Shown: positions 1 to 64,000 of the stretch, one piece after another | How positions within the stretch are numbered: the stretch's first letter is position 1 | Layout: every line of letters starts with the position of its first letter | Assembly (NCBI GenBank): GCA_014729395.1 | Contig: WJJZ01000006.1 | Location: forward strand, 7,090 to 71,089 | Length of the DNA stretch: 64,000 bases | Direction: 5' to 3' | DNA from: Candidatus Magasanikiibacteriota bacterium | GTDB lineage: Bacteria; Patescibacteriota; Patescibacteriia; Magasanikbacterales; UBA922 | Position numbers and translations under genes: made by a program | The notes under the pieces: generated by a model | Database searches by the model: none | What the model saw: only the letters and a program-made list of their open reading frames with translations | What the model was told of the DNA's origin: nothing

Positions 1-1521
1 GTAAAGAAATCTTATCTGACCATCACAAATACCGCATTAACTAACAAGACTGTAGTAGGCGGTAGTACTGACGTTCAAGTGTACGAGGGTAAGCTGAGTG
101 CGGGAACATCCTCTGACATCAAGATTACTGAAATAGTGTTCAACACCTATGATGCCAGTTCTGATAATGAAGACACACTATTTAGTGATACCAACATCTC
201 ACAGCTAAGACTCTACATTAATGGTGTAATGGTAAAAGCAAAGAGTGGCTCTATTACTGAAGCTGCAAACGACACAAGTGACGGCTCCATGACATTTAGC
301 GCTCTAAATACCACCATTCCATCCGGAGATACTTATACCGTAAAGATTGAAGCTGACTTTGCTTCAAATCTTAGTGGTACAGGTGAGTTTGCTTTGTCAA
401 TACCAACCGCAGCCAGTGTAACAGCACGAGATCAAGATAATGAACTTCTTACCTCTAGCAATAAAAATACCGTAACTGAAATTGAGTCTAGAGAGGTTAC
501 TCTTGCTGCCACCGGTGATTTGTTGGTTGATATGCAAACCGATGGTACCAACTGGAATAGAGATTTATATCTCTTGGCCGGTAATGGTTACGCCGAAGAT
601 AGATATGCCGGTGAGTTATACTTCCGGGCTAAAAACGAAGATGTGCTGGTAGAAGATTTATATCTTGAAGTTACATCTACAACCAATGCCACTGAAGATG
701 ATATTGAATCAATTTCTTTGGTAGATGGTGACGGTGTTGTGGTTATGACTGAAGCTTTTGTCTCACCAACGACGACATTTGATAATTTGGATTATGTTGT
801 TGAAGCTGAGAGCTCACAATCATTGTATATCTTGATTAATGCTAAAGGTAGTAATGTAGACGGTGACCCATCATCTACTGCCACTGCCGGTCGTAGTATT
901 TCTCTTATGATTTACAATGTTGTGGCTCGTGGACAAGATACCGGTGACAGTATTAGTATGTCTTCAGGTTCGGATTCTCCTGCATTTGGAAGTTACGATC
1001 ATGTACGTGATACTGTTAGTTCCACAATTATGACCAGTGTTCTATCGAGCGCTGTCAATGCCATGTCTGACGGAACTTTGACAGGTGGAAACGGCAAAAC
1101 CGTTGGTAAATATACCTTTACCTTCGATAATGCCGACAACCGCAATAGTGATAACACAGTTGCTACTACCACATTGACCACATTGGTACTAAACTTCGCT
1201 TCTTCTACAAATGTAAGAGCAGACAATGTTCAAGCATATATTGAAGGCGACAGTACCAATAAGACTACCGCTGTATCAGTTGATAGTAATGGTGAAGCTA
1301 CCATTAATCTAACTACCCTAAGCGGTGATTCAGAGCAAGTTACAGGTGTAGTAACACTTGTGATTACAGCCGACGTTACCACTTCAGCTTCTGATGGAGA
1401 ATACCTCCAAACAGAAATTGATGACTTATCTACTGACTTTACATGGGTTGGTGGTGTAAGTAACGGTGGTGACAGCAAGCTAAAGATTTCTGAAGTTATC
1501 GGCGGTACTCTAAGTGAGTAA
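1..1521 (+). CDS. C-terminal part (ORF open at window start) of a large Thr/Ser/Asp/Asn-rich secreted surface protein with about three tandem ~100-aa beta-sandwich (Ig-like) repeats
   Basis: Frame 1 has no stop from nt 1. The GTG at 79 is only the first start-like codon, not a real N-terminus. Low-complexity T/S/D-rich repeats have a recurring pattern (L.L...G...Y.V.I.AD). The stop at 1521 is followed by a hairpin terminator. Confidence 0.5.
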   Translation, partial: VKKSYLTITNTALTNKTVVGGSTDVQVYEGKLSAGTSSDIKITEIVFNTYDASSDNEDTLFSDTNISQLRLYINGVMVKAKSGSITEAANDTSDGSMTFSALNTTIPSGDTYTVKIEADFASNLSGTGEFALSIPTAASVTARDQDNELLTSSNKNTVTEIESREVTLAATGDLLVDMQTDGTNWNRDLYLLAGNGYAEDRYAGELYFRAKNEDVLVEDLYLEVTSTTNATEDDIESISLVDGDGVVVMTEAFVSPTTTFDNLDYVVEAESSQSLYILINAKGSNVDGDPSSTATAGRSISLMIYNVVARGQDTGDSISMSSGSDSPAFGSYDHVRDTVSSTIMTSVLSSAVNAMSDGTLTGGNGKTVGKYTFTFDNADNRNSDNTVATTTLTTLVLNFASSTNVRADNVQAYIEGDSTNKTTAVSVDSNGEATINLTTLSGDSEQVTGVVTLVITADVTTSASDGEYLQTEIDDLSTDFTWVGGVSNGGDSKLKISEVIGGTLSE

Positions 1522-1575
1522 TTAGTTTAAACTCTTGAAGAACGAAAGTTGTTTAAGAATAAACTAAAAACAAAC

Positions 1576-1606
1576 CTCGCCCCCTACAAGGGGCGGGGTT
1601 TTGTTT
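1576..1606 (+). terminator. Rho-independent terminator (CTCGCCCC-loop-GGGGCGGGG then TTTTGTTT)
   Basis: GC-rich 8-bp stem with a T-run, about 55 nt after the stop of the 1..1521 CDS. Confidence 0.65.
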
Positions 1607-1642
1607 ATAATAATTCCACCATAATCAAACCATAATTACTAT

Positions 1643-1700
1643 ATAATTATTGTAAAATTATAGTCCAATTATCGTCTAATTATAGCCTAATTTTAGTAAA
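1643..1700. repeat. Four to five phased 11-bp direct repeats (aattatagtcc / aattatcgtct / aattatagcct / aattttagtaa)
   Basis: Read directly in the convergent intergenic region. The period is 11 bp, about one helical turn. Confidence 0.4.
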
Positions 1701-1760
1701 ATTATTGAATAAGTTCCCTCACCCCATCACCTCGCTCGGGCTTCGGGACAAACAAAAAAA

Positions 1761-1834
1761 CACCATTTATCTGGTGTTCTTTTGAATAGGCCGCACTCAT
1801 GAAGCTGGTTTTACCCATACTTCATAAGTGCGGC
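1761..1834 (-). terminator. Two hairpins downstream of the minus-strand giant lipoprotein gene (14-bp stem GGCCGCACTCATGAAG/CTTCATAAGTGCGGC at 1789-1834; CACCA-loop-TGGTG at 1761-1776 flanked by A/T runs)
   Basis: Inverted repeats read directly. On the minus strand the second hairpin is followed by a T7 run. It probably acts as a bidirectional terminator. Confidence 0.5.
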
Positions 1835-1867
1835 AGGCTTCCTCCTTCAACCCAACTAGCCTACAGG

Positions 1868-4800
1868 CTATATCGGGTTACATGTTGTTGATATTTGAAA
1901 CGGGGATGAGCGATTGTAGAGACCGTCTATTATAAAATAGTAAATAGTCCCACCCGTAGTCTGAAACTCCCAGGAATCGCTATACCCCCCGCTCGCGCCG
2001 GCGGCGTATTTGTCGGCCGAACAATCGGCAGCCAAAACGATAATGTCCACGTCATCAGTCATGTTGTCAATTGTCAGATTGACATTCATATCAATATCAG
2101 TCGTGAATACATACACTCGTTCCGGGCCGTTGTAGTTGACCAGGTTTCCACCGTAGTTTAATCGGTTATTCTCATAACCGATAGTGGAGCCGTTTACAAC
2201 CACTCCACACTCAACAATACCACCACCATACTCCGAGCCTTCGTAGCTCGTGGAGCAGACAGTATCGGAACCACTACATTCCAGAGTACCTTCGCCACAG
2301 GCGGCCTCAGTCTCCAGACAAGGATCAGCCGCGATGTTGTCTATCTCATCATCGCAGTCATTATCCTCGCCATCGCAGATTTCGTCGCTCGGATCAGGAG
2401 CATCGCAATCTACCCAGTCGCCCGAGTCATTGCAGTACTCCAGTCCGGACCCGCACAGACTACTACATTCACGAGTCAGGTTTTCGTCACCATCGTCGCG
2501 ACCATCGCAGTCATCGTCCAGGCCGTTGCAGAGTTCTTCGGGTTCGGGACCGCAGTCGCCGCAAGCGTTGCGTACACCCTCATCAACATCGCCATCGCAG
2601 TCATCGTCCAAGTTGTTACACTCTTCGCTCGATGGACGACCGGGGGTACAGGTACCTTCCGGCTGGCCGTTGACACAGCTGACCACTGCCGTGGCCTCGC
2701 ATTCGCCTACACCACATTCAATGGTATAGTCATCGAGACCTTCGTCAATGTCACCATCACAGTCGTCGTCCAGGCCGTTGCACTCCTCGTCAGACGGCGT
2801 ACCCGCCTCACAAGTGTTAACTTCCTCGCCGGCGATGCATACGATGTTGCCGACAGACGCGCACTCACCCTGACCACAAGTAGTCTCGGGTTCAGCCAAG
2901 TCTTCGTCGGTTTCACCATCACAGTCGTCGTCAAGTCCGTTGCACTCTTCGTTAGTGGGGGTGCCGGGTTGACAGCTGTCTACCATCTCGCCGTTTTGGC
3001 AAGAGAGTAGACCGGTGGAAAAGCACTCGCCTTCACCGCAGCCGGTTTCAGAATCCGGTATGTCTTCATCAGTCTCACCATCGCAGTCGTCGTCCAGACT
3101 ATTGCAGGCTTCTGCTTGACTACCGGGTTCTACCAGAGCTACGCAAACGGGCAAGGCTTCTTCAGCACAGATTTTCTCGCCGTCACGGCAAATGCCGAAA
3201 TTGACTTCAACCGTACAGGTATCGCCCAGTCCGGGCAATTCGTCGGTTTCACCATCGCAGTCATTGTCTTCGCCGGGATTGAAACAAGTTTCTTCTTCCG
3301 GAAGAACCTGCTCCAAACATTGCAGATCCCAAGTATAGTCTTCAAGACACACTTGGTATCCTTCTTGGCAAATTCCAATGCCGCGTGTCTCGGCCGACCC
3401 TTCATAACAGGTCTGGGTTTCAGGATCCTGATCGTCATATCGGCAAGGACAGTCCTCATCAACATGACCATCGCAGTCATCGTCCAGACCGTTGCAGGTT
3501 TCTTCCTGTGGGTCAACCGTTCCGACACAGGTGAAAGTCCGTACTTCATTTTCAGTGGTACAGACTTCGCGACCAATGCGGCAAATGCCGGTACTGGTGG
3601 TTCCGCATTCAGAAGGCTCATCACCGGGTTCAACCGGTGGGTTGCCTTCATCCACCAGGCCATCGCAATCGTCGTCGCGGCCATTGCAGAGTTCTATTGC
3701 CCAGGGGTTGACCTCCGGGTTTGATTCGTCGCAGTCGGCTTCACCAAAGAAGCCATCCTGGTCAAAATCTTCTTCCGGACATGGTACATCCCCGGCCAGA
3801 CAATCTTGATCCAAGCCGTCACCACAACGTTCCGGAGCACCCGGGTACATGGTGGGATCGTCGTCATTGCAATCGGCTGAAAAATCGTACCCGTCCCGGT
3901 CACTGTCATTTTCAGGACAGGCCAGGTCTTCACCGTCGCAATCCTGGTCAATGCCATCACCACAAAGTTCCGGAGCATCGGGGAAAATTCCCGAATCAAA
4001 GTCGTTGCAGTCGGCCTGGGTGACCCAACCATCGCGATCAACGTCATCTGGCCATTCCGTAGTCGCAAAAATGCCGTCGCAGTCCTGGTCAATACCGTCA
4101 TCAGGAATGTCTTCGGCATCAGGATGAACGGAGTTGTCGTAGTCGTTGCAATCCCGTATGGAATCATGTTCGGCATCAGCATAGTAGCCGTCTCGATCTT
4201 CATCCCGCTCATACAACGGATTATCCGCTCTCCCGTCGCAGTCGTTGTCCATTTCGTCGATGACTTCCGGTGCTCCGGGGTATACCAGAGCGTTTTCATC
4301 ATTGCAGTCAAGGATGGCTATCCAGCCATCATTATCAGCGTCGGTCTGGTCGCAAATCAAGTCCTCACCATTGGAATCCTCATCAACTCCGTTGCTGCAG
4401 AAGCAGGGTCGGTTTTCAAAGGAAGTCGGTTGGTAAGGGTGAATATCTTGCGCCTTGGTACTGTCAAGTGCTTCAGAACAAATGATGGACACCCCGGGAT
4501 CGTCCAGATAAATCCGGTACTTCTCTTGAAGAGTGTCGTCATTGTCCTCTGCGTCATTGAAATTCGATCGGAGTGAGTCGTCCAGGTTTTCACAGCAACC
4601 GGGAACAGTCTCACCGGTATCATCAAGACAATGGTAGAAGCTGTCCCCATCCGAGTCGCATTCCGGTCGGTATTCTTCGAGCTGAATGGAAAATTCTTTG
4701 TTCTTTTTCACATTCAGCCTTCCGGAGTAGGTAGCAATTATATCGCCACCGGAGGACATACCTACAATATGCAAATAAATGACAGTACTTTGTGACGAGT

Positions 4801-5059
4801 TAATTCCGACATCAACGGGGTCAACCCTAATGTCGTTCTCAAATCCCGAAAATTCCTCCACTTCAGAGTGGATCTCTCGGTAATTGCCTTCTTCATCCTC
4901 TTTTTTGATAAGAAATCTGAGAAGGACGATTTCTTCAGTATCGATGCCAGCTTCCGCGCTAACATGAAGGATAAACGGATACTCCTCGTCTCCGCAGCCA
5001 ACGATACTTGCAAAAAAGGCCAATCCAAGAATACAAAGAGTGGTTTGTCTAATGCTCAT
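1868..5059 (-). CDS. 1063-aa secreted Cys/Asp-rich repeat lipoprotein. It has an N-terminal lipobox-type signal (..ASIVGC). Residues ~240-470 carry five MopE-like putative metal-binding motifs (DC(N/D)D...PGAPE...D.DCDG) with Asp-rich Ca-binding-like loops. Residues ~458-905 carry eight to nine ~55-aa Cys-rich repeats centred on ECNGLDDDCDGETDE. The C-terminal ~120 aa form a pre-peptidase-C-terminal (PPC)-like beta domain.
   Basis: Long ORF with a strong SD (AGGAGGTG) before the ATG at 5059. Motifs were read from the translation. GC and codon usage (GAC/TGC/GGC) are clearly higher than in neighbouring genes. Confidence 0.7.
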   Translation of the reverse strand: MSIRQTTLCILGLAFFASIVGCGDEEYPFILHVSAEAGIDTEEIVLLRFLIKKEDEEGNYREIHSEVEEFSGFENDIRVDPVDVGINSSQSTVIYLHIVGMSSGGDIIATYSGRLNVKKNKEFSIQLEEYRPECDSDGDSFYHCLDDTGETVPGCCENLDDSLRSNFNDAEDNDDTLQEKYRIYLDDPGVSIICSEALDSTKAQDIHPYQPTSFENRPCFCSNGVDEDSNGEDLICDQTDADNDGWIAILDCNDENALVYPGAPEVIDEMDNDCDGRADNPLYERDEDRDGYYADAEHDSIRDCNDYDNSVHPDAEDIPDDGIDQDCDGIFATTEWPDDVDRDGWVTQADCNDFDSGIFPDAPELCGDGIDQDCDGEDLACPENDSDRDGYDFSADCNDDDPTMYPGAPERCGDGLDQDCLAGDVPCPEEDFDQDGFFGEADCDESNPEVNPWAIELCNGRDDDCDGLVDEGNPPVEPGDEPSECGTTSTGICRIGREVCTTENEVRTFTCVGTVDPQEETCNGLDDDCDGHVDEDCPCRYDDQDPETQTCYEGSAETRGIGICQEGYQVCLEDYTWDLQCLEQVLPEEETCFNPGEDNDCDGETDELPGLGDTCTVEVNFGICRDGEKICAEEALPVCVALVEPGSQAEACNSLDDDCDGETDEDIPDSETGCGEGECFSTGLLSCQNGEMVDSCQPGTPTNEECNGLDDDCDGETDEDLAEPETTCGQGECASVGNIVCIAGEEVNTCEAGTPSDEECNGLDDDCDGDIDEGLDDYTIECGVGECEATAVVSCVNGQPEGTCTPGRPSSEECNNLDDDCDGDVDEGVRNACGDCGPEPEELCNGLDDDCDGRDDGDENLTRECSSLCGSGLEYCNDSGDWVDCDAPDPSDEICDGEDNDCDDEIDNIAADPCLETEAACGEGTLECSGSDTVCSTSYEGSEYGGGIVECGVVVNGSTIGYENNRLNYGGNLVNYNGPERVYVFTTDIDMNVNLTIDNMTDDVDIIVLAADCSADKYAAGASGGYSDSWEFQTTGGTIYYFIIDGLYNRSSPFQISTTCNPI
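2345..3690. repeat. Intragenic tandem DNA repeats of ~150-170 bp (eight to nine copies) encoding the Cys-rich ECNGLDDDCDG modules of the giant lipoprotein
   Basis: Recurring ...catcgcagtcgtcgtccaggccgttgca... blocks near 2511, 2600, 2756, 2912, 3080 and 3470. Confidence 0.6.
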
Positions 5060-5236
5060 ATTGCACCTCCTATATTTGAATGAGCGTGTTATGGTTTATG
5101 TATACAATAACACAAAATAATAGCATATTTTAGCTATTAAGTCAAATTTGTGAAGCTTTTGTCTAGTAGATAAAAAATACCTAAATTAAGGAAAAAACAC
5201 CACAAATAGCGGTGTTTGGTGGACTTATTATGTTTT

Positions 5237-6031
5237 TTAAAGCGAAAAACATTTTGCCATAAGATGAAATTGACCGGCGCGGCCGGATGAACCGTCGACA
5301 ACAATGTAATAAAGAGTGTTTGGTTCAATGGTTAGAAGCCATTTATCTTCATAGTTTTCTGATTGTCCTCCACCAATAAAATTTCCAGAACAGCTTTCAT
5401 CAAAAATAAATACATCCAACTCTTCATCTATACTATATAAACTTAGTTCCAAACCCCTCTCATGGGTACTTTTAAAAGCATATACACTTTCCGGTCCATC
5501 GTATGCAATTCGAATCGGAGGGTAACTACTAATATTATTTGGGTTATCTACAGTTGAAGAAATTTCTTCAATATTACAATTCAGCACTTGGCCGATAAAA
5601 TCAGAACCTCCGAATTGGCTGGAACAAATTAGATTACTTTCTTGACATTCTTCTACACCCTCACCACAAGCAGAATTTTCTTCCAGGCAGGGCATGGGTT
5701 CCACATTATCAATGATTCCGTCGCAATTATCATCAAAATCATTACACGATTCTTTTTGACATTCATGTGATAAATTTTCTTCATTTTGGTCACTATTATA
5801 ATTCGGTGTATGTGTATCGGGTGATGCATCATCTTGCAACGAGATATCATTATTTGATGAGTCTTCAATAGTTTCGTTTATATCCATACTCACACAATGT
5901 CCATAGTGACAAACACTATCGTCCGGGCAGTCATCTCTTGAATTGCAAGTCATTTTTTGTGTATCGTTACAAGCAAGAACAAGCAATACCGACACTATCA
6001 AGACAAAAGTATTGAGTTTTATTTTATTCAC
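5237..6031 (-). CDS. 264-aa secreted lipoprotein (signal ..LVLAC). It is a small paralog of the giant lipoprotein, sharing one Cys-rich CDG-type module and the C-terminal PPC-like domain (Y.GPE.VY.F...D....C....GG....YY...DG).
   Basis: GTG start at 6031 preceded by AGGAGGTG. The C-terminal 110 aa align by eye with the C-terminus of the 1868..5059 product. Codon usage is the normal AT-rich usage of the host. Confidence 0.6.
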   Translation of the reverse strand: MNKIKLNTFVLIVSVLLVLACNDTQKMTCNSRDDCPDDSVCHYGHCVSMDINETIEDSSNNDISLQDDASPDTHTPNYNSDQNEENLSHECQKESCNDFDDNCDGIIDNVEPMPCLEENSACGEGVEECQESNLICSSQFGGSDFIGQVLNCNIEEISSTVDNPNNISSYPPIRIAYDGPESVYAFKSTHERGLELSLYSIDEELDVFIFDESCSGNFIGGGQSENYEDKWLLTIEPNTLYYIVVDGSSGRAGQFHLMAKCFSL

Positions 6032-6183
6032 CTCGCACCTCCTTTGGAAAAGAACAGTTGATTATCTAATTTTAACATCTGCCTATCATGTGTCAACATA
6101 GTACTAATATTTTCCAAATGGTTTGACTGAAAAATGCTATTCATGAGATAATACGGCCGTCAAATTATTTTTTATAAAATTTT

Positions 6184-8217
6184 ATGCATCGAAAAATAGA
6201 ACTATTGATAAAGGGGTTGATAGGGGCAAGTTTTATAATGCCTTTGATAGTAATTCCTTCTTCATATATATTTCCTTTTATTGTGCCAAAAATCGTCTTT
6301 TTTAGAACTTTGGTTCTAATAATGCTTGCCGCTTGTATTATTTTGTATGCAACGAATTTTAAAAAATATAAGACCGAATTTACACCAATCAATATAATTG
6401 TTGGATTGTTTTTTATAAGTTTTGCCATATCCACTTTTATAGGGGTGGATTGGTATAGGAGTTTTTGGGATAATCACGAAAGGATGCTTGGACTTTTCAC
6501 TATTTTTCATTATGTGGTTTTTTACTATATAGTCACTACTTTTATAAAAGAGTGGAAAGATTGGAAATGGCTGCTAAGACTATTTCTATTTACAGGATCT
6601 ATTGTAATGGTTATTGGTTTTTGGCAAAAATTAGTAAATCCGGAATTTCTTCTAAATCAAGGTAGTGGTCGTGTTTCATCAACTTTGGGGAATGCAATTT
6701 ATTATAGTGGATTTGGTCTGTTTTTAGCAGCGATAGGATATATTCTTGCGATAAAAGAGAAAATAAACACTGAATGGTGGTGGTATGCTGTTGTTGGTGC
6801 TGTTATCGGTCTTTTGGGAATGTTTTTAGGTGGGACGCGTGGTACATTCTTAGGTTTTCTGTTTGGCTTAATGGTACTAATTATTTCCTACCTTTTTACA
6901 ATAAGAGGACACAAGAAAGTTAAGCAAGTTTTAGCTGGAATCATGATTATTGGTGTTATTGTGATTGGGATAATGTATATTTATAGAGATACTGATTTTG
7001 TAAGAGATTTTCCGGCACTGGGAAGAGTTGTTAATATTTCTTTAAGCGGTGGCGGAGTTGAGACCAGGTTGATGGCATGGGATATTGCTGTAGAAGCATG
7101 GAAGGAAAATCCTGTCTTGGGCTGGGGACCGAATAATTTTTATTACGCTTTCAATAAATATTACAGACCTGAATTTTTGGAATATGGATACCAAGAAACT
7201 TGGTTTGATAATGCTCATAGTGCAGTATTAAATACATTAGCTGTTCAAGGTTTAGTCGGTTTGATTTTCTATCTGGGATTGTTTGCAATACCGCTATATT
7301 ACACATGGAGGAGTTACAAGAAAGACAAAATCGATGGTCATAGTTTGGGTATTATAAGCGCATTTTTGGTGGCTCATTTTATTCATAATGCTTTTGTTTT
7401 TGAAAATCCAACTTCTTATTTATATTTTTTCTTATTTTTAGCTTTTGTTAATTCCAGGGTTAGTAATGAAAAGAAAGAGGTTGAGGCATCCAAGCCGATT
7501 TCCATAGGCCTGAGTGTTACAGTTAGCTTGATAATATTATTGTTAATTTACTCAACAAATTATTATCCGGCCAAAGCAAACAAAATGAATTTGAATGTGA
7601 TCAGAGGACTTTATAGTGGGGCTGATATCGTTTCCTTGTATAATGAGGCCAGTGAAGTGCCAACACCACATATTGATGATATTAGGAATGATTTTGCCAG
7701 GACATCAGCTCAAGTTTTACCCAGTTATTTTCAAGGCGGTCAAGCTCAGGCCGGGATGAAAATTTTCGATTTGGCTTATGATGAGCTTAATAAAAATTTT
7801 TTATTGCATCCGGCAGATATAAGAATTCATATTCAACGAACACAGTTGTCTTTGCTGGGTGCGCAGATTAAACAAGACAAGAGTTACTTGCTTGATGGTG
7901 AAAGAATGCTGGAAGAAGCTTTGGAGTACTCCCCAAAAAGACAGCAAACTCATTATATGTTGTCTATTATAAAAGTTGAACTTGGAAAGACTGATGAGGC
8001 TATTGCCTTACTTCAAGACACCATAGAAGATAATCCGAAAGTCGGCGAGGGTTGGTGGAGGTTGGCTGTAATCTACAGAGATTCCGGGAATTTGGAAGAA
8101 GCAAAAAATGTATTACGCGAGGCAGAGGAGTACGGAGCCAGATTCAAAAAACAGGGACAAAATATCAAGAACGAAATATTATCTACGCCTGATCCAGAAG
8201 AGATCGATACAAACTAA
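6184..8217 (+). CDS. O-antigen ligase/polymerase-like (Wzy_C/WaaL family) polytopic membrane protein with C-terminal TPR repeats
   Basis: About 10-12 TM helices and a periplasmic loop with a W..NP.LGWG..NF motif typical of the O-antigen ligase family. The C-terminal ~200 aa are TPR-like. Confidence 0.55.
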   Translation: MHRKIELLIKGLIGASFIMPLIVIPSSYIFPFIVPKIVFFRTLVLIMLAACIILYATNFKKYKTEFTPINIIVGLFFISFAISTFIGVDWYRSFWDNHERMLGLFTIFHYVVFYYIVTTFIKEWKDWKWLLRLFLFTGSIVMVIGFWQKLVNPEFLLNQGSGRVSSTLGNAIYYSGFGLFLAAIGYILAIKEKINTEWWWYAVVGAVIGLLGMFLGGTRGTFLGFLFGLMVLIISYLFTIRGHKKVKQVLAGIMIIGVIVIGIMYIYRDTDFVRDFPALGRVVNISLSGGGVETRLMAWDIAVEAWKENPVLGWGPNNFYYAFNKYYRPEFLEYGYQETWFDNAHSAVLNTLAVQGLVGLIFYLGLFAIPLYYTWRSYKKDKIDGHSLGIISAFLVAHFIHNAFVFENPTSYLYFFLFLAFVNSRVSNEKKEVEASKPISIGLSVTVSLIILLLIYSTNYYPAKANKMNLNVIRGLYSGADIVSLYNEASEVPTPHIDDIRNDFARTSAQVLPSYFQGGQAQAGMKIFDLAYDELNKNFLLHPADIRIHIQRTQLSLLGAQIKQDKSYLLDGERMLEEALEYSPKRQQTHYMLSIIKVELGKTDEAIALLQDTIEDNPKVGEGWWRLAVIYRDSGNLEEAKNVLREAEEYGARFKKQGQNIKNEILSTPDPEEIDTN

Positions 8218-9424
8218 TTGTTCCTTCAATAAATTTATCAAAATCAGAATTCAAATTATTATACGCTTGAGCTGCATAGTTTTGCAGCTCTTGTTTATTT
8301 TGAAGAGCAAATTCAATTTTTTTATTTAAAACTTCGGGATTATTGGGTCGGCAGAGTAATCCGGTTTTTTTATCTTGTATGAGAGAACCAATACTCCCAA
8401 CGTCAGTGGCAATAATGGGAATTTTATAATTGATGGCCTCAAGGATAGTATAGGGCAGACCTTCTTTTCTGGATGGTAGGACAAACAGGTCAAAAGCCGG
8501 GAAAAGTTTGTAGGCTTTATCTATAAAGCCCGGAACTTCAACAATATTTTCAATTTTGGAATTTGATATTTGTATTTTGGAATTTTTGTATTCCGGGCCA
8601 TTGCCGATGATGACAAATTTTATATTTTTTGGAAGTCGATCTTTTTTGAGTGAAATAGCCTCTAATAATATATCGATACCTTTGGTTGGATAAAAATTGG
8701 CGATTGTGCCTATTAAAAAAGTATCTGACTCAATTTTATTTTTTAAAAAAGTATTCAGTTTTTTTCTGGCTTCTTGTTTTTTAAATTTATGTTTCGGCGG
8801 CTTAATTGCCAGCTTAATTAAGTCTAATTTTTCCGGTTTTATTTTTAAAATGTTTTTAGCATCAGAGAAATCTTTGTCTGATAGAGTTATGATTTTATCT
8901 TTAAATCGAGCTGTAAATTTTTCCGATGATTTGTAAAGACATTTTTTTAGTTTTGGTATTGGTTCATTAAAGACCCAGCCGTGAGCAGTGTAGACAATGA
9001 ACAGTGAACAATGAACAATGAACAATTTTGCGACTGAACCCAAGATGCCCGCCTTGGAGCTGTTTAAGTGGATTATATCCGGTTTTGTTTTTTTGTATAA
9101 TTTTTGTAATTCCAAAATTGCCAGTAGATCTTTTATTGGTGATATATGTCTAACTAAGTATTCAAGTTGAACTATTTTTATTTTTTGTTCTTTGTTTATT
9201 GTTCTCTGTTCATTGCCTGCCCTGAGCGAAATCCTGCCCTGGCGGGACGAAGTCGAAGGGTTAGTTGCTAGTTGTTTTTGTAAGTCAGTTTTGCCGTTTT
9301 TTTCACCCACAGCTACGGTAATATCAAAATATTTGTTTAAATTTACCGCCAAATCAAAAACATAACGCTGGGCGCCGCCCCAGTGACCTTGAGTGATTAT
9401 GAATAGGATTTTTTTCTTTTTCAT
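8183..9424 (-). CDS. GT4-family glycosyltransferase
   Basis: N-terminal ILFI...GGAQRYV, ...SSKAGILG...YTAHGW and C-terminal EGLPYTILEA...P.IATDVG motifs. Its 3' end overlaps convergently by 35 bp with the 6184..8217 CDS. Confidence 0.75.
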   Translation of the reverse strand: MKKKKILFIITQGHWGGAQRYVFDLAVNLNKYFDITVAVGEKNGKTDLQKQLATNPSTSSRQGRISLRAGNEQRTINKEQKIKIVQLEYLVRHISPIKDLLAILELQKLYKKTKPDIIHLNSSKAGILGSVAKLFIVHCSLFIVYTAHGWVFNEPIPKLKKCLYKSSEKFTARFKDKIITLSDKDFSDAKNILKIKPEKLDLIKLAIKPPKHKFKKQEARKKLNTFLKNKIESDTFLIGTIANFYPTKGIDILLEAISLKKDRLPKNIKFVIIGNGPEYKNSKIQISNSKIENIVEVPGFIDKAYKLFPAFDLFVLPSRKEGLPYTILEAINYKIPIIATDVGSIGSLIQDKKTGLLCRPNNPEVLNKKIEFALQNKQELQNYAAQAYNNLNSDFDKFIEGTISLYRSLLDQA

Positions 9425-9439
9425 GGTGTTTAGAAATGA

Positions 9440-9468
9440 TTGACTTATTAGCTGAATTATAGCATAAT
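9440..9468 (+). promoter_or_regulatory. Sigma70-type promoter TTGACT-17 nt-CATAAT upstream of mtnP
   Basis: Hexamers and spacer counted directly. Lies in the divergent region between the GT4 gene (-) and mtnP (+). Confidence 0.5.
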
Positions 9469-9509
9469 ATATCTGCCTAAATTTCGCAATATTTAGCTAA
9501 TTTTAGTTT

Positions 9510-10259
9510 ATGGTAAAAGTAGGTATAATTGGTGGATCAGGTTTGGAGGATCCGGATTTGCTAAAAAATATTCGAATTTTAAAAATCAAAACTCAATATG
9601 GGAAACCATCTTCATCTTTAAAAATTGGTAAAATAAATAATGTAGATGTGGTTATGCTTTCGCGGCATGGATCAGGGCATACAATTACACCATCCGGGGT
9701 AAATTACAGAGCAAATATATATGCCTTAAAGCTTCTGGGCTGTACTCATATCATTTCAACAACAGCAGTTGGTTCATTACGTACTAAAATACAAAGAGGT
9801 GATATTGTAATATTGGATCAATTTATTGATTTAACAAGATTCAGGACAATTACTTTTTTTGACAGGTTTAAACCACATAAAGCAAAACATACTCCTATGT
9901 CACAGCCTTTTTCTCCGTCATTAAGAAATTTTTTGATAGAAACAACACAAGAATTAGGAATTAAATTTCATGATAAAGGAACAGTTATAACTATCGAAGG
10001 GCCTAGATTTTCAACAAAGGCTGAGAGTTTAATGTTTCGGCAATGGGGGGCAGATGTTATTAATATGTCAATTGCTCCCGAAGTAATCTTGGCCAATGAA
10101 ATCGGTATTCCATATGCTTCCATTGCCATGAGTACGGATTATGATTGTTGGAAAGAGGGTGAAGATCCTGTGTCTTGGGAAGCTATAGTTGATATTTTTG
10201 AAAAGAACGTGGAAAAGGTTAAAAAAATTTTAATAAATACAATTTCTAAAATTAATTAA
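9510..10259 (+). CDS. mtnP: S-methyl-5'-thioadenosine phosphorylase (MTAP-type purine nucleoside phosphorylase)
   Basis: Near-collinear similarity to MTAP along the whole length (KIGIIGGSGL, YGKPS, LSRHG..HTI.PS.VNYRANI.AL, GADVINMS..PE, AMSTDYDCWKE). Confidence 0.85.
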   Translation: MVKVGIIGGSGLEDPDLLKNIRILKIKTQYGKPSSSLKIGKINNVDVVMLSRHGSGHTITPSGVNYRANIYALKLLGCTHIISTTAVGSLRTKIQRGDIVILDQFIDLTRFRTITFFDRFKPHKAKHTPMSQPFSPSLRNFLIETTQELGIKFHDKGTVITIEGPRFSTKAESLMFRQWGADVINMSIAPEVILANEIGIPYASIAMSTDYDCWKEGEDPVSWEAIVDIFEKNVEKVKKILINTISKIN

Positions 10260-10793
10260 ATGAATAAGATAATAAAACAAAAAATAAGGACAATTCCAAA
10301 TTGGCCTAAACAGGGGGTAATGTATAGGGATGTAACGACCTTATTTAAGGATAGGATTGGTTTTAAAATGGTAATAGATACTTTATTTGATAGATATAGA
10401 GAAAGTTCAATTGATTCTGTGGTAGGTATAGAGTCAAGAGGTTTCATTGTAGGTTCTGCAATTGCAGAGAGACTTGGTGTCGGTTTCGTACCAATAAGGA
10501 AATCAGGCAAGTTGCCGGCAGAGACAATCGGTGAAGAATATGAGTTGGAATATGGTAGGGATAAAATAGAAATTCATAAAGATGCAATATCAGAAAAAGA
10601 TACTGTTTTATTAGTTGATGATTTAATTGCAACCGGCGGTACAGCATTAGCGGCATGTTCACTTTTAGAAAGATTAAAAGCTCAGATAAGTGAATGTGTT
10701 TTTATAGTAGACCTACCAACTTTAGGTGGAAGCAAGAAATTATCAGATAAAGGATTTGGGGTTTTTAGTTTAGTTTCTTTTGATGGGGAATAA
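10260..10793 (+). CDS. apt: Adenine phosphoribosyltransferase
   Basis: PRPP-binding motif VLLVDDLIATGGT and the typical 177-aa length. The start abuts the mtnP stop. Confidence 0.85.
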   Translation: MNKIIKQKIRTIPNWPKQGVMYRDVTTLFKDRIGFKMVIDTLFDRYRESSIDSVVGIESRGFIVGSAIAERLGVGFVPIRKSGKLPAETIGEEYELEYGRDKIEIHKDAISEKDTVLLVDDLIATGGTALAACSLLERLKAQISECVFIVDLPTLGGSKKLSDKGFGVFSLVSFDGE

Positions 10794-10808
10794 TAATTAA
10801 TAGTATAT

Positions 10809-11744
10809 ATGAATATTTTGATTACCGGAGGAGCCGGCTTTATCGGTTCTCATTTATGTGAAAGATTATTGACCGAAAAACATAAAATTTTTTGTTTGGA
10901 TAATTTGTTTACAGGTTCAAAAGATAATATAAATCATTTAGAAAATAATCCAAATTTTAAATTCATTGAGCATGATATAATTGAGCCTTTTTTTATTGAT
11001 CAAGATCTTGACCAAGTATATAATTTGGCCTGTCCGGCTTCTCCAATTCATTATCAAGAAAATCCGGTAAGAACCATTAAAGCCAATACTATCGGCGTTA
11101 TTAATATGTTGGGTCTAGCCAGAAAACATAATGCAAGAATATTACAAGCCTCCACTTCCGAAGTTTATGGTGATCCGGAAATTCATCCACAACCGGAGGA
11201 TTATCGTGGAAATGTAAATCAAATTGGACCACGAGCCTGTTATGACGAGGGAAAGCGGGCGGCCGAAGCCTTATTTTTTGACTATCATAGGATGCACGGG
11301 ATGGAAATAAAAGTTGCTCGTATTTTTAACACCTATGGATCCAGAATGGCTTTTGAGGATGGCAGGGTTGTGTCAAATTTTATTTTGCAATCTTTAAAGG
11401 GTGAGAATATTACAATATACGGTAGCGGTGAACAGACAAGAAGTTTTTGTTATATAGATAATTTGGTGGATGGTTTGATAAAAATGATGAATAGTCCAAA
11501 AGAAATTACAGGACCAATAAATTTAGGTAATCCAAATGAATTTACAATAAAACATTTGGCAGAAAGAGTAATTAATTTAACCGGTTCAAAAGCTAAATTA
11601 GTTTATAAGGATCTACCTCAAGACGATCCACAAAAGAGACAGCCAGATATTAACAAAGCCAAGGAATTTTTGGGTTGGTCACCAAAGATTGATTTAGTAG
11701 AAGGTCTTGAGAAGACGATTGAAGATTTTAAAAATAGATTATGA
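10809..11744 (+). CDS. UDP-glucuronate decarboxylase (UDP-xylose synthase, UXS type)
   Basis: Very close full-length match to UXS enzymes ([56 protein letters not shown]...[31 protein letters not shown]). Confidence 0.85.
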
Positions 11745-12886
11745 ACGGTAAAAAGATTTTAATTTTTTCCACCGCGTATTTTCCTCTTATTGGCGGGGCG
11801 GAGGTAGCAGTAAAAGAGATAACGGATAGAATGAATGGTTATGATTTTGATATGATAACTTGTCGAATGAACAGAAGTTATCCGAAGCAAGAAAAAATTG
11901 GCAATGTCAATGTGGTTCGCATAGGACCGGGCGTACCTTTATTGGATAAAATATATCTGGCATTTTTTGGTCACAGAAAAGCCTTAAAACTGCACAAACA
12001 GAATAACTATTGTTTGGTTTGGTCGATAATGGCGAGTTTCGGTGGTTTTGCCGCTTTGCGTTTCAAAGAGTTAACTAATGTTAAATTTTTGTTAACTTTG
12101 CAAGAAGGTGACTCGATTGATTATATTTTAAAGCGAGTTAGGTTTTTGAAGAAGAGATTCAAACAAATTTTTGTCAAGGCCGACAGCCTTCATGCTATCA
12201 GTAATTATTTGTTGAAATGGGGAAAAGACATGGGTTTTCAAGGAAAGATCGCTAAAGTAATTCCAAATGGGGTGAATGTTGAACAATTCGCAGCTAACAA
12301 TTCGCAGCTATCAGATTACACTGGTCAGACTAGGGCTGAATTAGATATAAACAGCGATGATAAATTAGTTATAACAGTTTCTAGATTGGTAGAAAAGAAT
12401 GGGGTGGGGGATTTGATAAAGGCAATGGAAAAATTACCGGAAAATGTAAAGTTATTGGTGGTGGGGAGTGGTAAACTGGAGCAAGAATTAAAAAATTTGG
12501 CACGGCATTTGAGCTTAGATAAACGTGTTTATTTTTTAGGATTTGTTCGACATGACCAATTGCCAAAATATCTATGGGCGAGTGATGTTTTTTGTCGACC
12601 TAGTCTTTCCGAAGGTCTGGGTAATGTTTTTTTGGAAGCCATGGCAGCAAAAGTTCCGGTAGTGGGCACATTAGTCGGTGGAATTCCGGATTTTTTGGAT
12701 GACGGCGAGACAGGTTTTGTGTGTAAGCCGGGGAATCCGAGGAGTATTGCCGAAGTTATAAAAAAGGTAATTAATTTAGCGCATGAGAAAAAAAAGGAAA
12801 TAGAAAAAAACTCAATTGATCTTGTGCGTAAAAAATATAATTGGGAAGATATTACTAAAAAAATGGAAGAGTTAATGCAGGTTTAA
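11741..12886 (+). CDS. GT4-family glycosyltransferase
   Basis: C-terminal [28 protein letters not shown] motif. 4-bp overlap with the upstream gene. Confidence 0.75.
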
Positions 12887-12981
12887 AAATACCAGCCTCA
12901 GTTTTAATTAATTGCCGGGTTGGCGGTTGGAAACCAACGACAGGTGACATAGTTTACTTTTATTTGTAAAGACAGAATTTT

Positions 12982-13899
12982 ATGAAGAGGGCACTTTTGA
13001 TTAATCCACAGTTTAATATAGCAAAGGAGAATTATGACAGCTCAATTTCAGTTGGGCTTTTGAGTATTGCGTCGTATTTGGATAGTAAAGGGATAGGAGT
13101 AAAAATTGTTGATTGCGTACGCGAGACCAACTATTTAAAAAAAATAAGAAAATATGCCCGCAGTACTGATTATGTCGGGATTTCTGTAATGACAACGCAA
13201 TTGTCAAATGCTTTACGTTTATCAAAGCTTGTAAAAAAAGTTAATCCCTCTTGTAGAGTAGTGTGGGGCGGACCACATGCAACTTTTTTTAAGGAGCAAT
13301 GTGTCGAATCAAAATTTGTAGATATGGTATGTGTAGGAGAAGGCGAAGAGACTTTTTATGAAATTGTAAATGGTGTTGATCCGGAGAAAATTTTAGGAAT
13401 CGTTTATAAAAAAGATGGGGACATAAAAAAAACTTCGGCTCGACCTTTGCACGATCCTACAAAAATGCCTTTGTTTAATTGGGATTTGATCGCACCGGAG
13501 GTTTTATATAATTTAAAACTTGTCCCCACTCTCACTTCAAGAGGCTGCCCCCATATATGTTCTTTTTGTATCAACGCCATCCTTAAATTAAAGTGGCGTC
13601 AGAGAACAGCGGAACAGGTACTTGTGGATTTGGAAGTGATAAAAAGTAAAACATATTTTAAAGGTAAAAAGTTAAGATTTTGGGATGAGAATTTTTTTGT
13701 TGATATTAAGCGCGCCAAAACCATAGTAAAGGGAATGATAGAAAGAAATCTTATCACTCCGTGGGAGACAACAGTCCGCGCCAATTATATACGGGATGGG
13801 ATGATTGATAACGCTTTTTTAAAGGATATTAAACAAAGTGGTTGTTATCTGTTATCATTTGGTGCGGAATCCGGTTGTCCCAGAATTTTAAAAAAATAA
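12982..13899 (+). CDS. B12-binding radical SAM protein, N-terminal part (cobalamin-binding domain plus CxxxCxxC cluster RGCPHICSFC). It ends at a TAA inside an A7-T-A8 run.
   Basis: B12-binding-like N-domain followed by the radical SAM cysteine triad. The reading frame is interrupted at 13897-13899. Confidence 0.65.
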   Translation: MKRALLINPQFNIAKENYDSSISVGLLSIASYLDSKGIGVKIVDCVRETNYLKKIRKYARSTDYVGISVMTTQLSNALRLSKLVKKVNPSCRVVWGGPHATFFKEQCVESKFVDMVCVGEGEETFYEIVNGVDPEKILGIVYKKDGDIKKTSARPLHDPTKMPLFNWDLIAPEVLYNLKLVPTLTSRGCPHICSFCINAILKLKWRQRTAEQVLVDLEVIKSKTYFKGKKLRFWDENFFVDIKRAKTIVKGMIERNLITPWETTVRANYIRDGMIDNAFLKDIKQSGCYLLSFGAESGCPRILKK

Positions 13900-14426
13900 A
13901 AAAAATGATTGATCCAAAGGATATCATTAGGTCAGCAAAAATGTGCTTAAAACATGATATTATCCCCCAATATTCTTTTATGATAGGCTTGCCCGGTGAA
14001 GAAAAGAATGAGATGATGGAGACATTGAAATTGATTGATAAATTAGTAAAATTGAGTTCCAAAGTTCAAATTTTAGGCCCACAGGCTTTTAGGCCATACC
14101 CGGGTTCTGAGCTATATGAGGAGTGTGTAATGTCTGGTTGGAAAGCACCGGAAACCCTTTATGAGTGGTCTGATTTGGTTGAAAATGAATTAAATTATTT
14201 GACTGTACAAAATTTCCCCTGGGTTAAACATAAGGATTTTGTGGAATCCATGGAAGCTTATGTAAGATTTGGAGCTCACAATATCAAAAGTGCTTTGGGT
14301 TCAACAGTTAGTAGTAATAAATTATTGAAATTGAGTTTTATTTTGCTATGTAAACTACGCTGGAAATTAAAATTTTTTAATTGGCCAGTTGAATTTAAAT
14401 TAGCTAAAAAGTTTGTTAGTAAATAA
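13842..14426 (+). CDS. C-terminal continuation of the same B12-binding radical SAM protein in the -1 frame (interrupted gene, pseudogene, sequencing indel or recoding site)
   Basis: From ...KKIKKMIDP onward the translation continues the radical SAM domain (IGLPGEE...). Joining at the A-run gives ...ESGCPRILKKIKKMIDP.., a normal ~500-aa B12-rSAM. Confidence 0.55.
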   Translation: MLSVIIWCGIRLSQNFKKIKKMIDPKDIIRSAKMCLKHDIIPQYSFMIGLPGEEKNEMMETLKLIDKLVKLSSKVQILGPQAFRPYPGSELYEECVMSGWKAPETLYEWSDLVENELNYLTVQNFPWVKHKDFVESMEAYVRFGAHNIKSALGSTVSSNKLLKLSFILLCKLRWKLKFFNWPVEFKLAKKFVSK

Positions 14427-14431
14427 AAAAT

Positions 14432-15556
14432 ATGAATATTTTAATTTGCACAGGTGTTTATCCGCCTGATATTGGAGGGCCGGCTACATATGTTAAGATT
14501 CTGGAAAGAGAACTGCCTAGACAAGGTTTTGATATAAAAATAGTTACTTATAGTGATAAAAACGAAAGAAATAGTGATAACCTTAAAAAAATATATAGAG
14601 GTAAAAATATACTTTTAAGATATTTTGAATTTTTTTTACAAATAATAAAATCATTGGATTGGTCTGATTTAATTTATGTACAAGGTTCTATGAGCGAGGG
14701 TGTGCCAGCATCGCTAGCTGCCAAACTGAAAAGAAAAAAGTATGTTTTGAAAATTGCCGGTGATCATGCTTGGGAGCAAGGAAGACAACGTTTTGGCGTA
14801 AAAGACTCTCTTGATAATTTTCAGGAAAAGAAATATGGGACAAGAGTCGAAATCATACGTTTTTTACAAAAACAGGTTGCTAAAGGTGCGGGTAGGGTTA
14901 TTGTACCGAGCAAATATTTAAAGAAAATTGTATTAGGTTGGGGGGTTGAAGAGAAAAAAATAGAAGTAGTTTACAATGCAGTAAAATTTACAGATGTAAA
15001 AGTTATGAATAAGCCGGCAAACGAAAGGTGGCTTGTGACAGTTGCGCGCTTAACACCTTGGAAAGGAATTGATACTTTAATTGATCTGATGCCAATTTTA
15101 TTAAAAGAGTTTCCAAATTTAAAGTTGAAGATTATAGGAGATGGCAGTGAATTTGAGAATTTAGAATCTAGAATTTTGAATTTGGGACTTGAAAATTCAG
15201 TAAATCTTTTAGGTAGGTTAGCAAACAAAGAAACTTTAGCATACATTAAATCAGCTGACATGTTTATTCTAAACAGTGCTTATGAGGGTTTGTCGCATGT
15301 AATTTTAGAAGCTTTGAGTCTCGGTACGCCGGTATTAGCCAGTGATGTTGGTGGTAATCCGGAGGTTCTACAGAATGGTAAAATTGGTGAGTTGTTTGGA
15401 TATAATAATAAAGAAGAAATTAAAGAAAAGCTAGTTGAAGCTTTGCGTAGTGGTAGTTTGAGGCAGAGTTTGGATAAAGAGAAAAAAGAGTTTTTAGAAA
15501 ATTTTTCAACCAAGCGTATGATTGATAGAATTTCCACGACCCTTAAACATGTATGA
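14432..15556 (+). CDS. GT4-family glycosyltransferase
   Basis: EGLSHVILEALSLGTPVLASDVGGNPEV motif and N-terminal ILICTGVYPPDIGG. Confidence 0.75.
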   Translation: MNILICTGVYPPDIGGPATYVKILERELPRQGFDIKIVTYSDKNERNSDNLKKIYRGKNILLRYFEFFLQIIKSLDWSDLIYVQGSMSEGVPASLAAKLKRKKYVLKIAGDHAWEQGRQRFGVKDSLDNFQEKKYGTRVEIIRFLQKQVAKGAGRVIVPSKYLKKIVLGWGVEEKKIEVVYNAVKFTDVKVMNKPANERWLVTVARLTPWKGIDTLIDLMPILLKEFPNLKLKIIGDGSEFENLESRILNLGLENSVNLLGRLANKETLAYIKSADMFILNSAYEGLSHVILEALSLGTPVLASDVGGNPEVLQNGKIGELFGYNNKEEIKEKLVEALRSGSLRQSLDKEKKEFLENFSTKRMIDRISTTLKHV

Positions 15557-16626
15557 AAATATTTAGTTTTAGTATTGATAAAAATATATTGGAACCAAAT
15601 TCAATCGTTGCAAAGAGAATGATTTGGTTTGACAATTTTGTTGATAAATACTGTATTATTGTGCCGTCTATAAAAAAAATAAGAGTGAGCCTGTCCTATA
15701 AAATAGAGGTATTTGCTAGTGGTGGTAGATCAAAAATTAGCCAACTTTTTAAAATTTACAAGCTGGCAAACAGGTTACTAAAACAAGAGAACTATGATAT
15801 TATAACCTCTCAAGATAACTATTATATTGGATTTTTAGCTTTAATTTTAGCAAAAAAATTTGATATTGGTTTGGAAATCCAGGTTCACGGTTGGGAAAAG
15901 TATGGAGGGTTAAGAAAAATAATTAGTAATTTTATTTTAAAGAGGGCTAATATTGTACGTACAGTCAGTAAACGTTCAAAAGATAAGCTTGTTAAAGAAA
16001 TTGGCTTAGAGGCTGAAAAGATAGCGGTAATTCCAATTTTTGTAGATACTTCAGATTCTTATGGTTTTGAAAGAGATTATCGTGAAAAAGAAAAAATTAT
16101 TTTTTTGACCGTAAGTAGACTGACTTCTGTAAAAAATATTGGTATGCAAATTGAGGCAATTAAGAAGTTGGTAGAAAATAAATTGCAGGTAGAGTTATGG
16201 ATTGTTGGCAAAGGCGAAGAAGAGAATAACTTAAAGAAAAAAATAGGAGAATTAAAATTAGAGAATTATGTTAAATTACTTGGCTATAAAAATAAGCCGG
16301 AGTTAAATGAAATTTACAAACAAGCTGATTGTTTTTTATTAACTTCACAAAGTGAAGGTTGGGGTATGGTAATTATTGAAGCGGCCGGTTTTGGTCTTCC
16401 AATTATAATGACAGATGTAGGTTGTGCCGGTGAAGTGATTAAAAATGAGATTAGTGGATTGGTAATTCCAGTTAATGACAAAGAGGTATTAAGACAGGCT
16501 ATGAGAAGGTTGGTAGAAGACGTTGAGCTTAGAAAGGGTTTGGGTGTTACTGCTCGAGAAGAGGTTGAAAAATTAGCAGATAGAAAAGAGACCTTAGAAT
16601 TATATTTAGATAATTGGCGTATGTAA
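15553..16626 (+). CDS. GT4-family glycosyltransferase
   Basis: SEGWGMVIIEAAGFGLPIIMTDVGCAGEV motif. 4-bp overlap with the upstream gene. Confidence 0.7.
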   Translation: MKIFSFSIDKNILEPNSIVAKRMIWFDNFVDKYCIIVPSIKKIRVSLSYKIEVFASGGRSKISQLFKIYKLANRLLKQENYDIITSQDNYYIGFLALILAKKFDIGLEIQVHGWEKYGGLRKIISNFILKRANIVRTVSKRSKDKLVKEIGLEAEKIAVIPIFVDTSDSYGFERDYREKEKIIFLTVSRLTSVKNIGMQIEAIKKLVENKLQVELWIVGKGEEENNLKKKIGELKLENYVKLLGYKNKPELNEIYKQADCFLLTSQSEGWGMVIIEAAGFGLPIIMTDVGCAGEVIKNEISGLVIPVNDKEVLRQAMRRLVEDVELRKGLGVTAREEVEKLADRKETLELYLDNWRM

Positions 16627-16628
16627 TT

Positions 16629-17477
16629 ATGCATTCACTAGGTCCTGGTTTGTGTTCCAAGATTAAAATATTTTTTATGAATAAATTTATAATGAATAAG
16701 TTAGTAAAGGCCAAAGCAGAAGCTGAGTCTTTGGCTCATGTTGGCTTATTTTCAAAAACGGATTGTTATTGCTTTTTTATTGGTTACGCGAGGAGTGGTC
16801 ACAGTTTGGTGGCCTCTATCATTGATGCACATCCAAATGCCGTTATAGCTCAAGAATTTCCTGTTGTTGACTATTTAAGACTTGGTTACAATAATCGACA
16901 AATTAAGTACTTAACATTTAAACATGCTAAAAAATTTTACAAAAATGATTATGTTGTTGGTGGGTATAAATATCATATACCAAACCAACATCAAGGTTCT
17001 TTTACTGATATTAGAGTTATAGGTACAAAAAAAGGGGGTAGAAAAAATATTTTTTTTATGAAGGAACCTAATTTGTTAAGTAAAATTCCTGAGAATACAA
17101 AATTCGTACATATAACGAGGAATCCTTATGATATAATGTCAGCGATGATGACTAAGTGGAAAAAGGGTTTTAATTTTCATTTTAATTTGTTTTTTTCAAT
17201 TTGTGATGCAAATTTATTTATCAAACAAAATATTAGTGATAAAAATATACATAATTTGAGACATGAAGATTTTGTTCATGAACCAAAAAGAGAAATTACA
17301 AAGTTATGTGATTTTCTAGGTTTAAAGACGTGCAACAGTTATCTTAACGATTGTGTTTCAATTATAAAAGAAAAACCACATGAAAGGAGATATGAGTTTG
17401 ATTGGAGTAAAGAAATGATCGAAAGAGTTAAAGAAAAAATAGAAGATTATAATTTTTTAAAAGATTATACATTTTGA
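16629..17477 (+). CDS. Sulfotransferase family protein (PAPS-dependent type). The start is uncertain: the ORF opens at TTG 16614, and ATGs at 16629 and 16677 are alternatives.
   Basis: 5'-PSB-like FFIGYARSGHSL near the N-terminus and 3'-PB-like HITRNPYDIMSA mid-protein. Confidence 0.6.
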   Translation: MHSLGPGLCSKIKIFFMNKFIMNKLVKAKAEAESLAHVGLFSKTDCYCFFIGYARSGHSLVASIIDAHPNAVIAQEFPVVDYLRLGYNNRQIKYLTFKHAKKFYKNDYVVGGYKYHIPNQHQGSFTDIRVIGTKKGGRKNIFFMKEPNLLSKIPENTKFVHITRNPYDIMSAMMTKWKKGFNFHFNLFFSICDANLFIKQNISDKNIHNLRHEDFVHEPKREITKLCDFLGLKTCNSYLNDCVSIIKEKPHERRYEFDWSKEMIERVKEKIEDYNFLKDYTF

Positions 17478-17490
17478 AAAATTTTAGTAA

Positions 17491-18576
17491 ATGAATGTTT
17501 TTGAAGAAAATAGAAATATGAAATTATTAATCTTGACTCAAAAAGTAGATGCCAATGACCATGGTGTGCTTGGTTTTTTTCATGGTTGGTTAAAAGAGTT
17601 CGCCAAAGATTGTGAGAATGTAATCGTGGTTTGTTTGGAAAAAGGGGAATTTGACTTACCTGAGAATGTAAAGGTTTTAAGTCTGGGTAAAGAAACATGG
17701 GAATCAAAAATTAAATATCTATATAGGTTTTATAAATATATTATTAAATATAGAAAAGATTATGATGCGGTTTTTGTTCACATGAATCAGATATATGTTA
17801 TTTTAGGAGCGTTATTGTGGAAGGCTTGGAAAAAGAAAATTGGTTTGTGGTATGCACATGGTGCAACCCCATTTAGTTTGAAGGTGGCGGAAAAATTGAC
17901 TGATATGATTTTTACACCATCAAAAAAAAGTTTTAGAGTAAAATCAAAAAAATTAAATGTAGTCGGCCATGGTATTGATATGAATAAATATCAATTAAAA
18001 TCTCATAATAAGAAAAGCGAATTATGTGAAATATTAACTGTAGGAAGAATTTCTCCTATTAAAGATTATGAGACTTTAATTAGAGCAATGGAAAAACTCA
18101 GTAAAAAAGAAAGATACAAACATAAAATTATATTGAGAATCGTTGGTTCGCCAATAACAGAGGAACAAAAAAAATATTTTGATAAAATAAAGAAAAAAGT
18201 TAGAGAAAAAGGTTTATCTGACATAATTAAATTCACCGGTGGAGTTAGTTGTAAAGATATTCATAGTGTATATAAAGAATCAGATATTTTTATACATATG
18301 AGTCAGACGGGAAGCTTGGATAAAGCTATGCTTGAGGCAATGGCGACGGGTTTAACGGTTTTATCTTGTAATGATGCAGCCAGGGAGGTTTTTGGCGAAA
18401 ATAATTGCGATTTATTATATAATATGGCTGACTATGAAGACTTGGCGGAGAAGATGCAATATATTATAGACAACCAAGACAGAGATGGTGATTTGGGTGA
18501 AAGCCTTAGGCAGATTGTTGAAAAAAAACATAATTTAATCAACGTTATCAGAAGGATTTGTACAAAACTTAGTTAA
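17491..18576 (+). CDS. GT4-like glycosyltransferase
   Basis: C-terminal GSLDKAMLEAMATGLTV.S motif and an N-terminal Rossmann-like ILTQK segment. Confidence 0.55.
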   Translation: MNVFEENRNMKLLILTQKVDANDHGVLGFFHGWLKEFAKDCENVIVVCLEKGEFDLPENVKVLSLGKETWESKIKYLYRFYKYIIKYRKDYDAVFVHMNQIYVILGALLWKAWKKKIGLWYAHGATPFSLKVAEKLTDMIFTPSKKSFRVKSKKLNVVGHGIDMNKYQLKSHNKKSELCEILTVGRISPIKDYETLIRAMEKLSKKERYKHKIILRIVGSPITEEQKKYFDKIKKKVREKGLSDIIKFTGGVSCKDIHSVYKESDIFIHMSQTGSLDKAMLEAMATGLTVLSCNDAAREVFGENNCDLLYNMADYEDLAEKMQYIIDNQDRDGDLGESLRQIVEKKHNLINVIRRICTKLS

Positions 18577-18591
18577 GTTTATTAACTTATT

Positions 18592-19320
18592 ATGGAATTT
18601 AAAAAAAAAGAAAAAAAATTTTTAATAGTAGGTACCGGTAGAACCGGATCTTCTCTGCTATCTGCAATACTTTTAAAAAGTGGTGCAGATTTTGGCCTGA
18701 GGTCCAAAGATATTTGGGATAGACAAAAGGGCGATTTTGAACACTCGCTTATTCATGAAGCCTATAAATGGCAATCTAGGGTAGAAAAAATAGACCAATC
18801 AATACTGCCGAATTATTTTACAGTTTCTTTTTTTAACAATATTTGTAATAAGAAAATGGAGCAATTATTGACAGAAGTTGATTATGTAAAATCAAGTCAA
18901 TTAGTCTGGTTGGTTCATAGGGCTAAATACAAATTGGGTTTTGAGGTCAAAGTTATTGGAGTTTACAGGAATTTCTCTGATTATGTGATAAGTAGATATA
19001 AGAAATATGGAAGAAGTCTGGATCACTGGAGAAAAGAGTGGTTGGAGGTAAACAAAACACTTTTTTTGCAGGCTCAAATTATTCCTTCTCTGTTATTAAG
19101 TTATGAAGAAATTGTTGGTAGAAATGAAACTAAATGGATAGATAGGTTGGCACTATTTACAAATATAAGCAGAGAAAAATTAAGTTTTGCAGCCAATGAG
19201 ATAGTAGATAAAAAAAGTCACAAGAGAATTATGCAATATAATTTTGAAGATGACGACACCAGAAGAGTCTATAATCGGTTAAAGATGTTTAGTAATAAGT
19301 CCTCTATAGATAATAGATAA
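18592..19320 (+). CDS. Sulfotransferase family protein
   Basis: FLIVGTGRTGSSLL 5'-PSB-like motif and a mid-protein YRNFSDYVISRY motif. Confidence 0.65.
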   Translation: MEFKKKEKKFLIVGTGRTGSSLLSAILLKSGADFGLRSKDIWDRQKGDFEHSLIHEAYKWQSRVEKIDQSILPNYFTVSFFNNICNKKMEQLLTEVDYVKSSQLVWLVHRAKYKLGFEVKVIGVYRNFSDYVISRYKKYGRSLDHWRKEWLEVNKTLFLQAQIIPSLLLSYEEIVGRNETKWIDRLALFTNISREKLSFAANEIVDKKSHKRIMQYNFEDDDTRRVYNRLKMFSNKSSIDNR

Positions 19321-19356
19321 TAGATTTGGGATTATATAGACAATATTTTAACATAT

Positions 19357-20232
19357 ATGCCAGTAAATAAATGCAATTTATTTTTTATAGTGGGCTCATA
19401 TCGATCCGGTACAACTTTATTGAGGAATATTTTGAATTTACATGAGGACGTGGCCGTGGTGCCGGAAATGCATTTTTTTGACAATTTGATTGCTAACAGA
19501 AAAAAATATGGTGATATTAAAAAAAGAAAAAATAAGGTTGAGCTTGTGGATAACATATTTTTTAAAATAAAGAATTTTAATATTAGCCGTGGTGATTATT
19601 GGGAGAATATCAATTTGGATCATAAGTTATTAAAAAGTAAAATGTTAGACTGTACTGATTTGCGTGAATTATTTTTTGTTTTAGCCAGTTCTTTGTCAAG
19701 CAAGAATTCTTTCTCTGTTTTGATTGAAAAGACTCCGTATAATGTGTTCTTTTTAGAACAAATTACTGAGTTGTTTCCTGAAGCAGGAATAATACACATA
19801 ATTAGAGATGGACGAGAGGTCTGTGCTTCGGCCTGTAAAAGATGGGGTCTTGATTATTTAGGCCCGGCCACCAGGTGGAAAGATTCTATTAAAAGTTATG
19901 AAAAATATAATAAAAAAAATAAAGATAAGAAGGAAAAATTTATAGAAATTAGATATGAAGATTTAGTAGATGAACCAAAAAATACTATAAATAAAATTTT
20001 TAAATTTATAAATTTGGGATTAAACGAAAGTTTTTTTGAAAGAATGTCTGATCTCCCGTCTACAAGTTCATTTACTAGATATAAAAAAAATTTTGGCCTG
20101 TATAAAAGTAATAATTTTAAAAAATTTTTTTCTGATTCAGAACAGGATATAATTAACTATTTACTATATGAAGAGCTTAAGAAAAAAAATATAAGACCCA
20201 AACAACCAAGATTTATTTTTTTAAAAAGATAA
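19357..20232 (+). CDS. Sulfotransferase family protein
   Basis: FFIVGSYRSGTTLL and IIRDGREV (3'-PB RDGR) motifs. Confidence 0.7.
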   Translation: MPVNKCNLFFIVGSYRSGTTLLRNILNLHEDVAVVPEMHFFDNLIANRKKYGDIKKRKNKVELVDNIFFKIKNFNISRGDYWENINLDHKLLKSKMLDCTDLRELFFVLASSLSSKNSFSVLIEKTPYNVFFLEQITELFPEAGIIHIIRDGREVCASACKRWGLDYLGPATRWKDSIKSYEKYNKKNKDKKEKFIEIRYEDLVDEPKNTINKIFKFINLGLNESFFERMSDLPSTSSFTRYKKNFGLYKSNNFKKFFSDSEQDIINYLLYEELKKKNIRPKQPRFIFLKR

Positions 20233-20340
20233 AATTAGAGTTTAGAAGATTGAAATCATTTATTTATATATACTTTCAGAGAATCGGTAGGTTTTATATT
20301 TATAAAAAAATTAGAAAAAAAATAAAAAAATTCTTTTAAC

Positions 20341-21213
20341 ATGAATAAGCCAAGATTACATTATATTGGGATCGGTGGGCAGAAATGCGCAACGAGTTGG
20401 CTATCAAAATGTATCTCTGAACACCCTGAATTAGATATTTTTCCGGGTAAGGAAATTCATTTTTTTAGTGAAACTAAAAAATACAATAAAGGCTTAGAAT
20501 TTTATACAAATTTTTTTAAAGACTGTGATTTCAGTAAGAAGGTGGGGGAGTTCAGTACGACTTATCTGAATTCTTTTAAAGCTGCTGATCGGATTAAGGA
20601 GTATTACCCGGATATTAAAATTATTGTTTCCATCAGAAATCCGATCGATCGAGCCGTCTCACATGTTAGGCATTTATTATCAACCGGAAAAATTAATTAT
20701 TTCCGTAATTGGGATGATCCGTTTTTGATAGAACAATCCCTTATCGAACGTGGATATTATGGAAAATATGTTGAATATTATATCAAACTGTTCGGTAGAG
20801 AGAATATATTGATTATTTTATTTGATGATATTTCGAATAAACCTGACAAAGTAGTTAAAGATATTTATACTTTTCTTGATGTTGATAATTCTTTTAAACC
20901 AAGCAGTATAGATAAAAAATATAATAGTAGTAATGCAAGATCTTTCTCAGCTTTTTGGTTATTAAACAATATATATTTAAAATATAGAAATAATTCATTA
21001 TTTAAAATATCAACATCAATATTTAAAAAAATGGGCATTAATTCAGTTTTGATTAATAATTTTTTTGATAAACTTGGCAAAGTTAAAATAGAAAAAATAA
21101 AATTCAAAAGAAGTGAGTTGATTGAAATATATAGAGATGATATAAAAAAAACGGAACGAATAACAAAGAGAGATTTATCGGATTGGTATACTTTTAATGA
21201 AAAAGAAATATAA
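20341..21213 (+). CDS. Sulfotransferase family protein (subfamily with an IGIG..KCATSW...HPE N-terminus)
   Basis: YIGIGGQKCATSWLSKCISEHPEL and SIRNPIDRAVSH motifs. Confidence 0.7.
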   Translation: MNKPRLHYIGIGGQKCATSWLSKCISEHPELDIFPGKEIHFFSETKKYNKGLEFYTNFFKDCDFSKKVGEFSTTYLNSFKAADRIKEYYPDIKIIVSIRNPIDRAVSHVRHLLSTGKINYFRNWDDPFLIEQSLIERGYYGKYVEYYIKLFGRENILIILFDDISNKPDKVVKDIYTFLDVDNSFKPSSIDKKYNSSNARSFSAFWLLNNIYLKYRNNSLFKISTSIFKKMGINSVLINNFFDKLGKVKIEKIKFKRSELIEIYRDDIKKTERITKRDLSDWYTFNEKEI

Positions 21214-21274
21214 AAAATTATTGTACTTTATATATTAATGTTATAATCAAATAATATAGATTCTTTTAAAAAAT

Positions 21275-22690
21275 ATGATAAGTTTATCTAAGTTTTCAAA
21301 ATTTATAAACAACAACAAGATACCAATTTTTCTATTTTTTTTGGCTCTTTTGAGCGGTTTTTTTTGGAACCACCGTTTTTATTTTCAAGCGATTCCAAGC
21401 GGCGGCGACCAAAGACAATATAGTTGCCTTGCAATCGATATGATCGAAAATGGAACGTATACGGAATGTGGTACTGAAAGTTTCTTAGAACCGGGATATC
21501 CATTATTTTTGGCCAGTATTTTTTTATTTTCAGATACTAGCCCCATTGCTGTGAGATTCGTTCAATTGTTTATTTTTGGTGTTATTGTAGTTTTAATATA
21601 TTTTTTGAGCAGAAGATTATTTGATAGTAAGGTAGCTTTCATAGCAGGGTTATTTACAGCCTTACATTGGAGTCTAGCTAACTATACCGGTTCTCTCATA
21701 CGAGAGGTTTTTTTAGTTTTTTCTATTCTGCTTTTAGTTTATTCATTATATATCGCAGTTTCGAGCAAAAAAAATACACATTTTATAATATCCGGGTTGC
21801 TTTTTGGGGTTGTGGCACTTTCGAATGCTATTATAGAATATTTTTTATTGTTTATAATTATTAATTTTATAATTATATTAAGAAAAAAAATAGAGATAAA
21901 GCAAATTTTTTTAAAGATAGGTTTATTTCTTTTTGCATTTTGTTTAATTTTGAGTCCGTGGATTGTAAGAAACTCTCTCTATTATAATAAACTGGTTGTT
22001 TCGCTTACACCAAAGAAGGGTCATATTTTGAGTATGAGGGCCGCCTTGATGGAGGAGATGTACCCGAATATTCATAAATATTATTTTGGTCATCTTTTTG
22101 GTTATTATTTTGCAGAAAAAGTATATCCGGATTTGGATATTTGGGCGTTTAGGGATTTTAATGCTGCGAATAGCGTCATGTTGGAATTGCGCGAAGAAGG
22201 GTATAATCTGAATCAAATAGATGAAATAATTTCAGAAAGAGCTGTTAATAAAATTATCACACAACCTCATAAATATGTAGCTTTTTGTATTTTAGATTTT
22301 TTAAATTTTAACAGTCCATTGATACCACAAAAAATATTCATGGGTAATTCTTATGTCCATTATACCTTTGCTGAAGGTAGATTCCCAACTGTACCCGGCT
22401 ATGTAAAATCAGGTGTGTTGATATTATTTCGAATCTACTGGTATACATTTTTGTTTTTAGTTATTTATGGTCTTTGTAAAAATATAAAAAATTGGGAAAA
22501 AATAAGTTGGTTTTTTTTGATTATTTTATATTTTAATGGTGTATATAGTGCGGTTCATGCACTCCCTCGCTATGCTGTCCAAATTTATCCTTTTTATATA
22601 ATATTAGCTTCAGCAGGAGTATTAATCTTATTTAAAAAATATAAGCATAAAATCAAAAGTTTAGTCGGTAAATTAAGTAAAACCAAATAA
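21275..22690 (+). CDS. GT-C fold polytopic membrane glycosyltransferase (ArnT/PMT-like, GT39/GT83-type)
   Basis: About 11 TM helices. The first periplasmic loop has a D/E-rich GGDQRQY..AIDMIENG motif reminiscent of ArnT/PMT_2 enzymes. Confidence 0.5.
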   Translation: MISLSKFSKFINNNKIPIFLFFLALLSGFFWNHRFYFQAIPSGGDQRQYSCLAIDMIENGTYTECGTESFLEPGYPLFLASIFLFSDTSPIAVRFVQLFIFGVIVVLIYFLSRRLFDSKVAFIAGLFTALHWSLANYTGSLIREVFLVFSILLLVYSLYIAVSSKKNTHFIISGLLFGVVALSNAIIEYFLLFIIINFIIILRKKIEIKQIFLKIGLFLFAFCLILSPWIVRNSLYYNKLVVSLTPKKGHILSMRAALMEEMYPNIHKYYFGHLFGYYFAEKVYPDLDIWAFRDFNAANSVMLELREEGYNLNQIDEIISERAVNKIITQPHKYVAFCILDFLNFNSPLIPQKIFMGNSYVHYTFAEGRFPTVPGYVKSGVLILFRIYWYTFLFLVIYGLCKNIKNWEKISWFFLIILYFNGVYSAVHALPRYAVQIYPFYIILASAGVLILFKKYKHKIKSLVGKLSKTK

Positions 22691-22693
22691 ATT

Positions 22694-23629
22694 ATGTTCA
22701 TGCCGATTATAAAAAAAATTAGTGTTTTCATACCATTTTTAATAACCGGTCTGATTATATATCTACTTTTTAGTAATTTTGATATTGGACAGACTGTAAG
22801 AATAATCCAAACCGGCTCAAAATTTTTTTTGTTTTTATCAATATTTTTTATTTTTTTGACCACTTTAGTTCTGGCTTTACGATGGAAAATAATGCTTGGT
22901 TTATGCGGGCACAAAGATTCTTATAATAATATATTAAAAAAATATTTAGCGAGCGTGCCTTTTTCCAAAACAACTCCTTCAAATAGTGGAGATTTTATAC
23001 GAGCCGTATATACAAAAAATAAAATTGGTCTTACAAAAGGTTCCGGTATTGTTTTTATGGAAAATTTACTTGATATTTATGTTTTGACCTTTTTTGCGTT
23101 ATTCGGATCCTTAATAAAAGGAATGTTAGGTATATTTTTGATTATTTTTTTTATTGTAGTATTATCGTTTTTTTTACTGTTCATCTTAAATAAAATTAAT
23201 TTATCAAAATTAAGGTTAAATAATAAGTTCAAGCAGAAAATACAGTCTTTTTTTTCTATTTTTAGAGAATTTAAGAAAAATTCCATATCGTTTTTTTTAA
23301 AAATTTTGATCTTGACATCGTCAGCTTGGATACTTGTGATAGGCAGCTTTGTTTGCCTATTCATTGCTTTTGGGATAGATGTTCCCTTTTTTGAAGTTGT
23401 ATTTTTGCAACCGATTATTATTTTTTTAGGTTTGTTGCCGATTACGGTTTCCGGGGTGGGTATAAGGGAGTCGGCAATAATATTTTTTTATGCCGGCTAT
23501 GGATCAGCTGCATCATTAATGGCGGTAGGATTGTCTTATTCATGTTTTTCTGCTATTATTTTACCACTGTTATACCTGCCTTTTAGTTATCAGATTATTA
23601 AGAAAAAGCTTTTTTATGCAAGAAAATAA
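22694..23629 (+). CDS. Flippase-like / lysyl-PG-synthase-TM-family (UPF0104) membrane protein
   Basis: Eight TM helices and an LLPITVSGVGIRES motif. It sits between the GT-C gene and a Dpm1-like GT2, as in polyprenyl-phosphate-sugar pathways. Confidence 0.45.
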   Translation: MFMPIIKKISVFIPFLITGLIIYLLFSNFDIGQTVRIIQTGSKFFLFLSIFFIFLTTLVLALRWKIMLGLCGHKDSYNNILKKYLASVPFSKTTPSNSGDFIRAVYTKNKIGLTKGSGIVFMENLLDIYVLTFFALFGSLIKGMLGIFLIIFFIVVLSFFLLFILNKINLSKLRLNNKFKQKIQSFFSIFREFKKNSISFFLKILILTSSAWILVIGSFVCLFIAFGIDVPFFEVVFLQPIIIFLGLLPITVSGVGIRESAIIFFYAGYGSAASLMAVGLSYSCFSAIILPLLYLPFSYQIIKKKLFYARK

Positions 23630-24503
23630 ATATGAAATAAATGATAAATTGTCAATTTCATTCGTTATTCCCGTTTACAACGAAGAAATAATAATAAGAA
23701 ATGTGCTCGAAGATTTGAAGCAATATTTACGGTCTTTGGATATAAATTATGAAGTCATTGTCGTTAATGACGGTTCAAGCGACGATAGTAAAGAGATATT
23801 GGAATCCATAGATAATATTAGAGTTGTGAACCACCCATACAACAAAGGTTATGGTGCAGCTTTAAAAACCGGAGCCATGTTAGCTCGGTTCAAGTGGGTT
23901 ATGTTTTATGATGGCGACGGACAGCACAAGCCGAAATTAATTGGAGACTTAATTAAACATAATTCTCAATATGATATGATAGTAGGTGCGCGAGTCGGAT
24001 ACAAAGGTCCATGGATTAGGCAGCCGGGAAAAAAAATTTTAGGTGTGTTGGCAAATTATTTGGTAGATTTTAAAATTCCTGATTTGAATTCAGGTTTAAG
24101 GATGGTAAAGAAAGATTTTTTTGTCAAATATATCCATCTTTATCCGGATTCTTTCTCTCTTTCTACGACTATCACCATGGCTTTTTTAAAGGCCGGTTTA
24201 AATGTAAAATATGTACCGATTGAGATAAATAAACGGGTGGGTAAGAGTTCGGTCTCACCCAGGGACGCACTTAAAACTTTTATTTTGCTCATGCGAATGA
24301 TAGCCCTATTTGCGCCAATGAGAATTATTTTTCCAATAAGTCTTATATTTTTTGTTATGACACTGGTTTCTGTATCTTATGATCTATGGTTAAAAAATAT
24401 TTCTGATATTTCAGTAATTTTATTTGTTACAACAATTTTATTTTTTATTTTTGGAGTGATTTTAGATCAAATATCAGCCGTTAGAAGGGAGTTGAATAAA
24501 TAA
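23616..24503 (+). CDS. GT2 glycosyltransferase, Dpm1/ArnC-like polyprenyl-phosphate sugar synthase with C-terminal TM helices
   Basis: ISFVIPVYNEE, VIVVNDGSSDDS, NKGYGAALKTG and DGDGQH motifs plus two C-terminal TM segments. Confidence 0.75.
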   Translation: MQENKYEINDKLSISFVIPVYNEEIIIRNVLEDLKQYLRSLDINYEVIVVNDGSSDDSKEILESIDNIRVVNHPYNKGYGAALKTGAMLARFKWVMFYDGDGQHKPKLIGDLIKHNSQYDMIVGARVGYKGPWIRQPGKKILGVLANYLVDFKIPDLNSGLRMVKKDFFVKYIHLYPDSFSLSTTITMAFLKAGLNVKYVPIEINKRVGKSSVSPRDALKTFILLMRMIALFAPMRIIFPISLIFFVMTLVSVSYDLWLKNISDISVILFVTTILFFIFGVILDQISAVRRELNK

Positions 24504-24507
24504 TTAT

Positions 24508-25038
24508 ATGGCTAAATTAGATTATTTAGGTGAAAAATTATTAGATTCAAGAATTAAAGTTTCAATGCCTTATATAACCGGACGTCTTTTAGATTTGGGG
24601 TGTGGAACTAATAAGCTGGTTAGAAATTATAGAGGAGAAGGAGTGGGAGTTGATGTTTTTGATTTTGGTGATGTGGATTTGATTGTGGAAGACAGCAGTA
24701 AAATTCCTTTTGAAGATGAAAGTTTTGATACGATAACCATATTAGCCGCTTTAAATCATATTCCAAATAGGGAGCGGGTTTTACAGGAGATGCACCGATT
24801 ACTAAAGCCGGACGGTAAGTTGTTGGTAACGATGATCAGCCCGTTAATTTCTTTTTGTTGGCATACTTTGCGTGCTCCTTGGGACAGGGATCAAAAAGAA
24901 AGAGGAATGGAAGAAGGGGAAGTTTATGGTATAACCCCCCAAGAAATGATTAAAATGCTGGAGACAGCTGGTTTTTGTGTACAAAGTAAAAAACGTTTTA
25001 TGTTAGGTTTAAATAGACTATATATAGTTCAAAAGTAA
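24508..25038 (+). CDS. Class I SAM-dependent methyltransferase
   Basis: LLDLGCGTNKL motif I and an LLKPDGKLLV post-I region. Confidence 0.6.
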   Translation: MAKLDYLGEKLLDSRIKVSMPYITGRLLDLGCGTNKLVRNYRGEGVGVDVFDFGDVDLIVEDSSKIPFEDESFDTITILAALNHIPNRERVLQEMHRLLKPDGKLLVTMISPLISFCWHTLRAPWDRDQKERGMEEGEVYGITPQEMIKMLETAGFCVQSKKRFMLGLNRLYIVQK

Positions 25039-25044
25039 AGTTGT

Positions 25045-27036
25045 ATGTGTGGTATATTTGGAGCAGTTATTCCAAAAAAAAATAAATTCGATGATAAAGA
25101 ATTAGAAAAGTTTACACAAAAACTTTTTAAATTTTCTGAATCAAGAGGTAAAGAAGCTTCGGGTTTAGCAAGATTGTTTCCAAAAAAAATTGATGTTATA
25201 AAAGAACCTTTTCCAAGCTCTTTTTTAACAAAAATACATAAATTCAAAAAAATTATAAGTGAAAAATCTGACTCTTTTGTAATTATGGGCCATACCAGAT
25301 TGGTTACGAATGGGACACTTGAAAAAAAAGAAAATAATCAACCGGTAGTAAGAGAAGATATTGTTACCGTCCATAATGGAATTATAGTAAACGAAAAGGA
25401 TATATGGTCCGAGATTAAAGATGTTGAACGTGAGTTTGAAGTGGATACGGAACTAATCCCGGTTTTGTTAAGGAAATATTTAAAAAACGGTGACAGTTTT
25501 TCGATTGCAATTTCAAAGACGTTTTCTAAAATAGAAGGTATGGCTTCTATTTGTGCTTTTTTTACGGATTCAGACCATATTTTACTTGCCACAAACAATG
25601 GTTCATTGTATTTTTTAAAAGATAAAAATAATTATCTTATATTTGCATCTGAATATAATATTTTGAAATCTCTGTGTAAAAAATTTAAAAGTCAATTTAC
25701 AGAGGAAAACATTAAGAAATTGAATGCAAACAAAGCTTGTCTTGTGAATACGAGGGATTTGGAAGAGTTAATTTTTTTTGATTTAACTGATGAAAAAGCA
25801 GTCGCCAATAATAATTTGAACATTATAAATACCACCAAACGTACTATTAATGTGTTACCGAGTGAGAAAGCAAATCATTATAATATTACTCAAAATGTAA
25901 ATTATAATGATAGACAAGATTTTATTGATAATTCTGATTATGAAAAGATAAAAAAAATGCGTAGGTGTAAAATATGTATTTTGCCCGAGACTATGCCTTT
26001 CATAAATTTTGATAAAAATGGAATTTGCAATTATTGTAAAAGTTATAAGAAAATTAAACTAAAAGGAAAAGAAAAATTGAATGATGACATTAATAAATAT
26101 TTAAATAAAAAAACAGACAAGATTGTCGTTGCTCTAAGTGGTGGAAGAGATTCTTGCTACGGACTCCATTATGCGAAAACGGTTTTAGGGCTGAATGTGG
26201 TAACTTTTTCTTATGATTGGGGTATGATTACCGACTTGGCTCGACGTAACCAGTCTAGAATGTGTGCCAAATTGGGTGTAGAGCATATTTTAGTATCAGC
26301 CAATATAAAAAGAAAAAGAGAAAATATTAAAAAAAATGTAAAAGCCTGGCTTAGAAAACCTGATTTGGGAACCATACCTTTGTTTATGGCCGGAGACAAA
26401 CAATATTTTTATTATGCTAACAAAGTAATGAAGCAAACCGCATCTAGAGCTATAATAATGAGTGAAAATAATTTGGAAAGAACGCATTTTAAACATGGTT
26501 TTTGTGGGGTTGAACACAATGATAATATCAGGCCGGCTTATTTTTTGTCCAGTGGGGATAAATTTAAGATGATGCTGTATTTTTTTAAAAAGTTTGTTGG
26601 AAATCCCGGCTATATCAATAGTTCGCTACTTGATTCATTTGGTGGTTACCTATCTTATTATTTCGTTCCGCATAATTACATTTATTTGTTTAATTATGTT
26701 CCGTGGCTAGAAAGTAATGTTAATAATGTTTTGGTTAACGAATACAATTGGGAGTTAGCTGGCGACACTGAATCAACTTGGCGGATAGGAGATGGGACAG
26801 CTCCATTTTATAATTATATTTATTATACCGTAGCCGGATTTACAGAAAACGATACTTTTCGTAGTAATCAAGTTAGAGAAGGGATTATATCAAGGGAGGA
26901 AGCTTTAGAATTGGCAGATAGAGACAATCAACCTAGATTGGAATCGATAAAATGGTATTGTGACACAATCGGTATTGACTTTAAAGAAAGTTTAAAAATT
27001 ATTAATTTAATTCCCAAATTATATGGTGATGTTTAA
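25045..27036 (+). CDS. Two-domain amidotransferase. The N-terminal class-II (Ntn, asparagine-synthase-type) glutamine amidotransferase domain is fused to a PseA/WbpG-like N-acetyl-sugar amidotransferase (Zn-ribbon plus PP-loop ATP pyrophosphatase).
   Basis: Starts with MCGIFG (catalytic Cys2) and has GHTRLVTNG and VHNGIIVN. The middle has CKICILPE...CNYC and the PP-loop VVALSGGRDSCY. Confidence 0.6.
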   Translation: MCGIFGAVIPKKNKFDDKELEKFTQKLFKFSESRGKEASGLARLFPKKIDVIKEPFPSSFLTKIHKFKKIISEKSDSFVIMGHTRLVTNGTLEKKENNQPVVREDIVTVHNGIIVNEKDIWSEIKDVEREFEVDTELIPVLLRKYLKNGDSFSIAISKTFSKIEGMASICAFFTDSDHILLATNNGSLYFLKDKNNYLIFASEYNILKSLCKKFKSQFTEENIKKLNANKACLVNTRDLEELIFFDLTDEKAVANNNLNIINTTKRTINVLPSEKANHYNITQNVNYNDRQDFIDNSDYEKIKKMRRCKICILPETMPFINFDKNGICNYCKSYKKIKLKGKEKLNDDINKYLNKKTDKIVVALSGGRDSCYGLHYAKTVLGLNVVTFSYDWGMITDLARRNQSRMCAKLGVEHILVSANIKRKRENIKKNVKAWLRKPDLGTIPLFMAGDKQYFYYANKVMKQTASRAIIMSENNLERTHFKHGFCGVEHNDNIRPAYFLSSGDKFKMMLYFFKKFVGNPGYINSSLLDSFGGYLSYYFVPHNYIYLFNYVPWLESNVNNVLVNEYNWELAGDTESTWRIGDGTAPFYNYIYYTVAGFTENDTFRSNQVREGIISREEALELADRDNQPRLESIKWYCDTIGIDFKESLKIINLIPKLYGDV

Positions 27037-28090
27037 TGTAGCAAAATCAATTGTCAAAAATAAATTTAATAAAATTTCCTATCCTTCTTTTATTACCTAT
27101 TTAATCACATGGCGTTGTAATAGCCGGTGTATTTTTTGTGATGTGTGGAAAAAGAGAGCCGGGCAAATTGATGAGCTTGATATCGATGAAATAGAAAAGG
27201 CATTTTCTCAATTAAAAAAGCTCGATGTCTTGCGTTTGAGCGGGGGAGAGCCTTTTCTTAGAAAAGATTTGGCAGAAGTGATAAATTTGATCGATAAAAT
27301 TAACAAGCCAAGTCTAATTCATTTAACGTCCAATGGAATGCTGACCGAAATAATATCTGAAACTGTAAAGAAAATTAAGCCTTTAAATAAAATCCATATC
27401 AAGATTTCAATAGATAATGTGGGTGAGAAACATGATAAAGTTCGACAAATACCCGGCGCATACAATAAGGCAATGGAGACAGTAAGGATGTTGTCTAATG
27501 TCAGTAAAGAGACCGGTCTTCATGTTGGGGTTAATCAAGTGGTCGTGAATGAATCTGATATAGATTCGTATTTTGAATTAAAGAAAATTTTGAGTGAATA
27601 TAATGTACCGATTTATCCGGTTATTGCCAATCAACCAACTAATAGTCTGTATAGTGACAGTGGTGTGGTAGACCCCAACATATCTTTCAAACCTTTTGGG
27701 GATTTTTCAAAAGAGGGTATTAAAAAATTTATGAAGATTTTACTGAGACATGGTAAAGAGGTGAATGATTTTAAAGAGCAAATGGTGGATAGGTACCATT
27801 TAAAGGGTTTGTATAATCGTTTAGTAGAGGAGAAAAATAATCCTAATCCGAAGTGTGTAGCATTGAATAACCACCTAAGAATTTTACCAAATGGTGATAT
27901 TCCGGTATGTATGTATAATGGTTCTATAGTTGGTAATTTGAGAAATGAAAAATTTAAAGATATTTGGTTTGGAGACAAAATTAAAAAATATAGAACTTAT
28001 GTTAATAATTGTCCCGGTTGTTGGCAGAGTTGTGAGACAGCCGTAAGTGCTATTTATACCGGTGATATTATGAAAGGTATGTTTTATTAA
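27023..28090 (+). CDS. Radical SAM / SPASM-type enzyme
   Basis: CNSRCIFC (CxxxCxxC) near the N-terminus, a GGEPFL glycine-rich motif, and a C-terminal Cys cluster CPGCWQSC. It overlaps the upstream amidotransferase by 14 nt. Confidence 0.65.
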   Translation: MVMFNVAKSIVKNKFNKISYPSFITYLITWRCNSRCIFCDVWKKRAGQIDELDIDEIEKAFSQLKKLDVLRLSGGEPFLRKDLAEVINLIDKINKPSLIHLTSNGMLTEIISETVKKIKPLNKIHIKISIDNVGEKHDKVRQIPGAYNKAMETVRMLSNVSKETGLHVGVNQVVVNESDIDSYFELKKILSEYNVPIYPVIANQPTNSLYSDSGVVDPNISFKPFGDFSKEGIKKFMKILLRHGKEVNDFKEQMVDRYHLKGLYNRLVEEKNNPNPKCVALNNHLRILPNGDIPVCMYNGSIVGNLRNEKFKDIWFGDKIKKYRTYVNNCPGCWQSCETAVSAIYTGDIMKGMFY

Positions 28091-28136
28091 TATATTTATT
28101 TGGTAACTGTCTGATGTTTATATTAATATAATTACG

Positions 28137-28967
28137 ATGAATATAGTTTTTATACTTGGGAGTGGACATTGTGGTTCAACATTGCTTGACCTTATTTTGG
28201 ATTGTCATTCTAAAATAATCGGGGTTGGTGAATTTGAAAATGTAGGTAAGGAGAAACTGTGTAGTTGTGGCAGGGATTTTGAGGAGTGCGAGCTTTGGAA
28301 AAATATTTTAAAGCATAGGGATTTGTCGAAATTGAAGATATTTAGAACTAAAAAAGATTTTTTGTTAAACAAAAATAATTTTTATTACTATAAAAAAGAG
28401 ATGCGGTCGGTTGATTTAAATTCCTATATTACTGAGAATGAAAATATGTTTGATCAGGTTTTGGGTTTTTTTGACCAAAAGAAGGATTTTATAGTTGATT
28501 CTTCAAAGAACGTTGATAGATTTGAGCTACTTTTTAAAAGTAATTATATTAGACCGATTATTTTACATGTTGTCCGTGATGGTCGGGCTGTAACCTGGTC
28601 ATATTTTAAAAAGTACAAGAAAGCTATGCCTTATATGTGGAAATGGTTTGCACAAAATTTTAAAATTTATTATCTAAAAAAAAGAAACAAAGCGGATTAT
28701 GTTTTTGTACGTTATGAAAACTTAGCTAAAAATCCTAAAAAAGAAATTGAACGTATACTTAATAGCTTAGGTTTGGTTTATGAAGAGAATATGTTAAATT
28801 TTAGAAATTTTACTCATCATCAGGCTGGTGGTAATAGAATGCGTTTGTCCGGCACTAATGAGATAAAAGAAGATGTAAGTTGGAAAAAGAATTTACCTAT
28901 GAAATATCGACTGTTATTCAATATTTTGTTTGGCTGGTTAAATTTTTATTATGCAAGAAAAAGGTAA
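28137..28967 (+). CDS. Sulfotransferase family protein
   Basis: VFILGSGHCGSTLL and VVRDGRAVTWS motifs. Confidence 0.65.
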   Translation: MNIVFILGSGHCGSTLLDLILDCHSKIIGVGEFENVGKEKLCSCGRDFEECELWKNILKHRDLSKLKIFRTKKDFLLNKNNFYYYKKEMRSVDLNSYITENENMFDQVLGFFDQKKDFIVDSSKNVDRFELLFKSNYIRPIILHVVRDGRAVTWSYFKKYKKAMPYMWKWFAQNFKIYYLKKRNKADYVFVRYENLAKNPKKEIERILNSLGLVYEENMLNFRNFTHHQAGGNRMRLSGTNEIKEDVSWKKNLPMKYRLLFNILFGWLNFYYARKR

Positions 28968-29850
28968 TAAATTTAAAATTAATTTTATTGGCGTGGGGAC
29001 ACCAAGAAGCGGTACTACATGGATATCCAAATGTTTATCTGAACACTCGCAAATTTGTTTCTCAAAGGAAAAAGAAACTCATTTTTTTGATAAAGATTAT
29101 AATTTTGACAAGGGTCTGGAATACTACCGGTCTTTTTTTGAAAATAAAGAGAAGCAAGAGGGTGTGATTCTGGGTGAATTTACACCGAGCTATTATCGTG
29201 ATGAGAAGTGCGCAAAAAGAATTAAAACATTTTTTCCTGATGTAAAAATTATATTATGTTTGAGAAATCCCGTTGATAGAGCTCTGTCTGATTATCGTTA
29301 CAATAAAAAGAGAGGTGCTAAGCTGGGTCAAAATTTACTTGAAGAGCCTGAATTAAACTTGGATGAAAGAGTGGTGTCAGACGGTTTTTTTTATAATCAT
29401 TTAGAAAAGTTTTTAATTCCTTTTAATTTCAATAATATTCATATTATCCTGCATAAAGATATTAAAAAACACCCGGATAAAGTTCTTAGAAAGCTTTATG
29501 ATTTTTTGGGGGTGAATAATGATTTTATTCCGTCCTCGCTACATCAGAGGGTCAACACCACCGAAGGCACCAATTATCGTTACCCGGCGATAAATAGAAT
29601 TATTAATTATAGAAAAAAATTGAAAAACGATGCTGTAGGTCGATTTATATTAAATATTTTTAAATTACTTGGCATTGGTTATTTGTCAAAAAAGTTAATT
29701 CAAGCCAATAAGACATCCAAACAAAAAAATATTTTTTCTGAAGAGGAAATTAACAATTTTAAAATAAAATTATTTGATGTTTACTTAAAGGATATTAATA
29801 AATTGGAAGACTTGATAAAAAAAGATCTTAGTATATGGAAACAGATTTAG
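28951..29850 (+). CDS. Sulfotransferase family protein (IGVG..RSGTTW...HSQI subfamily)
   Basis: FIGVGTPRSGTTWISKCLSEHSQI and LCLRNPVDRALSDY motifs. Confidence 0.7.
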   Translation: MQEKGNKFKINFIGVGTPRSGTTWISKCLSEHSQICFSKEKETHFFDKDYNFDKGLEYYRSFFENKEKQEGVILGEFTPSYYRDEKCAKRIKTFFPDVKIILCLRNPVDRALSDYRYNKKRGAKLGQNLLEEPELNLDERVVSDGFFYNHLEKFLIPFNFNNIHIILHKDIKKHPDKVLRKLYDFLGVNNDFIPSSLHQRVNTTEGTNYRYPAINRIINYRKKLKNDAVGRFILNIFKLLGIGYLSKKLIQANKTSKQKNIFSEEEINNFKIKLFDVYLKDINKLEDLIKKDLSIWKQI

Positions 29851-31025
29851 AGGCCAAAAAAATCAATATTAAATATATTACTAATGCCAGGATGCCGACA
29901 GAAAAAGCACATGGATATCAGATTTGTAAAATGTGTGAGGATTTTTCTAATTGTGGGGTAGAAATAGAATTAATAGTTCCCAAAAGAGATAATCATATCA
30001 AGGAAACAATTTTTGGATTTTATAATTTAGAAAAAAATTATAGTATAAAAAAAATTAAGAGTTTTGATTTTTTTAAATTACAAAAAGTTATCGGTTCTAG
30101 ATTAAGTCATTATTTACAGAGTTTAACTTTTCTTTTTCACCTTTGTTTTTTGAAAGTCGATGGTAATGAAATAATCTATACTAGAAATCCGGGAATTATT
30201 TTTTTGTTTAAGATGCGAGGGTGTAAAACTGTCTATGAGTGCCATGATTGGTTTTCCAGATCAAAAATTTTATCTTTGTTTTTTTTAAAGAAGTGTGATT
30301 TTATCATTACAACTAATAATTTCATAAAAAAAGAATTTTTAAAAAATAAATTTAATAAAGATAGGTTATGTGTTGCGCCTAACGGAGTCAATTTGGAAAT
30401 GTTTGATTTGAGTTTGAACAAGAAAGAGGCAGTTGAAAAATTATCTCTGGATAAAATGATAAAAGATAGTTTGCTTAATAATTTGGTTCTATTATACACT
30501 GGTAGTTTTAGAACAATGGGGGAGAGTAAGGGGATAGATGAGATTTTAGAAGCACTCGTAAGGTTAAAAAATAAGAATATAATATTTATTGCTGTTGGTG
30601 GGAATAAGAGTGATATAAAATATTATGAGTCTAAGGCAAAAAATTTAAACTTGAAAAATGCTTTATTTTTAGATAAAGTAAACCAAAATAAATTGGCTAT
30701 TTTTCAGAAAGCATCAGACATTTTACTAATGCCTTTTCCTAATAAAGCGCACTATAAGTATTTTATGACACCCCTCAAAACTTTTGAATATATGGCTTCT
30801 AAAAGGCCTATAATTGCATCAGATTTGCCCAGTATTAGAGAAATTTTGGATGATAACACAGCACTTTTCTGTCGGCCTGATAGTATTGATAGTTTGGTGG
30901 AAAAAATTAATGATTTAATTTCAAATAAAAATTTGGTTGAAAGAATTACAAAAAATGCTTATACAAAAGTTCAACAATACACCTGGAAGAAAAGAGCTCA
31001 AAAAATATTGAATTTTATAAAATGA
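29835..31025 (+). CDS. GT4-family glycosyltransferase
   Basis: C-terminal TPLKTFEYMASKRPIIASDLPSIREI (E..E region). Confidence 0.7.
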   Translation: METDLEAKKINIKYITNARMPTEKAHGYQICKMCEDFSNCGVEIELIVPKRDNHIKETIFGFYNLEKNYSIKKIKSFDFFKLQKVIGSRLSHYLQSLTFLFHLCFLKVDGNEIIYTRNPGIIFLFKMRGCKTVYECHDWFSRSKILSLFFLKKCDFIITTNNFIKKEFLKNKFNKDRLCVAPNGVNLEMFDLSLNKKEAVEKLSLDKMIKDSLLNNLVLLYTGSFRTMGESKGIDEILEALVRLKNKNIIFIAVGGNKSDIKYYESKAKNLNLKNALFLDKVNQNKLAIFQKASDILLMPFPNKAHYKYFMTPLKTFEYMASKRPIIASDLPSIREILDDNTALFCRPDSIDSLVEKINDLISNKNLVERITKNAYTKVQQYTWKKRAQKILNFIK

Positions 31026-32092
31026 AAAAAATATTAATAATAGGTTCATATAATAAAGAATATCCCAGAAATAAAGTATTAATAAATACACTTAAGGACT
31101 TTTTTGATATTGAAGAAATTAACAACAAATATGAAAAATGGACCAGGCATGTATTTTTTTTAAAAGCAGTTTTAAAACATAGAAAGGAAAAAGATTTTTT
31201 ACTTTTGTTACATCCAGCTCGTAAATTTGTCTTTAGTTTGTTTCTGTCTAAAATATTTTTTAGTGGTAAAATCATTGTGGATGCTTTTAACTCGGTTTAT
31301 GATTCCTTTATCTATGATCGTAAATTAGCGAGTAAATATTCGATTAAAGCTTTTTATTATTTTCTTTCGGATTATTTAATGTGTAGATTGACCGATATCA
31401 TATTTTTTGATACACGGGAACACAAAGATTACTTCATTAATAAATTTAAAATTAAGGATTTTAAGAAAAAAGTTGTCCTACCTGTTTCTGTTGATTTAAA
31501 TTTATTTGAAGATGTTCCTGACTTATCTGATAAAGGTATCTTTCCTAAGGATAAATTTAATATTTTTTTCTATGGTTGTTATATACCCTTGCAGGGTATA
31601 GAGTATATTGTAAAAGCTGCTAAAATTTTAGAAAAAGAAAAGTTAATGAATTTTGTCCTGTTAGGTGCGGGACAAACTAGAAAAGAGATAAATGCTTTAT
31701 GCGAAAAATTACAATCAAAGAATATTACCTTTATTGATCGAGTTCCTTATGAAGATTTAATAAAATATATAAATGCATCGGATGTGTGTCTGGGTATTTT
31801 TGGTGATACTGATAAGGCTATGAGGGTTGTTCCCAATAAAGTTTTGGAATACGGTGCTTGTAAAAAAATAGTTGTAACAGGTAGAAATAAAGCAATGGAG
31901 AGATACTTTGAAGATGGCAGAGATTTATTATATTGTAATATGGCAGACGAACATGATTTGTCAAAAAAAATACTCCGGGTTTATCATGATTATGATAGTT
32001 ATATTAAAATGGGGGATAATATCTATAAAAAAATTAAGCAAAATTTTACTAAAGAGTCGTTGGCTGAAATTATAAATAAAGAGCTAACATGA
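31022..32092 (+). CDS. Probable GT4-like glycosyltransferase
   Basis: Two Rossmann-like halves, with KVLEYGACKKIVVT near the C-terminus. The motifs are weak. Confidence 0.4.
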   Translation: MKKILIIGSYNKEYPRNKVLINTLKDFFDIEEINNKYEKWTRHVFFLKAVLKHRKEKDFLLLLHPARKFVFSLFLSKIFFSGKIIVDAFNSVYDSFIYDRKLASKYSIKAFYYFLSDYLMCRLTDIIFFDTREHKDYFINKFKIKDFKKKVVLPVSVDLNLFEDVPDLSDKGIFPKDKFNIFFYGCYIPLQGIEYIVKAAKILEKEKLMNFVLLGAGQTRKEINALCEKLQSKNITFIDRVPYEDLIKYINASDVCLGIFGDTDKAMRVVPNKVLEYGACKKIVVTGRNKAMERYFEDGRDLLYCNMADEHDLSKKILRVYHDYDSYIKMGDNIYKKIKQNFTKESLAEIINKELT

Positions 32093-33429
32093 GTATTAAA
32101 AATTTTTACAATAAAAAAGTATATAAAAAAATTAACAGATTTCGTAGGAAGGCTATTTTGAGTTTTATAAAGAAAAATAATCCGGTTGTACTTGATGTGG
32201 GCTGTGGTCGCGGTTTGCTTGGTGAAATAATTAAAAAAGAAAAAAAAGCTACTGTTTTTGGTATTGATATTTCAGAAGACGCAACAAAGGAGGCATCTAA
32301 AAAGCTAGATAATGTTTTTTGTTTTAATTTGGAGACAAATCAGGAGTGGCCGGATGAATTAAAGATGCAAGAATATGATTATGTTGTTATTTCCGAAGTT
32401 TTGGAACACTTGATGGAGCCCGAGGAGATTTTATTTAAAATAAAGCAGGCAATTAGCCATAATACCGAGATAATAATTACAGTCCCCAATATTTTATGGT
32501 GGAAAAATAGATTAAAGATTTTTCTAGGACATTTTGAGTATACTGATAGTGGTCTTATGGACAAAGGGCATATCCATTTTTTTTCCTGGAAAAGTTTTAA
32601 GGATTTAATTAGAAAGACCGGCTATCATATAACACAAGAAAATCACCACATCCCTACACGAGGGACAAAATATTTTGGTAGGATTTGGCCCGGACTTTTT
32701 GCTAAACAGTTTATTGTGAAAATTAAAAAAAATAACATTGTTATATATACTGCTATCTTGGGGGGCAAAGATGCTCTTACAGAACCAAAGTTTATTCCGG
32801 ATAATTGTGATTTTATTTGTTTTACAGATGATGAGGTTTTAAAATCAAAGACTTGGAAAGTGGTAAATATCGGGGTTGGTTCCGGTGACCCGGCTAGGGA
32901 TTCACGAGAAATGAAATTATTACCACATAAGTATTTATCCGATTATGAATATAGTATTTGGGTTGATGGTAATATGTTGGTTCACGGCGACGTTAATGAG
33001 TTAATTGATAAGTATTTGAAAAGCAACAATATTGCCATGTTTGATCATAATCAATTGACTGGGGATAAAAGGAATTGTATATACAAAGAAGCCGAAGTGT
33101 TGGTGAAAATGGCAAAAACAGAAAAATACAAAGATGACCCTAGTTTAATATTAAAACAAGTTAGTAGATATAAAGAAGAGGGGTACCCAGAGGATAATGG
33201 ATTGATATCGGGTATGGTTATTTTAAGGAAGCATAATTATTACGATGTAAAGAAGGTAATGGAAGATTGGTGGTCCGAATTAAAAAATAATAGTAAGCGC
33301 GATCAGTTGAGTTTTAACTATGTGGCATGGAAGAATAATTTGGATTTTGTGTATATCCAAGGTGATTCAAGAGATAATAAGTACTTTAAGCGTTTACCCC
33401 ATTTAAGAAAAAAGAACTATAAAATATGA
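32089..33429 (+). CDS. Fusion of a class I SAM methyltransferase (N-terminal) and a DUF616-like putative glycosyltransferase domain (C-terminal)
   Basis: VLDVGCGRGLLG methyltransferase motif. The C-terminal half has IVIYTAILGGKD...FICFTDDE, recalled as typical of DUF616/TOD1-like proteins. Confidence 0.5.
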   Translation: MSIKNFYNKKVYKKINRFRRKAILSFIKKNNPVVLDVGCGRGLLGEIIKKEKKATVFGIDISEDATKEASKKLDNVFCFNLETNQEWPDELKMQEYDYVVISEVLEHLMEPEEILFKIKQAISHNTEIIITVPNILWWKNRLKIFLGHFEYTDSGLMDKGHIHFFSWKSFKDLIRKTGYHITQENHHIPTRGTKYFGRIWPGLFAKQFIVKIKKNNIVIYTAILGGKDALTEPKFIPDNCDFICFTDDEVLKSKTWKVVNIGVGSGDPARDSREMKLLPHKYLSDYEYSIWVDGNMLVHGDVNELIDKYLKSNNIAMFDHNQLTGDKRNCIYKEAEVLVKMAKTEKYKDDPSLILKQVSRYKEEGYPEDNGLISGMVILRKHNYYDVKKVMEDWWSELKNNSKRDQLSFNYVAWKNNLDFVYIQGDSRDNKYFKRLPHLRKKNYKI

Positions 33430-34298
33430 GCCCTAAAGTATCAGTTATCATTCCGACTTATAATCGACCTGAATTTATTGACAAAGCCATAAAGTCAGTT
33501 TTAAATCAAACTTATCAGGATTTTGAAGTTATTGTTGTTGATGATGGTACAAGGGTTAGGGCTGAAGATGTGGTTAAGAAAATAAAAGACAATAGAGTGG
33601 TGTATATAAAACATCCGGAAAATAGGGGTGGAGGAGCCGCCAGAAACACAGGGATAAAAAAATCCAGGGGAGAATATGTTGCCTTTCTGGATGACGATGA
33701 TGAGTGGTTGCCGGAAAAATTGGAGATACAAATGAAGGAATTTGAAAAGGCGGGTGATGACGTGGGTTTTTGTTTTTCTAGTGTGATCAATAAAACAAAA
33801 GAAGGAGACAAAACCAAAGAAGTCTACGATGGGATAAAAAATTTCCACGAGGATGTCTTACGTAATTTTAAAGGGTTTTTAACTGTCACTCTAATAATAA
33901 AAAGAAAAGTTTTTGATGAGGTGGGTGGTTTTGATGAAAGATTTCCAAGCCATCAAGAACCGGATTTGATTATTAGAGTAACAAAAAAATATAGGGGTTT
34001 GGGTGTAAATAAGCCATTGGTAAAAGTGAATATGATGGGGGACCATGATCATATTGGAGCCAACTTAGATAAAAGAATTGCGGGACGCAGGATGATATTG
34101 AATAAATATTTGGGTGAATTTAAAAAAAAGCCAAGATTTTTGGCAAAGCATTATTTTCAGTTGGCTATTTTTTTAAGAGACGATGGAGAAATTGAAGAGG
34201 CGAGTGAGTTTTTTAAAAAAGCGTGGAAAACAAATTTTCATTGGCGGTATTTTGCTCATTATGTTGTTATGAAAATAAAAACCATTTATATATATTAA
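33426..34298 (+). CDS. GT2-family glycosyltransferase
   Basis: VSVIIPTYNRPEFI, VIVVDDG and FLDDDDEW (DxD) motifs. Confidence 0.75.
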   Translation: MSPKVSVIIPTYNRPEFIDKAIKSVLNQTYQDFEVIVVDDGTRVRAEDVVKKIKDNRVVYIKHPENRGGGAARNTGIKKSRGEYVAFLDDDDEWLPEKLEIQMKEFEKAGDDVGFCFSSVINKTKEGDKTKEVYDGIKNFHEDVLRNFKGFLTVTLIIKRKVFDEVGGFDERFPSHQEPDLIIRVTKKYRGLGVNKPLVKVNMMGDHDHIGANLDKRIAGRRMILNKYLGEFKKKPRFLAKHYFQLAIFLRDDGEIEEASEFFKKAWKTNFHWRYFAHYVVMKIKTIYIY

Positions 34299-35233
34299 TT
34301 ATCCCAATTTAGCTTGCGGTTAAGAAATTTTTCTAATTTTTTATTTTCTTCTCTATATATATCGTTTATAATTTTGCGATATTTAGGTGATAATTGAGGT
34401 CTTTTTTGTAGAGATGTTATTGAGTGTACTGACCTGTCGCAAAATTTTAGTGTATTAAGGGCTAAGTTATTTACTGTATTATTTTTAATAATCGGCATTA
34501 CTCTTTTTTTTATAGAGGATTGCATAAGGTTGTTTTTAATTTTTTGGTAAGTTTTTAGTGTTTTATTATTTTTTTTCCAGGTAGGGTTTGGCACATAATT
34601 TAAAAGCGATGGTGTAAAATTTTTATCCACATCCAAAAAAATATAAATTCTTTTAATAAATTTTTCGGGGTTTACCTTTAGGTCGTCGTGTAATAATAAA
34701 AGAATTTTATCTTTATCAAAAAAATTTAGGTAATTATTTATATGTTTCATATAAAATCCCGTGGATATAATTTCATCATTATTTAAAAAATGATCGAACG
34801 AGAAGAATTTTTTTTCATATTTTTTTTCATAGTTTCCTTTAGCATGTAGATAGTGAGAGTAAAGGCGATCTGTAGGATTCCTTAGGATTGCTATTATTTT
34901 CGTTTCAGGAAAATGTTTTTTGATTAATTTTGGTGTGTCTTTGTCAAATAAGTAATAAACACTGAATTCACCTATTATATTTCCCGGCTTACAATGCCTG
35001 AAATTTTTTTTGTATTCATCAATCCCTTTTGTGTATTTCCACTCTTCATCTTTTCTATAAAAAGGCCTGAATTTGTTAAAAAAATCCAATTCTTTATTGT
35101 TTGAAAGACATATTTGTGGGTGCTCCCTTAGGCATTTTGCCGTCCAACTGGTACCGCATTTGGGAGCACCAACTCCTATGAAATCTATTTTAAAATCATC
35201 TTGATTCATTTTTTTAGCATTTTTTTTGGCCAT
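34295..35233 (-). CDS. Sulfotransferase family protein (IGVG..KCGTSW...HPQI subfamily)
   Basis: FIGVGAPKCGTSWTAKCLREHPQI and AILRNPTDRLYSHY motifs. Confidence 0.7.
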   Translation of the reverse strand: MAKKNAKKMNQDDFKIDFIGVGAPKCGTSWTAKCLREHPQICLSNNKELDFFNKFRPFYRKDEEWKYTKGIDEYKKNFRHCKPGNIIGEFSVYYLFDKDTPKLIKKHFPETKIIAILRNPTDRLYSHYLHAKGNYEKKYEKKFFSFDHFLNNDEIISTGFYMKHINNYLNFFDKDKILLLLHDDLKVNPEKFIKRIYIFLDVDKNFTPSLLNYVPNPTWKKNNKTLKTYQKIKNNLMQSSIKKRVMPIIKNNTVNNLALNTLKFCDRSVHSITSLQKRPQLSPKYRKIINDIYREENKKLEKFLNRKLNWDN

Positions 35234-35572
35234 GATGTTTTTTTGTTAATTCATTATAATAAAATCAGATTCTTTGAATTTAATTTTTCTCCTATTCGTG
35301 GGTTCCATTAGAATATTAATAAATGACTATTTTAAAATGGTAAATCTAAAGTATGATTTCCACATTTTTTCTCCAATTGGATTTTTAATTCCTTCAGGGG
35401 TCATGTGGTTGTAAAAACCCTTGTTATTTGGTGAGTGTTGATATTAATCGTCGTCATTTTTTAGTATGTGGAAATAGATATAATAATATTTTCCTTGTTA
35501 CAATGTTTAGTAAGATTAATTTTTACGCTGATGCCATAACTTTACTTAATTTTATAAACATATATGATCATA

Positions 35573-36823
35573 TTACATTCTTTTAAAAAGATATAATTTA
35601 AATAAAGTAAGTAATATATTTGTTATGATAATGGAAATTATAGCACCCCATATTCCAAAAAATACTATCATAGGGAGAAGTAATATAATTTTTAATACTG
35701 CCCCAAAAATTCTCATATAATATAACTGCTTTTTAAGACCTTGTGAAGTAAAGGTAGTACCAATAAGTATATAGGGTGTCAGTAGTACCGAAATAGCAAA
35801 AACTTGGGAATATTTAACAGAATCTAAATATTGAGGGAATAATATCTTAAAAATAAGAGGTGAGAAGAGAATGTATAAGATAGTGGGAATTATAAGCAGT
35901 AAGGTCATTTTAACTATTTTAGAAGGTAAGGTTTTTTTGATAATATTTTTATCTTTCGAGGCCATTTTAGGCATTGCCAAAGTTGAGATGGCATTAAAAA
36001 ATGACTTCATTTCTTTTATTGGGACGGTAGCAAATGAATATATGGCCAATTGAGCCGCACCCAAAAAATGCCACATTATAATTTTGTCTATGTTGTTGGT
36101 AATCGTTCCAAAAAAATCTATGATTGTTAAATGTTTTCCGAAAGATATAGTGTCAGCTGCTCTTTTTTTGTTTAATTTAAATTTTTTATAAATGTAGATT
36201 GAAAAAAAAGTTTGTATGATTAGTGAGGAAAGGTAAAAAACCGTTATTAAATAGGTCACTTTAGGATAAAATATTAGCGTTATGATAATTAAAATAGCAG
36301 AGCTTACCTGTATTATGGTGCTGTATATGGCACTTTGCTTAAACAATTTTCTTCCCTTGAGAAATGAACCATGAACAATCAAGCCGTTTGTGGTTGGTGC
36401 AAGAGTACCGGCAATTAAAAAACAAAATCCAAGTATAGAATTTCCATTGTGAAAGTAGTAAGCGGAAATAATAAGTCCGGCCAATGAACCCAGGAGTGAC
36501 CACTTAAATTTTTTTTTAATTATCCGCATGGTGTCGTTTTCGTAGCCACGGGCTACGGATCTCGTAAGGGCCGTGTTTAAACCTGGTAAAGCCGTTAAAC
36601 TAAGAATACCGGCGATGGATAGTACGTATTTATATAAACCATAATCCGTTTTTGATAATAGATTGGCATATGCTATGGCTAAAATAAGAGAGCCAACAGA
36701 AGTTATGATTTTGTTTAAACTTAACCATAAGCCACCCTTAGCAATATAAATCATGTCAGTGTGTGTGTATTTCTGACTCCAGATAAGCAGATTTTTTACC
36801 TTGTATTTTAATTTTTTATACAC
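35573..36823 (-). CDS. Wzx-type oligosaccharide/polysaccharide flippase (MOP superfamily)
   Basis: 416 aa with ~12 TM helices, a GTG start, and the typical Wzx hydropathy pattern inside a glycan locus. Confidence 0.6.
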   Translation of the reverse strand: MYKKLKYKVKNLLIWSQKYTHTDMIYIAKGGLWLSLNKIITSVGSLILAIAYANLLSKTDYGLYKYVLSIAGILSLTALPGLNTALTRSVARGYENDTMRIIKKKFKWSLLGSLAGLIISAYYFHNGNSILGFCFLIAGTLAPTTNGLIVHGSFLKGRKLFKQSAIYSTIIQVSSAILIIITLIFYPKVTYLITVFYLSSLIIQTFFSIYIYKKFKLNKKRAADTISFGKHLTIIDFFGTITNNIDKIIMWHFLGAAQLAIYSFATVPIKEMKSFFNAISTLAMPKMASKDKNIIKKTLPSKIVKMTLLLIIPTILYILFSPLIFKILFPQYLDSVKYSQVFAISVLLTPYILIGTTFTSQGLKKQLYYMRIFGAVLKIILLLPMIVFFGIWGAIISIIITNILLTLFKLYLFKRM

Positions 36824-36878
36824 ATTTTAATATCTTAATTATTAGTGGATTATTATATCACTATTTTGTTCGATTTTA

Positions 36879-37826
36879 CTATTCGCTCCACTCTAATTTA
36901 CGATTTAAGAATATTTCTAATTCTTTATTTTTGTCCTGGTAAGTTTGATTTAATTCTTTGATTATTTCTTTTGGGACTCCTTTTTTTTCTTTGTTATGTG
37001 TATATTTTTTGATTAGTTTATCAGTTGGATCAAAAACTATTTTTAAAATAAGTTTATTGAGTTTTAGTGGTTTAAGAAAAAACATTATATTTTTTTTAAT
37101 TTTACTAGACATTATTTTGTTTTTCCAATTTATATAATTGGATCTCAATAAACTAGTTTTTGGCCCGGTTACATTCACTCTTTTATTTAAGCTTTCTGGC
37201 ACAAAATTATCATCTACATTTAGAAAATTGTAAATTGATTTAATGAATTTTTGAGGATCTCGTTTGATATCTTCGTAGATTAAAATTAAAAGTTGTTCTT
37301 TGGAAAAATATCGCAAGTATCTCTTGATATGGTCTATATAGAAGCCGGTTTCGATAAAGTCAGTCTTTTCTTTTATAATTTTTTTGATATCTGGTAGTTT
37401 TCTTTTGCGTTTTCCATCAAATTTACCTTGGAAATAACTAGAGATTAGACGCTCGGTAGGATTCCGAACAATAAAGATTAACTTAATATTAGGAAAATGT
37501 TCCTTAATTAGGGCAGGGGTCTTTGGATCATGATGGTAATGTGTACTGAATTCTCCCTTTATACTAGCTATACTGCAATGCTTGAATTGATCTAAGTACC
37601 AGCTGATTCCTTTTAGGTATTGCCAATCTTTTCTTTCATGGTAAAAATTAGCTTTTTTATTATAAAAATGTAATTCTTTATTTTTGGGAAAGCAGATTTG
37701 TGGATGTTGGGATAGACATTTAGCTACCCAGGTGGTAGCGCATTTTTGGGCCCCGATCCCAATGAAATCTACTTTAAATTGTTTTTTTTGTTTGGAATTT
37801 AGATTTTTTAATATCAGCTCATTCAT
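36879..37826 (-). CDS. Sulfotransferase family protein (IGIG..KCATTW...HPQI subfamily)
   Basis: FIGIGAQKCATTWVAKCLSQHPQI and FIVRNPTERLISSY motifs. Confidence 0.7.
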   Translation of the reverse strand: MNELILKNLNSKQKKQFKVDFIGIGAQKCATTWVAKCLSQHPQICFPKNKELHFYNKKANFYHERKDWQYLKGISWYLDQFKHCSIASIKGEFSTHYHHDPKTPALIKEHFPNIKLIFIVRNPTERLISSYFQGKFDGKRKRKLPDIKKIIKEKTDFIETGFYIDHIKRYLRYFSKEQLLILIYEDIKRDPQKFIKSIYNFLNVDDNFVPESLNKRVNVTGPKTSLLRSNYINWKNKIMSSKIKKNIMFFLKPLKLNKLILKIVFDPTDKLIKKYTHNKEKKGVPKEIIKELNQTYQDKNKELEIFLNRKLEWSE

Positions 37827-37926
37827 AAAGATGTTTTGTTTTTTTTGTTTAGTCTGTTAACATACACACTACCTTAACATTGGATTAGATTTAGCTTATC
37901 ATAATTATTTATAACTGAAAAGATTT

Positions 37927-38733
37927 ATGAAAGATGCATTATATGATGAAATTTTAACTGATTTAAAGCAAATTACCAGCCAAGCCGGAGCAAAAATCTT
38001 AGAATTTTATGCTGAAGATTACACTGATTCTGAAAAAAAAGAATTCCCGGTCACCAAAGCCGACTTGGCTTCAGATAGTATAATTTCGCAAGGATTGGAA
38101 AAGTATCTTGAAAATGGTTTTGGTATTCTTTCCGAAGAGACCTCGGCTGACAAAGATTACTTGAATCATGACAAGGTTTTTATTGTTGATCCGATTGACG
38201 GCACCAAAGATTTTGTTCATAAGACCGGTGATTTTTCTATAATGATTGCTTATGTTGAAAATGGGGAGCCGGTGGTCGGGGTAGTATTTAAGCCACTGGG
38301 AGGGGTTTTATACTATGCACAAAAAAATGAAGGTGCTTTTGTGGAAGTTGGCGGTAATTCAGAAAAAATAGAAGTTTCTCCGCAAGAGGATTTTACAGAG
38401 ATGAGATTACTTGTTAGCCGGTATCACTTGAGAGATCCGGAAATAAAATTGAAAGAAGAGTTATATTTAGCCGATAATTTGGCTATGGGCAGTGCCGGAC
38501 TCAAATTATGTTCAATCGCGGCGGGCAAGGCTCATATTTATGTTAATACCAGTGATAAAACCGGGGAATGGGATACGGCTGCCGGTAGTATTATTCTACA
38601 AGAAGCCGGAGGAATTATAACTGATTTAGATGCTAAACCACTTGATTTTTTGAAGGAAAAGCCCTATAATACTCGCGGTTTTGTGGCCTCAAACGGCACC
38701 CAACACGAACAGATTTTAAATAAATTAAAATAA
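37927..38733 (+). CDS. cysQ: 3'(2'),5'-bisphosphate nucleotidase (PAP phosphatase, inositol-monophosphatase fold)
   Basis: IVDPIDGTKDF and WDTAAGSIILQEAGG motifs match the CysQ signatures. Confidence 0.75.
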   Translation: MKDALYDEILTDLKQITSQAGAKILEFYAEDYTDSEKKEFPVTKADLASDSIISQGLEKYLENGFGILSEETSADKDYLNHDKVFIVDPIDGTKDFVHKTGDFSIMIAYVENGEPVVGVVFKPLGGVLYYAQKNEGAFVEVGGNSEKIEVSPQEDFTEMRLLVSRYHLRDPEIKLKEELYLADNLAMGSAGLKLCSIAAGKAHIYVNTSDKTGEWDTAAGSIILQEAGGIITDLDAKPLDFLKEKPYNTRGFVASNGTQHEQILNKLK

Positions 38734-38743
38734 ATTTTAAATT

Positions 38744-39280
38744 ATGGAAAATAATGGGAAAAAGGGAATAGTATTGTGGTTCACGGGTCTGTCAGGAGCG
38801 GGAAAAACCACTGTAGCTGATGAGATTTTTAATCGTTTACAAGAATTAAATTTAAGGTGTGAACGCCTGGATGGTGATGTGATAAGAAGTAATTTGAATG
38901 AGGATTTGGATTTCTCCAAAGAGGGAAGGGATAGAAACGTCAGGATCGCCGGTTTTGTGGCCAAAATGTTGGCCGAACATGGGGTAGTTGTCTTATCAAG
39001 TTTTATTTCACCATATAAAGAACAAAGAGATAAATTAAGAGAAAAAATTGATTGCTTTGCAGAAGTGTTTGTTAATGCTCCTCTTGAGGTTTGTGAACAA
39101 AGAGATGTAAAAGGGTTGTATAAGAAAGCTCGTAGCGGTGAAATAAAAAATTTTACCGGCATCGATGACCCTTATGAGGCGCCGGATAATCCGGAAATAG
39201 TTTTAAATACCCATGAAGAAGAGATAGAAGAAAGTGTCAATAGAATCGTTTCATATTTAAAATCAAAAGAATTAATATAA
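38744..39280 (+). CDS. cysC: Adenylyl-sulfate (APS) kinase
   Basis: GIVLWFTGLSGAGKTT P-loop, the typical 178-aa length and strong overall APS-kinase similarity. Confidence 0.9.
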   Translation: MENNGKKGIVLWFTGLSGAGKTTVADEIFNRLQELNLRCERLDGDVIRSNLNEDLDFSKEGRDRNVRIAGFVAKMLAEHGVVVLSSFISPYKEQRDKLREKIDCFAEVFVNAPLEVCEQRDVKGLYKKARSGEIKNFTGIDDPYEAPDNPEIVLNTHEEEIEESVNRIVSYLKSKELI

Positions 39281-39283
39281 TTT

Positions 39284-39913
39284 ATGAATTTAGAAGAAAA
39301 AATGGAGCTTTCCCGTATTGTTATTCAACATGCATTAAGCAATTATGAAAAAATTTTTACCAGTTGTTCTTTTGGCAAAGATTCTTTAGTGGTGGCAGAC
39401 TTGGCTCAGGGCATAAAAAAAGATATTCAGTTTATTGGGATTGATACCGGTTATGAATTTGAAGAAACTTTGGAATACGCAGATAGGGTAATTAAACAAA
39501 GAGAGATGAATTTTTTTTGGGCCAAGCCAAGCATGGAAGATGTTGAAAGAATAGATAAGGAATATGGTGATTCTTTTTTAAAAAATGGCCAGTATAAATG
39601 TTGTGAAATGAAGCTGCCGGCAATTGAAAAACATTTATCAAGTTATGATGCTTGGATTACCGGGATTAGGCGTGACGAAACGGAAAGTCGTAAAACCACA
39701 AAAATTTTTGATCAAGGAAAAATTGTCAGAGTCAGTCCGATAGCTTTCTGGACAGAAGCCGATGTTTGGGGTTATATTAAAGACCGAGGGTTGGAATACC
39801 ACCCCTTGTATGATCAGGGATACAAGTCTTTGGGCTGCAAACCATGCACTACAGAGGGTACAGAAAAAAGTGGTGGCGGTAGACAGGGTCAATTTGAAAG
39901 AGCTGGGCAGTAG
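39284..39913 (+). CDS. cysH: Phosphoadenosine-phosphosulfate/adenylyl-sulfate reductase (thioredoxin-dependent, Fe-S type with CC...CxxC)
   Basis: SFGKDS, GIDTGYEFEET, GIRRDE..SR and HPLYDQGY.SLGC.PCT motifs align with CysH. The CC...CxxC pair indicates an APS-reductase-type Fe-S cluster. Confidence 0.75.
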   Translation: MNLEEKMELSRIVIQHALSNYEKIFTSCSFGKDSLVVADLAQGIKKDIQFIGIDTGYEFEETLEYADRVIKQREMNFFWAKPSMEDVERIDKEYGDSFLKNGQYKCCEMKLPAIEKHLSSYDAWITGIRRDETESRKTTKIFDQGKIVRVSPIAFWTEADVWGYIKDRGLEYHPLYDQGYKSLGCKPCTTEGTEKSGGGRQGQFERAGQ

Positions 39914-39970
39914 CATGTAAGATTGGGGCCTGTATATCCTTCACAGCTATTTATTTGCTGATAAAGCAAT

Positions 39971-40060
39971 GTCATTCCCGCGAAAGCGGGAATCCAGGAA
40001 AGAAGTTCGTTGTGATAGGCTGGATTCCCGCTTTCGCGGGAATGACACGGTTGATTTTTT
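39971..40060. repeat. Compound palindrome made of two 26-nt arms, each itself a hairpin (cccgcGAAAgcggg / cccgcTTTCgcggg), separated by 24 nt and followed by a T-run. Probably a terminator or REP-like element.
   Basis: Perfect inverted repeat read directly. GC-rich against the AT-rich background. Confidence 0.6.
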
Positions 40061-40112
40061 AATTGTTTGCTATTTGAAATTTTTATAGAAAATTAGTTTA
40101 ATATTTTTTATT

Positions 40113-41501
40113 ATGAACATCTTATACATCGGAGGAGGTTTTGTCGGGACATGTTCGGCCGCGGTGTCCGCTGATAGTGGCCACAATGTTTTGGTCTATG
40201 ATATTGATGAAAAGAAAATTGATAAGCTAGGTTCATACCAAAAAGACAGGATTGAATCTTGTATGTTTGAGGAAGGCCTTTATGATTTGTTGTCCAGAAA
40301 TAAAGAAAGAATTAAATTTACTTCGGATTATTCCAAAGTAAAGAATTTTCTCGATAAAGCACATGTTGTTTTTATGTGTTTACCAACGCCGGAGATCGGC
40401 GAGACGGGTGAGAGCGATTTAAGTTTTTATTTTGACGCAGCGGAAAAATTGGCAAATACATTAATTAAAAGGCAAGACGGAAAGCAAGATAATTATATTG
40501 TAATTGTAAATAAAAGCACGGTACCGATTGATATGGTTGGCAAGACAAAAGAAATAATGACCCAAGCCGGAGTAAAAAAATTTGGCGTTGTTTCAAACCC
40601 TGAATTTTTGGTTGAGGGTAAAGCGGTTCATGGTTCTGTGAGGCCTGACAGGGTTGTTATTGGTGGAGAGACTGAAAAGGATTTTGAAATAATGCGCAAA
40701 CTTTATGATCGTTTTTACAGTTCTTCCGGTGTAAAATATATTGAGGTTGGGGCAGGAGAAGCGGAAGCGGGTAAGTTACTTTCAAATTATTTATTATTCA
40801 ATAAATTGACTCAGTGTTTTGATGTGGTGGGTCGTACCTGTGAAACTTTTCCGGATTTGAAATTTGAGAACGTCAGAAAAATATTGATTACAGACCCTAG
40901 AATTGGTAATTGGGGTCTATATGATAGTTTGTATGCCGGTGGAAGTTGTTTTATAAAAGACTCCAGATCTTTATCCTATCAATTACAGACGGCAGGCAAA
41001 AATGCCACACTGGTAAATGAGTCTTATTTGGCAAATAAGCGCCAATTGGAATTATTTATAGGTCGTGCAGAGAGAGAATTGGATTATAATTGGGAGGGTA
41101 AAAAGGTGGCCTTACTAGGCTTGGCTTTCAAGCAAGACACGAATGATATTAGGAATGCCCCGAGTATAAATATAGTTAATTTTTTACTTGAGAATAGAGT
41201 GGAAGAAATAAAATGTTATGATCCGGTAGCCAATGGCGATTTTAAAAGATTGTTTGAACAGAGTAAAGAAGTTAAGTATTTTGAAACTGCTCTTGAGGCT
41301 TTACAGGACACAGATGCTGTCATCATAGCTACAGATTGGCCTCAATTTAGGGGTTTATATGACAGTTTGGTCGGACTTTATCGCGGTAAAAAAGGTTTAA
41401 TTATGGACGGTAGACGGATGCTCCAACATAAATATAATGATCTCTCTAGAGAAGGTTTTGATATTATAGCGGTCGGCTCTCCTTTACTTAAAGCTAAATA
41501 A
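40113..41501 (+). CDS. ugd: UDP-glucose 6-dehydrogenase family nucleotide-sugar dehydrogenase
   Basis: N-terminal GGGFVG NAD fold and a catalytic GGSCF.KD motif. Confidence 0.7.
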   Translation: MNILYIGGGFVGTCSAAVSADSGHNVLVYDIDEKKIDKLGSYQKDRIESCMFEEGLYDLLSRNKERIKFTSDYSKVKNFLDKAHVVFMCLPTPEIGETGESDLSFYFDAAEKLANTLIKRQDGKQDNYIVIVNKSTVPIDMVGKTKEIMTQAGVKKFGVVSNPEFLVEGKAVHGSVRPDRVVIGGETEKDFEIMRKLYDRFYSSSGVKYIEVGAGEAEAGKLLSNYLLFNKLTQCFDVVGRTCETFPDLKFENVRKILITDPRIGNWGLYDSLYAGGSCFIKDSRSLSYQLQTAGKNATLVNESYLANKRQLELFIGRAERELDYNWEGKKVALLGLAFKQDTNDIRNAPSINIVNFLLENRVEEIKCYDPVANGDFKRLFEQSKEVKYFETALEALQDTDAVIIATDWPQFRGLYDSLVGLYRGKKGLIMDGRRMLQHKYNDLSREGFDIIAVGSPLLKAK

Positions 41502-41504
41502 AAT

Positions 41505-42809
41505 ATGATATTACTTGAAGAACTAAAAACAAAAAAAGAAAAAATTTGTATCGTGGGGCTCGGCTATGTAGGTTTGCCGCTTGCAGTTTTGTTGTCAAAG
41601 AATTTTAATGTTATAGGTTTTGATATAAATGAAGAAAAAATAAATAATTTGAAAAATGGATTAGATAAAACAAACGAAGTTGAAAATCAAGAATTATTAT
41701 CATCCAATGTTGAATTTACAAGTTCACCGGATCGTATAAAAGAAGCAAAATTTATTATAGTGGCTGTACCAACGCCGATTGATAGAAATAAAATTCCCGA
41801 TTTAAGTATTTTAAAAAAGGCAAGTGAATTGGTTGGAAAAAATTTATCCCCCGGTAGTATAATTGTCTATGAATCAACCGTATATCCCGGAGTTACAGAA
41901 GATATATGTGCACCAATTTTAGAGAAATATTCCAATTTAAAAAAAGGAGTTGAATTTAATATTGGTTACTCACCAGAGAGGGTTAACCCGGGAGATAAGA
42001 AGCATACGATTGATAAAATAACAAAGGTTGTTTCAGCCGGTGATCAGCAGTCTCTCGAGGTTGTGGCGGGAATATATGAGAGTATAACATCAGTATTTAA
42101 AGCTAAGTCAATCGCGGTGGCCGAGGCTGCAAAAGTAATCGAAAATACGCAGAGAGATTTAAATATAGCACTTATTAATGAGTTAACAATTCTTTTTAAT
42201 AAGATGGATATTAGTATTTATGATGTTTTAGATGCTGCCGGAACCAAGTGGAATTTTTTAGGATTCAAGCCCGGGTTGGTCGGTGGACATTGTATTGGGG
42301 TGGATCCATATTATCTCACCTTCAAAGCAAGGGAAGTTGAGCATAATCCTGAGGTTATCTTGGCAGGTAGGGGTATAAATGATTCAATGCATAAATATAT
42401 TGCTCACCAAATCATAAAAAAAATGATATTACTTGGTAAAGATGTGAGTACCTCCAAGTTTGTTATTTTTGGATTGACATTTAAAGAAGATGTAAGTGAC
42501 GTAAGAAATTCAAAAGTAGCCGCACTCTATGAAGAATTGAGACAATTTGGAGTCAAACCGATAGTTTATGATCCTTTGGCTGATCCCAAGGATGTGGAAG
42601 AGGAATATGGTATTATATTAACAAAAAAAGAGGACCTGCCCAAAGCTGATACTCTAATAGTGGCTGTTACTCATGATGAATTTAGAAAAATGACTCCTCA
42701 GGAAATAAAAGAATACATGAATGATCATAATTTACTCTTGGTTGATTTTAAAAAAATTTATGATCAAGGGGAAATAGAAAAAGAGGGTATCAATTATTGG
42801 ACACTATAG
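41505..42809 (+). CDS. UDP-N-acetyl-hexosamine 6-dehydrogenase (WbpA/TviB/WecC-like)
   Basis: GLGYVGLPLA NAD fold and a GGHCIGVDPYYL catalytic motif typical of the UDP-GlcNAc/ManNAc dehydrogenase branch. Confidence 0.7.
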   Translation: MILLEELKTKKEKICIVGLGYVGLPLAVLLSKNFNVIGFDINEEKINNLKNGLDKTNEVENQELLSSNVEFTSSPDRIKEAKFIIVAVPTPIDRNKIPDLSILKKASELVGKNLSPGSIIVYESTVYPGVTEDICAPILEKYSNLKKGVEFNIGYSPERVNPGDKKHTIDKITKVVSAGDQQSLEVVAGIYESITSVFKAKSIAVAEAAKVIENTQRDLNIALINELTILFNKMDISIYDVLDAAGTKWNFLGFKPGLVGGHCIGVDPYYLTFKAREVEHNPEVILAGRGINDSMHKYIAHQIIKKMILLGKDVSTSKFVIFGLTFKEDVSDVRNSKVAALYEELRQFGVKPIVYDPLADPKDVEEEYGIILTKKEDLPKADTLIVAVTHDEFRKMTPQEIKEYMNDHNLLLVDFKKIYDQGEIEKEGINYWTL

Positions 42810-42847
42810 TTTTCAAAAAAAATAATCTACCATAATTTAAAATATTT

Positions 42848-43765
42848 ATGTCACATTATCTAGTAACAGGAGGTGCCGGTTTTATTGGCACAAACTTGGT
42901 AAAAAAATTACTTTCAGACGGTCACAAAGTGCGCGTTATTGATAATTATGCCGGTGGTAAAAAAGAAGAGAGAATTCAGCCCGGTGCGGAATATATTGAG
43001 GGTGATATAAGAGATGAGGCTGATTTGGAAAAAGCTTGTTCCGGAGGCATTGATGGCATTTTTCATTTAGCTGCTCTGCCGAGGGTAACTTATTCTGTGG
43101 AAAAACCATGGGAAACGCATGACGTGAACGTAAACGGTACTTTAAAATTGTTACTGGCTGCCAAAGAGCACGGCATAAAAAGATTGGTGTTTTCATCTTC
43201 TTCGTCCACTTATGGAGCTGAAGAAAAAGAATTGTTGTCTGAAGACGACAAAATAAAAAAACCAATCAGTCCTTATGCTCTGCATAAATTGATAGGTGAG
43301 CATTACTGCCGGTTGTTTTCAGAGTTGTATGATTTACAAACAGTAAGTCTAATATATTTTAATGTTTACGGCCCTTATTTTGATCCGGATGGAGCTTATG
43401 CCCTTGTAATTGGAAAATTTTTAAAACAAATCAAAGAAGGAAAGCCAATGACCGTCTGTGGGGATGGGGAATATTATCGTGATTATACACATGTTGATGA
43501 TGTGGTAAAAGCCAATATTCTGGCTATGACGAATGACAATGTGGGAAAGGGTGAGACTATAAATATTGGTAACGGCAAGCCAACCACTGTTAATGAATTG
43601 GTTAGTATAATCGGCGGTCCTCATGAATTTATTCCACCTAGACCCGGTGACCCACGTTTTTCCGGGGCTGATAATACCAAAGCAAAAAAACTCCTTGGTT
43701 GGGAGCCGACAATAAAGCTTGAAGATGGAATAGCGGAATTGAAGAAGGAGATGGGTTTAGAATAA
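42848..43765 (+). CDS. NAD-dependent nucleotide-sugar epimerase/dehydratase (WbpP/TviC-like 4-epimerase candidate)
   Basis: [12 protein letters not shown], a YxxxK (SPYALHK) catalytic motif and 305 aa. Confidence 0.65.
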   Translation: MSHYLVTGGAGFIGTNLVKKLLSDGHKVRVIDNYAGGKKEERIQPGAEYIEGDIRDEADLEKACSGGIDGIFHLAALPRVTYSVEKPWETHDVNVNGTLKLLLAAKEHGIKRLVFSSSSSTYGAEEKELLSEDDKIKKPISPYALHKLIGEHYCRLFSELYDLQTVSLIYFNVYGPYFDPDGAYALVIGKFLKQIKEGKPMTVCGDGEYYRDYTHVDDVVKANILAMTNDNVGKGETINIGNGKPTTVNELVSIIGGPHEFIPPRPGDPRFSGADNTKAKKLLGWEPTIKLEDGIAELKKEMGLE

Positions 43766-43857
43766 CAGTTTACAGTTCTCAGCCACCATTTCACAGACAT
43801 TTATTAAGTTTAAACATAATTAATGTCTGTTGGCTGCGAACTGATAACTGTGAGTTG

Positions 43858-45249
43858 CTACTGTCCCATCATCCTGACAACCACATTTACAGTTCGAAGT
43901 AATATAGACAGGTCGAGCAAAGCCGATCTGTTTTTTATATAATAAAGATCATATTGTAGTTTTTGTAATGAATCTTCTAAGGTATCGGTATATGATTGAT
44001 GTATTACAGCCCAACCGGTAAGCCCCGGTCTTACAGTATGGCGCAAAGGATAGTATGGCATTTTTTCTTCCAATTTTTTTGTTATTTCCGGCCTTTCAGG
44101 TCTGGGTCCTATTAGTGTTATATCTCTTTTTAACAAATTCAAACACTGCGGCAGTTCGTCCAGTCTTGTTTTACGTAAAAATTTTCCTGTTACGGTTATA
44201 CGCTTGTCATTTTTTTTGGCAAACTGAAAACCATCTATTTCAGCACTGCCATCAGTAGATAAGGCATACATGGATCTGAATTTATACATGGTAAATACCA
44301 AGCCATTCTTACCGACTCTCTTCTGTTTAAAAAAGATCGGTCCTTTTGAATTTATTTTTATTGCAAGTGCAACCAGTGGAAATAAAATTACAAAAAATAG
44401 AGCAAAAATTAATCCCGCACTAAAATCCATAAGGATTCTGAATTTATTGTAAATCGGCTGGTCGCTATTTTTTAAATGTTCCAAAAACCAACCCTCGGAA
44501 AAAACAGTTGGCGTGATTCTACCGGTAATGATTTCATAGAATGTTGGTGTGTCGGTAATATTGACATCCCAAAAAAGAAGTTCATACAATTCTCGAAGAG
44601 CCTCAGAATTTTTTTGTAATTGTGGCGCAATTACAACCAGTTGAGCCGATCTGGTTGAAATTACGGGTCTAATTGTATGCAAACCATGATAAATATCCAA
44701 ATCCGGATATTCATCGCTTCTGATTGTGTGATCGGGATCAATAAAAGCTATGATCTTATAACCTTTTTTAGGGTGTTTTTGAAGGGTATCGATAATTTCC
44801 GGGGTTTCGCGAGTACTGCCAACCATCACAACTTTTGTAACTAATTTTTTTGATCCTACAAATTTATTATATAGAAATCTCCAAAGAGCACTTAAGCTGT
44901 ATCCGAATATAATATTAAGTAATAAAATGGTTTTTGGACTTATTCTTGTGCCGGTAACCAGGTAAAAAAATATCACGCTGATTACAAGAGACATGATAGC
45001 GACCTCAACAAAACGTCTGTAAAATTTCCTATCGTTGGCCTGTTTTGATAAATCATAAAGTCCGTTAATATAATTTACAGTCAACCATAATAAAAAAACT
45101 ATGGAAAAAATAGCCGCATTGTATTCAATGCTTTGCCAAATTGGCAGTTGAAAATGCCTGATGGTGAGACTTAGACCAAGAGCCAACAAAAAAGCAGCCA
45201 AGTCACCGCCCATCAGTATGAATTGTTTTATTCTGTAAATAATTCTCAT
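43858..45249 (-). CDS. Initiating polyprenyl-phosphate sugar-1-phosphate transferase (WbaP/PglC bacterial sugar transferase family)
   Basis: N-terminal TM helices, then a C-terminal KRVGKNG..F..YKFRSM...DELPQ..N.L.G.MTLIGPRP catalytic domain. Confidence 0.8.
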   Translation of the reverse strand: MRIIYRIKQFILMGGDLAAFLLALGLSLTIRHFQLPIWQSIEYNAAIFSIVFLLWLTVNYINGLYDLSKQANDRKFYRRFVEVAIMSLVISVIFFYLVTGTRISPKTILLLNIIFGYSLSALWRFLYNKFVGSKKLVTKVVMVGSTRETPEIIDTLQKHPKKGYKIIAFIDPDHTIRSDEYPDLDIYHGLHTIRPVISTRSAQLVVIAPQLQKNSEALRELYELLFWDVNITDTPTFYEIITGRITPTVFSEGWFLEHLKNSDQPIYNKFRILMDFSAGLIFALFFVILFPLVALAIKINSKGPIFFKQKRVGKNGLVFTMYKFRSMYALSTDGSAEIDGFQFAKKNDKRITVTGKFLRKTRLDELPQCLNLLKRDITLIGPRPERPEITKKLEEKMPYYPLRHTVRPGLTGWAVIHQSYTDTLEDSLQKLQYDLYYIKNRSALLDLSILLRTVNVVVRMMGQ

Positions 45250-45341
45250 AAATCAATAATGGAATTTAACCATAAAATCAGTCAAAATTCAATACCCTGT
45301 AAACATTGATTAAATGCTTATTTAAAGTTATAATAATAGAT

Positions 45342-47345
45342 ATGACTGAGTTAATCAAAAAAAGAATAATATTTTTCTTGACTTTTTTTATTTTAAGTTT
45401 GTTTTTCGGATTGTTAAAACCGGTACAAGCTTTTTTTCCGAATGATGAATATGTTGAGCAATGGGCATATAGTGATACTAAGGTATATGAAGCTTGGAAT
45501 TATGCTACCGGTACCGAAGATGTTGTAGTAGCCATAATTGATAATGGTTTTGATACTTTTCATCCGGATATTAGAGAAAACGCGTGGAAAAATGAAGATG
45601 AAATTGAATACAATGGAATCGATGATGACGCCAACGGTTACATTGATGATGTATGGGGTTGGAATTTTGTTAATGATAATAATATTCCAAGACCAAATGT
45701 ATCCAGATTAACAGATGAAGAAAGACAAAGGGGCGTTTTTAATCATGCAACCGCAATAGCCGGGATAATAGGTGCGGCCGGCAATAATGCTAAAGATGGT
45801 GTCGGATTGAATTGGAAAGTAAAATTGATGAATCTAAAAGCTCTTGGCAATAGCGGTAGTGGTGACATGAGCAAAGTTTATGAAGCGATCATTTATGCGG
45901 TTGATAACGGAGCGGATATAATCAATATCAGTGTGGTTGGTTATGCTGCCGAAGAGTTGAAACAGGCAATCAAATATGCCTATGACAATAATGTACTCGT
46001 TTTTGCAGCCGCCGGAAACGAGGATATTTTTTTTGAAAATATTTTAAGATATCCGGTTTGTGCCGATCTGGGAGAAGATGAACAATGGGTAATCGGAGTG
46101 AGTGCGGTTGATTCCAGGCATTTTATTGCCCCTTTTTCAAATTATGGTGCAGGGTGTATTGACATTACCGCTCCCGGAGTTGATATCGCCAGTACCCTAA
46201 GGTATTCACCAACAAATGGTTTAAGTGAGAGATTTGGTGGTAGTTGGAGCGGCACTTCATTTGCGGTTCCTTTTGTTAGTGGTGCGGCGGCATTGGTAAA
46301 GTCGGTACAACCGGATTGGGGACCAAAACAAATCTATAATGTATTATTAAATTCGGTTCATCACACACCCGGTCAGAATGAAGAAGCATATGCACACCTT
46401 TTTGGAGCCGGACTGTTGCAGATTGATACGGCTGTAAAAACAGCTTTGGGAGAAAATCTTTACAGTCATTCTATAAAGAGTATAAGCTTGTTTAATAGTC
46501 TGGAGAGTAATTTGGTTAAAATAGACGGCTTTGCTTCTCCTGTGATAAATGAAAAAACTCCCGATTTGAGTAATATTTATGATATGGATGTTTTTAGAAA
46601 TGATAATGGCAAGCTTGGTTATGTTACTATTGAGCGACACAAAAAAGGTTTAGCAAAAGTAAATATATATGATAATAATTGGGTTTTAATTGATAGTTGG
46701 TTGACTGAATCCTGGGGTAGAATGACCATAAAAGTTGCCAATGTTGCTGTTGAGAATGGTGATGAGATTATCATATCACCAAAATTTTTTGACAATGAGG
46801 TTTTTAGAGTACTGAATTTTAGCGGTCAAGAAATTGGTAGTTATGAATTACTAGGATCTCATCGGGGTGTAAGTTTATCTTTTATTGACACGGATAATTC
46901 TTTGCAGCATATTTTGGTAAAATATCGATTTGACGATTTGGTCAGATTTGAGGAATTTAATTATTCCTTTGAAAAAATTAATAGTATTGATCTGCCATTT
47001 TTGAAGGATAATGGCTCTATAGATAGTGGTGATATAGATGGTGATGGGGAGCAGGAAATTGTTGTTTCAGCCAGTGAAGGCGATGCCCCTTTTATTGCCT
47101 ATTATGAAAGGGATGGAACTATGATAAAAAGATTTTTCAGTTATGATTTATCAGTACGGGGCGGAGTGCAAATAGTGGTAAGCGATGTTAATAATGATGG
47201 TAAAGATGACATATTAAGCATTAATAGAACAGGCCGAGATGAAGTTATTAAAGTGTGGGATGAAGAGGGCAAGAAAATTGACGAATTAAATTTTACATAC
47301 GAAGGGACTACACCCATATGGAAAATATTAATTAGCAAACAATAA
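45342..47345 (+). CDS. Secreted S8 subtilisin-like serine peptidase with a C-terminal FG-GAP/VCBS-like repeat region. The ATG at 45342 gives a signal peptide; the ORF opens at TTG 45306.
   Basis: Catalytic triad motifs VAIIDNGFD (Asp), NHATAIAGIIGA (His) and GTSFAVPFVSGAAAL (Ser). The C-terminal DGDGEQEIVV / NNDGKDDIL repeats are VCBS-like. Confidence 0.75.
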   Translation: MTELIKKRIIFFLTFFILSLFFGLLKPVQAFFPNDEYVEQWAYSDTKVYEAWNYATGTEDVVVAIIDNGFDTFHPDIRENAWKNEDEIEYNGIDDDANGYIDDVWGWNFVNDNNIPRPNVSRLTDEERQRGVFNHATAIAGIIGAAGNNAKDGVGLNWKVKLMNLKALGNSGSGDMSKVYEAIIYAVDNGADIINISVVGYAAEELKQAIKYAYDNNVLVFAAAGNEDIFFENILRYPVCADLGEDEQWVIGVSAVDSRHFIAPFSNYGAGCIDITAPGVDIASTLRYSPTNGLSERFGGSWSGTSFAVPFVSGAAALVKSVQPDWGPKQIYNVLLNSVHHTPGQNEEAYAHLFGAGLLQIDTAVKTALGENLYSHSIKSISLFNSLESNLVKIDGFASPVINEKTPDLSNIYDMDVFRNDNGKLGYVTIERHKKGLAKVNIYDNNWVLIDSWLTESWGRMTIKVANVAVENGDEIIISPKFFDNEVFRVLNFSGQEIGSYELLGSHRGVSLSFIDTDNSLQHILVKYRFDDLVRFEEFNYSFEKINSIDLPFLKDNGSIDSGDIDGDGEQEIVVSASEGDAPFIAYYERDGTMIKRFFSYDLSVRGGVQIVVSDVNNDGKDDILSINRTGRDEVIKVWDEEGKKIDELNFTYEGTTPIWKILISKQ

Positions 47346-47349
47346 AAAT

Positions 47350-48375
47350 ATGCCAAATGACAAACCAATTTTTGAAAAAAAGAATATTTTAGTAACAGGG
47401 GGTGCGGGTTTTTTGGGCTCCCATCTATGCGAAAAATTATTGGAGTCGGGAAAAATAATATGTATGGATGATCTTTCAAACTCTTCGATTCAAAATATTG
47501 ACCACTTGTTGCAATACCCAGACTTTGAGTTCATAAAATATAATGTTAACGAACCGATTGACCTATCTGCTTTCGAAGAATTGGATAAATTTAGGATAAA
47601 ATATCAGGGCATTCAAGAGATCTATCATTTGGCATGTCCAACAAGCCCAAAGAATTTTGAAGATTTAAAAATTCATTCATTAAAAGCAAATTCAAATTCA
47701 GTTATAAACACATTGGAATTATCTGCGAAATACAAAGCTAAATACTTGTTTGCTTCCAGTTCGGTCGTATACGGAGACGCAACAGAAGAAAATTCTATGT
47801 TTTCCGAAGATTATGAGGGAAGGGTAAATCATTTGTCTCCGCGAGCTTGTTATGATGAGGGGAAAAGATTTGCGGAAACTTGTGTAGCTACTTACAAACA
47901 GGTTTATAATATAGATGCCAATATTGCCAGGATTTTTACCACCTATGGTCCGAGAATGAAACTGCGGGATGGTCTTCTTATTCCTGATTTTATCCTGGAT
48001 GCGCTCGATGGTCGTGATTTGGTAATATACGGAGATGAAACTTTGACTCAATCTCTATGTTTTGTGTCTGATATGATCGATGGTCTGGTAAGGTTGATGA
48101 ATTCTGACGAGAGTGTTTCTATTGTAAATTTAGGTTCAGATCAAATTGTTAAAATGGCTGATGTAGCGCGTAAGATTATCGAGATGACCGATTCCAGCTC
48201 AAAAATTATTTTTGAAGAGCCATTGATGTTTTTGACAAAAAAAGGTACTCCGGATTTGCGTACGGCAAAAGAGCAGCTGGGTTGGATACCGCTTGTCAGA
48301 CTGGAAGATGGTTTGAAAAAAACTATTGATTATGCTATAGCAAATAGAGAGATATTAACTTTAAATAACAAATAA
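47350..48375 (+). CDS. UXS/ArnA-like NAD-dependent UDP-sugar decarboxylase/dehydratase (second copy, divergent)
   Basis: VTGGAGFLGSHL, SSVVYGD and [14 protein letters not shown]...ARIFTTYGPRM motifs. Confidence 0.65.
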   Translation: MPNDKPIFEKKNILVTGGAGFLGSHLCEKLLESGKIICMDDLSNSSIQNIDHLLQYPDFEFIKYNVNEPIDLSAFEELDKFRIKYQGIQEIYHLACPTSPKNFEDLKIHSLKANSNSVINTLELSAKYKAKYLFASSSVVYGDATEENSMFSEDYEGRVNHLSPRACYDEGKRFAETCVATYKQVYNIDANIARIFTTYGPRMKLRDGLLIPDFILDALDGRDLVIYGDETLTQSLCFVSDMIDGLVRLMNSDESVSIVNLGSDQIVKMADVARKIIEMTDSSSKIIFEEPLMFLTKKGTPDLRTAKEQLGWIPLVRLEDGLKKTIDYAIANREILTLNNK

Positions 48376-48376
48376 T

Positions 48377-49036
48377 ATGCTAGTTGCGGTTGTACCGGCT
48401 TACAACGAAGAAAAACGAATAGGTTCCGTCATCCGGGACCTTTTTGAGCATGTTGATAAAGTACTAGTGGTTGACGATGCTTCTACTGACAACACGTTCC
48501 AAGAGGCTCGTAAAGCCGGTGCGATAGTTTTGAAGCATGTTTTGAACCGAGGTCAGGGTGCAGCCCTGCAAACGGGTCATGAGTATGCTAATATTATAGG
48601 CGCAGACTATGTAATTCATTTTGATGGTGACGGTCAGTTCAGTACCAAAGATATATCCGGTGCCATGCAACACATGCAAGAAGCTGAAGTTGATGTTTTA
48701 TTGGGTTCCAGATTTTTACAAAAAAAATCTAACATACCGTGGTTTAAAGCCAAAATTCTTTTGCCTCTCGGCAGAATAATAAATAATTTATTTAGTGGAT
48801 TGAAATTGTCTGATGCTCATAATGGTTTTAGAATCTTAAACAGAAAGGCGTTTAATAAAATTAAAATTAATCAAGATAGAATGGCCCATGCAACTGAGAT
48901 ACCGGCACAAATAAAAAAATATAATTTGAAATATGTTGAATTTCCCATTGAAGTTAAGTATTATGAATATGGACAAAACATGGCCGGTGGTTTTAAAATA
49001 TTAAGAGATTTATTATTGGGTAAATTTTTGAGATAA
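48377..49036 (+). CDS. Small GT2 glycosyltransferase (Dpm1/GtrB-like catalytic domain only)
   Basis: AVVPAYNEE, VVDDASTD and HFDGDGQF motifs. 219 aa with no TM tail. Confidence 0.65.
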   Translation: MLVAVVPAYNEEKRIGSVIRDLFEHVDKVLVVDDASTDNTFQEARKAGAIVLKHVLNRGQGAALQTGHEYANIIGADYVIHFDGDGQFSTKDISGAMQHMQEAEVDVLLGSRFLQKKSNIPWFKAKILLPLGRIINNLFSGLKLSDAHNGFRILNRKAFNKIKINQDRMAHATEIPAQIKKYNLKYVEFPIEVKYYEYGQNMAGGFKILRDLLLGKFLR

Positions 49037-49152
49037 ATCAGGTATTGAATTTTAAATTTCGAATTTTGAATTTAGAATCAATTTTGAATAATTTAATTTA
49101 TAATTAAGTTATTAGTAATTCAATCAAAATTCAAAATTTTAAATTCAAAATT

Positions 49153-49482
49153 ATGTTAATCTTATTTCAAATTTTGTTCATACTTTTTGCCGGTTTTGCG
49201 GTTTTTAATGTTATTTCTCGCAAGCGGAGTGGTCTACTTGGTCAGAGAGCGGTATTTTTTTGGATATTTTTTTGGATTTTGGGTGTGATTGTGGTGATCT
49301 GGCCGAATAGTAGTTCTATTTTAGCGGCATATTTGGGAATAGGTAGGGGAACCGATTTGGTAATATATATTTCTTTGGCTTTGCTTTTTTTCTTGGTATT
49401 TAAATTAAATGTTAAGTTGGACTCACTAAATCGTGATTTGACAAAAATAGTAAGAAAAGACGCATTGGATAATAATGAATAA
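49153..49482 (+). CDS. Small membrane protein with three TM helices, DUF2304-like. This family often partners small GT2 enzymes.
   Basis: 109 aa and hydrophobic. Assigned by position next to the GT2 and from recalled family features. Confidence 0.35.
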   Translation: MLILFQILFILFAGFAVFNVISRKRSGLLGQRAVFFWIFFWILGVIVVIWPNSSSILAAYLGIGRGTDLVIYISLALLFFLVFKLNVKLDSLNRDLTKIVRKDALDNNE

Positions 49483-49562
49483 CTTGGTAGTAAGTTGTAG
49501 AGTTGTAAGTAGTAAGTTAAAAAATTTATAACTCTAGAACTTTCTACTTACAACTGTTAGAT

Positions 49563-50708
49563 ATGAAAATAGGTCAAATAGTTTCCACATATCCGCCATA
49601 TTACGGAGGTATGGGTAATGTGGTTTTTCAAACCGCATCTGAATTGGCAAGACAGGGTCATGAGGTTGAAGTTTTGACACCTCAATACAAAGAACCTATA
49701 AAAAAAGAGGTGGAGTTCGCACGTCGCCTTCGCCCCAGTTTGCGTTATGGTAATGCGGCCAGACTTGGAAATATTGCAAAACATTTGGATGAATTCGATT
49801 TGGTGCATTTACACTATCCTTTTTTTGGTACAGCCAATATAGTTAGAAGATGGAAAAAGAAAACAAATAAACCTTTGGTTTTGACTTATCATATGGACAC
49901 GAGAGCCCCGGGGTGGAAAGGTTTGATTTTCAAAATGTATGCCAAATTTTGGATGCCAAAAATATTAGAAGTAGCCGATAAAATTATTGTCAGTTCATTT
50001 GACTATGCAAATGCATGTGATGCTTCAGAGATATACAAAGAAAATAAAGAAAAATGGACAGAATTACCCTTTGGAATCGATACAAATCGTTTTCAAGCTC
50101 GTAATAAACCGGAGGCTCTACTCAAAAGATATGGTTTAAATCCGGACATCCCAACAATTTTATTTGTTGGTGCTATGGATAGAGCACATTATTTCAAAGG
50201 TATACCCGATTTACTCAAGGCTTTAACTATTACCAAACAAAAAGATTTTAATTTTCAATGTATATTTATCGGAGATGGTGAACTTAAAAACAACTATGAA
50301 ATGAAAGCCAGGGGTCTGGGTCTTTCCAAAGAAGTCAGGTTTATCGGTTTTGTAACAGACGAAGAATTGCCATATCATTACAATCTCGCTGATTTATTTG
50401 TCTTACCATCCACTAGTGCAAACGAAGCATTTGGTATGGTACTACTCGAAGCAATGGCCAGCTCAGTACCGGTAATAGCGTCAGATTTGCCGGGTGTTCG
50501 TCAAGTGGCTCAAGACGGGGGTATTACGGTCCCGTATAAAAAGCCCTTGCTTTTATCTGACGAAATAATTATTTTTTTAAATTATTCGGTGCAAGAAATG
50601 AAGGAATTCAAGAGAAATGTTAGGATTATCACGGAAAAAAAATATGCCTGGCCGCAAATAGCAATAAATTTGGAAAAAATTTATAACAGCTTGTTGACTA
50701 AATATTAA
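49563..50708 (+). CDS. GT4-family glycosyltransferase
   Basis: STSANEAFGMVLLEAMASSVPVIASDLPG motif and N-terminal KIGQIVSTYPPYYGG. Confidence 0.75.
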   Translation: MKIGQIVSTYPPYYGGMGNVVFQTASELARQGHEVEVLTPQYKEPIKKEVEFARRLRPSLRYGNAARLGNIAKHLDEFDLVHLHYPFFGTANIVRRWKKKTNKPLVLTYHMDTRAPGWKGLIFKMYAKFWMPKILEVADKIIVSSFDYANACDASEIYKENKEKWTELPFGIDTNRFQARNKPEALLKRYGLNPDIPTILFVGAMDRAHYFKGIPDLLKALTITKQKDFNFQCIFIGDGELKNNYEMKARGLGLSKEVRFIGFVTDEELPYHYNLADLFVLPSTSANEAFGMVLLEAMASSVPVIASDLPGVRQVAQDGGITVPYKKPLLLSDEIIIFLNYSVQEMKEFKRNVRIITEKKYAWPQIAINLEKIYNSLLTKY

Positions 50709-50783
50709 TTTGCTATAATTGATTCAGATACGCATAATATTGTATTATTTTTATTATAATTTAACTTATTAAAATTAAAAAAT

Positions 50784-51113
50784 ATGGGTAGATTTAAAAA
50801 AGGCCTCTTTCTTGGTGGGCTAGTAGGAGCTATCATGATGTGGCTAAATACAACAACAAAGGGTAAAAAGGTAAGAAAGCAAATAGTGGAAAACTCAGCT
50901 GATGTATATGAAAAATTGAGCGACCAGATTATGAGCTCGGAGAGTTGGGATAAGATGACAAAGACAAAATATGCAAAAATGGTTCAAGAATATGTGGATA
51001 AGTATGCTGTTGATAACGGTTTGGCCGATAATGTAAAGAAAACCATAAAAAAACTAGTGGTTTCGCAATGGGGTAATTTGAAAAAAGAAGCAAAAACTAA
51101 GAAAAAAAGTTAG
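50784..51113 (+). CDS. YtxH-like small protein (N-terminal TM helix plus Lys-rich coiled region)
   Basis: The GLFLGGLVGAIMMW N-terminus is typical of the YtxH/DUF948 family. Confidence 0.35.
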   Translation: MGRFKKGLFLGGLVGAIMMWLNTTTKGKKVRKQIVENSADVYEKLSDQIMSSESWDKMTKTKYAKMVQEYVDKYAVDNGLADNVKKTIKKLVVSQWGNLKKEAKTKKKS

Positions 51114-51252
51114 TTTATAAAGTTAAAATTATTTATAATTAATAATCTCGTTAAAATCGAGATTATTTTTTATTTGAAATTGTTGACAACATTTTCTGGA
51201 AAACAAGCTTTAATTATGTTAAGATTAATATATAAGATTTTAATAAATATCT

Positions 51253-52287
51253 ATGAGTTCAATAGATTCGTATTTTGAATTTGCAATAAAAAAAGGAGCA
51301 TCTGACATACATTTGGTAGCGGACGAAAAACCAATGATACGCGTGGATGGTCAGTTACAAGAACTTTCTGAGGATCCTATGCCGGTTAAAGAAGTTGAAA
51401 CATTAGTGTCATCTTTGTTAAGCGATGACCAAAAAGAGAAGTTTGAAGAAAATTTGGAATTGGATTTCAGTCATGACTTTGACGGAGTGAGATTTCGAGT
51501 TAATTTACACCTACAGTCCGGTAAGTTGGGACTAGCCGCAAGACTAATACCGGATGAGATTCCCACACCGGATGATTTACGTTTTGAGCCGGCTCTGCGT
51601 GATTTTTCAAACCTTTTGGATGGTTTGGTTTTGGTGGTAGGTCCAACCGGATGTGGAAAGTCCACTACGATTGCTTCAATGATAGAAGAAATAAATAAAG
51701 ACAGAAAATCTCATATTATAACCATAGAAGACCCAATAGAGTTTATTTTTGAGGATAAAAAAAGTTTAATAGAGCAGAGAGAGGTGGGTAGCGATACAAA
51801 GTCTTTTGCATCCGCTCTGAAGCATGTATTAAGACAAGATCCAAATATAATAATGGTAGGTGAGATGCGTGACCCGGAGACCATTGCTACGGTTTTAACG
51901 GCAGCGGAGACCGGACATTTGGTTTTTTCAACCTTGCATACTTCAACGGCTGCCGAAGCTGTGGAAAGAATAGTGGATGTATTTGATGGTAGTAAACAAA
52001 GACAAGTACTTATTCAGTTATCGGCCGTATTAAGAGGTGTGGTAGCACAACAGTTATTACCTTCCTCTGACGGAAAAAGAGTTGCCGCCAGAGAGATATT
52101 GGTAAATACTCCGGCCGTATCCAATTTGATAAGGGAGAATAATATTGCGCAGATTCAGAGTTCTATTCAGACAGGTGCCAAAGAAGGGATGATATCTATG
52201 GAGAATTCTCTTAAAGCATTAATAAAAGAAGGTTTGGTAGATAAAGAAATTGCAGAAAAAAGAATGGGAAGACAGAGAAAAAATTAA
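51253..52287 (+). CDS. pilT: Type IV pilus retraction ATPase PilT
   Basis: Walker A LVVGPTGCGKSTT, IITIEDPIEF and Walker B/His-box region (GEMRD, TLHT). 344 aa. Confidence 0.85.
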   Translation: MSSIDSYFEFAIKKGASDIHLVADEKPMIRVDGQLQELSEDPMPVKEVETLVSSLLSDDQKEKFEENLELDFSHDFDGVRFRVNLHLQSGKLGLAARLIPDEIPTPDDLRFEPALRDFSNLLDGLVLVVGPTGCGKSTTIASMIEEINKDRKSHIITIEDPIEFIFEDKKSLIEQREVGSDTKSFASALKHVLRQDPNIIMVGEMRDPETIATVLTAAETGHLVFSTLHTSTAAEAVERIVDVFDGSKQRQVLIQLSAVLRGVVAQQLLPSSDGKRVAAREILVNTPAVSNLIRENNIAQIQSSIQTGAKEGMISMENSLKALIKEGLVDKEIAEKRMGRQRKN

Positions 52288-52294
52288 TTTAATT

Positions 52295-54070
52295 ATGAAC
52301 CCGGTTTCCTATAGACAGCAAAATAAAGATGTAAAAAAAGGTTCAATTCATATCCGTATAAGAGTCTTGTTTATTCTGATTATATTGGTTTCAGTGGCGA
52401 TATGTTCGAACCTTTTTTTAATAATGATAATGCAGCATGATTTTTATACTGCTATGGCAGCCGGTTCTCATGAAATGTATGAACAATTATTCCCAAAGCG
52501 AGGAGAGGTTTTCATTCAGGATTCCAGAAGCGGAGAGGAATATCCACTGGCAATCAATAGGGATTATTTTACAGTATACATAAATACCAAGAAATTAGTT
52601 GACGAAGAAGAAGCCGAAGATGTTACGAAAAAAATATCTGAATTCTTTGGCTATGATGACGAAGAAAAACTTTCATTATTTTTAAAAATAAACGAACGTG
52701 ACGACCCTTATGAACCTATAGAAAAAAAAGTTGAAGAAAGTAAAGTTGAAAAATTAAGAGAATTAAACTTAACCGGACTTGGTTTCGTACGCAGACCCTA
52801 TCGCTACTATCCGGAGGGTGAATTAGCCGCTCATGTGGTCGGTTTTGTGGGTAAAAATGAAGATGGGATGGATATTGGACGTTATGGAGTGGAGGGTTAT
52901 TGGCAAAATCAATTGGCGGGTAGTGGTGGTTTTTTTGAAGGTTTCAGAACCGCTGTGGGGGAGTGGATTCCTCTTGGTGGTCGATCATTTCAACCGGCAG
53001 AGGATGGTACGGATTTGCTATTGTCCGTTGACAGAACGGTTCAATATATGGCCTGTAAGAGAATGCAAGAAGCAATTGATGAGTATGAAGCTTCAGGCGG
53101 GGCTCTGGTGGTAATAGAGCCTGAAACCGGCGCTATTAGAGCAATGTGTTCTTTTCCGGACTTTGATCCAAACAAATACAATGAAGTGGAGTCAATTGAG
53201 ATTTTTAACAATACAGCCATTTTTACTCCTTATGAACCGGGATCAATTTTCAAACCTGTTACCATGGCGGCAGCAATAAACGAGGGGGTGGTTGAACCGG
53301 ATTCAGTTTTTGAGGATACCGGTCCGATAGAAGATTTATGTATGAAACCGATTAACAATGCGGAAGGGACGGTATATGGGAAACAGACTATGACACAAGT
53401 TTTGGAAAACTCTGTCAATACGGGGATGGTACATGTTGTGGAAAAATTAGGAAAATATAATTTTATAGATTATTTGGAAAATTTTGGATTTGGCATGAAA
53501 GAGGGGATTGAGCTGGACAGCGAGGTTTCGGGAACAATTGAAACATTACGTGAAATAAAAAAAGATAAACTTGATTGTTATACCGCTACGGCTTCATTTG
53601 GTCAGGGAATAACAGCCACACCTTTGCAAATGGCTTCTGCCTTTGCTACCATCGCCAATGGCGGTATACTTATGAGGCCTTTTATAGTGGAAGAAATAAG
53701 GTATGCGAATGGAAAGGTGGAAAAGACAAAGCCAAAAGAAATAAAAAGAGTTTTGGATAAAAGAACGGCATCATTGCTTAGCGGAATGTTGGTGAGTGTA
53801 ATTGACAATGGACAATCACAAAACGCTCAGGTGGATGGTTATTATGTTGCGGGAAAGACTGGTACAGCTCAAATTGCCGGTAAAGGTGGCTATACCGATG
53901 AGACCAATCATTCTTTTGTCGGGTTTGCCCCAGTGGACGATCCGGCATTTGTTATAGTTATAAAAATTGAAAAACCTAAGCGTAAATACGCATCTTATAC
54001 GACTACACCGGTTTTTAGAGATATAGCGGAATTTTTGCTTAAATATTACCAAGTTTCACCAGTTAGATAA
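52295..54070 (+). CDS. Class B penicillin-binding protein (peptidoglycan D,D-transpeptidase, FtsI/PBP2-like). The ATG at 52295 follows directly after the pilT stop; the ORF track opens at TTG 52250.
   Basis: An N-terminal TM segment, then the SIFKP (SxxK), SVN (SxN) and KTGTA (KTG) transpeptidase motifs. Confidence 0.8.
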   Translation: MNPVSYRQQNKDVKKGSIHIRIRVLFILIILVSVAICSNLFLIMIMQHDFYTAMAAGSHEMYEQLFPKRGEVFIQDSRSGEEYPLAINRDYFTVYINTKKLVDEEEAEDVTKKISEFFGYDDEEKLSLFLKINERDDPYEPIEKKVEESKVEKLRELNLTGLGFVRRPYRYYPEGELAAHVVGFVGKNEDGMDIGRYGVEGYWQNQLAGSGGFFEGFRTAVGEWIPLGGRSFQPAEDGTDLLLSVDRTVQYMACKRMQEAIDEYEASGGALVVIEPETGAIRAMCSFPDFDPNKYNEVESIEIFNNTAIFTPYEPGSIFKPVTMAAAINEGVVEPDSVFEDTGPIEDLCMKPINNAEGTVYGKQTMTQVLENSVNTGMVHVVEKLGKYNFIDYLENFGFGMKEGIELDSEVSGTIETLREIKKDKLDCYTATASFGQGITATPLQMASAFATIANGGILMRPFIVEEIRYANGKVEKTKPKEIKRVLDKRTASLLSGMLVSVIDNGQSQNAQVDGYYVAGKTGTAQIAGKGGYTDETNHSFVGFAPVDDPAFVIVIKIEKPKRKYASYTTTPVFRDIAEFLLKYYQVSPVR

Positions 54071-54076
54071 TTTTTT

Positions 54077-55339
54077 ATGAGATTAATTGTCAGATATTTT
54101 TTAAAATTATTCACCGCCAGGATACTAAAAAAATACAATCCCGATGTTGTTGGAATTACCGGTTCGGTGGGAAAAACAAGTGTAAAAGATATCACCTTAA
54201 AGATATTAAGTAAAAAATTCAGAGTTTCCGGAAGTCCGGATAGTTATAATACTTTTTTTGGAGTACTTTTAACCGTGGTGGGTGAAAAAAGTCCGGGCAG
54301 ATCATTTATAACTTGGTTTTACATTTTAGGTAAAGCGCTTTTTTTATGTATAAAAAAGAAAAAAAGTTATGCGGAAATACTGGTGCTTGAAATGGCAGCT
54401 AATCGTCCCGGTGACATAAAAGAACTTACAGAATTGATCCAGTGCAATGTTGGTGTGGTAACCGCTATTTCACCGGTTCATATTAAATTTTTTAAAACAA
54501 TAAAAAAGTTATTTAGAGAAAAACAGCTGCTTGTTAGGAGTTTGGACCGTACCGGTTTTGCAATATTAAATAGAGATGACCTGGAGCTTTATTCAATGAG
54601 AAAAAAAACCGATGCTGATGTAATTACTTACGGTTTTCATCCGGACTCTACTGTGAGAGCTAGCGACATTAATATAAAAAAGGATCCGCAAACCGGCTGG
54701 CCGGAAGGTGTTTTTTTTAAAGTTATATACCAAGGAAGTGTTGTGCCCATATATTTGCCCGGTGTAGTGGGGGAGCATGTTATTTATTCAGCCCTTGCTG
54801 CAATTAGTATTGCTATAGTTTTTGGTTTAAATTTGGTTGAAATATCTCGTGCTTTACAAGAGCTAAAAATGCCACCCGGAAGAATGAGGGTGTTGCCGGG
54901 AATAAAAAATACATTAATAATAGATGATAGTTATAATGCTTCACCCATTTCCGTAAAGGCGGCTTTGAATACATTCTCCAAGTTAGATTTAAGTAATGCT
55001 AAGAGATACATTATTTTAGGTGATATGTTGGAGTTGGGTCAGCAAACGGAGAAATATCATCGAGAGATGGGAATTAGAGTGGCTGAATTGAATTTTGATT
55101 ATTTAATAACTGTTGGCTCGGCTACCAAGAATTTGGCTAAAGCGGCGATTAACAAAGGCGTGTCGGAAGATAAGGTTGCCAGCTTTTCGGATACAAAAAA
55201 AGCCGGTTTATTTTTACAAGAAAAATTAAAACCGGGGGATGCTTGTCTAATTAAAGGGTCGCGGGCCATGAAAATGGAAAAAGTGGTAAAAGAGGTCTTG
55301 GCCAAACCATTGAAAGAGAGTGAATTGTTGGTACATTGA
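54077..55339 (+). CDS. murF: Mur ligase, most like UDP-MurNAc-tripeptide:D-Ala-D-Ala ligase (MurF)
   Basis: VVGITGSVGKTS ATP-binding motif and IIDDSYNASP. MurE cannot be excluded. Confidence 0.55.
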   Translation: MRLIVRYFLKLFTARILKKYNPDVVGITGSVGKTSVKDITLKILSKKFRVSGSPDSYNTFFGVLLTVVGEKSPGRSFITWFYILGKALFLCIKKKKSYAEILVLEMAANRPGDIKELTELIQCNVGVVTAISPVHIKFFKTIKKLFREKQLLVRSLDRTGFAILNRDDLELYSMRKKTDADVITYGFHPDSTVRASDINIKKDPQTGWPEGVFFKVIYQGSVVPIYLPGVVGEHVIYSALAAISIAIVFGLNLVEISRALQELKMPPGRMRVLPGIKNTLIIDDSYNASPISVKAALNTFSKLDLSNAKRYIILGDMLELGQQTEKYHREMGIRVAELNFDYLITVGSATKNLAKAAINKGVSEDKVASFSDTKKAGLFLQEKLKPGDACLIKGSRAMKMEKVVKEVLAKPLKESELLVH

Positions 55340-55422
55340 CCCAAGTTGACAAGAGTCTGTTTTTGTGCCATGATTCTACTGTTCTTTAAACATCAATTTA
55401 GACCAAAAAAGGAGACAGGAGG

Positions 55423-55785
55423 ATGAAACAGAGATATATTGTCGTTTGTGAAGACGGACATGAAGCTCTGGTAGCGAAGCCCGCAGTTAGTAACATTTCA
55501 GTTTCAATGTCTTGCATAAGGTGTGGCAAGGATTTGGTTCGAATAACTGCCATAGGGAGTGTAGTAATTAAAGAACGCCAGATCTCACACGACGCATTGC
55601 GGAGTACAAATGAATACATTGCTGCATGCATAAACGGACATAAATTTGAGGTGACATCAGACTTTGGACCCGAGACGGTAATAAATAATATTTGTTGTCC
55701 GGATTGTAAAGCAGATATACTAACCTTGCATAAACAGGGTAGAGGTACGTTCTGTTTTGACTCTCGTCATTTTCGTATTAACTAA
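55423..55785 (+). CDS. Small hypothetical protein made of two tandem Zn-ribbon-like halves (YI..C.DGH...C.RCGKDL / YI..C.NGH...CPDCKADI)
   Basis: Strong SD (AAGGAGACAGGAGG) 5 nt before the ATG. Internal duplication read from the translation. GC is higher than in neighbouring genes. Confidence 0.5.
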   Translation: MKQRYIVVCEDGHEALVAKPAVSNISVSMSCIRCGKDLVRITAIGSVVIKERQISHDALRSTNEYIAACINGHKFEVTSDFGPETVINNICCPDCKADILTLHKQGRGTFCFDSRHFRIN

Positions 55786-55846
55786 CTGACAATTACTTCT
55801 ATTTTACCGCGATATCTATGGATTCGTATTTTAATTTTCTTGGTAA

Positions 55847-55878
55847 GCCCGTTTTTTTAAAGAACGGGTTTTGTTTTA
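55847..55878 (+). terminator. Rho-independent terminator (CCCGTT-loop-AACGGG then TTTTGTTTT)
   Basis: Hairpin plus T-run 60 nt after the 55423..55785 CDS. Confidence 0.55.
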
Positions 55879-55911
55879 TTAAAAAACTCAGTATTAGTGT
55901 TGTTTTTCTGA

Positions 55912-55940
55912 TTGACAAAAAATTAATTCAACTGTATAAT
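55912..55940 (+). promoter_or_regulatory. Consensus sigma70 promoter TTGACA-17 nt-TATAAT driving the tRNA cluster
   Basis: Hexamers and spacer counted directly. The -10 box ends 18 nt before the tRNA-Glu 5' end. Confidence 0.7.
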
Positions 55941-55958
55941 TTTCACTGTTCACAGCCA

Positions 55959-56030
55959 GCCGCCATCGTCTAATGGCTAGGACGCCAGGTTCTCATCCTG
56001 GTAATAGGGGTTCGATCCCCCTTGGCGGTA
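55959..56030 (+). tRNA. tRNA-Glu (anticodon CTC)
   Basis: Cloverleaf folded by hand. Acceptor GCCGCCA/TGGCGGT, D-arm with G18G19, anticodon stem CCAGG/CCTGG with loop TTCTCAT, T-arm AGGGG-TTCGATC-CCCCT, discriminator A. 72 nt. CCA is not fully encoded. Confidence 0.85.
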
Positions 56031-56032
56031 CC

Positions 56033-56279
56033 GAGCTTTTCTATGTCGAGACGAAGCTGTGCTCGCTGGCCGGATTCCAAATAAAAAAGGTTTACCCGGC
56101 GCAGTCCTGTCCCGAACTCGAAGGGTGGGGGATCTGGATGGAAACGGGTCAGGGTAGCTCCCGCCTTCGTCCTTCGGACTACGGCGGGCAGGCAGTTGGA
56201 CCAACTTCTGTTCGAACTGCTATTATAAGTTTATCCTGGAAGCGAAGTTATTATTTACAATCAAAATATGTCAGGGTAG
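56033..56279 (+). ncRNA. Candidate structured RNA (unassigned family) in the ~250-nt spacer between tRNA-Glu and tRNA-Met
   Basis: GC-rich against the AT-rich genome. It has nested helices, for example ACCCG...CGGGT, CCCGCC...GGCGGG enclosing GUCC-UUCG-GGAC (UUCG tetraloop, 56169-56179), GTTGG-ACC-CCAAC and GCAGTT...AACTGC. The 14-mer ggtcagggtagctc repeats the 5' end of the tRNA-Met gene. Confidence 0.3.
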
Positions 56280-56356
56280 CTCAGTTGGTAAGAGCGTCGG
56301 ATTCATAACCCGGAGGTCGGGAGTTCAATTCTCCCCCCTGACACCAGGACACAAAA
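56280..56356 (+). tRNA. tRNA-Met (anticodon CAT). G1-C72 is paired, so it is an elongator type, or a tRNA-Ile2 (lysidine) candidate.
   Basis: Acceptor GTCAGGG/CCCTGAC is perfect. D-loop AGTTGGTAA, anticodon loop TTCATAA, T-arm GGGAG-TTCAATT-CTCCC and encoded CCA. There is one A31-C39 mismatch in the anticodon stem. Confidence 0.75.
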
Positions 56357-56362
56357 ACCCCC

Positions 56363-56390
56363 TGGCGGGGGTTTTTAATTTTTTTCTTTA
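56363..56390. terminator. Bidirectional rho-independent terminator (AAAAA-CCCCC-TGGC-GGGGG-TTTTT)
   Basis: Perfect 5-bp GC stem flanked by A5 and T5. It lies after the tRNA cluster (+) and after the hup stop (-). Confidence 0.8.
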
Positions 56391-56393
56391 TAA

Positions 56394-56753
56394 TTACATT
56401 CCCATGCCCATTCCACTTTCATTATCCTGAGTCTGACTTTCATCATTATCCTGAGAAGAATTATCTTCAGGCTTTTTTTCTTTTAAAGCATCTTTTAATC
56501 TTTTACCTGCTTTAAATTTTGGTACTGTTACCGGTGGAATTTGAATTTTTTCGCTTGGGTTTTGTGGATTAACACCAATGCGTCCGGCTCTTGTTTTTGC
56601 ACTGAATGCGCCAAAACCGGCGATATTTACTTCTCCACCAGACTTTAGTGTATTAATAACTATTTCAACATAGGCCTGTACCATATCTTCTGCTTCTTTT
56701 TTAGAAGTTCCGACTTTGTCGGCTATGGTTTGGGCAAGTTGTGCCTTGTTCAT
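56394..56753 (-). CDS. hup: HU-family nucleoid DNA-binding protein with an acidic C-terminal tail
   Basis: MNKAQL...GFG.F....RAGRNP.T.E.I.IPA...P.F..GK.LKDA is the HU signature. Confidence 0.85.
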   Translation of the reverse strand: MNKAQLAQTIADKVGTSKKEAEDMVQAYVEIVINTLKSGGEVNIAGFGAFSAKTRAGRIGVNPQNPSEKIQIPPVTVPKFKAGKRLKDALKEKKPEDNSSQDNDESQTQDNESGMGMGM

Positions 56754-56917
56754 ATGAATGGTATTATTAAATTTCTTTAAAATTTAACTTAATTAACACT
56801 AATATCATAGCATAAAGTATTATTATTGTCAATAGAGCCAAATTTAAAAAAAGATAAAAATAAAGTCGTTGCTATGCAACGACTTTAGTATATCATTTTT
56901 TGGCTTATTTTAGTCAA

Positions 56918-58480
56918 TTATCTCGCATATTCAATTACTCTTGTCTCTCTTATGACGTTCACTCTTATTTCTCCGGGGTACTGTAATTCATTTTCTATTC
57001 TATGGGCAATATCTTTAGCCAAGTTATATGCTTCATAATCATCTATTTCATTTGGTTTAACAAATACTCTGACTTCGCGTCCGGCTTGAATTGCATAGAC
57101 CTTTTCAATACCGGGGAAATCACTGGCTGTTTGCTCTAGTTCTTCCAGTCTGGCAACAAATTGTTCATATGTATCTCTTCTGGCACCAACTCTTGATCCG
57201 GAAATAGCGTCAGCAGCTTTTACAATTTGAGTAATTAAAAGCTCCGGTTTGTCTTCATGATGATGCATGGCTGCGTCCTGAACTTCTTCACTGAGACCGA
57301 ATTTTTTTAATATGGTAAATCCAATTTCAGGATGACTTCCCTGAGTGTCTTGGTCAACCGCTTTTCCAATATCATGGAAAAAACCGGCTTTTTTTGCTTT
57401 AATTGCATCAACATCCAATTCTTCAGCCATTAGTCCGGCCAGATGAGCAACTTCCATAGAATGGTTCAATACATTTTGGCCATAACTGGTTCTGTATTTT
57501 AATCTACCAACTATTGAAACCAATTTGGGATCTATACCGGTAAAACCAAGTTTATACAAAGCTTCTTCCCCCGCTTTTTTAATATCGATTGCTAATTCTT
57601 TTTTAGCTTCTTCAATAAAATTTTCTATTCTGGCCGGCTGAATTCTTCCATCTTTGATAAGTTTTTCCAGTGCCAGCTGACAAACACGTCTTCTGATTGG
57701 AGAAAAACTTGATATGAGTAGAATTTCCGGAGTTTCATCAATGATAAGTTCACAACCGGTCATTTTTTCAATGGTCTTGATATTTCGTCCGTCTTTTCCT
57801 ATGATTCTACCTTTCATTTCTTCGCTGGGAAGATTAATAGCGGTTGAAGTTGTTTCACTGGAGTGATCAGCTGCGCATCTTTGAATTGTATCCAGGATAA
57901 TTTCTTTTGCTTTGGTTTCATAGGTTTCAGTATTTTCTTTTTCCAATTTCATAATACGGACTGATAAATCTCCCTTTACTTGTTGTTCTATTTTTTTGAA
58001 CAATTCTTCTTTGGCCTCATCTTTTGAAAAACCGGAAACAGTTTGAAGTTTTTCAATGGTTTTTTCATGTAAATCATCCACTTTCTTTTTTACCGACTGA
58101 ATTTCTTCCACTTTTTTTTGCAGCTTATTTTTTCTGTCTTCAAATTCCATTAATTTTTTATCAAACATAGACTCTCTCTTTTCGAGCCTGCTTTGCATAT
58201 GTTTGATTTCTTTACGTCTTTGTCCTTCTTCTTTTTTTGCGTCATCAATCACCTTAATTGCTTTTTCTTTGGCTTGAAGAAGAAGTTGCTTTTCTTTATT
58301 TTTTGCCTCGATTAGGACTTTTTCCGCTCTAGCTTCGGCTGAGTTTGAACGAGCTTGAGCGACTTGTTTTCGTAGGAGATAACCCAGACCGATTCCGATA
58401 GTTATACCACCTACAGCCATGATGGCTATAATAAATTCTGACATACAAAAAAATTTCTCATATTCATGAGTTTTCGGCAT
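56918..58480 (-). CDS. rny: Ribonuclease Y
   Basis: N-terminal TM helix, coiled-coil, KH domain (IGKDGRNIKTIE) and HD domain (HDIGKA...HH). 520 aa. Confidence 0.85.
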   Translation of the reverse strand: MPKTHEYEKFFCMSEFIIAIMAVGGITIGIGLGYLLRKQVAQARSNSAEARAEKVLIEAKNKEKQLLLQAKEKAIKVIDDAKKEEGQRRKEIKHMQSRLEKRESMFDKKLMEFEDRKNKLQKKVEEIQSVKKKVDDLHEKTIEKLQTVSGFSKDEAKEELFKKIEQQVKGDLSVRIMKLEKENTETYETKAKEIILDTIQRCAADHSSETTSTAINLPSEEMKGRIIGKDGRNIKTIEKMTGCELIIDETPEILLISSFSPIRRRVCQLALEKLIKDGRIQPARIENFIEEAKKELAIDIKKAGEEALYKLGFTGIDPKLVSIVGRLKYRTSYGQNVLNHSMEVAHLAGLMAEELDVDAIKAKKAGFFHDIGKAVDQDTQGSHPEIGFTILKKFGLSEEVQDAAMHHHEDKPELLITQIVKAADAISGSRVGARRDTYEQFVARLEELEQTASDFPGIEKVYAIQAGREVRVFVKPNEIDDYEAYNLAKDIAHRIENELQYPGEIRVNVIRETRVIEYAR

Positions 58481-58733
58481 TTTTCAATACGAAACAATCG
58501 CAAACTAATAATCCGCATTTCTACAAAGCGAATTTTCTAAATATTTTATTGTCGAGAATTATTAATCTTAAAAAAGATTTAATTTCGCTAATTTTATTGC
58601 TTTTTTCAGCCGGTTTCAACATGCTTCGTGATTTTTTCATACCGATCCCTCATGATATTATTAATTATTTACACATTAATAATATCACTATTACAGCCTT
58701 TTGTCAATCAGATAATTTTATCCCATTTATGTC

Positions 58734-59474
58734 TTATAAATTGTGGATAAGTCTTTCAATATTGTCAATTTTAACCAGTTTTGGTTTTATTGCATTCTCA
58801 ACTTTGAAATTTCCTATTTTTGTTCTTCGAAGTTTTTCGCAATATCCGGAAACTTCTAATTTTTTACCTATGTCATGAGCAAGTGTTCTAATATAAGTTC
58901 CTCTGGAGCAATCAACCTCCACTACTAAATTTGGCCATTTGTAATTTATTATTTTAAGATTATAAATATTAATTTTTACCGGTTTTCTGTCTATTGTTTT
59001 ACCCTGCCGAGCCAATTCGTATAATTTTTGACCTTTTATTTTTTTTGCGGAATACATTGGCGGAATTTGTTCTTGCGGACCTATGAAATTTTTTATAACT
59101 TCTTCAACATGTTTTGGCCCGGGTCTATGTTCTTTGGAAATATTATTAAAGATTATTTGGCCGGTACTATCTTGAGTATCGCTATAGGCTCCAAGTTTAA
59201 TATTTGCCAGATATGTTTTTTTCATATCTTTGAATTGATCAATTTTTTTTGTTGCATCTCTACCAAGGGCCACAATCAAAAGACCGGTTGCAAACGGGTC
59301 TAATGTTCCTGCGTGCCCGACTTTGGGTCTTTTCGGTTTTGGAGAGTCATTGTGCCGCAAATATCGTTTATAAATTTTTCTAATATAAGCAACTACATCA
59401 TGACTGGTCCAGTCTTTTGGTTTATCGATGAGTAAATAGCCGTTTTTCATAGTAATTGAGGAATTTTTTCGCAA
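58734..59474 (-). CDS. truB: tRNA pseudouridine(55) synthase
   Basis: GHAGTLDPFATGLL catalytic Asp motif. 246 aa. Confidence 0.8.
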   Translation of the reverse strand: MRKNSSITMKNGYLLIDKPKDWTSHDVVAYIRKIYKRYLRHNDSPKPKRPKVGHAGTLDPFATGLLIVALGRDATKKIDQFKDMKKTYLANIKLGAYSDTQDSTGQIIFNNISKEHRPGPKHVEEVIKNFIGPQEQIPPMYSAKKIKGQKLYELARQGKTIDRKPVKINIYNLKIINYKWPNLVVEVDCSRGTYIRTLAHDIGKKLEVSGYCEKLRRTKIGNFKVENAIKPKLVKIDNIERLIHNL

Positions 59475-59544
59475 ATTAGCTTAGTATAGTCCATATTTTT
59501 ATATAAATAGCGATATGTATTAAATAATGATATAATAACAACAT

Positions 59545-60459
59545 ATGAGCAATAATAAAAGCCTTCAAATTAAATCTGTAGGTTGGGGTAGAACGGACGA
59601 AGGTGGAATAGAAATTTGGGACACAAAACCTGTTTTTTGTAATCATGAAATTGGTTATAAAGATAGACTAAAATTGCTTTTTTATCCAAAAAAATATCTA
59701 TTGTACAATTACGTAAAAAAGCATTTTAAAAAAAAATTAAGCTCTGACTTTAAAAAACCGGTCAGAATTTTGGATGTAGGCTGCGGTACGGGAGCAACTT
59801 TGATAGATTTTAAGAAAATGTTTGGCAGGAGGGCTGATATTATTGGCTTGGATGTAATCAGGGCCCAGGTGGATTTAGCCAAGGAAAAAACCAAAAAACA
59901 TGGCGTGTGGGTGGAAATTTATCACTATGATGGCTTGAATTTTCCTTTTGAAGATGGATCTTTTGATATAATTTACAGCTCTGATGTGTTGGGTCATGTA
60001 AAAGATGTACCGGCATGGCTAAGAGAAATTCGTCGCATACTAAAGCCTTCCGGAATATTAGCTATGTTTGCGGAATCCAGTCTAGGGAAGCATGCTTATA
60101 TTAGAAATTATATGTTGGAGCGTGGTTTAAATACCGATCCGCATGCGGAATTTCATATTTCTTTATATTCAAAGTTAACTTTGAAGGAATTTTTGGAAGC
60201 ATCCGGTTTTGAAATTAAAAAAATGTATAGTAGTTTTTGGCTAAAATTTGTACTTCATCCTGATGAGTTGTATCCGGCAATGCAAAAGTCAAATAAATTT
60301 CCTATTTTGAAATTTTTTAATAAATTACTCTATAGTATTAAAAAGAAATTACATCCATACTCAGCTGCTGTTTGTGAGTTGGTGGGTCTAATCGAAATGG
60401 TGACTGTTGGTCGGTTTTTGGAAAGTCAGGGTTATATTATTCTAGCTAAAAAAAAGTAA
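59545..60459 (+). CDS. Class I SAM-dependent methyltransferase (substrate unknown)
   Basis: ILDVGCGTGATL motif I and an ILKPSGILAM post-I region. Confidence 0.55.
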   Translation: MSNNKSLQIKSVGWGRTDEGGIEIWDTKPVFCNHEIGYKDRLKLLFYPKKYLLYNYVKKHFKKKLSSDFKKPVRILDVGCGTGATLIDFKKMFGRRADIIGLDVIRAQVDLAKEKTKKHGVWVEIYHYDGLNFPFEDGSFDIIYSSDVLGHVKDVPAWLREIRRILKPSGILAMFAESSLGKHAYIRNYMLERGLNTDPHAEFHISLYSKLTLKEFLEASGFEIKKMYSSFWLKFVLHPDELYPAMQKSNKFPILKFFNKLLYSIKKKLHPYSAAVCELVGLIEMVTVGRFLESQGYIILAKKK

Positions 60460-60468
60460 TCTGAATTT

Positions 60469-62709
60469 ATGAAATACAATTTAAGTGATGATAAGAGTTT
60501 AAAAAAATTAAGAAAAAAACAACCAAAACGTTTCTCAAAAAAAATAAACGGTGGTGGACAGTATTTAAATTTAATGAATATTAAATTGGATTTGGTTAAC
60601 GGTCTCGATAAAGAAATGTTTGAAAAGGCTTCTAGAATAATGAGAGCCTTGATTTTTGCTTCTGTAGAAAGCGCCCGATCAGGTCATCCGGGTGGTTCCA
60701 GTGGAAAAGTGGAACAGTTTTTGTCAATGACATTAACCGGTGGCATGGCCTTTGATTTATTGGATCCCAAAAATTCGGGACGTGACCGTTTTGTTTGGTC
60801 AGCGGGTCATTGTTCGCCGCTTTTGTACGCCGGTTTGTCACTTTATTACGAAGCATTAAAGAAAACAGGTCATAATTTCAATGCAAAAAAGATTAACGCG
60901 GTTTTAGCCAAGGATTTGGTGAATTTTAGAAGACCAAACGGTCCGCAGGGTCATATTGAAGGCCATTATCCCTTGAGTGATTTTTCAACCGGACCATCCG
61001 GACATGGTTTTCCGGCTGCAGGCGGTATGGCGATTGTACATAAGTCTGTAGGTCTTGATACAAAGGTGTGGGTAATGATGGGCGATGCGGAAAGCGAAGA
61101 GGGTATGACTTATGAAGCTAGAAATATCTTGTCTACGATGGGTATGGATAATATGATCGTAAGTTATTCTTATAATCATTATGGAATTGATGGGGATATA
61201 GATGAAGTTATTTCAACTCCAATAATTAACCACTGGCTTGGTTTGGGTTGGAATGTTATTGAAGTTGACGGTTATCATATAAATAATTTAGTCCAAGCGT
61301 ACAAGAGAGCCAAAAAAGGCTTTGACAATCAGCTACCAACCTTGGTTTTGGTTCATACGATAAAAGGCAAGCTATATGGTGATTTGGAAGACACGGCTGA
61401 ATCACACGGAACACCGACATCTCATGATAAGTATATTGAGATTATGAATAATTTAGGTTTTGATATCCCCGGGGAAGAAGGCGGGGTTGGTGACGATATA
61501 AAGGTTGTAATGAAGGATTTGGATATTGGTCTTGCCAGGTATTTGGAAAAAAGATTAACAGAAGCCAAAAGAAGAATTAAGACGGAAACTAAATTGGTTT
61601 CTCAGATGAGGTCTTCTTTAAAGCGTAGAAAACTGGAAAATCCGATAAACATAACCAGACCAAAAAAACTTCCAAATGATTTGCAATTTAAATCGGGCGA
61701 AAAGATAGCTACCAGAAAAGCGACAGAAGCTTTTTTCAGGTGGTTGATGGGGGAGACTGCTTTTTTTTGGGCGGGAGCCGGTGATTTGAGCAAGTCTGTT
61801 CTCACCAGTAAAGCGGAAAAAGTTTATGGAATAATAAACAAAAAAAATCCGCTTGGGCGTGGTATCAGATATGGCATTTCAGAGGCTAATATGGCTATGA
61901 TGGGTTCGGCCATGACTCACGATAGACTTCCGGGGGGTTTTCAACCTGTTTCTGTTTTCGGCAGCTATGGAGTGTTCACAAATATTATGTGCAATGCTAT
62001 TCGATTAACTGTAATCAGTAATCATCTTTGTCCAAAAAATGCCGGTTTTTTTATTGCTTTGGCTGCGCACGATGGACCTGAGACCGGAGAGGACGGACCA
62101 ACACACCAAGGATTGTATTGGATGAGTTTGTACAACGCTTTACCCGGAATTAAGGTTTATAAACCACTTGATGCTAATGAAACTATTGAGATGCTTTTTT
62201 ATGCTCTAAAGAAAGCTGAACCGATTGTTTTGTCTGTCTCCAGACCGAATACCTTGGTTTTTGAGCGAAGTAATTTTAATAATGCCAAAGAAGCTGTAAA
62301 CGGAGCATATATATTCAAAAATTTTAAAAGAAACAGTAAAAAGAAGGTTACTTTGGTTGTTTCCGGTGGGCAACTGTTAAGTAATTTACTAGAAACCTTG
62401 CCCGAGTTGGAGACAAAATTAAATATAAAAATAGTTGCCGTTACTTCACCGGAGTTGTTTGAGGATTTAAAGATAAAAAATCCGACTAAAGCAGCTAAAA
62501 TTTTTAGTAAAGAAGACAGATCAAGAGCGGTGTTGATGCATAATGGTTGGAAAGGGTTTTTATATCCGTTTTTATTACCTGAAAATTATAGTAATAAAAT
62601 AATTGCGATCGATACATATTTAAAGTCAGGTTCTGTTGAAGAGGTCTATGATATAGCCGGTTTGAGTTCTGATAAATTGAAAGAAAAAATAAAAGCCGCT
62701 ATAAAATAA
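60469..62709 (+). CDS. tkt: Transketolase (long form with N-terminal extension)
   Basis: SGHPGGSSG TPP-binding motif and a GDAESEEG (GDG...E) motif. The pyrimidine-binding and C-terminal domains have transketolase-like layout. Confidence 0.65.
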   Translation: MKYNLSDDKSLKKLRKKQPKRFSKKINGGGQYLNLMNIKLDLVNGLDKEMFEKASRIMRALIFASVESARSGHPGGSSGKVEQFLSMTLTGGMAFDLLDPKNSGRDRFVWSAGHCSPLLYAGLSLYYEALKKTGHNFNAKKINAVLAKDLVNFRRPNGPQGHIEGHYPLSDFSTGPSGHGFPAAGGMAIVHKSVGLDTKVWVMMGDAESEEGMTYEARNILSTMGMDNMIVSYSYNHYGIDGDIDEVISTPIINHWLGLGWNVIEVDGYHINNLVQAYKRAKKGFDNQLPTLVLVHTIKGKLYGDLEDTAESHGTPTSHDKYIEIMNNLGFDIPGEEGGVGDDIKVVMKDLDIGLARYLEKRLTEAKRRIKTETKLVSQMRSSLKRRKLENPINITRPKKLPNDLQFKSGEKIATRKATEAFFRWLMGETAFFWAGAGDLSKSVLTSKAEKVYGIINKKNPLGRGIRYGISEANMAMMGSAMTHDRLPGGFQPVSVFGSYGVFTNIMCNAIRLTVISNHLCPKNAGFFIALAAHDGPETGEDGPTHQGLYWMSLYNALPGIKVYKPLDANETIEMLFYALKKAEPIVLSVSRPNTLVFERSNFNNAKEAVNGAYIFKNFKRNSKKKVTLVVSGGQLLSNLLETLPELETKLNIKIVAVTSPELFEDLKIKNPTKAAKIFSKEDRSRAVLMHNGWKGFLYPFLLPENYSNKIIAIDTYLKSGSVEEVYDIAGLSSDKLKEKIKAAIK

Positions 62710-62751
62710 CGGCTTGATAAGAGGTAAGCAAGGGGACATCTTTGGTCTCCT

Positions 62752-62955
62752 TTATTGTTGATCACGAAGTGGGAAGATGTACTTTTCGTCTCTTTTGTCT
62801 ACACGGCGTATTACCAAGCCTCTACCCGGTTCATGACATTGTATTACAATAGATTCTCTTTCATCATCTACTGCTACTATGCGCCCTGGATATTCATTTA
62901 GGTAGGTAATTAACCTTCCCGGGGTTAAAATTAAAGAGCAAAATTTGTTTTTCAT
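62752..62955 (-). CDS. 67-aa hypothetical protein with moderately elevated GC. A possible small beta-barrel (AbrB/MazE- or Sm-like) is speculative.
   Basis: An ORF with GRIVAVDDERESIVIQ resembling the ...YVDDEKIIL... strand pair of swapped-hairpin proteins. The similarity is weak. Confidence 0.3.
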   Translation of the reverse strand: MKNKFCSLILTPGRLITYLNEYPGRIVAVDDERESIVIQCHEPGRGLVIRRVDKRDEKYIFPLRDQQ

Positions 62956-63080
62956 CTTTCACCTCCTTTTGTTAAGGGTCTGTTTTTATTATAAAACAAT
63001 ATTTTTATTATTAAAATCTAGTCAAGTGTTTCAAATAAAAAAAAGGCCCGTTTGAAAGGTGGAACCCATACCTTATGTGC

Positions 63081-63587
63081 CTAGGCAGCCTTCATCTCAT
63101 CCCCGAACGACTTTTTGATTTCGAGAACGATCTTCTCGAGCAGGTCGTTCGTATCGACATCAATATACATTCGACCCTTTTCGTCGCAAGGTAGTGTTAC
63201 AACTGTCGATTCGTAGATCGTCAGCTGGTAGTGTGCCTTGCGAACTTTTCCCTGTGGGACAAACTTTATTGTTGCCCCGTGTCCGGCCAGAATGAGCAGC
63301 AGTTCGATCTCTCGGTATGTTTCGCCAAGAAGTGAAACAACTTCCAGATCACTGCTGAAGTCATCCACCAGAGATTCAAACATCTCGTCGTCAATCATGG
63401 GGATGAACGGGTCATTCGAGTAGGCGCGGAAGCGTTCGGGTTGGCTCTCGGCTCTTTGCCCATGCGGAATCAGGAGCCAGTGACTGAACCATTGTGAGTC
63501 CTCGGCATAGAACTCTATGCGCAAGCTGTTGTTGATCCAGGCTGCGAGGAAAACCAAAATTTTACGTTTTCTGTTGTCCCTGTCCAT
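63081..63587 (-). CDS. 168-aa hypothetical protein in a GC-rich (~48%) patch. No recognisable family.
   Basis: Clear ORF ending in TAG. Composition is sharply different from the flanking tkt and infB regions. Confidence 0.45.
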   Translation of the reverse strand: MDRDNRKRKILVFLAAWINNSLRIEFYAEDSQWFSHWLLIPHGQRAESQPERFRAYSNDPFIPMIDDEMFESLVDDFSSDLEVVSLLGETYREIELLLILAGHGATIKFVPQGKVRKAHYQLTIYESTVVTLPCDEKGRMYIDVDTNDLLEKIVLEIKKSFGDEMKAA

Positions 63588-63720
63588 AGCACCTCCTAGT
63601 TGGTAACGTTCTTTGCTTTTATCCTTTGCTATTAATGTAGCAAATTATCTTACTATATATCCATATTTATGTCAATAAACTTGTTTTCATTTTAAATATG
63701 GGCAAAATTAGCTAAAAAAG

Positions 63721-63749
63721 TTGACTTATCAGTCTTTTGCCAGTATAAT
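63721..63749 (+). promoter_or_regulatory. Consensus sigma70 promoter TTGACT-17 nt-TATAAT upstream of infB
   Basis: Hexamers and spacer counted directly, 28 nt upstream of the infB ATG. Confidence 0.65.
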
Positions 63750-63777
63750 GCATACACTAAATTATACATACTTATTC

Positions 63778-64000
63778 ATGAACGTCACTGAATTAGCCAG
63801 ACAACTAAGAGTAAATACCAAAGAACTCCTCGAAATTCTTCCGGAGTATGGTTTTGATATTGGAAAAAAAGCTATAAAAATCGATAATCGGGTTGCCAAT
63901 AAAATAATGCGTCAATGGCGGCATATAAAGAGGGAGTTGGATGAAAAAAAGCGTATAGAGGCTGAAGAGAGAAAACAAAAAGAAAAAGAGATGAGACGAC
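63778..64000 (+). CDS. infB: Translation initiation factor IF-2, N-terminal fragment (continues beyond the window)
   Basis: The translation MNVTELARQLRVNTKELLEILPEYGFDIGKKAIKIDNRVANKIM matches the IF2_N domain, followed by a Lys/Glu-rich linker. It is not in the ORF track because there is no stop within the window. Confidence 0.7.
   Translation, partial: MNVTELARQLRVNTKELLEILPEYGFDIGKKAIKIDNRVANKIMRQWRHIKRELDEKKRIEAEERKQKEKEMRR

Follow-up and report, generated by a model that had tools for sequence, protein, structure and literature searches.

A central question raised by this locus is how a gene of about 50% GC came to lie in the AT-rich genome of a member of the Magasanikbacteria (CPR), and what function its product, a lipoprotein rich in cysteine and aspartate, might serve. 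The gene occupies positions 1868..5059 on the minus strand of the window, by which we mean the whole 64,000-nucleotide stretch of DNA analyzed here. It is complete, with an ATG start and a stop codon at 1868-1870, and its 1063-residue product is 100% identical to GF349_01890, listed by NCBI as a "hypothetical protein" of a Candidatus Magasanikbacteria MAG. GF349_01890 is a horizontally acquired, fresh member of the known, large, and experimentally uncharacterized PF11617 ("MopE-related") repeat family. On balance, we favor the view that it is both the product of a foreign gene and a lipid-anchored, Ca2+-stiffened rod with a C-terminal binding head, and that it is not a Cu(I) protein. Compositional and comparative evidence demonstrates the foreign origin directly, while the rod-and-head function is one that we infer.

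The initial annotation described a secreted lipoprotein, and the open reading frame agrees: residues 1-22 (4994..5059, on the minus strand like all parts of the protein) comprise a signal peptide, MSIRQTTLCILGLAFFASIVGC, and a lipobox (IVG/C22) that matches a PROSITE-type rule, by which Cys22 is the lipidated residue. The membrane-proximal N-terminal domain (residues 23-135; 4655..4993) matched no Pfam family, and it is followed by a Cys/Asp-rich linker (residues 136-237; 4349..4654). Counterparts of the N-terminal domain were found only in P0048, P0036, and P0069, at 30-33% identity, and the same three proteins also share the linker, at 33-46% identity. The five DC(N/D)D...PGAPE...DQDCDG motifs noticed earlier are five full MopE-type (PF11617) units at residues 238-483 (3611..4348), as seen by Pfam, motif counts, and a structure model. 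Each consists of a DxDxDG loop, DC[ND][DE], a PGAPE-like turn, and a D[QND]DCDG core; the full-unit pattern is DxDxDG..DC[ND][DE]..P[GDW]A.[ED]..D[DQN][DN]C[DL][GA], and the fourth unit is degenerate (DQDCLA).

The eight to nine Cys-rich modules of the initial annotation number eight, at residues 484-909 (2333..3610), with lengths in order of 53, 71, 59, 54, 54, 54, 30, and 51 residues; the three canonical 54-residue copies span residues 667-828. In every module, C-x3-D-D-D-C-D-G-x-x-D-E, corresponding to the C-terminal half of PF11617, comes after a Cys-rich hairpin segment; the hairpin itself is predicted by the structure model at residues 496-512 only. A four-Cys knot of 35 residues (910-944; 2228..2332), modeled with low confidence, is conserved in the neighboring lipoprotein and in P0162, P0180, and P0213, and a C-terminal beta-sandwich resembling PPC and collagen-binding domains (residues 945-1063; 1871..2227) completes the protein. 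Up to 39 disulfides are possible. No tandem repeats were found at the DNA level in the gene, which indicates that the modules are old.

The repeats are highly significant. PF11617, whose Pfam family name is Cu-binding_MopE, matched GF349_01890 over 8 stretches with 186 bits (E 7.6e-56; cutoff 27). The D[DNQ][DN]C[DL][GAD] core occurs 13 times, where shuffled sequences would give 0.04, and DxDxDG occurs 16 times, with a chance expectation of 0.39. We identified more than 6000 homologues, and across 21 of them the invariant columns are the D and C positions of the PF11617 repeats; neither a close relative (>50% identity) nor a donor was found among the homologues searched. Residues 238-610 are collinear, at the same positions and with 38-44% identity, with PF11617 proteins of about 1000 residues (P0077, P0080, P0085, P0101, and others). 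The unit structure and the invariant Asp and Cys positions are those of proteins annotated as "MopE-related" or "putative metal-binding motif-containing", and the hosts of the "MopE-related" repeat proteins include Myxococcota, Bradymonadia, and other bacteria. These relatives come mostly from large-genome, higher-GC bacteria, whereas GF349_01890 is a CPR lipoprotein of foreign composition in its host, and the PPC-like C-terminal domain of GF349_01890 is present in none of the 120 best PF11617 matches (0/120). We found no metal-binding, localization, or binding experiment in the literature on PF11617 for multi-repeat members.

The PPC-like nature of the C-terminal domain, also proposed initially, is upheld by fold and profile. 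Pfam gave no match to TSP3 or PPC (PF04151) on GF349_01890 itself, and for PPC its own C-terminal domain stayed below detection even at E <= 1. The model of residues 945-1063 (pLDDT 80-97) matched the PPC domain 5SV5 by Foldseek (E 2.4e-5, TMt 0.73), as well as PPC/collagen-binding folds that include 1NQJ and ColG/ColH (E 2.4e-5 to 1e-3, TMt 0.65-0.75). The domain's family profile matched 2LUW (E 1.1e-7), 5IKU, and 5SV5 by sequence, and relatives of the domain exceed the PF04151 threshold. Judged by this fold and profile evidence, the domain is predicted to be a divergent PPC/collagen-binding fold. It shares the fold of PPC and clostridial collagenase collagen-binding domains (5SV5, 1NQJ, 3JQW, 2LUW), but it has no attached peptidase, follows a four-Cys knot, and is flanked by conserved Cys. 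In 1147 representative proteins the domain is present as a binding module, either terminal or in tandem.

What ligand might the repeats bind? The initial annotation named a putative Cu/metal-binding motif and suggested metal or calcium binding; calcium is the better-supported candidate, and the copper label has a weak basis. DxDxDG carboxylate arrays are typical of Ca2+, and the conserved D-x-D-x-D-G-x-x-D cores of GF349_01890 fit calcium sites. The protein resembles the Teneurin C-rich domain (7PLP), thrombospondin type-3 repeats, and LDL-receptor class A modules in being built of short, disulfide-locked, Asp-rich modules with little secondary structure; the model of residues 337-540 (pLDDT 89.7, pTM 0.77) has almost no helices or strands. 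The C-rich domain of Teneurin-4 binds three Ca2+ with TSP3-like and LDL-A-like geometry (PMC9058538), and an alignment of PF11617 with teneurins has been published (PMC3278476). D-N-D-G-D-G-x-x-D of Teneurin-4 aligns with D-D-D-C-D-G-x-x-D of GF349_01890, D-[DN]-D-x-D-G-x-x-D, the repeat core, corresponds to its Ca2+ ligands D843/N844/D845/D847/D851, and the PF11617 motifs of relatives match 7PLP by profile (E 1.3e-4). In the mechanism that we propose, Cys22 would tether the extracellular protein to the cytoplasmic membrane, and each of the five MopE units and of the eight Cys modules would bind Ca2+ through its invariant D-x-D-x-D-G-x-x-D carboxylate cluster and would be locked by disulfides. 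Together they would form a rigid rod, largely without secondary structure, that would hold the C-terminal PPC/collagen-binding-type beta-sandwich at a distance from the cell; there, the domain may serve as an adhesive head that binds a ligand, plausibly to attach the bacterium to a host cell or a polymer.

An alternative is that the foreign, Ca2+-loaded rod is not an adhesin but serves the envelope structurally or as a cation buffer, for example as an acidic polyanion retaining divalent cations, a spacer between the membrane and an S-layer-like protein, or a mineral nucleator, with the PPC-like domain anchoring it to glycan or to the surface layer of the same cell. The net charge of about -244 and the 27% Asp+Glu would suit such a role, and polymers are bound by PPC-fold domains. 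The gene lies in an envelope-glycan cluster of more than 50 kb, between the 3' part of a gene for a Thr/Ser-rich, putatively S-layer-like surface protein of roughly 1200 residues (1..1521, plus strand; frame open from base 1) and a gene for a protein with Wzy_C and TPR domains (6184..8217, plus strand) that is conserved in 80 related loci, and MopE-repeat genes adjoin Wzy_C genes in five CPR loci. However, most relatives with the surface-protein and Wzy pair lack the insertion that carries GF349_01890, so the insertion does not belong to the core envelope; its genes have diverged far more quickly than those flanking it, and a non-homologous protein takes its place in the related locus L062. 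Absence, fast divergence, and replacement are more typical of outward-facing proteins, and we consider this alternative unlikely.

Less credit is due to the idea that GF349_01890 is an extracellular copper scavenger or chaperone like MopE or CorA of methanotrophs, with the repeats as copper sites. Like MopE, GF349_01890 is secreted or surface-associated, MopE* is the one relative with a solved structure (2VOV, 2VOW, 2VOX), and the Pfam family takes its name from copper; moreover, weak Cu(II)-IMAC binding by MopE* is abolished when its first 24 residues, an Asp-rich stretch with part of the motif, are removed (PMC3423442). It is therefore possible that the carboxylate clusters of GF349_01890 may have some copper affinity. 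The match, however, joins residues 339-381 of GF349_01890 only to residues 6-48 of MopE* (E 1.3e-4; profile E 8.5e-9), a segment that shows no order in the crystal and lies far from the high-affinity Cu(I) site formed by His132, His203, and kynurenine130, and Ca2+ protects MopE* against proteolysis (PMC3423442). GF349_01890 lacks the beta-sandwich core and the His132/His203/Kyn130 site, and it has 5 full and 8 half units where MopE has one PF11617 unit. Its 8 His, 7 Met, and 7 Trp among 1063 residues include none conserved in the units, the conserved ligand-like residues being carboxylates in DxDxDG arrays, and no genes for copper-dependent enzymes were found nearby. We regard a copper protein as very unlikely and retain the Ca2+-stiffened rod.

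Turning to origin, the unusual composition described in the initial annotation is confirmed, and the gene is a gross outlier among those of the window. Its GC is 0.516 and its GC3 0.517, against a mean GC3 of 0.289 for the other long ORFs; native codons applied to its amino acids would give 0.278 +/- 0.013 (z = 18), while the amino-acid-corrected values for 50 other genes range from z -2.5 to +2.4. Relative to native usage, GAC accounts for 54% rather than 22% of Asp codons, TGC for 57% rather than 21% of Cys, and AAC for 61% rather than 18% of Asn; among Leu codons TTA falls from 37% to 2% and CTG rises from 7% to 38%, with increases also in Pro CCC and Ser TCC/TCG. GC3 is raised throughout the gene (0.40-0.60 in 60-codon bins), and the DNA of foreign composition, at approximately 1700..5060 (GC 0.41-0.61 per 100 nt), begins and ends with the gene, between native spacers (1601-1700 and 5060-5236) of GC 0.20-0.29, the second of them 29% GC. 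Two overlapping sigma-70-like promoter matches 5' of the start codon (5117..5154, minus strand), by consensus only, lie in this native AT-rich DNA. The gene came in by horizontal transfer, or else by xenologous replacement, and its source was a lineage with about 45-55% GC.

It might be argued instead that the gene is native and that its C-ending codons reflect selection, through high expression or accuracy at Asp, Cys, and Asn, or a bias intrinsic to the family. The enrichment does involve mainly C-ending codons (GAC, TGC, AAC, ACC, GCC, ATC), GAG being barely changed (0.34 vs 0.29), the class of Cys-rich acidic ORFs has raised GC3 in CPR loci (across 77 loci, Cys-rich ORFs lie above the local median by a mean of +0.158, against +0.003 for 750 other ORFs), and the window contains no ribosomal-protein genes that could serve as codon-usage controls for expression. 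Yet codon usage is native in the gene for the neighboring lipoprotein GF349_01895 (GAC 24%, TGC 27%, GC3 0.258), a protein with the same kinds of domain, 15 Cys, and 25 Asp; the adjoining putative S-layer-like gene is native too (GC3 0.31), and the shifts at Leu, Pro, and Ser resemble a different mutational background. PF11617 members in non-CPR hosts follow host GC3 (delta about -0.07 to +0.18), as exemplified by P0048 (GC3 0.486, on a 47% GC contig) and P0069 (0.885, on a 70% GC contig), and since they track their hosts, the GC excess of GF349_01890 is not intrinsic to the family. The raised GC3 of Cys-rich ORFs across the 77 CPR loci also counts in favor of a foreign origin. Together with the insertion relative to 34 related loci, these observations make a native gene quite improbable, and the horizontal acquisition first proposed from composition holds.

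The gene belongs to a two-gene cassette that is inserted between the surface-protein and Wzy_C/TPR genes. Its partner, GF349_01895 (264 residues, GTG start; 5237..6031, minus strand; annotated 26 residues shorter by NCBI), contains one half-motif, the Cys knot, and a PPC-like domain that is 33% identical to that of GF349_01890 (E 4e-32). A terminator-like hairpin 3' of the partner gene (5195..5217, minus strand) suggests that the two are separate transcription units, and a strong bidirectional terminator-like hairpin with a 12-bp stem (1572..1601) lies between GF349_01890 and the convergent surface-protein gene. No integrase, transposase, tRNA, or flanking repeats were found to mark the insertion. 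In the 34 related loci with both border genes, the surface-protein gene adjoins the Wzy_C/TPR gene or lies a few same-strand ORFs from it; the two are adjacent in 18 and separated by one small same-strand ORF in 9. Two opposite-strand MopE/PPC lipoprotein genes occur between them only in the window and in L003.

The L003 cassette (P0159, P0162), which has the same site and orientation, and a codon usage of GF349_01890 that is closest to L003 background genes (r = 0.84) might suggest vertical descent from a cassette in a common ancestor, with the higher GC retained and no recent transfer. In each of the 50 other genes, the cassette partner among them, GC3 has drifted to about 0.29, and mutational bias should have ameliorated GF349_01890 equally. 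Moreover, the flanking orthologues of the window and L003 are 47-71% identical (68.6% for the surface protein) and the cassette genes only 31-41%. P0162 is collinear with residues 456-1063 of GF349_01890, but at 34-41% identity, and its 576 residues include neither the N-terminal domain nor the five full MopE units; no counterpart of the N-terminal 600 residues was found in L003. Vertical descent is thus most improbable. GF349_01890 is a mosaic, its N-terminal two-thirds as in non-CPR bacteria and its C-terminal third as in the syntenic CPR relative. We rejected a plain "myxobacterial gene" origin given this mosaic, the codon usage nearest L003, and the presence of the C-terminal domain at native GC3 in GF349_01895. 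An assembly chimera, in which a GC-rich segment of another organism was wrongly joined into the contig, is extremely unlikely: although the sequence is from a metagenome-assembled genome and comparable GC-rich ORFs of L067, L087, and L089 lie at the ends of retrieved loci or contigs, here the ORF is intact, the segment lies within a 107-kb contig and is flanked on either side by native DNA and syntenic genes, the borders fall in intergenic spacers with promoter-like and terminator-like signals, L003 has homologous genes at the same place, and independent assemblies (L004, L023, L062) contain internal islands of a similar kind.

In L062 the slot is occupied by a GC-rich, Cys/Asp-rich Dicty_CTDC lipoprotein with PF00526 repeats, which is not homologous to GF349_01890 (BLASTP E 0.2); this protein and the L003 cassette share with GF349_01890 the slot, opposite strand, lipoprotein signal, Cys/Asp richness, and GC3 excess. 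The contents of the slot in the window, L003, and L062 indicate that it has been filled repeatedly by foreign genes, and it is thus a place where related bacteria, too, gained foreign proteins of a similar kind.

The 1063-aa lipoprotein is encoded by an intact ORF on the minus strand (1868..5059) and is a 100% match to the deposited 'hypothetical protein GF349_01890' on a 107-kb contig of a Candidatus Magasanikbacteria MAG. Its N-terminus (MSIRQTTLCILGLAFFASIVG followed by C22) fits the lipobox [LVI][ASTVI][GAS]C, a PROSITE PS51257-type rule applied as a regular expression, which bears out the initial annotation of the protein as a secreted lipoprotein. From the membrane anchor outward, the protein comprises an N-terminal domain (aa 23-135) that is without family match (nothing in Pfam at E <= 1 when searched alone), a Cys/Asp-rich linker (aa 136-237), five full MopE-type units (aa 238-483), eight Cys modules that each end with the C-terminal half of the MopE-type motif (aa 484-909), a four-Cys knot (aa 910-944) and a beta-sandwich (aa 945-1063). 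The five MopE-like motifs and eight to nine Cys-rich modules reported before are thus counted here as five and eight, respectively. NCBIfam gave no match for this protein or for the lipoprotein encoded by the neighbouring gene. The mature protein has 166 Asp and 116 Glu residues against 9 Lys and 30 Arg (net charge about -244), and since its 78 Cys residues besides the lipidated one are an even number, up to 39 disulfides are possible. Tandem Repeats Finder detected no DNA-level tandem repeats in the gene, and its direct DNA repeats are just 60-86% identical, so the modules are of old date, and a recent expansion within the gene is rejected.

A first question is which metal the repeats might bind. 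PF11617 (Cu-binding_MopE / putative metal-binding motif) matched the protein in 8 stretches at 186.4 bits (E 7.6e-56), far beyond the gathering score of 27 bits, so the motifs noted initially are highly significant by HMM, and the gene is a new addition to a known but uncharacterised family. The unit DxDxDG...DC[ND]D...PGAxE...DG[IV]D[QND]DCDG is present as five full and eight half-motifs, and its Asp and Cys columns are invariant across 21 homologues, as they are in this protein. The core D[DNQ][DN]C[DL][GAD] occurs 13 times (0.04 expected) and DxDxDG 16 times (0.39 expected). The initial annotation considered the motifs as putatively binding copper or another metal. The only solved relative, MopE* (2VOV), aligns over residues 6-48 alone (E 1.3e-4, or E 8.5e-9 with the family profile), whereas its high-affinity Cu(I) site is formed by His132, His203 and kynurenine130 (PMC3423442). 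MopE* lacking its first 24 residues loses only weak Cu(II)-IMAC binding, and Ca2+ shields MopE* from proteolysis (PMC3423442); PF11617 spans only a small part of MopE/CorA (PMC6189053). A MopE/CorA-type Cu(I) protein is rejected, as the target has no region equivalent to the beta-sandwich core with the two His and the kynurenine. Because the PF11617 match misses the Cu(I) site, the family name gives no ground for a copper function, and calcium is favoured.

The nearest experimentally characterised analogue of the repeats is the C-rich domain of Teneurin-4 (7PLP), which has three disulfides and binds three Ca2+ ions in a TSP3-like and LDL-A-like geometry, with E835, D840, D843, N844, D845, D847, D851, D854 and D856 as Ca2+ ligands (PMC9058538). 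The Teneurin-4 core D-N-D-G-D-G-x-x-D aligns with D-D-D-C-D-G-x-x-D of our protein, and, judged from this alignment, the D-x-D-x-D-G-x-x-D carboxylate cluster of the latter would sit at the Ca2+-ligand positions (PMC9058538). Tucker et al. aligned the teneurin core with PF11617 (PMC3278476), and in a profile search the motifs from relatives of the C-terminal domain matched 7PLP. A profile built from the protein's own 13 motif copies found no match in the PDB, so Teneurin-4 serves as a working analogy and not as a demonstrated homologue; for the same reason we do not claim homology to teneurin, TSP3 or LDL-A modules. Neither HMM nor structural searches placed the protein in the thrombospondin type-3, LDL-A or teneurin C-rich families, and the TSP3 search suggested initially gave no Pfam hit on the protein. 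The repeat fold, as modelled, is confidently predicted and without a solved counterpart. As a working hypothesis, Ca2+-dependent structural rigidity is a better idea than copper for the more than 6000 homologues.

The C-terminal domain had been described as PPC-like, and here fold and profile agree with that description while Pfam does not recognise it in the target itself. PF04151 was absent from aa 902-1063, where nothing appeared even at E <= 1, and the isolated C-terminal domains of the protein and its neighbour likewise gave nothing at E <= 1. In the model of the domain, pLDDT is 80-97 across the beta-sandwich, and its best Foldseek matches are the B. anthracis collagenase PPC domain (5SV5, E 2.4e-5, TMt 0.73) and the collagen-binding domains of ColG and ColH (1NQJ at TMt 0.75). 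A profile of the C-terminal family (A3) matched the solved structures 2LUW (E 1.1e-7), 5IKU (5e-4) and 5SV5 (6e-3). When the profile was built from the two C-terminal domains in the window, it reached 1147 representative proteins at E <= 1e-3, often with many tandem copies; over the aligned region, four relatives (P0213, P0133, P0122 and P0145) score above the PF04151 cutoff. A word-indexed search of 5.8 billion proteins with the alignment of the domain returned the neighbour gene only. A profile scan of genome contigs with that alignment returned six loci that matched the Cys-rich part only; the scan was uninformative for the domain because the alignment was keyed on the ubiquitous D-D-D-C-D-G, and two of the loci it yielded, L004 among them, were later of use. 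The family as a whole scores near or under the Pfam PPC threshold, and its consensus includes GPE..Y.F, LD[LV]F[VL] and YY[IV]VVDG. Small secreted proteins (P0136, P0183) carry the domain two or three times in tandem ahead of a dockerin-like segment, and proteins of 1000-3000 aa carry up to 10 copies. PPC-fold modules act as binding domains in collagenases, and the C. perfringens enterotoxin, which has a related fold, binds claudin.

The neighbouring gene (5237..6031, minus strand) encodes a 264-aa lipoprotein that carries a single half-motif and shares the Cys knot and the C-terminal domain of the larger protein, with 33% identity to its C-terminal part over 168 aa (E 4e-32). Its lipobox (VLA followed by C21) also fits the PROSITE-type rule. 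The NCBI entry GF349_01895 is annotated as 238 aa from an internal Met; the deposited start is probably wrong, because the ORF from an upstream GTG, which gives 264 aa, gains a signal peptide with the lipobox. The two genes form a cassette, and their codon usage differs: the neighbour is native (GC3 0.258), while the larger gene has a GC content of 0.516 and a GC3 of 0.517, against a mean GC3 of 0.289 for the other long ORFs in the window. Amino acid content does not account for this. When synonymous codons were resampled for the protein's own amino acids from the native codon table, the expected GC3 was 0.278 +/- 0.013 (z = 18); the same statistic for 50 other genes ranged from -2.5 to +2.4. 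The shift to C-ending codons involves Asp, Cys, Asn, Thr, Ser, Pro, Ala, Ile and Val, and among Leu codons TTA falls from 37% to 2% and CTG rises from 7% to 38%. Raised GC3 spans the whole gene (0.40-0.60 per 60 codons) and the GC shift ends at its borders, with a 29% GC upstream spacer containing promoter-like hexamers and, just past it, the terminator-like hairpin of the neighbour. The 64-kb window contains no ribosomal-protein genes. The foreign codon usage proposed in the initial annotation thus holds against the native codon table, and horizontal acquisition is supported by a composition that is atypical beyond amino acid content and by a patchy presence at the site.

At 1622-1705, at the edge of the foreign segment between a bidirectional terminator-like hairpin (1572-1601) and the 3' end of the lipoprotein gene, an 11-nt periodic unit (TAATTATnGTnnAA-like) is repeated at least five times in AT-rich DNA. 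The window has a second island of deviant composition, a small one at 63081-63587 (minus strand), which is a 168-aa ORF with a GC content of 0.495 and a GC3 of 0.607 (window mean 0.29), where local GC is 0.45-0.58 and that of the flanks 0.24-0.35. It has no significant Pfam match, the best being ACT_AHAS_ss (E 0.015; 15.9 bits, where the cutoff is 27).

The idea that high GC3 is intrinsic to the family is rejected because homologues outside the CPR (Patescibacteria) follow the GC3 of their hosts. The gene for the homologous protein P0048 has a GC3 of 0.486 on a contig of 47% GC, and that for P0069 a GC3 of 0.885 on a contig of 70% GC with a myxobacteria-like neighbourhood (FHA-GAF-sigma54 activator, Ser/Thr kinase, PrkA and OmpA genes). 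A Woesearchaeota homologue (0.48) resembles its neighbours (0.47-0.59), and in five high-GC loci (L005-L009) the family has 0.73-0.95 vs 0.72-0.88. CPR loci behave differently from these non-CPR hosts. The MopE-repeat gene of L004 (Candidatus Falkowbacteria; GC3 0.54) lies in an island of 0.54-0.69 next to native genes of 0.22-0.30, and excesses were also found for MopE-repeat genes in L090 (0.61 vs 0.38-0.49), L067 (0.58 vs 0.34), L089 (0.58 vs 0.49) and L023 (0.83 vs 0.40). In a survey of 77 CPR loci, 13 of the 763 ORFs of at least 150 aa were Cys-rich (>= 4% Cys), and all 13 are acidic; their GC3 exceeds the locus median by a mean of 0.158, compared with 0.003 (sd 0.054) for the other 750. 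The L004 island (1728-10883 of JABHMO010000043.1) is multi-gene, with three consecutive Cys-rich ORFs including a 1463-aa MopE-repeat protein, and is directly followed by a native Wzy_C gene (GC3 0.30). In L090, a 1442-aa MopE protein (12-4340, plus strand) is encoded directly upstream of a Wzy_C gene with a GC3 of 0.39. The L090 gene, the PF11617 protein gene at L023 2-1102 (plus strand) and a Dicty_CTDC protein gene at L087 1-876 (minus strand), the last with a GC3 excess of +0.16, are all Cys/Asp-rich GC3 outliers in CPR contigs.

The cassette lies between a gene for a large Thr/Ser-rich surface protein (SURF; 3' part at 1..1521, plus strand) and a Wzy_C/TPR gene (Wzy; 6184..8217, plus strand). 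The Wzy_C/TPR protein was used to fetch 80 further related loci, 34 of which also hold SURF, and in these 34 SURF is upstream of Wzy on the same strand. The interval between them is empty in 18 (gaps of 4-355 nt), holds one small same-strand ORF in nine and more in seven. An HMM of the C-terminal domain matched, over the loci, only the window and L003, a syntenic CPR relative. Since the cassette is absent from the 34 other loci, its two lipoprotein genes, on the opposite strand, have been inserted between genes that otherwise form a conserved pair, and this insertion is specific to the lineages of the window and L003. SURF proteins in these loci (L010-L089) are roughly 1200-1300 aa, Thr/Ser-rich and co-directional with the Wzy_C+TPR gene; the copy here is cut by the window start.

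L003 (NCBI GCA_964433095.1) is the contig of two proteins, P0162 and P0159, that were reached via the profile of the two C-terminal domains. There, the Wzy_C+TPR gene is followed by the genes for a 328-aa and then a 576-aa lipoprotein, by a convergent gene for a 1217-aa surface protein, and by the glycosyltransferases and epimerase that the window also has. Orthologues in the flanks share 47-71% identity between window and L003, against only 31-41% for the cassette proteins, whose architectures differ as well. At a contig GC of 46%, the L003 cassette genes are mildly elevated in GC3 (0.58-0.62 vs about 0.50). The 3' parts of the tandem P0159 and P0162 genes (7087-7386 and 9057-9356) are 100% identical DNA over at least 300 nt, with identity over about 225 aa at the protein level, which could reflect recent gene conversion, duplication or assembly collapse.

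A myxobacterial donor, as the initial comparison with myxobacterial proteins might imply, was not identified; the donor lineage was not found, and the best non-self matches are 29-50% identical over parts of the protein. The protein is composite, a mosaic of two overlapping stretches: 1-610 runs collinear with P0048, P0036 and P0069 and with a family of proteins of roughly 1000 aa from Myxococcales and their relatives (38-44% identity within 238-610), and 456-1063 runs collinear with P0162, a CPR protein. Because GC3 is even across the two stretches, they had been joined before the transfer. In codon usage the gene is closest to the L003 background genes (r = 0.84, compared with r = 0.54 for the window's own genes), and a mid-GC CPR relative may thus have been its immediate source. 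Because all other window genes, the cassette partner included, have a GC3 of ~0.29, the gene has been resident in the genome for less time than they have, and the most economical reading is a recent acquisition or a xenologous replacement within an older cassette. The insertion site shows no integrase, tRNA, Rfam element, long inverted repeat or flanking direct repeat, and a recognisable mobile element is rejected accordingly.

The same junction has received other genes. In L062, a CPR locus, it holds an opposite-strand gene (5590-7290, minus strand) for a 566-aa lipoprotein with 65 Cys, 21% Asp+Glu, a GC3 of 0.58 vs 0.36, Dicty_CTDC (PF00526) repeats and a TSP3-like DxDxD stretch; the protein is not homologous to the one studied here (BLASTP E 0.2). 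MopE-repeat genes adjoin Wzy_C genes in L004, L089 and L090. Together with the L062 insert, these argue that the site by Wzy_C repeatedly takes in foreign, physically similar proteins. A broader reading, to which we would give a fairly low probability, is that in this CPR clade the junction of the S-layer-like SURF gene and Wzy, or perhaps more generally the Wzy_C neighbourhood, is a dedicated exchangeable slot. Separate lineages would have filled it by independent transfers from bacteria of higher GC, perhaps their hosts or prey-type bacteria (Myxococcota, for example), with proteins that are not homologous but physically alike: lipid-anchored, disulfide-rich, acidic Ca2+-binding rods with binding domains at the tip. 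The slot would then be a swappable module for host attachment or surface recognition, the window gene being a recent swap. Overall, the initial observation is confirmed. Its interpretation is supported once corrected on two points, in that calcium is preferred to copper and the origin involves a slot and a mosaic.

As to mechanism, we propose that Cys22 tethers the protein to the membrane, and that Ca2+-loaded, disulfide-locked units build a stiff rod that would hold the PPC-type head outward. The head may then bind an external ligand, such as a host cell surface or a polymer. The faster divergence of the cassette than of its flanks and its swap for non-homologous analogues fit outward-exposed proteins. 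More than 50 kb around the gene is given to envelope-glycan synthesis (GT4s, epimerases, UDP-sugar dehydrogenases, an initiating sugar transferase, APS kinase, a PAPS-reductase-like protein and a PBP). The Wzy_C family takes in O-antigen ligases and protein O-oligosaccharyltransferases, and for this reason the SURF-Wzy_C/TPR pair may be a surface-glycoprotein system with an O-oligosaccharyltransferase or ligase. The stretch 9510-55339 is largely one envelope-polysaccharide region, with many GT4 glycosyltransferases, epimerases, two UDP-glucose/GDP-mannose dehydrogenases, a Bac_transf initiating transferase, an inositol monophosphatase, a subtilase with FG-GAP repeats and a PBP transpeptidase; an APS kinase and a PAPS-reductase-domain protein in it suggest sulfated glycans.

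The name 'Cu-binding_MopE', carried by thousands of automatic annotations, rests on a segment outside the MopE copper site. A crystal structure of two or three units with metal bound would establish a small-module fold that is new. CPR bacteria are believed to spend their lives fixed to other cells, and to our knowledge almost nothing is known of the proteins that mediate this contact. The lipoprotein gene is a clear, datable case in which a CPR genome took in the gene for a large extracellular protein, and the comparative loci indicate that such imports recur at the same place beside envelope-glycan genes. The window gene, its native-GC paralogue, P0159, P0162 and the L062 protein are candidates for attachment or surface recognition. 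The main interest of the gene is that it offers both a clean case of, and an entry point to, the recurrent import of Cys/Asp-rich surface proteins into CPR genomes beside Wzy_C.

Follow-up and report, generated by a model that had tools for sequence, protein, structure and literature searches.

A glycan biosynthesis locus with eight PAPS-type sulfotransferase genes in Candidatus Magasanikbacteria

In the xss locus of Synechocystis, the best-studied bacterial locus for a sulfated polysaccharide, eight glycosyltransferases and two sulfotransferases correspond to eight sugars and two sulfates per unit (PMC8205485). We analyzed a 64-kb stretch of DNA (the window) on a 107-kb contig of a MAG from Candidatus Magasanikbacteria (Patescibacteria/Parcubacteria group), where eight sulfotransferase genes (ST1 to ST8), four times the xss number, are interspersed with glycosyltransferase genes over about 44 kb. 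Among 89 sequences compared (the window and 88 fetched loci) this count was the highest. A previous sequence-only reading had placed the eight ORFs at the coordinates that we confirm below and had guessed a CPR-like genome, which the source bears out. We consider it about 70% probable that the locus builds at least one acidic surface glycan bearing several sulfates, by a lipid-carrier (Wzx-type) route, a role that is so far a prediction from sequence.

Eight sulfotransferases of two classes

Each of the eight ORFs met the gathering threshold of Sulfotransfer_1, Sulfotransfer_3 or both in Pfam. Class B consists of four forward-strand genes: ST1 (16629 to 17477; Sulfotransfer_3, 56 bits), with the PSB loop GYARSGHS and an RNP...S motif; the divergent ST2 (18592 to 19320), whose Sulfotransfer_1 score is marginal (23.8 bits against a cut-off of 22); ST3 (19357 to 20232; Sulfotransfer_3, 110 bits); and ST5 (28137 to 28967; Sulfotransfer_3, 48 bits). 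Class A resembles heparan sulfate sulfotransferases and includes ST4 (20341 to 21213; Sulfotransfer_1, 57.5 bits; KEIHFF motif) and ST6 (28951 to 29850; 75.5 bits) on the forward strand, with ST7 (34295 to 35233; 74.5 bits) and ST8 (36879 to 37826; 77 bits) on the reverse strand.

Alignment of the eight proteins showed an invariant Gly in the 5'-PSB loop and an invariant Arg in the 3'-PB motif, with a Ser about eight residues after that Arg in every protein. The sequence-only reading had named PAPS-binding Lys/Arg/Ser residues; the Arg and Ser held throughout, and a Lys or Arg in the PSB loop was found in seven of the eight, the exception being ST5, which has a His. Within the ST5 subfamily this His is conserved across phyla, and a CxC..CxFW motif is conserved as well. 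No membrane segments were predicted in any of the eight, as expected if cytoplasmic PAPS is used. These family assignments, motifs and lack of membrane segments, together with the gene order, are direct observations.

The ST2 family has only 15 members, for which no Pfam domains had been precomputed; GR.GSS.L and Arg126 are invariant among them and Ser134 nearly so. An AlphaFold (AF2) model of ST2 (pLDDT 88.5) was compared with the PDB; its best 19 matches were all sulfotransferases, with P-loop kinases only further down, and at the level of the model the predicted sulfotransferase fold was thus confirmed. The Pfam models, the alignment motifs and the ST2 fold identify ST1 to ST8 as PAPS-type sulfotransferases, as had been proposed. 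A P-loop kinase identity is ruled out by the Pfam models, the motifs and the ST2 structure matches.

The class A proteins retain the KE.HFF motif of heparan sulfate 3-O-sulfotransferases, and the class A profile matched both these enzymes (E 5e-28) and NDST (E 6e-24). ST6 aligned with heparan sulfate 3-OST-1 over about 185 residues (E 6e-17), with KETHFFD opposite NEVHFFD, and with TPSYY and LRNPVDRALSDY opposite the equivalent 3-OST-1 motifs. Class B is distant from every characterized carbohydrate sulfotransferase; among solved structures its closest relatives have protein tyrosine or polyketides as substrates, and the nearest to ST3, weakly, are TPST and the CurM sulfotransferase. No two of the eight are more than 43% identical, the value for ST7 and ST8. 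ST2, ST3 and ST5 each have orthologs elsewhere that are closer than their paralogs within the window, and ST8 has 223 homologs, many from CPR. ST1 to ST8 are old paralogs, probably representing at least five old subfamilies.

Glycan assembly and sulfate activation genes

Pfam recognized eight GT4 genes, fewer than the nine or more previously claimed: one on the reverse strand at 8183 to 9424 (Glycos_transf_1, 122 bits) and seven on the forward strand at 11741 to 12886 (148 bits), 14432 to 15556 (144 bits), 15553 to 16626 (140 bits), 17491 to 18576 (94 bits), 29835 to 31025, 31022 to 32092 and 49563 to 50708 (113.8 bits). The three GT2 genes and the GT-C transferase of the sequence-only reading were all present, each on the forward strand. 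The GT2 at 23616 to 24503 (Glycos_transf_2, 101.7 bits) has two C-terminal membrane segments (residues 221 to 289) and is a candidate polyprenyl-phosphate-sugar synthase; a second lies at 33426 to 34298 (139.8 bits). The third, a short GT2, occurs at 47350 to 49482 with an SDR epimerase/dehydratase and a small DUF2304 membrane protein (three membrane segments), all assigned by Pfam, and with the latter (48377 to 49482) is a candidate for a second polyprenyl-phosphate-sugar module. The GT-C (PMT_2) membrane glycosyltransferase (21275 to 22690; 44.9 bits; at least six hydrophobic segments), a flippase-like membrane protein (22694 to 23629; LPG_synthase_TM/TIGR00374) and a fusion of a methyltransferase with a TOD1/MUCI70 glycosyltransferase-like domain (32089 to 33429; Pfam) are also encoded on this strand. 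Non-glycan genes occur in the stretch as well, namely a purine nucleoside phosphorylase and a phosphoribosyltransferase (9510 to 10793) and a subtilase (45306 to 47345).

The Wzx flippase and the initiating sugar-phosphate transferase that had been claimed were both found on the reverse strand. The former (35573 to 36823) scored 75 bits for Polysacc_synt. The latter (43858 to 45249; Bac_transf, 197 bits) is a polyprenyl-phosphate glycosylphosphotransferase of the WbaP/WcaJ type (TIGR03025, 345.9 bits against a cut-off of 295.6) with five membrane segments. A forward-strand gene at 6184 to 8217 encodes a membrane protein with a Wzy_C domain (76.8 bits), a C-terminal TPR region and 12 hydrophobic segments, a candidate polymerase or ligase; among solved structures it is closest to 7tpg, a WaaL-type ligase (E 7e-7). 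The 64-kb window yielded no chain-length regulator (Wzz/PCP), no LCP ligase and no export component. Because of the WaaL-type nearest relative and the missing chain-length regulator, a ligated or protein-linked oligosaccharide is as possible as a polymer. The idea of a Wzx/Wzy-type surface product thus stands as regards a Wzx-type lipid-carrier glycan locus, but its "Wzy" is this Wzy_C+TPR relative of WaaL ligases.

Nucleotide-sugar enzymes, also anticipated, include two forward-strand 6-dehydrogenases (40113 to 42809), one UDP-Glc dehydrogenase-like and one a TviB-like UDP-GlcNAc dehydrogenase. Both exceeded the TIGR03026 cut-off (269 and 397 bits), the TviB match of the second (445 bits) fell under its cut-off of 592, and the pair would supply uronic acids. 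They are joined on the same strand by a GalE/TviC-like 4-epimerase (42848 to 43765; Pfam/NCBIfam) and an SDR nucleotide-sugar epimerase/dehydratase (10809 to 11744; Epimerase, 174 bits; best NCBIfam matches all under cut-off). Further forward-strand genes encode a SAM methyltransferase (24508 to 25038; Pfam), a glutamine amidotransferase (GATase_7) fused to a WbuX-like N-acetyl-sugar amidotransferase (25045 to 27036; TIGR03573, 111 bits, under the cut-off of 203) and a radical SAM/SPASM enzyme (27023 to 28090; every NCBIfam match far under cut-off). A B12-binding radical SAM gene (12982 to 14426, forward) changes frame at an A7-T-A8 tract (13885 to 13905), and its two ORFs cover successive parts of the HpnJ profile (46 to 314 and 311 to 434).

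The cysQ-cysC-cysH module, described earlier as a direct flank, is located within the locus on the forward strand, with ST8 on one side and the nucleotide-sugar genes on the other. The CysQ-like 3'(2'),5'-bisphosphate nucleotidase (37927 to 38733; Inositol_P, 182 bits), assigned to PAP removal, has CysQ TIGR01331 as its top NCBIfam match (192 bits, under the cut-off of 228.8). CysC (38744 to 39280; APS_kinase, 208 bits; NF002059, 253.6 bits against 244) is the adenylyl-sulfate kinase that converts APS to PAPS. The supposed CysH (39284 to 39913; NF002537, 157.5 bits against 154; top PDB match 7lhr) is an APS-reductase-type protein that keeps the iron-sulfur cysteines CC and CKPC and terminates in FERAGQ*, about 12 residues early. 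It lacks the catalytic ECG(L/I)H tail that ends all nine of the nearest relatives read and, with the catalytic Cys missing, probably does not function as a reductase. Within the 64-kb window, neither form of ATP sulfurylase (Sat or CysDN) was found. Related CPR loci carry Sat-CysC, Sat+CysC or CysD+CysN/C beside their sulfotransferases. The proposed genetic tie of PAPS supply and PAP removal to the glycan pathway is therefore partial, with CysC and the CysQ-like enzyme inside the locus but ATP sulfurylase absent from the window.

Conservation in related loci

Homologous sulfotransferases within glycan loci were found in MAGs of Magasanik-, Sacchari-, Paceibacter-, Kaiser- and Nealsonbacteria, WWE3 and Peregrinibacteria. 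CPR relatives included one syntenic locus (L088) and one locus with six sulfotransferases (L005). GT4 or GT2 homologs occurred within 10 kb in 52 of the 73 loci of at least 10 kb, nearly all with a class A sulfotransferase.

L088 and the window have in common MopE, Wzy_C-TPR, a GT4, an epimerase, four GT4 genes, ST2, an ST4-like gene and a GT4; the Wzy_C+TPR proteins are 61% identical and the SDR proteins (10809 to 11744 in the window) 71%. The Cys/Asp-rich MopE-repeat lipoprotein gene adjoins the Wzy_C-TPR gene in both. Two GT4-sulfotransferase pairs also recur: orthologs of the GT4 at 17491 (38 to 43% identity) adjoin an ST3-like gene in L086, L005 and L087, and ST5 orthologs (46 to 52% identical) adjoin a GT4 of the 29835 type in L005 and L086. 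Conservation of the locus and of these pairs across other genomes is directly established.

Readings of the locus and a proposed pathway

It is possible, though we hold this only tentatively, that the locus is composite, with at least two glycoconjugates sharing the eight sulfotransferases and no single glycan sulfated at many positions. This would fit the two polyprenyl-phosphate-sugar modules (GT2/flippase-like/GT-C at 21275 to 24503 and GT2/DUF2304), the three sulfotransferase clusters over two strands (16.6 to 21.2, 28.1 to 29.9 and 34.3 to 37.8 kb), the interruption by housekeeping genes and a subtilase, and L088, where the anchor genes are kept and the inner content differs. However, there is a single Wzx, a single initiating transferase and a single Wzy_C protein, and the array from 9510 to 34298 (25 genes in one direction, gaps of at most 108 bp, many overlaps of 4 to 17 bp) looks like one operon.

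Somewhat unlikely is a product other than a polysaccharide, in which the Wzy_C+TPR protein, acting like an O-oligosaccharyltransferase or ligase, would transfer a sulfated oligosaccharide as a whole to a lipid anchor or to proteins at the surface (S-layer, pilin or the neighboring MopE-repeat lipoprotein). The Wzy_C part being closest to a ligase among solved structures, not to a polymerase, the absence of a Wzz/PCP gene from the window, the top, weak NCBIfam match of Wzx ("O-glycosylation flippase") and the lipoprotein gene beside Wzy_C-TPR in both loci all agree with such transfer. Yet a Wzy_C domain does not tell polymerase, ligase and oligosaccharyltransferase apart, and about 12 glycosyltransferases would be many for a protein-linked glycan.

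We regard it as improbable that some of the sulfotransferases, especially those of class B, act on peptide tyrosine, lipids or small molecules. Their best solved relatives, at weak scores, are TPST1/2, the CurM and olefin-synthase sulfotransferases and SULTs, and the radical SAM/SPASM and B12-radical-SAM genes of the same operon are of types frequent in peptide maturation. Against this, ST3-type and ST5-type genes recurrently adjoin particular GT4 genes in other genomes, the ST2 ortholog of L088, within a GT4 run, has a methyltransferase on one side and a class A sulfotransferase on the other, and neither precursor peptide genes nor polyketide/lipid genes turned up. The frameshifted radical SAM gene and truncated cysH-like gene could point to some decay. 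That sulfation is inoperative and the sulfotransferases are relics of a partly decayed locus, as these two genes and the lack of ATP sulfurylase in the window might suggest, is nevertheless highly improbable, as CysC, CysQ and every one of the eight sulfotransferases have undamaged ORFs in which the catalytic motifs are kept, the frameshift in the homopolymer tract could have arisen during assembly, and loss of the CysH nucleophile would save APS/PAPS for sulfation rather than end it.

We favor a reading in which a lipid-linked, uronic-acid-rich oligosaccharide is glycosylated and sulfated step by step in the cytoplasm and then flipped. The two dehydrogenases and the epimerases would make UDP-uronic acids, including N-acetylated forms. 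The WbaP-type transferase would start the chain on undecaprenyl phosphate, and the eight GT4 enzymes, one soluble GT2 and the TOD1-like enzyme would extend it at the cytoplasmic face. During extension, the eight soluble cytoplasmic sulfotransferases would transfer sulfate from PAPS, each probably modifying the residue added by one particular glycosyltransferase; CysC would make PAPS from APS, and the CysQ-like phosphatase would clear the inhibitory product PAP. Methyltransferases and the amidotransferase may add further groups. Wzx would flip the completed unit, the Wzy_C+TPR protein would polymerize it or ligate it to an acceptor, and the GT2/flippase-like/GT-C trio could add an extra sugar outside the membrane. 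We infer, for this pathway, which acceptor is used, how many sulfates a unit carries, in what order the steps run and where the APS comes from.

With the sulfotransferases embedded in a Wzx-type glycan locus, a surface glycan or glycoconjugate sulfated more than once, as the sequence-only reading proposed, is the most economical interpretation. Its "sulfation code", one glycan with eight sulfates, is an extrapolation, given at least two assembly modules in the locus. The view that such a locus would be very unusual for CPR holds for the number of sulfotransferases but not for their presence; since CPR genomes commonly carry glycan loci with sulfotransferases, only the number here is exceptional.

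Sulfotransferase identity and the two classes

ORF calling located eight predicted sulfotransferase genes, designated ST1 to ST8, at window positions 16629-17477, 18592-19320, 19357-20232, 20341-21213, 28137-28967, 28951-29850, 34295-35233(-) and 36879-37826(-), in agreement with the positions proposed in the sequence-only reading. All eight products reached the gathering score of Pfam Sulfotransfer_1 and/or Sulfotransfer_3. The motif tested in an alignment of the eight combined a G..[KR].G[ST][ST] 5'-phosphosulfate-binding (PSB) loop with the Arg...Ser of the 3'-phosphate-binding (PB) site. The PSB glycine and the PB arginine were invariant, a serine stood about eight residues after this arginine in every protein, and a Lys/Arg was present in the PSB loop of seven; the PAPS-binding residues have therefore been kept. 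PGAP annotates ST2, ST3 and ST8 as 'hypothetical protein'. No ninth sulfotransferase came up when the ORFs of the window were searched by phmmer with ST1 to ST8 as queries.

The weakest member by HMM was ST2 (23.8 bits against a Pfam cut-off of 22), and the fold test of sulfotransferase against P-loop kinase identity was carried out on this protein. Its family has only 15 members among 5.8 billion clusters, none with a precomputed Pfam domain, and shows an invariant GR.GSS.L and Arg126 and a nearly invariant Ser134. An AlphaFold model built on the family alignment (pLDDT 88.5) was compared with the PDB using Foldseek, and the best 19 matches were all sulfotransferases (TM about 0.5), including olefin-synthase and CurM sulfotransferase domains, SULTs, TPST2 and StaL; P-loop kinases ranked below. 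HMMs, motifs and the ST2 fold search thus agreed on PAPS-type sulfotransferases, as had been supposed, and ruled out a P-loop kinase identity. We conclude that ST1 to ST8 are members of the PAPS-dependent sulfotransferase superfamily, with that activity predicted for each.

The one departure from the motif was in ST5 (28137-28967), which has His where the others have Lys/Arg in the PSB loop (GSGHCGSTLL). This His and a CxC...CxFW motif are kept across the ST5 subfamily, whose other members come from one CPR-like genome, two Marinimicrobia and one MAG of the Burkholderiales (comparison loci L005 15278-16126, L056 8141-9112, L023 2261-3073 and L076 15311-16342). Because the His is conserved throughout, it is a trait of the subfamily and not a defect; the Cys motif is possibly a metal site. 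No membrane segment or signal peptide was predicted in any of the eight proteins, which fits use of PAPS in the cytoplasm on a lipid-linked intermediate before it is flipped.

The proteins fall into two classes. Class A (ST4, ST6, ST7 and ST8) has a mutual identity of 33-43%, and a profile of these enzymes with their homologs matched best to 3rnl, an uncharacterised bacterial sulfotransferase structure (E 1.5e-48), followed by heparan sulfate 3-O-sulfotransferases 5, 1 and 3 (E 5e-28 to 3e-25, with 3-OST-5 at 5e-28) and the NDST sulfotransferase domain (E 6e-24); cytosolic SULTs were well behind. ST6 alone aligned to 3-OST-1 over ~185 residues, with the paired motifs IGVGTPRSGTTW / IIIGVRKGGTRAL, KETHFFD / NEVHFFD, TPSYY / TPAYF and LRNPVDRALSDY / LRDPSERVLSDY. 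The Glu of NEVHFFD is the catalytic base of 3-OST-1. In the eight-sequence alignment, each class A enzyme keeps KE followed by an aromatic-rich stretch. Class A shares with the animal 3-OST and NDST enzymes (PDB 1zrh, 3uan, 1t8u, 3bd9, 1nst) the fold-defining motifs, namely the PSB loop, (K/N)E.HFF and RNP.(D/E)R..S, but identity is low, a distinct C-terminal extension is held in common with 3rnl, and the class A enzymes are predicted to be cytoplasmic and soluble whereas the animal enzymes are Golgi-lumenal. On these comparisons, class A is assigned to the 3-OST/NDST-like clade of carbohydrate sulfotransferases. The genomic context, with uronic-acid and N-acetyl-uronic-acid dehydrogenases encoded in the same locus, is suggestive of a glycosaminoglycan acceptor.

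Class B (ST1, ST2, ST3 and ST5) is far more diverse, with a mutual identity of only 25-27% or similarity that is undetectable. Its nearest solved relatives, at weak scores, were TPST and the CurM and olefin-synthase sulfotransferases, and class B is remote from any characterised enzyme. Recent tandem duplication was rejected as the origin of the eight genes, as identity among them does not exceed 43% and orthologs elsewhere are closer than the paralogs here.

Other genes of the locus and the predicted glycan pathway

The glycan assembly genes named in the sequence-only reading of the ~44-kb locus (6184-50708) were recovered with one correction, in that eight GT4 glycosyltransferase genes were found where at least nine had been counted. 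Three GT2 genes were present as described, one encoding two C-terminal membrane segments and another followed by a gene for a small DUF2304 membrane protein. The GT-C transferase is a PMT_2 enzyme that adjoins a TIGR00374 flippase-like protein. The Wzx flippase (Polysacc_synt, 75 bits against a cut-off of 28.2) is encoded between ST7 and ST8, and the initiating sugar-phosphate transferase is of the WbaP/WcaJ type (TIGR03025, 345.9 bits against 295.6). The nucleotide-sugar enzymes comprise two 6-dehydrogenases, one of them TviB-like, and three SDR epimerases/dehydratases. A 677-aa protein combines 12 hydrophobic helices and a Wzy_C domain with C-terminal TPR repeats.

The locus further encodes a methyltransferase fused to a TOD1/MUCI70 glycosyltransferase-like domain, one other methyltransferase, a glutamine amidotransferase fused to a WbuX-like region, and a radical SAM/SPASM protein. 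This last protein was considered as an anaerobic sulfatase-maturating enzyme and rejected, because it gave no such match and the window contains no sulfatase. A B12-binding radical SAM gene (12982-14426) is divided into two overlapping ORFs in different frames, with the break at an A7-T-A8 tract (13885-13905). The assembly could be wrong at this point, the gene could be a pseudogene, or the tract could be a site of slippage. No chain-length regulator (Wzz/PCP) domain was detected in any window ORF of at least 100 aa, though a gene for one could be located elsewhere in the genome.

The 25 genes between 9510 and 34298 are co-directional and closely packed, many of them overlapping slightly and none separated from the next by more than 108 bp. 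G+C content is 27-33% in the sulfotransferase and glycosyltransferase core (~14-38 kb) against 34-39% on either side, and such a drop is common in horizontally exchanged, variable surface-polysaccharide loci. Genes with no obvious link to glycans also lie here. A purine/uridine nucleoside phosphorylase and a phosphoribosyltransferase for nucleotide salvage (9510-10793) are absent at the matching place in the comparison locus L088; the other such gene encodes a subtilase carrying FG-GAP repeats (45306-47345). The right flank is housekeeping in character (PilB-like ATPase, PBP2, Mur ligase, HU, RNase Y, TruB and a transketolase-like protein). Genes for tRNA-Glu(CTC) and tRNA-Met(CAT) were located at 55959-56346, and the 111-aa ORF called at 55973-56308 is spurious because it runs into both of them.

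The most likely reading of this gene content is that the locus builds a sulfated surface glycan on a lipid carrier, by a Wzx-type route. Family assignments, motifs, topology predictions, gene order and conservation across genomes are results of the analysis; the acceptor, the number of sulfates per unit and the unit's fate are inferred. A uronic-acid-rich oligosaccharide would be built and sulfated on undecaprenyl phosphate at the cytoplasmic side, Wzx would flip the sulfated unit, and the Wzy_C and TPR protein would then polymerise or ligate it.

Two alternatives concern the number and nature of the products. The locus may make more than one product and no single glycan with many sulfates, as the two polyprenyl-phosphate-sugar modules and the three separate groups of sulfotransferase genes might suggest. 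We consider this a possible but lesser explanation, given that Wzx, the initiating transferase and the Wzy_C protein are each encoded only once in the locus. Alternatively, the Wzy_C and TPR protein may act as a ligase or O-oligosaccharyltransferase that leaves a sulfated oligosaccharide attached to protein or lipid. The nearest solved relative of the protein is a WaaL-type ligase and no Wzz was found in the window, both in keeping with this proposal. The Wzy_C domain does not separate polymerases from ligases, and we regard such a non-polymeric product as likewise a possible but lesser explanation.

Relatives and glycosyltransferase partners in other genomes

The host belongs to Candidatus Magasanikbacteria, within the Patescibacteria / Parcubacteria group in NCBI, as the description of the genome as CPR-like had implied. 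Of ten window proteins compared by exact sequence, eight matched, all to a single GenBank MAG of that name (locus tags GF349_019xx-021xx, proteins MBD3311247-MBD3311284) and its contig of 107,222 bp; ST2 belongs to this MAG as well. The view that sulfotransferases would be very unusual in such a genome did not survive, as they are common in CPR bacteria, and this locus is the largest example that we saw. A search with ST8 returned 223 homologs at E <=1e-5, with named sources including Magasanikbacteria, Nealsonbacteria, Paceibacterota, Peregrinibacteria and 'Patescibacteria group' as well as Chitinophagales and Gammaproteobacteria; the closest named relatives of ST3 were from Parcubacteria and Nomurabacteria. 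A scan with the class A alignment, limited to one genome per GTDB species, gave 299 confirmed relatives. Among the best 80 of these were many CPR MAGs (Magasanik-, Sacchari-, Paceibacter- and Kaiserbacteria, WWE3, Peribacteraceae), along with Pacearchaeota, Methanocaldococcus indicus, Gammaproteobacteria, Verrucomicrobiota and others.

We counted sulfotransferase ORFs by phmmer in 85 loci fetched from other genomes and in the window. The window had eight, L005 had six, four loci had four each and most had one. None of the fetched loci is longer than 21 kb, compared with 64 kb for the window, and a 21-kb span of the window holds seven or eight. In L005 (GCA_023659355.1, JAGXPN010000001.1, 6875-19061), the six sulfotransferase genes lie within 14 kb and are interleaved with GT4 genes, and in L086 (GCA_054013255.1, 10001-19527) three to five alternate with GT4 genes. 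L086 also carries a weak match to the sulfatase family and a GT11 fucosyltransferase-like gene. Among the 73 loci of at least 10 kb, nearly all of them selected through a class A sulfotransferase, 52 contained a GT4/GT2 homolog and 27 contained three or more.

L088 (GCA_964433095.1) is syntenic with the window, sharing a MopE gene, the Wzy_C-TPR gene (61% identity), the opposite-strand GT4 gene (50%) and an epimerase gene (71%). These are accompanied by four GT4 genes, a methyltransferase gene, an ST2 ortholog (66%), an ST4-like sulfotransferase gene (46%), a GT4 gene and another sulfotransferase gene, for a total of three sulfotransferases up to the contig end. The MopE lipoprotein of the window (1868-5059 (-), 1063 aa) consists of Cys/Asp-rich 'putative metal-binding' repeats and is encoded at 54% G+C in a contig of 30-38% G+C. 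Because a MopE-like gene lies beside the Wzy_C-TPR gene in L088 as well, the window gene is not a misassembly; its product is a candidate acceptor or partner for the glycan.

Particular pairs of genes recurred in these loci. Orthologs of the GT4 gene at 17491 (38-43% identity) adjoin an ST3-type gene in L086, L005 and L087, and orthologs of the GT4 gene at 29835 (37-46%) directly adjoin an ST5-type gene (46-52%) in L086 and L005. Sulfotransferase genes also abut the Wzx gene in L001 and L003. The sulfotransferase subfamilies are thus old, each with its own orthologs elsewhere and at least two travelling with a particular glycosyltransferase. The strongest argument available at the level of sequence follows from these pairs, which suggest that the acceptors are the sugars laid down by the partner glycosyltransferases. 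The same pairs count against the proposal that the class B enzymes act on non-glycan acceptors, which we judge improbable.

L005, L086, L087/L007 ('Saccharibacteria' CAYMTT01) and L088 thus resemble the window in their sulfotransferase subfamilies and GT4-sulfotransferase pairs, whereas L005, L086 and L088 have fewer sulfotransferases in the DNA seen (6, 3-5 and 3, against 8). No description of these multi-sulfotransferase loci was found in the literature.

Sulfate activation and known sulfated-glycan systems

A cysQ-cysC-cysH set had been reported to flank the locus; the genes are present but lie inside it, not at its edge. The APS kinase CysC passed its NCBIfam model (NF002059, 253.6 bits against a cut-off of 244), and CysQ was the best family for an inositol-monophosphatase-family protein, which scored below the equivalog cut-off (TIGR01331, 192 bits against 228.8). 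The proposed tie to PAPS supply and PAP removal is thus carried by CysC and a putative CysQ, but PAPS supply is incomplete, as Pfam searches and phmmer with a Sat-CysC query found no ATP sulfurylase (Sat or CysDN) in the window. In related CPR loci, a Sat-CysC fusion, Sat and CysC, or CysD with a CysN-CysC fusion is encoded beside sulfotransferase genes. A class A homolog (46% identity over 200 residues) lies within 5 kb of Sat-like and CysC genes in Methanocaldococcus indicus (NZ_CP186926.1, 5611-10912). This cultured hyperthermophilic methanogen may be a tractable organism in which to test this sulfotransferase family.

The cysH-like gene (39284-39913) only just reaches the cut-off of the CysH model (157.5 bits, cut-off 154) and encodes a PAPS_reduct domain with the CC...CxxC cysteines of the iron-sulfur (APS-reductase) type. 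Among solved structures its best match is 7lhr, which was deposited under the name 'phosphoadenosine phosphosulfate reductase'. The protein ends in FERAGQ, ~12 residues short, and is without the ECG(L/I)H tail containing the nucleophilic Cys that was found in all nine of the nearest cluster representatives read. As encoded, it should therefore be unable to complete the reductase cycle, and a non-working CysH would fit a cell that wants APS/PAPS for sulfation. Reading all three frames of 39840-40140 by eye revealed no frameshifted ECGLH remnant past the stop. The closest cluster representatives (P0252 and P0253) are CysN-type GTPases fused to a PAPS_reduct domain, an architecture that is not known to have been described in the literature. 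Identity of the cysH-like product as a CysD-type ATP sulfurylase subunit was not supported: unlike its score for CysH, its scores for the CysD models stayed far below the cut-offs (62-76 bits against 195-413). A role in feeding sulfite to UDP-sulfoquinovose synthase was rejected, since the three SDR enzymes scored only 40-42 bits against the NF041015 cut-off of 575.

The ~200 bp downstream of the cysH-like gene, before the UDP-glucose dehydrogenase gene, contain a long perfect palindrome (39960-40050). It consists of TTCCCGCGAAAGCGGGAA, which forms a hairpin on its own, and a second copy in inverted orientation. The palindrome occurs once in the window and so is not a repeated REP-like element; it may be a strong terminator or a mobile-element remnant. 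Decay of the sulfation pathway is very improbable, since ST1 to ST8 and CysC have all kept their catalytic motifs intact.

Several known systems come close to the locus. In rhizobial NodH/NodPQ and mycobacterial Stf0/CysDNC, one sulfotransferase is paired with a full ATP sulfurylase and APS kinase. The window is similar in linking dedicated sulfate-activation genes to carbohydrate sulfotransferases, but the linked genes are only those for an APS kinase, a putative PAP phosphatase and a crippled reductase homolog.

The xss cluster of Synechocystis sp. PCC 6803 makes synechan, a sulfated exopolysaccharide whose eight sugars and two sulfates match the numbers of glycosyltransferases (eight) and sulfotransferases (two) encoded there (PMC8205485). 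The cluster has been transferred into a tractable host (PMC13125312). By analogy, xss is a precedent for reading gene counts as stoichiometry. The xss cluster is of the Wzx/Wzy type and the window locus is a Wzx-type locus with a candidate Wzy; in both, PAPS-dependent sulfotransferases of distinct subfamilies lie among about eight glycosyltransferases (PMC8205485). However, xss has two sulfotransferases where the window has eight, the window host is a monoderm CPR bacterium and not a cyanobacterium, and the window locus holds an internal cysC, a cysQ-like gene and a GT-C side module. A PCP (XssK), an OPX and the regulators XssQ/R/S are further parts of xss; domain searches of the window ORFs detected neither PCP nor OPX, nor any STAND regulator or response regulator/histidine kinase. 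According to the xss authors, there were no reports of a sulfated polysaccharide from other bacteria (PMC8205485).

Pontiella sulfatireligans F21 makes a sulfated GAG-like exopolymer, and its putative sulfated-GAG cluster is likewise rich in GT2 and GT4 genes, with a PF13469 sulfotransferase, a methyltransferase, a polyprenyl-phosphate GT2, and proteins of the GT-C-like YfhO and the GtrA-like kinds (PMC7356697). That cluster differs in having one sulfotransferase (three in the genome) and in belonging to a 7.4-Mb Kiritimatiellae (Verrucomicrobiota) genome (PMC7356697). In the parts consulted of a survey of sulfated EPS in microbial mats, the MAG lineages carrying sulfotransferases were cyanobacteria, Proteobacteria, Myxococcota, Planctomycetes and others, with no CPR among them (PMC9723792). 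Full-text literature searches returned only unrelated papers, none of which connected sulfotransferases to the biology of CPR bacteria or Patescibacteria.

Glycan clusters with embedded PAPS-dependent sulfotransferases are thus of a known kind, with two in the Wzx-type xss cluster and one in the putative sulfated-GAG cluster of Pontiella. What is new is the number of enzymes, eight from at least five subfamilies; a CPR bacterium as host; an internal cysQ-cysC-cysH-like set with ATP sulfurylase absent from the window; and glycosyltransferase-sulfotransferase pairs that recur across uncultured genomes. We consider the whole a solid and somewhat surprising prediction from the sequence of a MAG, with a gap in sulfate activation.

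A bolder proposal, to which we give roughly three chances in ten, is that CPR/Patescibacteria, and possibly DPANN archaea, carry previously undescribed, widespread and modular cassettes of a glycosyltransferase and its cognate sulfotransferase, which in this genome are expanded to eight and would make a hypersulfated, uronic-acid-rich, GAG-like coat with at least four sulfates per repeat. Because only the kinase step is encoded in the locus, this proposal includes the suggestion that APS may come from outside the cell. If true, no denser machinery for sulfation would be known from any prokaryote, and a 1-Mb-class episymbiont may use the coat for host attachment or interaction.

The compact, soluble, heparan-sulfate-sulfotransferase-like enzymes and their conserved glycosyltransferase partners could be tested for chemoenzymatic sulfation, and the missing ATP sulfurylase in the window, together with the crippled CysH, poses a testable question on the source of activated sulfate in such cells. 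Sulfated polysaccharides outside cyanobacteria are still regarded as rare in bacteria. A CPR bacterium with a very small genome that devotes ~44 kb to a glycan with eight sulfotransferases would bring heavily sulfated surface glycans into a major uncultured radiation, and offers a hypothesis for how such episymbionts present a highly charged surface.

Follow-up and report, generated by a model that had tools for sequence, protein, structure and literature searches.

A B12-binding radical SAM gene split at an A7 tract in a Patescibacterium: evidence for and against a non-programmed single-base homopolymer indel

A conserved enzyme gene that stops short on a run of adenines, while the rest of its coding sequence stands open in the adjoining frame, raises the question of whether the break is a recoding signal, a genetic switch, a tolerated split, an error of the consensus or a mutation. 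Such a gene lies within the 64-kb stretch of DNA analysed here (the window), at an in-phase A_AAA_AAA heptamer that is followed directly by TAA. The reading favoured in the present work, at about an even chance, is a lineage-specific, non-programmed single-base homopolymer indel, and more precisely a real deletion that is either recent or still segregating in the population.

The sequence across the break (13886-13907) reads TTTT AAAAAAA T AAAAAAAA TG, and the features that define the locus are the following:

12982-13899, plus strand: upstream ORF, 305 aa, deposited as MBD3311240.1 (GF349_01930)
13890-13896, plus strand: A7 tract, where the frame breaks; identical with the in-phase A_AAA_AAA heptamer
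13897-13899, plus strand: premature 0-frame TAA, composed of the T and A of the ancestral ATA (Ile) and the first A of the next Lys codon
13898-13905, plus strand: second A tract (A8), read in the -1 frame as (AT)A AAA AAA A(TG), or Ile-Lys-Lys-Met
13905-14426, plus strand: downstream ORF as deposited, 173 aa from ATG 13905, MBD3311241.1 (GF349_01935)
12982-14426, plus strand: whole interrupted gene, 481 aa once one A is restored

The upstream ORF comprises the B12-binding domain, the CPHICSFC motif and approximately the first two thirds of the radical SAM core, and its C-terminus is ...FGAESGCPRILKK-TAA, i.e., CPRILKK and then the stop. Its last 0-frame codons, TTA AAA AAA TAA, set A_AAA_AAA in X_XXY_YYZ phase. 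The -1 frame is open from 13842, runs through ...KKIKKMIDP... and ends at the stop at 14424-14426; the downstream ORF contributes the final third of the core together with the C-terminal region, and the second A tract doubles as an A-rich leader before its ATG. An identical 481-aa protein is obtained from either repair, whether one A is added to the first run or base 13896 is re-read, and the junction peptide of this restored protein is ...SGCPRILKKIKKMID. The original prediction, which placed the split of a single gene at the A7-T-A8 run and the rest of the enzyme in the -1 frame, is borne out on both points, with the first ORF ending ILKK-TAA at 13899 and KKIKKMIDP leading on to 14426. A single -1 slip does restore the protein, at a computed length of 481 aa rather than the roughly 500 first supposed.

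The restored protein has a complete domain and is of the class B (cobalamin-binding) radical SAM type; the B12-binding radical SAM identity proposed at the outset is supported by both Pfam families in the restored frame. The N-terminal cobalamin-binding domain (PF02310) lies at aa 23-128 (E = 1e-20), and the CxxxCxxC [4Fe-4S] motif, CPHICSFC, at aa 189-196. The Radical_SAM profile (PF04055) is divided between the pieces, the first ORF matching positions 3-118 and the second 118-166, and an unbroken match over 3-166 appears solely in the fusion. The two ORFs are, far beyond chance, halves of one gene, since 120 full-length homologues at E<=1e-220 align to the fusion with no gap at the junction; the conserved ILKKIKK motif is restored, and 481 aa is also the modal length among the 120 best homologues. 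A cobalamin-type radical SAM enzyme of 481 aa is widespread in Patescibacteria, and the gene is one of its ordinary orthologues. No functional subfamily was assigned by the NCBIfam equivalogs (HpnJ, BchE, PhpK, MgmA and others), which all score far under their curated cut-offs, the highest being HpnJ at 149 against 577.6 bits. The nearest solved structure is a distant one (E = 8e-19), namely 9CCB, the MCR glutamine C-methyltransferase MgmA (PMC11796369). It shares the N-terminal B12-binding domain, the CxxxCxxC motif and the radical SAM core, and a GxESG...L..(I/M)KK segment aligns with it across the junction. The genomic context suggests that the substrate is a glycan rather than a protein or lipid.

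Relatives of the gene show what the site looks like when it is unbroken. An interruption at the A7 site was found in none of the 120 best homologous proteins and in none of the 91 orthologous junctions read; the single 305-aa match among the homologous proteins belongs to the window itself and forms a cluster of one member, derived from one NCBI MAG. Searching proteins with the N-terminal ORF likewise returned only that deposited protein, the next match being 71% identical. Orthologues that use the TTA Leu codon, with TTA AAA AAA ATH as their codons, carry TT-A8-T at the site (13 genome loci and 15 metagenome contigs), so that the window is one A short, and all 28 of these A8 orthologues are in frame. 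A degenerate DNA pattern for the A7 state gave no match in the metagenome collection, a result of limited power, as the corresponding A8 pattern matched just 15 times. Across orthologues the tract ranges from 2 to 8 A by synonymous AAA/AAG changes, with AAG breaking it in many, and it is therefore not conserved at the nucleotide level. A compensating +1 insertion at the G of ATG 13905, considered in view of relatives that carry AAT, was rejected: the restored protein has exactly the length of its homologues, and Met309 is thus a substitution.

The favoured sequence of events would begin with the conserved Leu-Lys-Lys-Ile codons TTA AAA AAA ATA, which in the ancestor would have formed an A8 tract. 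One A:T pair was probably lost from it by replication strand slippage, recently or in part of the population, and this single loss would produce the in-phase A_AAA_AAA and the immediately adjoining TAA together. The heptamer and the stop are hence not independent signals, as both follow automatically when one A is lost from TTA AAA AAA ATA. The deposited allele would then terminate after ILKK and give a 305-aa fragment that lacks the last third of the radical SAM core and is, by inference, inactive. Nor are the adjacent stop and the nearby ATG remarkable: when one base was deleted in silico from each of 69 other runs of at least 8, 23% of the deletions brought a stop within 3 nt and 12% an in-frame ATG close by.

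Functional recoding would assign a different role to the same letters: the A7 would be the normal state, and a useful share of full-length enzyme would arise either by -1 frameshifting, favoured by slow decoding of the TAA, or by transcriptional insertion of an A, so that the site would set the enzyme level. The phase of the heptamer is indeed exactly X_XXY_YYZ and a stop adjoins it on the 3' side, the shifted product does not differ from the ancestral protein, the downstream frame is without decay, and a weak hairpin (13904-13928, -4.7 kcal/mol) begins 7 nt past the heptamer. The resemblance to E. coli dnaX (A_AAA_AAG) extends to a Lys-Lys heptamer in X_XXY_YYZ phase and a -1 shift. In dnaX, an SD-like stimulator stands upstream and a strong stem-loop downstream. 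Sites of the dnaX or IS type are expected to have a stem-loop or pseudoknot beginning 5-9 nt beyond the heptamer, an SD-like sequence upstream, or both. At the present site no Shine-Dalgarno-like motif was found in the 25 nt upstream of the heptamer; the 50 nt downstream fold at -6.3 kcal/mol, a value that 28 of 76 orthologues equal or exceed in stability; the downstream 94 nt do not depart from shuffled sequences (z = +0.52), and their sole hairpin is the weak one. Scans for promoters, terminators and repeats around the site gave nothing above expectation. A further difference is that the dnaX shift yields a shorter second product, whereas here the shift would be needed for the only functional one, and the site is not conserved.

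The heptamer itself is not a distinguishing signal, for it occurs in phase 77 times in the approximately 19,900 codons of the window, and efficient slippage on it would damage most proteins. In E. coli, heptamers without stimulators reach just 2-10 times a background of 0.055% (PMC4066793), and A_AAA_AAG is far shiftier than A_AAA_AAA (PMC5009743). Of the marks of a programmed frameshift, then, the locus has the slippery heptamer in phase, while stimulators and conservation in any relative examined were not found. Dedicated dnaX-like frameshifting, one of the mechanisms first put forward, accordingly finds no support in the 120 proteins or the 91 junctions.

Precedents exist for rescue on A runs, where, as here, a premature stop lies beside the run and one additional A in the mRNA would restore the protein. 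They include C. rodentium tssM (tssM1) with A11 (PMC4256274), IS elements with A8 or A9, apoB with A8 and T. thermophilus dnaX with A9 (PMC1088944), as well as corrective frameshifting (PMC5009743). Known productive slippage sites nevertheless have 8-11 A, mostly 9 or more, and are conserved or experimentally shown, whereas the present one is an A7 in one assembly. Seven is below the length of about 9 nt from which transcriptional slippage begins to matter in most bacteria (PMC1088944), and the genome's own runs stop at 8-9. A slippage site would be expected as a conserved run of 9 or more, sometimes 8, yet the orthologues hold 2-8 A and are in frame. The apparent signals are all automatic by-products of a one-A deletion, and functional recoding is considered very unlikely.

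A second possibility is gene fission, in which the split is real and tolerated and the pieces are made separately and assemble, the 173-aa piece being translated from ATG 13905 by termination-reinitiation or independent initiation. This ATG sits 5 nt past the TAA, and a Met at its position occurs in none of the 120 homologues or 91 junctions. The genes of this genome are without SD motifs, and their starts lie behind A/T-rich leaders that resemble the one before 13905; a Met codon behind such a leader could hint at a longer-standing split. The PGAP annotation also has two separate proteins, and the C-terminal piece is perfectly conserved. The break, however, interrupts the radical SAM core at position 118 of the 166-position Pfam profile rather than falling at the domain boundary, and Ile-Lys-Lys 306-308 is missing from both pieces, including a Lys that is invariant in 121 of 121 sequences. 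Protein searches found the gene in two pieces at this point in no other organism, and a nearby in-frame ATG is produced by 12% of simulated deletions. Fission is the least credible of the explanations weighed here.

The surroundings of the gene bring in phase variation, whereby slipped-strand mispairing would switch a surface-glycan-modifying enzyme between A8 (ON) and A7 (OFF), and the MAG would have been caught OFF. The gene lies in a glycan cluster of ~30 kb with Wzy_C, many GT4 genes and many sulfotransferases, its GT4 neighbours recur at 62-68 of 80 orthologous loci, and disrupted copies occur in 3-4 of 80 other species. Homopolymer tracts of glycosyltransferases are a known device of this type, as in the H. 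pylori fucosyltransferases (PMC2583950), with which the locus shares a homopolymer inside an ORF of a surface-glycan cluster and an ON/OFF change by one nucleotide in either direction. Contingency tracts, though, are long, conserved as tracts and mixed ON and OFF among strains, whereas this one is a synonymously varying by-product of Lys codons and is ON in all 28 comparable orthologues, with no A7 match in the metagenome collection. It is also never longer than the genome-wide norm, given the 142 A/T runs of 7 in the window, alongside 73 of 8 and 4 of 9. Tracts of A7-A8 have a far lower mutation rate than the G/C tracts, 9 or longer, of classic contingency loci. In the other disrupted orthologues (L067, L070 and L075) the break falls at other sites, none of them a homopolymer; these were tried as cases of a shared mechanism and rejected. 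A dedicated switch, also among the mechanisms first proposed, is thereby unsupported and appears unlikely.

There remains the question of whether the missing A is missing from the organism or only from the consensus. An artefact of sequencing, assembly or polishing, in which the organism has A8 and an intact 481-aa gene, is a real if tentative possibility. What is missing is exactly one nucleotide from a homopolymer of 8, the classic error site; the gene family is strongly conserved, with intact copies in almost every relative; and one MAG alone supplies the sequence. Looked up exactly, the N-terminal ORF and two neighbouring genes gave no contigs on record that would be independent copies of the species. 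All 176 downstream codons are open, and every one of the 75 downstream positions that are at least 95% conserved in homologues is kept. An artefact or ongoing translation would account for this absence of decay no less well than a very recent mutation would. For singleton frameshifted genes spanned by one homologue, sequencing errors are the expected cause in most cases (PMC3711429).

Against an artefact stands the rest of the window, in which none of the other 219 A/T runs of at least 7 (77 of them of at least 8) breaks a gene, so that homopolymer miscalls are at most rare in this assembly. An in-silico +/-1 scan flagged junctions at about 23.6, 28.9, 31.0 and 52.3 kb as well as a candidate G5 site at 2957-2961. 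Pfam resolved the four junctions into separate complete genes, and with them rejected, the scan and Pfam yielded no other homopolymer-split gene in the 64 kb; the assembly is therefore not riddled with such errors. If the assembly is a short-read one, consensus miscalls at 8-mers are uncommon at a coverage sufficient for a 107-kb contig. We infer that the deficit is a real mutation and not a consensus error.

The locus resembles the singleton 'fs-genes' at poly-A/T described with GeneTack (Antonov et al. 2013, PMC3711429), with adjacent ORFs in differing frames, a split at poly-A, one homologue spanning both parts and a shift absent from related genomes. Such singletons are classed there as indel mutations or sequencing errors. 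Nothing essential distinguishes the present case, and the MAG source adds possible heterogeneity of the population. The indel that the original prediction listed among its candidates fits the evidence, and it could equally be an assembly error or a genuine 1-nt deletion; its structural reading holds as well, and its two other mechanisms are unsupported.

If the real deletion favoured here is correct, some enzyme may still be made. A small share of sequence-perfect full-length protein would arise from an adventitious -1 slip of the tRNA-Lys pair on A_AAA_AAA or, by another route, from insertion of one A in the run by RNA polymerase. The ribosomal route would probably contribute well under 1%, judging from E. 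coli values without stimulators. It is rather unlikely, slightly more so than a dedicated switch, that the A7 is both genuine and in service, with a low but useful full-length output by slippage or A addition combined with an A7<->A8 switch by replication slippage. Were it so, this would be a population-level ON/OFF switch of a cobalamin-dependent surface-glycan modification in an SD-less, very A/T-rich Patescibacterium, and the first such locus, whether of recoding or contingency, to be described from the Candidate Phyla Radiation.

The importance of the finding lies mainly in annotation. MBD3311240.1 and MBD3311241.1, deposited as 'hypothetical proteins', are the halves of one 481-aa B12-binding radical SAM gene, and the pair is best handled as a frameshifted gene or a suspected homopolymer error. 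The locus also illustrates that an in-phase slippery heptamer with its stop can be a pure by-product of the loss of one base from Lys-Lys codons; in A/T-rich genomes, such a combination should not, without conservation, count as a signal of programmed frameshifting. If the deletion is real, one tailoring step in a large glycan cluster rich in sulfotransferases would be lost or down-tuned in the population, which would be of modest ecological interest.

The B12-binding radical SAM gene is interrupted where two adenine tracts flank a single thymine (13886-13907, TTTT-AAAAAAA-T-AAAAAAAA-TG), the elements of the break being as follows.

Elements of the frame break
12982..13899, + strand: upstream ORF by translation, 305 aa, C-terminal end ...FGAESGCPRILKK-TAA
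13890-13896, + strand: A7 tract in the sequence
13897, + strand: single T between the A tracts
13898-13905, + strand: A8 tract

The 0-frame codons TTA AAA AAA TAA set A_AAA_AAA in the classical X_XXY_YYZ phase with the stop directly 3', and the -1 frame is open from 13842 to 14426, reading ...KKIKKMIDPKD.... An additional A in the first run, or ribosomal re-reading of base 13896, gives the identical 481-aa protein. Pfam assigns the upstream ORF a B12-binding domain and positions 3-118 of the radical SAM profile, and the downstream ORF positions 118-166; the complete match (3-166) appears in the fusion only, which bears out the original prediction of a gene split at A7-T-A8 and restored by a -1 shift to a full protein, although one of 481 and not about 500 aa. 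More than 4,800 homologues of the restored protein were found, the best 120 of which (E <= 1e-220, 64-75% identity) are uninterrupted, 476-519 aa long and mostly exactly 481 aa, their named members being Patescibacteria. The junction aligns without gaps to the conserved motif FGAESG(C/S)PRILKKIKK, the Lys at alignment column 389 is invariant (121/121 sequences), and the CPHICSFC cluster motif is present. No curated NCBIfam subfamily fits (top match HpnJ, 149 bits vs a cut-off of 577.6); the nearest solved structure, 9CCB (E = 8e-19), is MgmA, a B12-dependent glutamine C-methyltransferase (PMC11796369).

Searched against proteins, the N-terminal ORF matched the 100% identical, 305-aa MBD3311240.1 (GF349_01930); the downstream ORF, read from the ATG at 13905, corresponds to MBD3311241.1 (GF349_01935). 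The two were deposited from a 'Candidatus Magasanikbacteria bacterium' MAG (107,222-bp contig) under the name 'hypothetical protein', and each forms a single-member cluster. Exact look-ups of the N-terminal ORF and two neighbour genes returned no recorded contigs, and the second-best match of the protein search shares only 71% identity over the N-terminal part and 75% over the whole protein; these searches thus yielded no independent assembly of the species.

The gene lies within a glycan cluster of ~30 kb (about 6184-34298), which also encodes a Wzy_C/TPR protein, a UXS-like epimerase, many GT4 and two GT2 enzymes, a PMT_2 protein, an LPG_synthase_TM protein, an AsnB-like amidotransferase, SAM methyltransferases and the products of the genes below.

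Further genes of the cluster (at least seven sulfotransferase genes, others besides those placed here)
16614-17477: sulfotransferase
18592-19320: sulfotransferase
19357-20232: sulfotransferase
20341-21213: sulfotransferase
27023-28090: SPASM radical SAM enzyme
28137-28967: sulfotransferase
28951-29850: sulfotransferase

The number of sulfotransferases is unusual; a heavily sulfated surface polymer is suggested as the cluster product. Across 80 genomes, GT4 genes neighbour the orthologue in 62-68 and a UXS-like gene does so in 36; from this context the enzyme may reasonably be regarded as putatively glycan-modifying, as originally proposed. Many Patescibacteria loci also have one or two paralogues of the B12-binding radical SAM type (25-39% identity) immediately beside the orthologue, suggesting that tailoring enzymes form a small tandem family; the window has a single copy of the B12-binding type, plus the SPASM-type enzyme.

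Examples of adjoining paralogues (locus:positions)
L001:8627-9886
L001:12212-13426
L009:7465-8661
L036:7458-8708

Orthologous loci had been proposed as a comparison, and junction DNA was accordingly read in 76 species-representative genomes and 15 metagenome contigs; all 91 junctions are intact and in frame at the site, and the window is one A short. In 13 genome loci and the 15 metagenome contigs, a Leu codon TTA (CTA in locus L060) opens TTA AAA AAA ATH, an A8 tract. Loci L007, L008 and L073 read TT-A8-T-A7, and the window has their arrangement with A7, exactly one A fewer. Deletion of one A from TTA AAA AAA ATA necessarily gives TTA AAA AAA TAA, so that the in-phase heptamer and adjacent stop both follow automatically and do not count as separate signals. 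In the metagenome collection, a degenerate pattern written for the A7 state had no matches. The tract is not conserved at the nucleotide level across orthologues: free choice of AAA or AAG, and of the Leu codon, gives lengths of 2 to 8 A, whereas a functional slippery site is expected to suppress synonymous change. The shortfall of one base is lineage-specific and non-programmed, and the homopolymer that carries it owes its existence solely to Lys-Lys codons.

No Shine-Dalgarno-like motif was found in the 25 nt upstream, and shuffled sequences fold at least as well as the 94 nt downstream (z = +0.52), the 111-nt stretch across the site giving z = -0.24 vs shuffles. The 50 nt after the heptamer reach -6.3 kcal/mol, a stability equalled or exceeded in 28 of 76 intact orthologues, and a weak A/U-rich hairpin (13904-13928, -4.7 kcal/mol, 7 nt downstream) is not distinctive. 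AAA accounts for 78% of Lys codons in the window genes, whose roughly 19,900 codons contain A_AAA_AAA in phase 77 times, exceeding one per gene; efficient slippage at so common a heptamer would be highly damaging to the cell, and its spontaneous rate must therefore be low. Unstimulated heptamers in E. coli attain just 2-10 times a 0.055% background (PMC4066793), and A_AAA_AAA is far less shift-prone there than A_AAA_AAG (PMC5009743). Programmed -1 frameshifting as in dnaX, a candidate at first, is thus not supported, the signal being unshared in the 91 junctions, devoid of stimulators and built on a commonplace heptamer; functional recoding would suit the undecayed downstream frame, but these features and the synonymous tract variation make it very unlikely.

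The A/T runs in the window number 231 of 6 nt, 142 of 7, 73 of 8 and 4 of 9, with none longer, and the drop between 8 and 9 is a signature of selection against slippage-prone runs, as described by Baranov et al. 2005 (PMC1088944), transcriptional slippage typically bringing such selection from 9 nt (PMC1088944). Single-base insertions increase exponentially with run length (PMC5574713), and A7 is on the safe side of the window's cut-off. Phase variation, a slipped-strand switching of the gene, is improbable. An in-silico +/-1 scan over all window homopolymers flagged the radical SAM site, four other gene junctions and one G5 site (2957-2961). The four junctions were rejected as split genes, being boundaries of separate complete genes by Pfam. 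Among the flagged sites checked with Pfam, the radical SAM gene is the sole homopolymer-split gene in the 64 kb, and the 219 other A/T runs of at least 7 nt without a split gene indicate an assembly not generally error-prone at homopolymers. A separate 1063-aa ORF (1868-5059, - strand) carries five putative copper-binding repeats of the MopE type (PF11617, E = 8e-56). It lies in a 54% G+C stretch (GC island about 2001-4000) of a genome of about 33% G+C, and may encode a surface protein that is foreign or rich in repeats.

Downstream of the break the frame is fully open, and all 75 of its positions with at least 95% conservation across 120 homologues are kept (98 of 101 upstream), in a lineage 25% diverged from its nearest relative, which implies purifying selection until very recently. 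This fits an artefact, a mutation that is very young or still segregating, or continued translation of the frame. A consensus error, whereby A7 was called wrongly, is the second most probable reading and accords with the absence of decay, but the clean homopolymers elsewhere argue against an uncorrected long-read artefact, still allowing a rare miscall. Those clean runs, and a short-read assembly as assumed, favour a genuine recent or segregating A8-to-A7 deletion, which we rate at about an even chance. By the scheme of Antonov et al. the case falls among singleton frameshifted genes that have a spanning homologue, a class put down to indel mutation or sequencing error (PMC3711429), and the indel first put forward agrees with the in-frame junctions and the exact one-A deficit.

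Gene fission, with reinitiation at the ATG of 13905-13907, is the least probable reading. This codon, Met309, follows the TAA by 5 nt and comes directly after the A8 run; its counterpart in homologues is D, G, E, N, H or F, with Met in 0/120 proteins and 0/91 junctions, and it is among just 9 protein positions with an otherwise unseen residue. Start regions of about 40 + strand genes gave a partial GGAG-like match in 2 of 40, and A/T-rich leaders precede starts (e.g. TAAATAAAAAAT-ATG; start regions 14411-14431, 41484-41504, 50763-50783), suggesting SD-independent initiation in this organism; the similar leader AATTTTAAAAAAATAAAAAAA before 13905 would thus suit a new start. However, the break falls inside the radical SAM core, Ile-Lys-Lys 306-308, with the invariant Lys, would be absent from both pieces, and one-base deletions simulated at 69 other runs of at least 8 nt brought an in-frame ATG close by in 12% of cases and a stop no more than 3 nt away in 23%.

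Interruptions were also seen among the 80 orthologous loci, three frameshifted away from this site and a fourth with internal loss, all at non-homopolymer places.

Interrupted orthologues (locus, positions)
L067, 6270-6340: frameshift near aa 100, adjoining GGCACGGCAC repeat
L070, 6430-6490: frameshift near aa 154, within GCGCGCGC stretch
L075, 6270-6340: frameshift near aa 100
L064, 3290-3400: internal truncation, stretch near C-terminus missing

With three to four of 80 loci broken at differing places, interrupted MAG copies of this gene are not rare and are heterogeneous, the pattern expected of sporadic mutation or error and not of a shared mechanism. Several third-party assemblies, including those of L001, L007, L010 and L013, carry the cluster under 'uncultured Gammaproteobacteria bacterium' or 'Candidatus Saccharibacteria', probably placeholder or wrong taxonomy, the cluster being typically Patescibacteria.

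If A7 is real, the cell would be expected to make the 305-aa truncated product, perhaps a 173-aa piece from reinitiation, and a trace of perfect full-length enzyme through adventitious slippage of the ribosome or RNA polymerase. In practice the annotation should be corrected, and the case serves as a cautionary example of slippery-looking heptamers in A/T-rich genomes.
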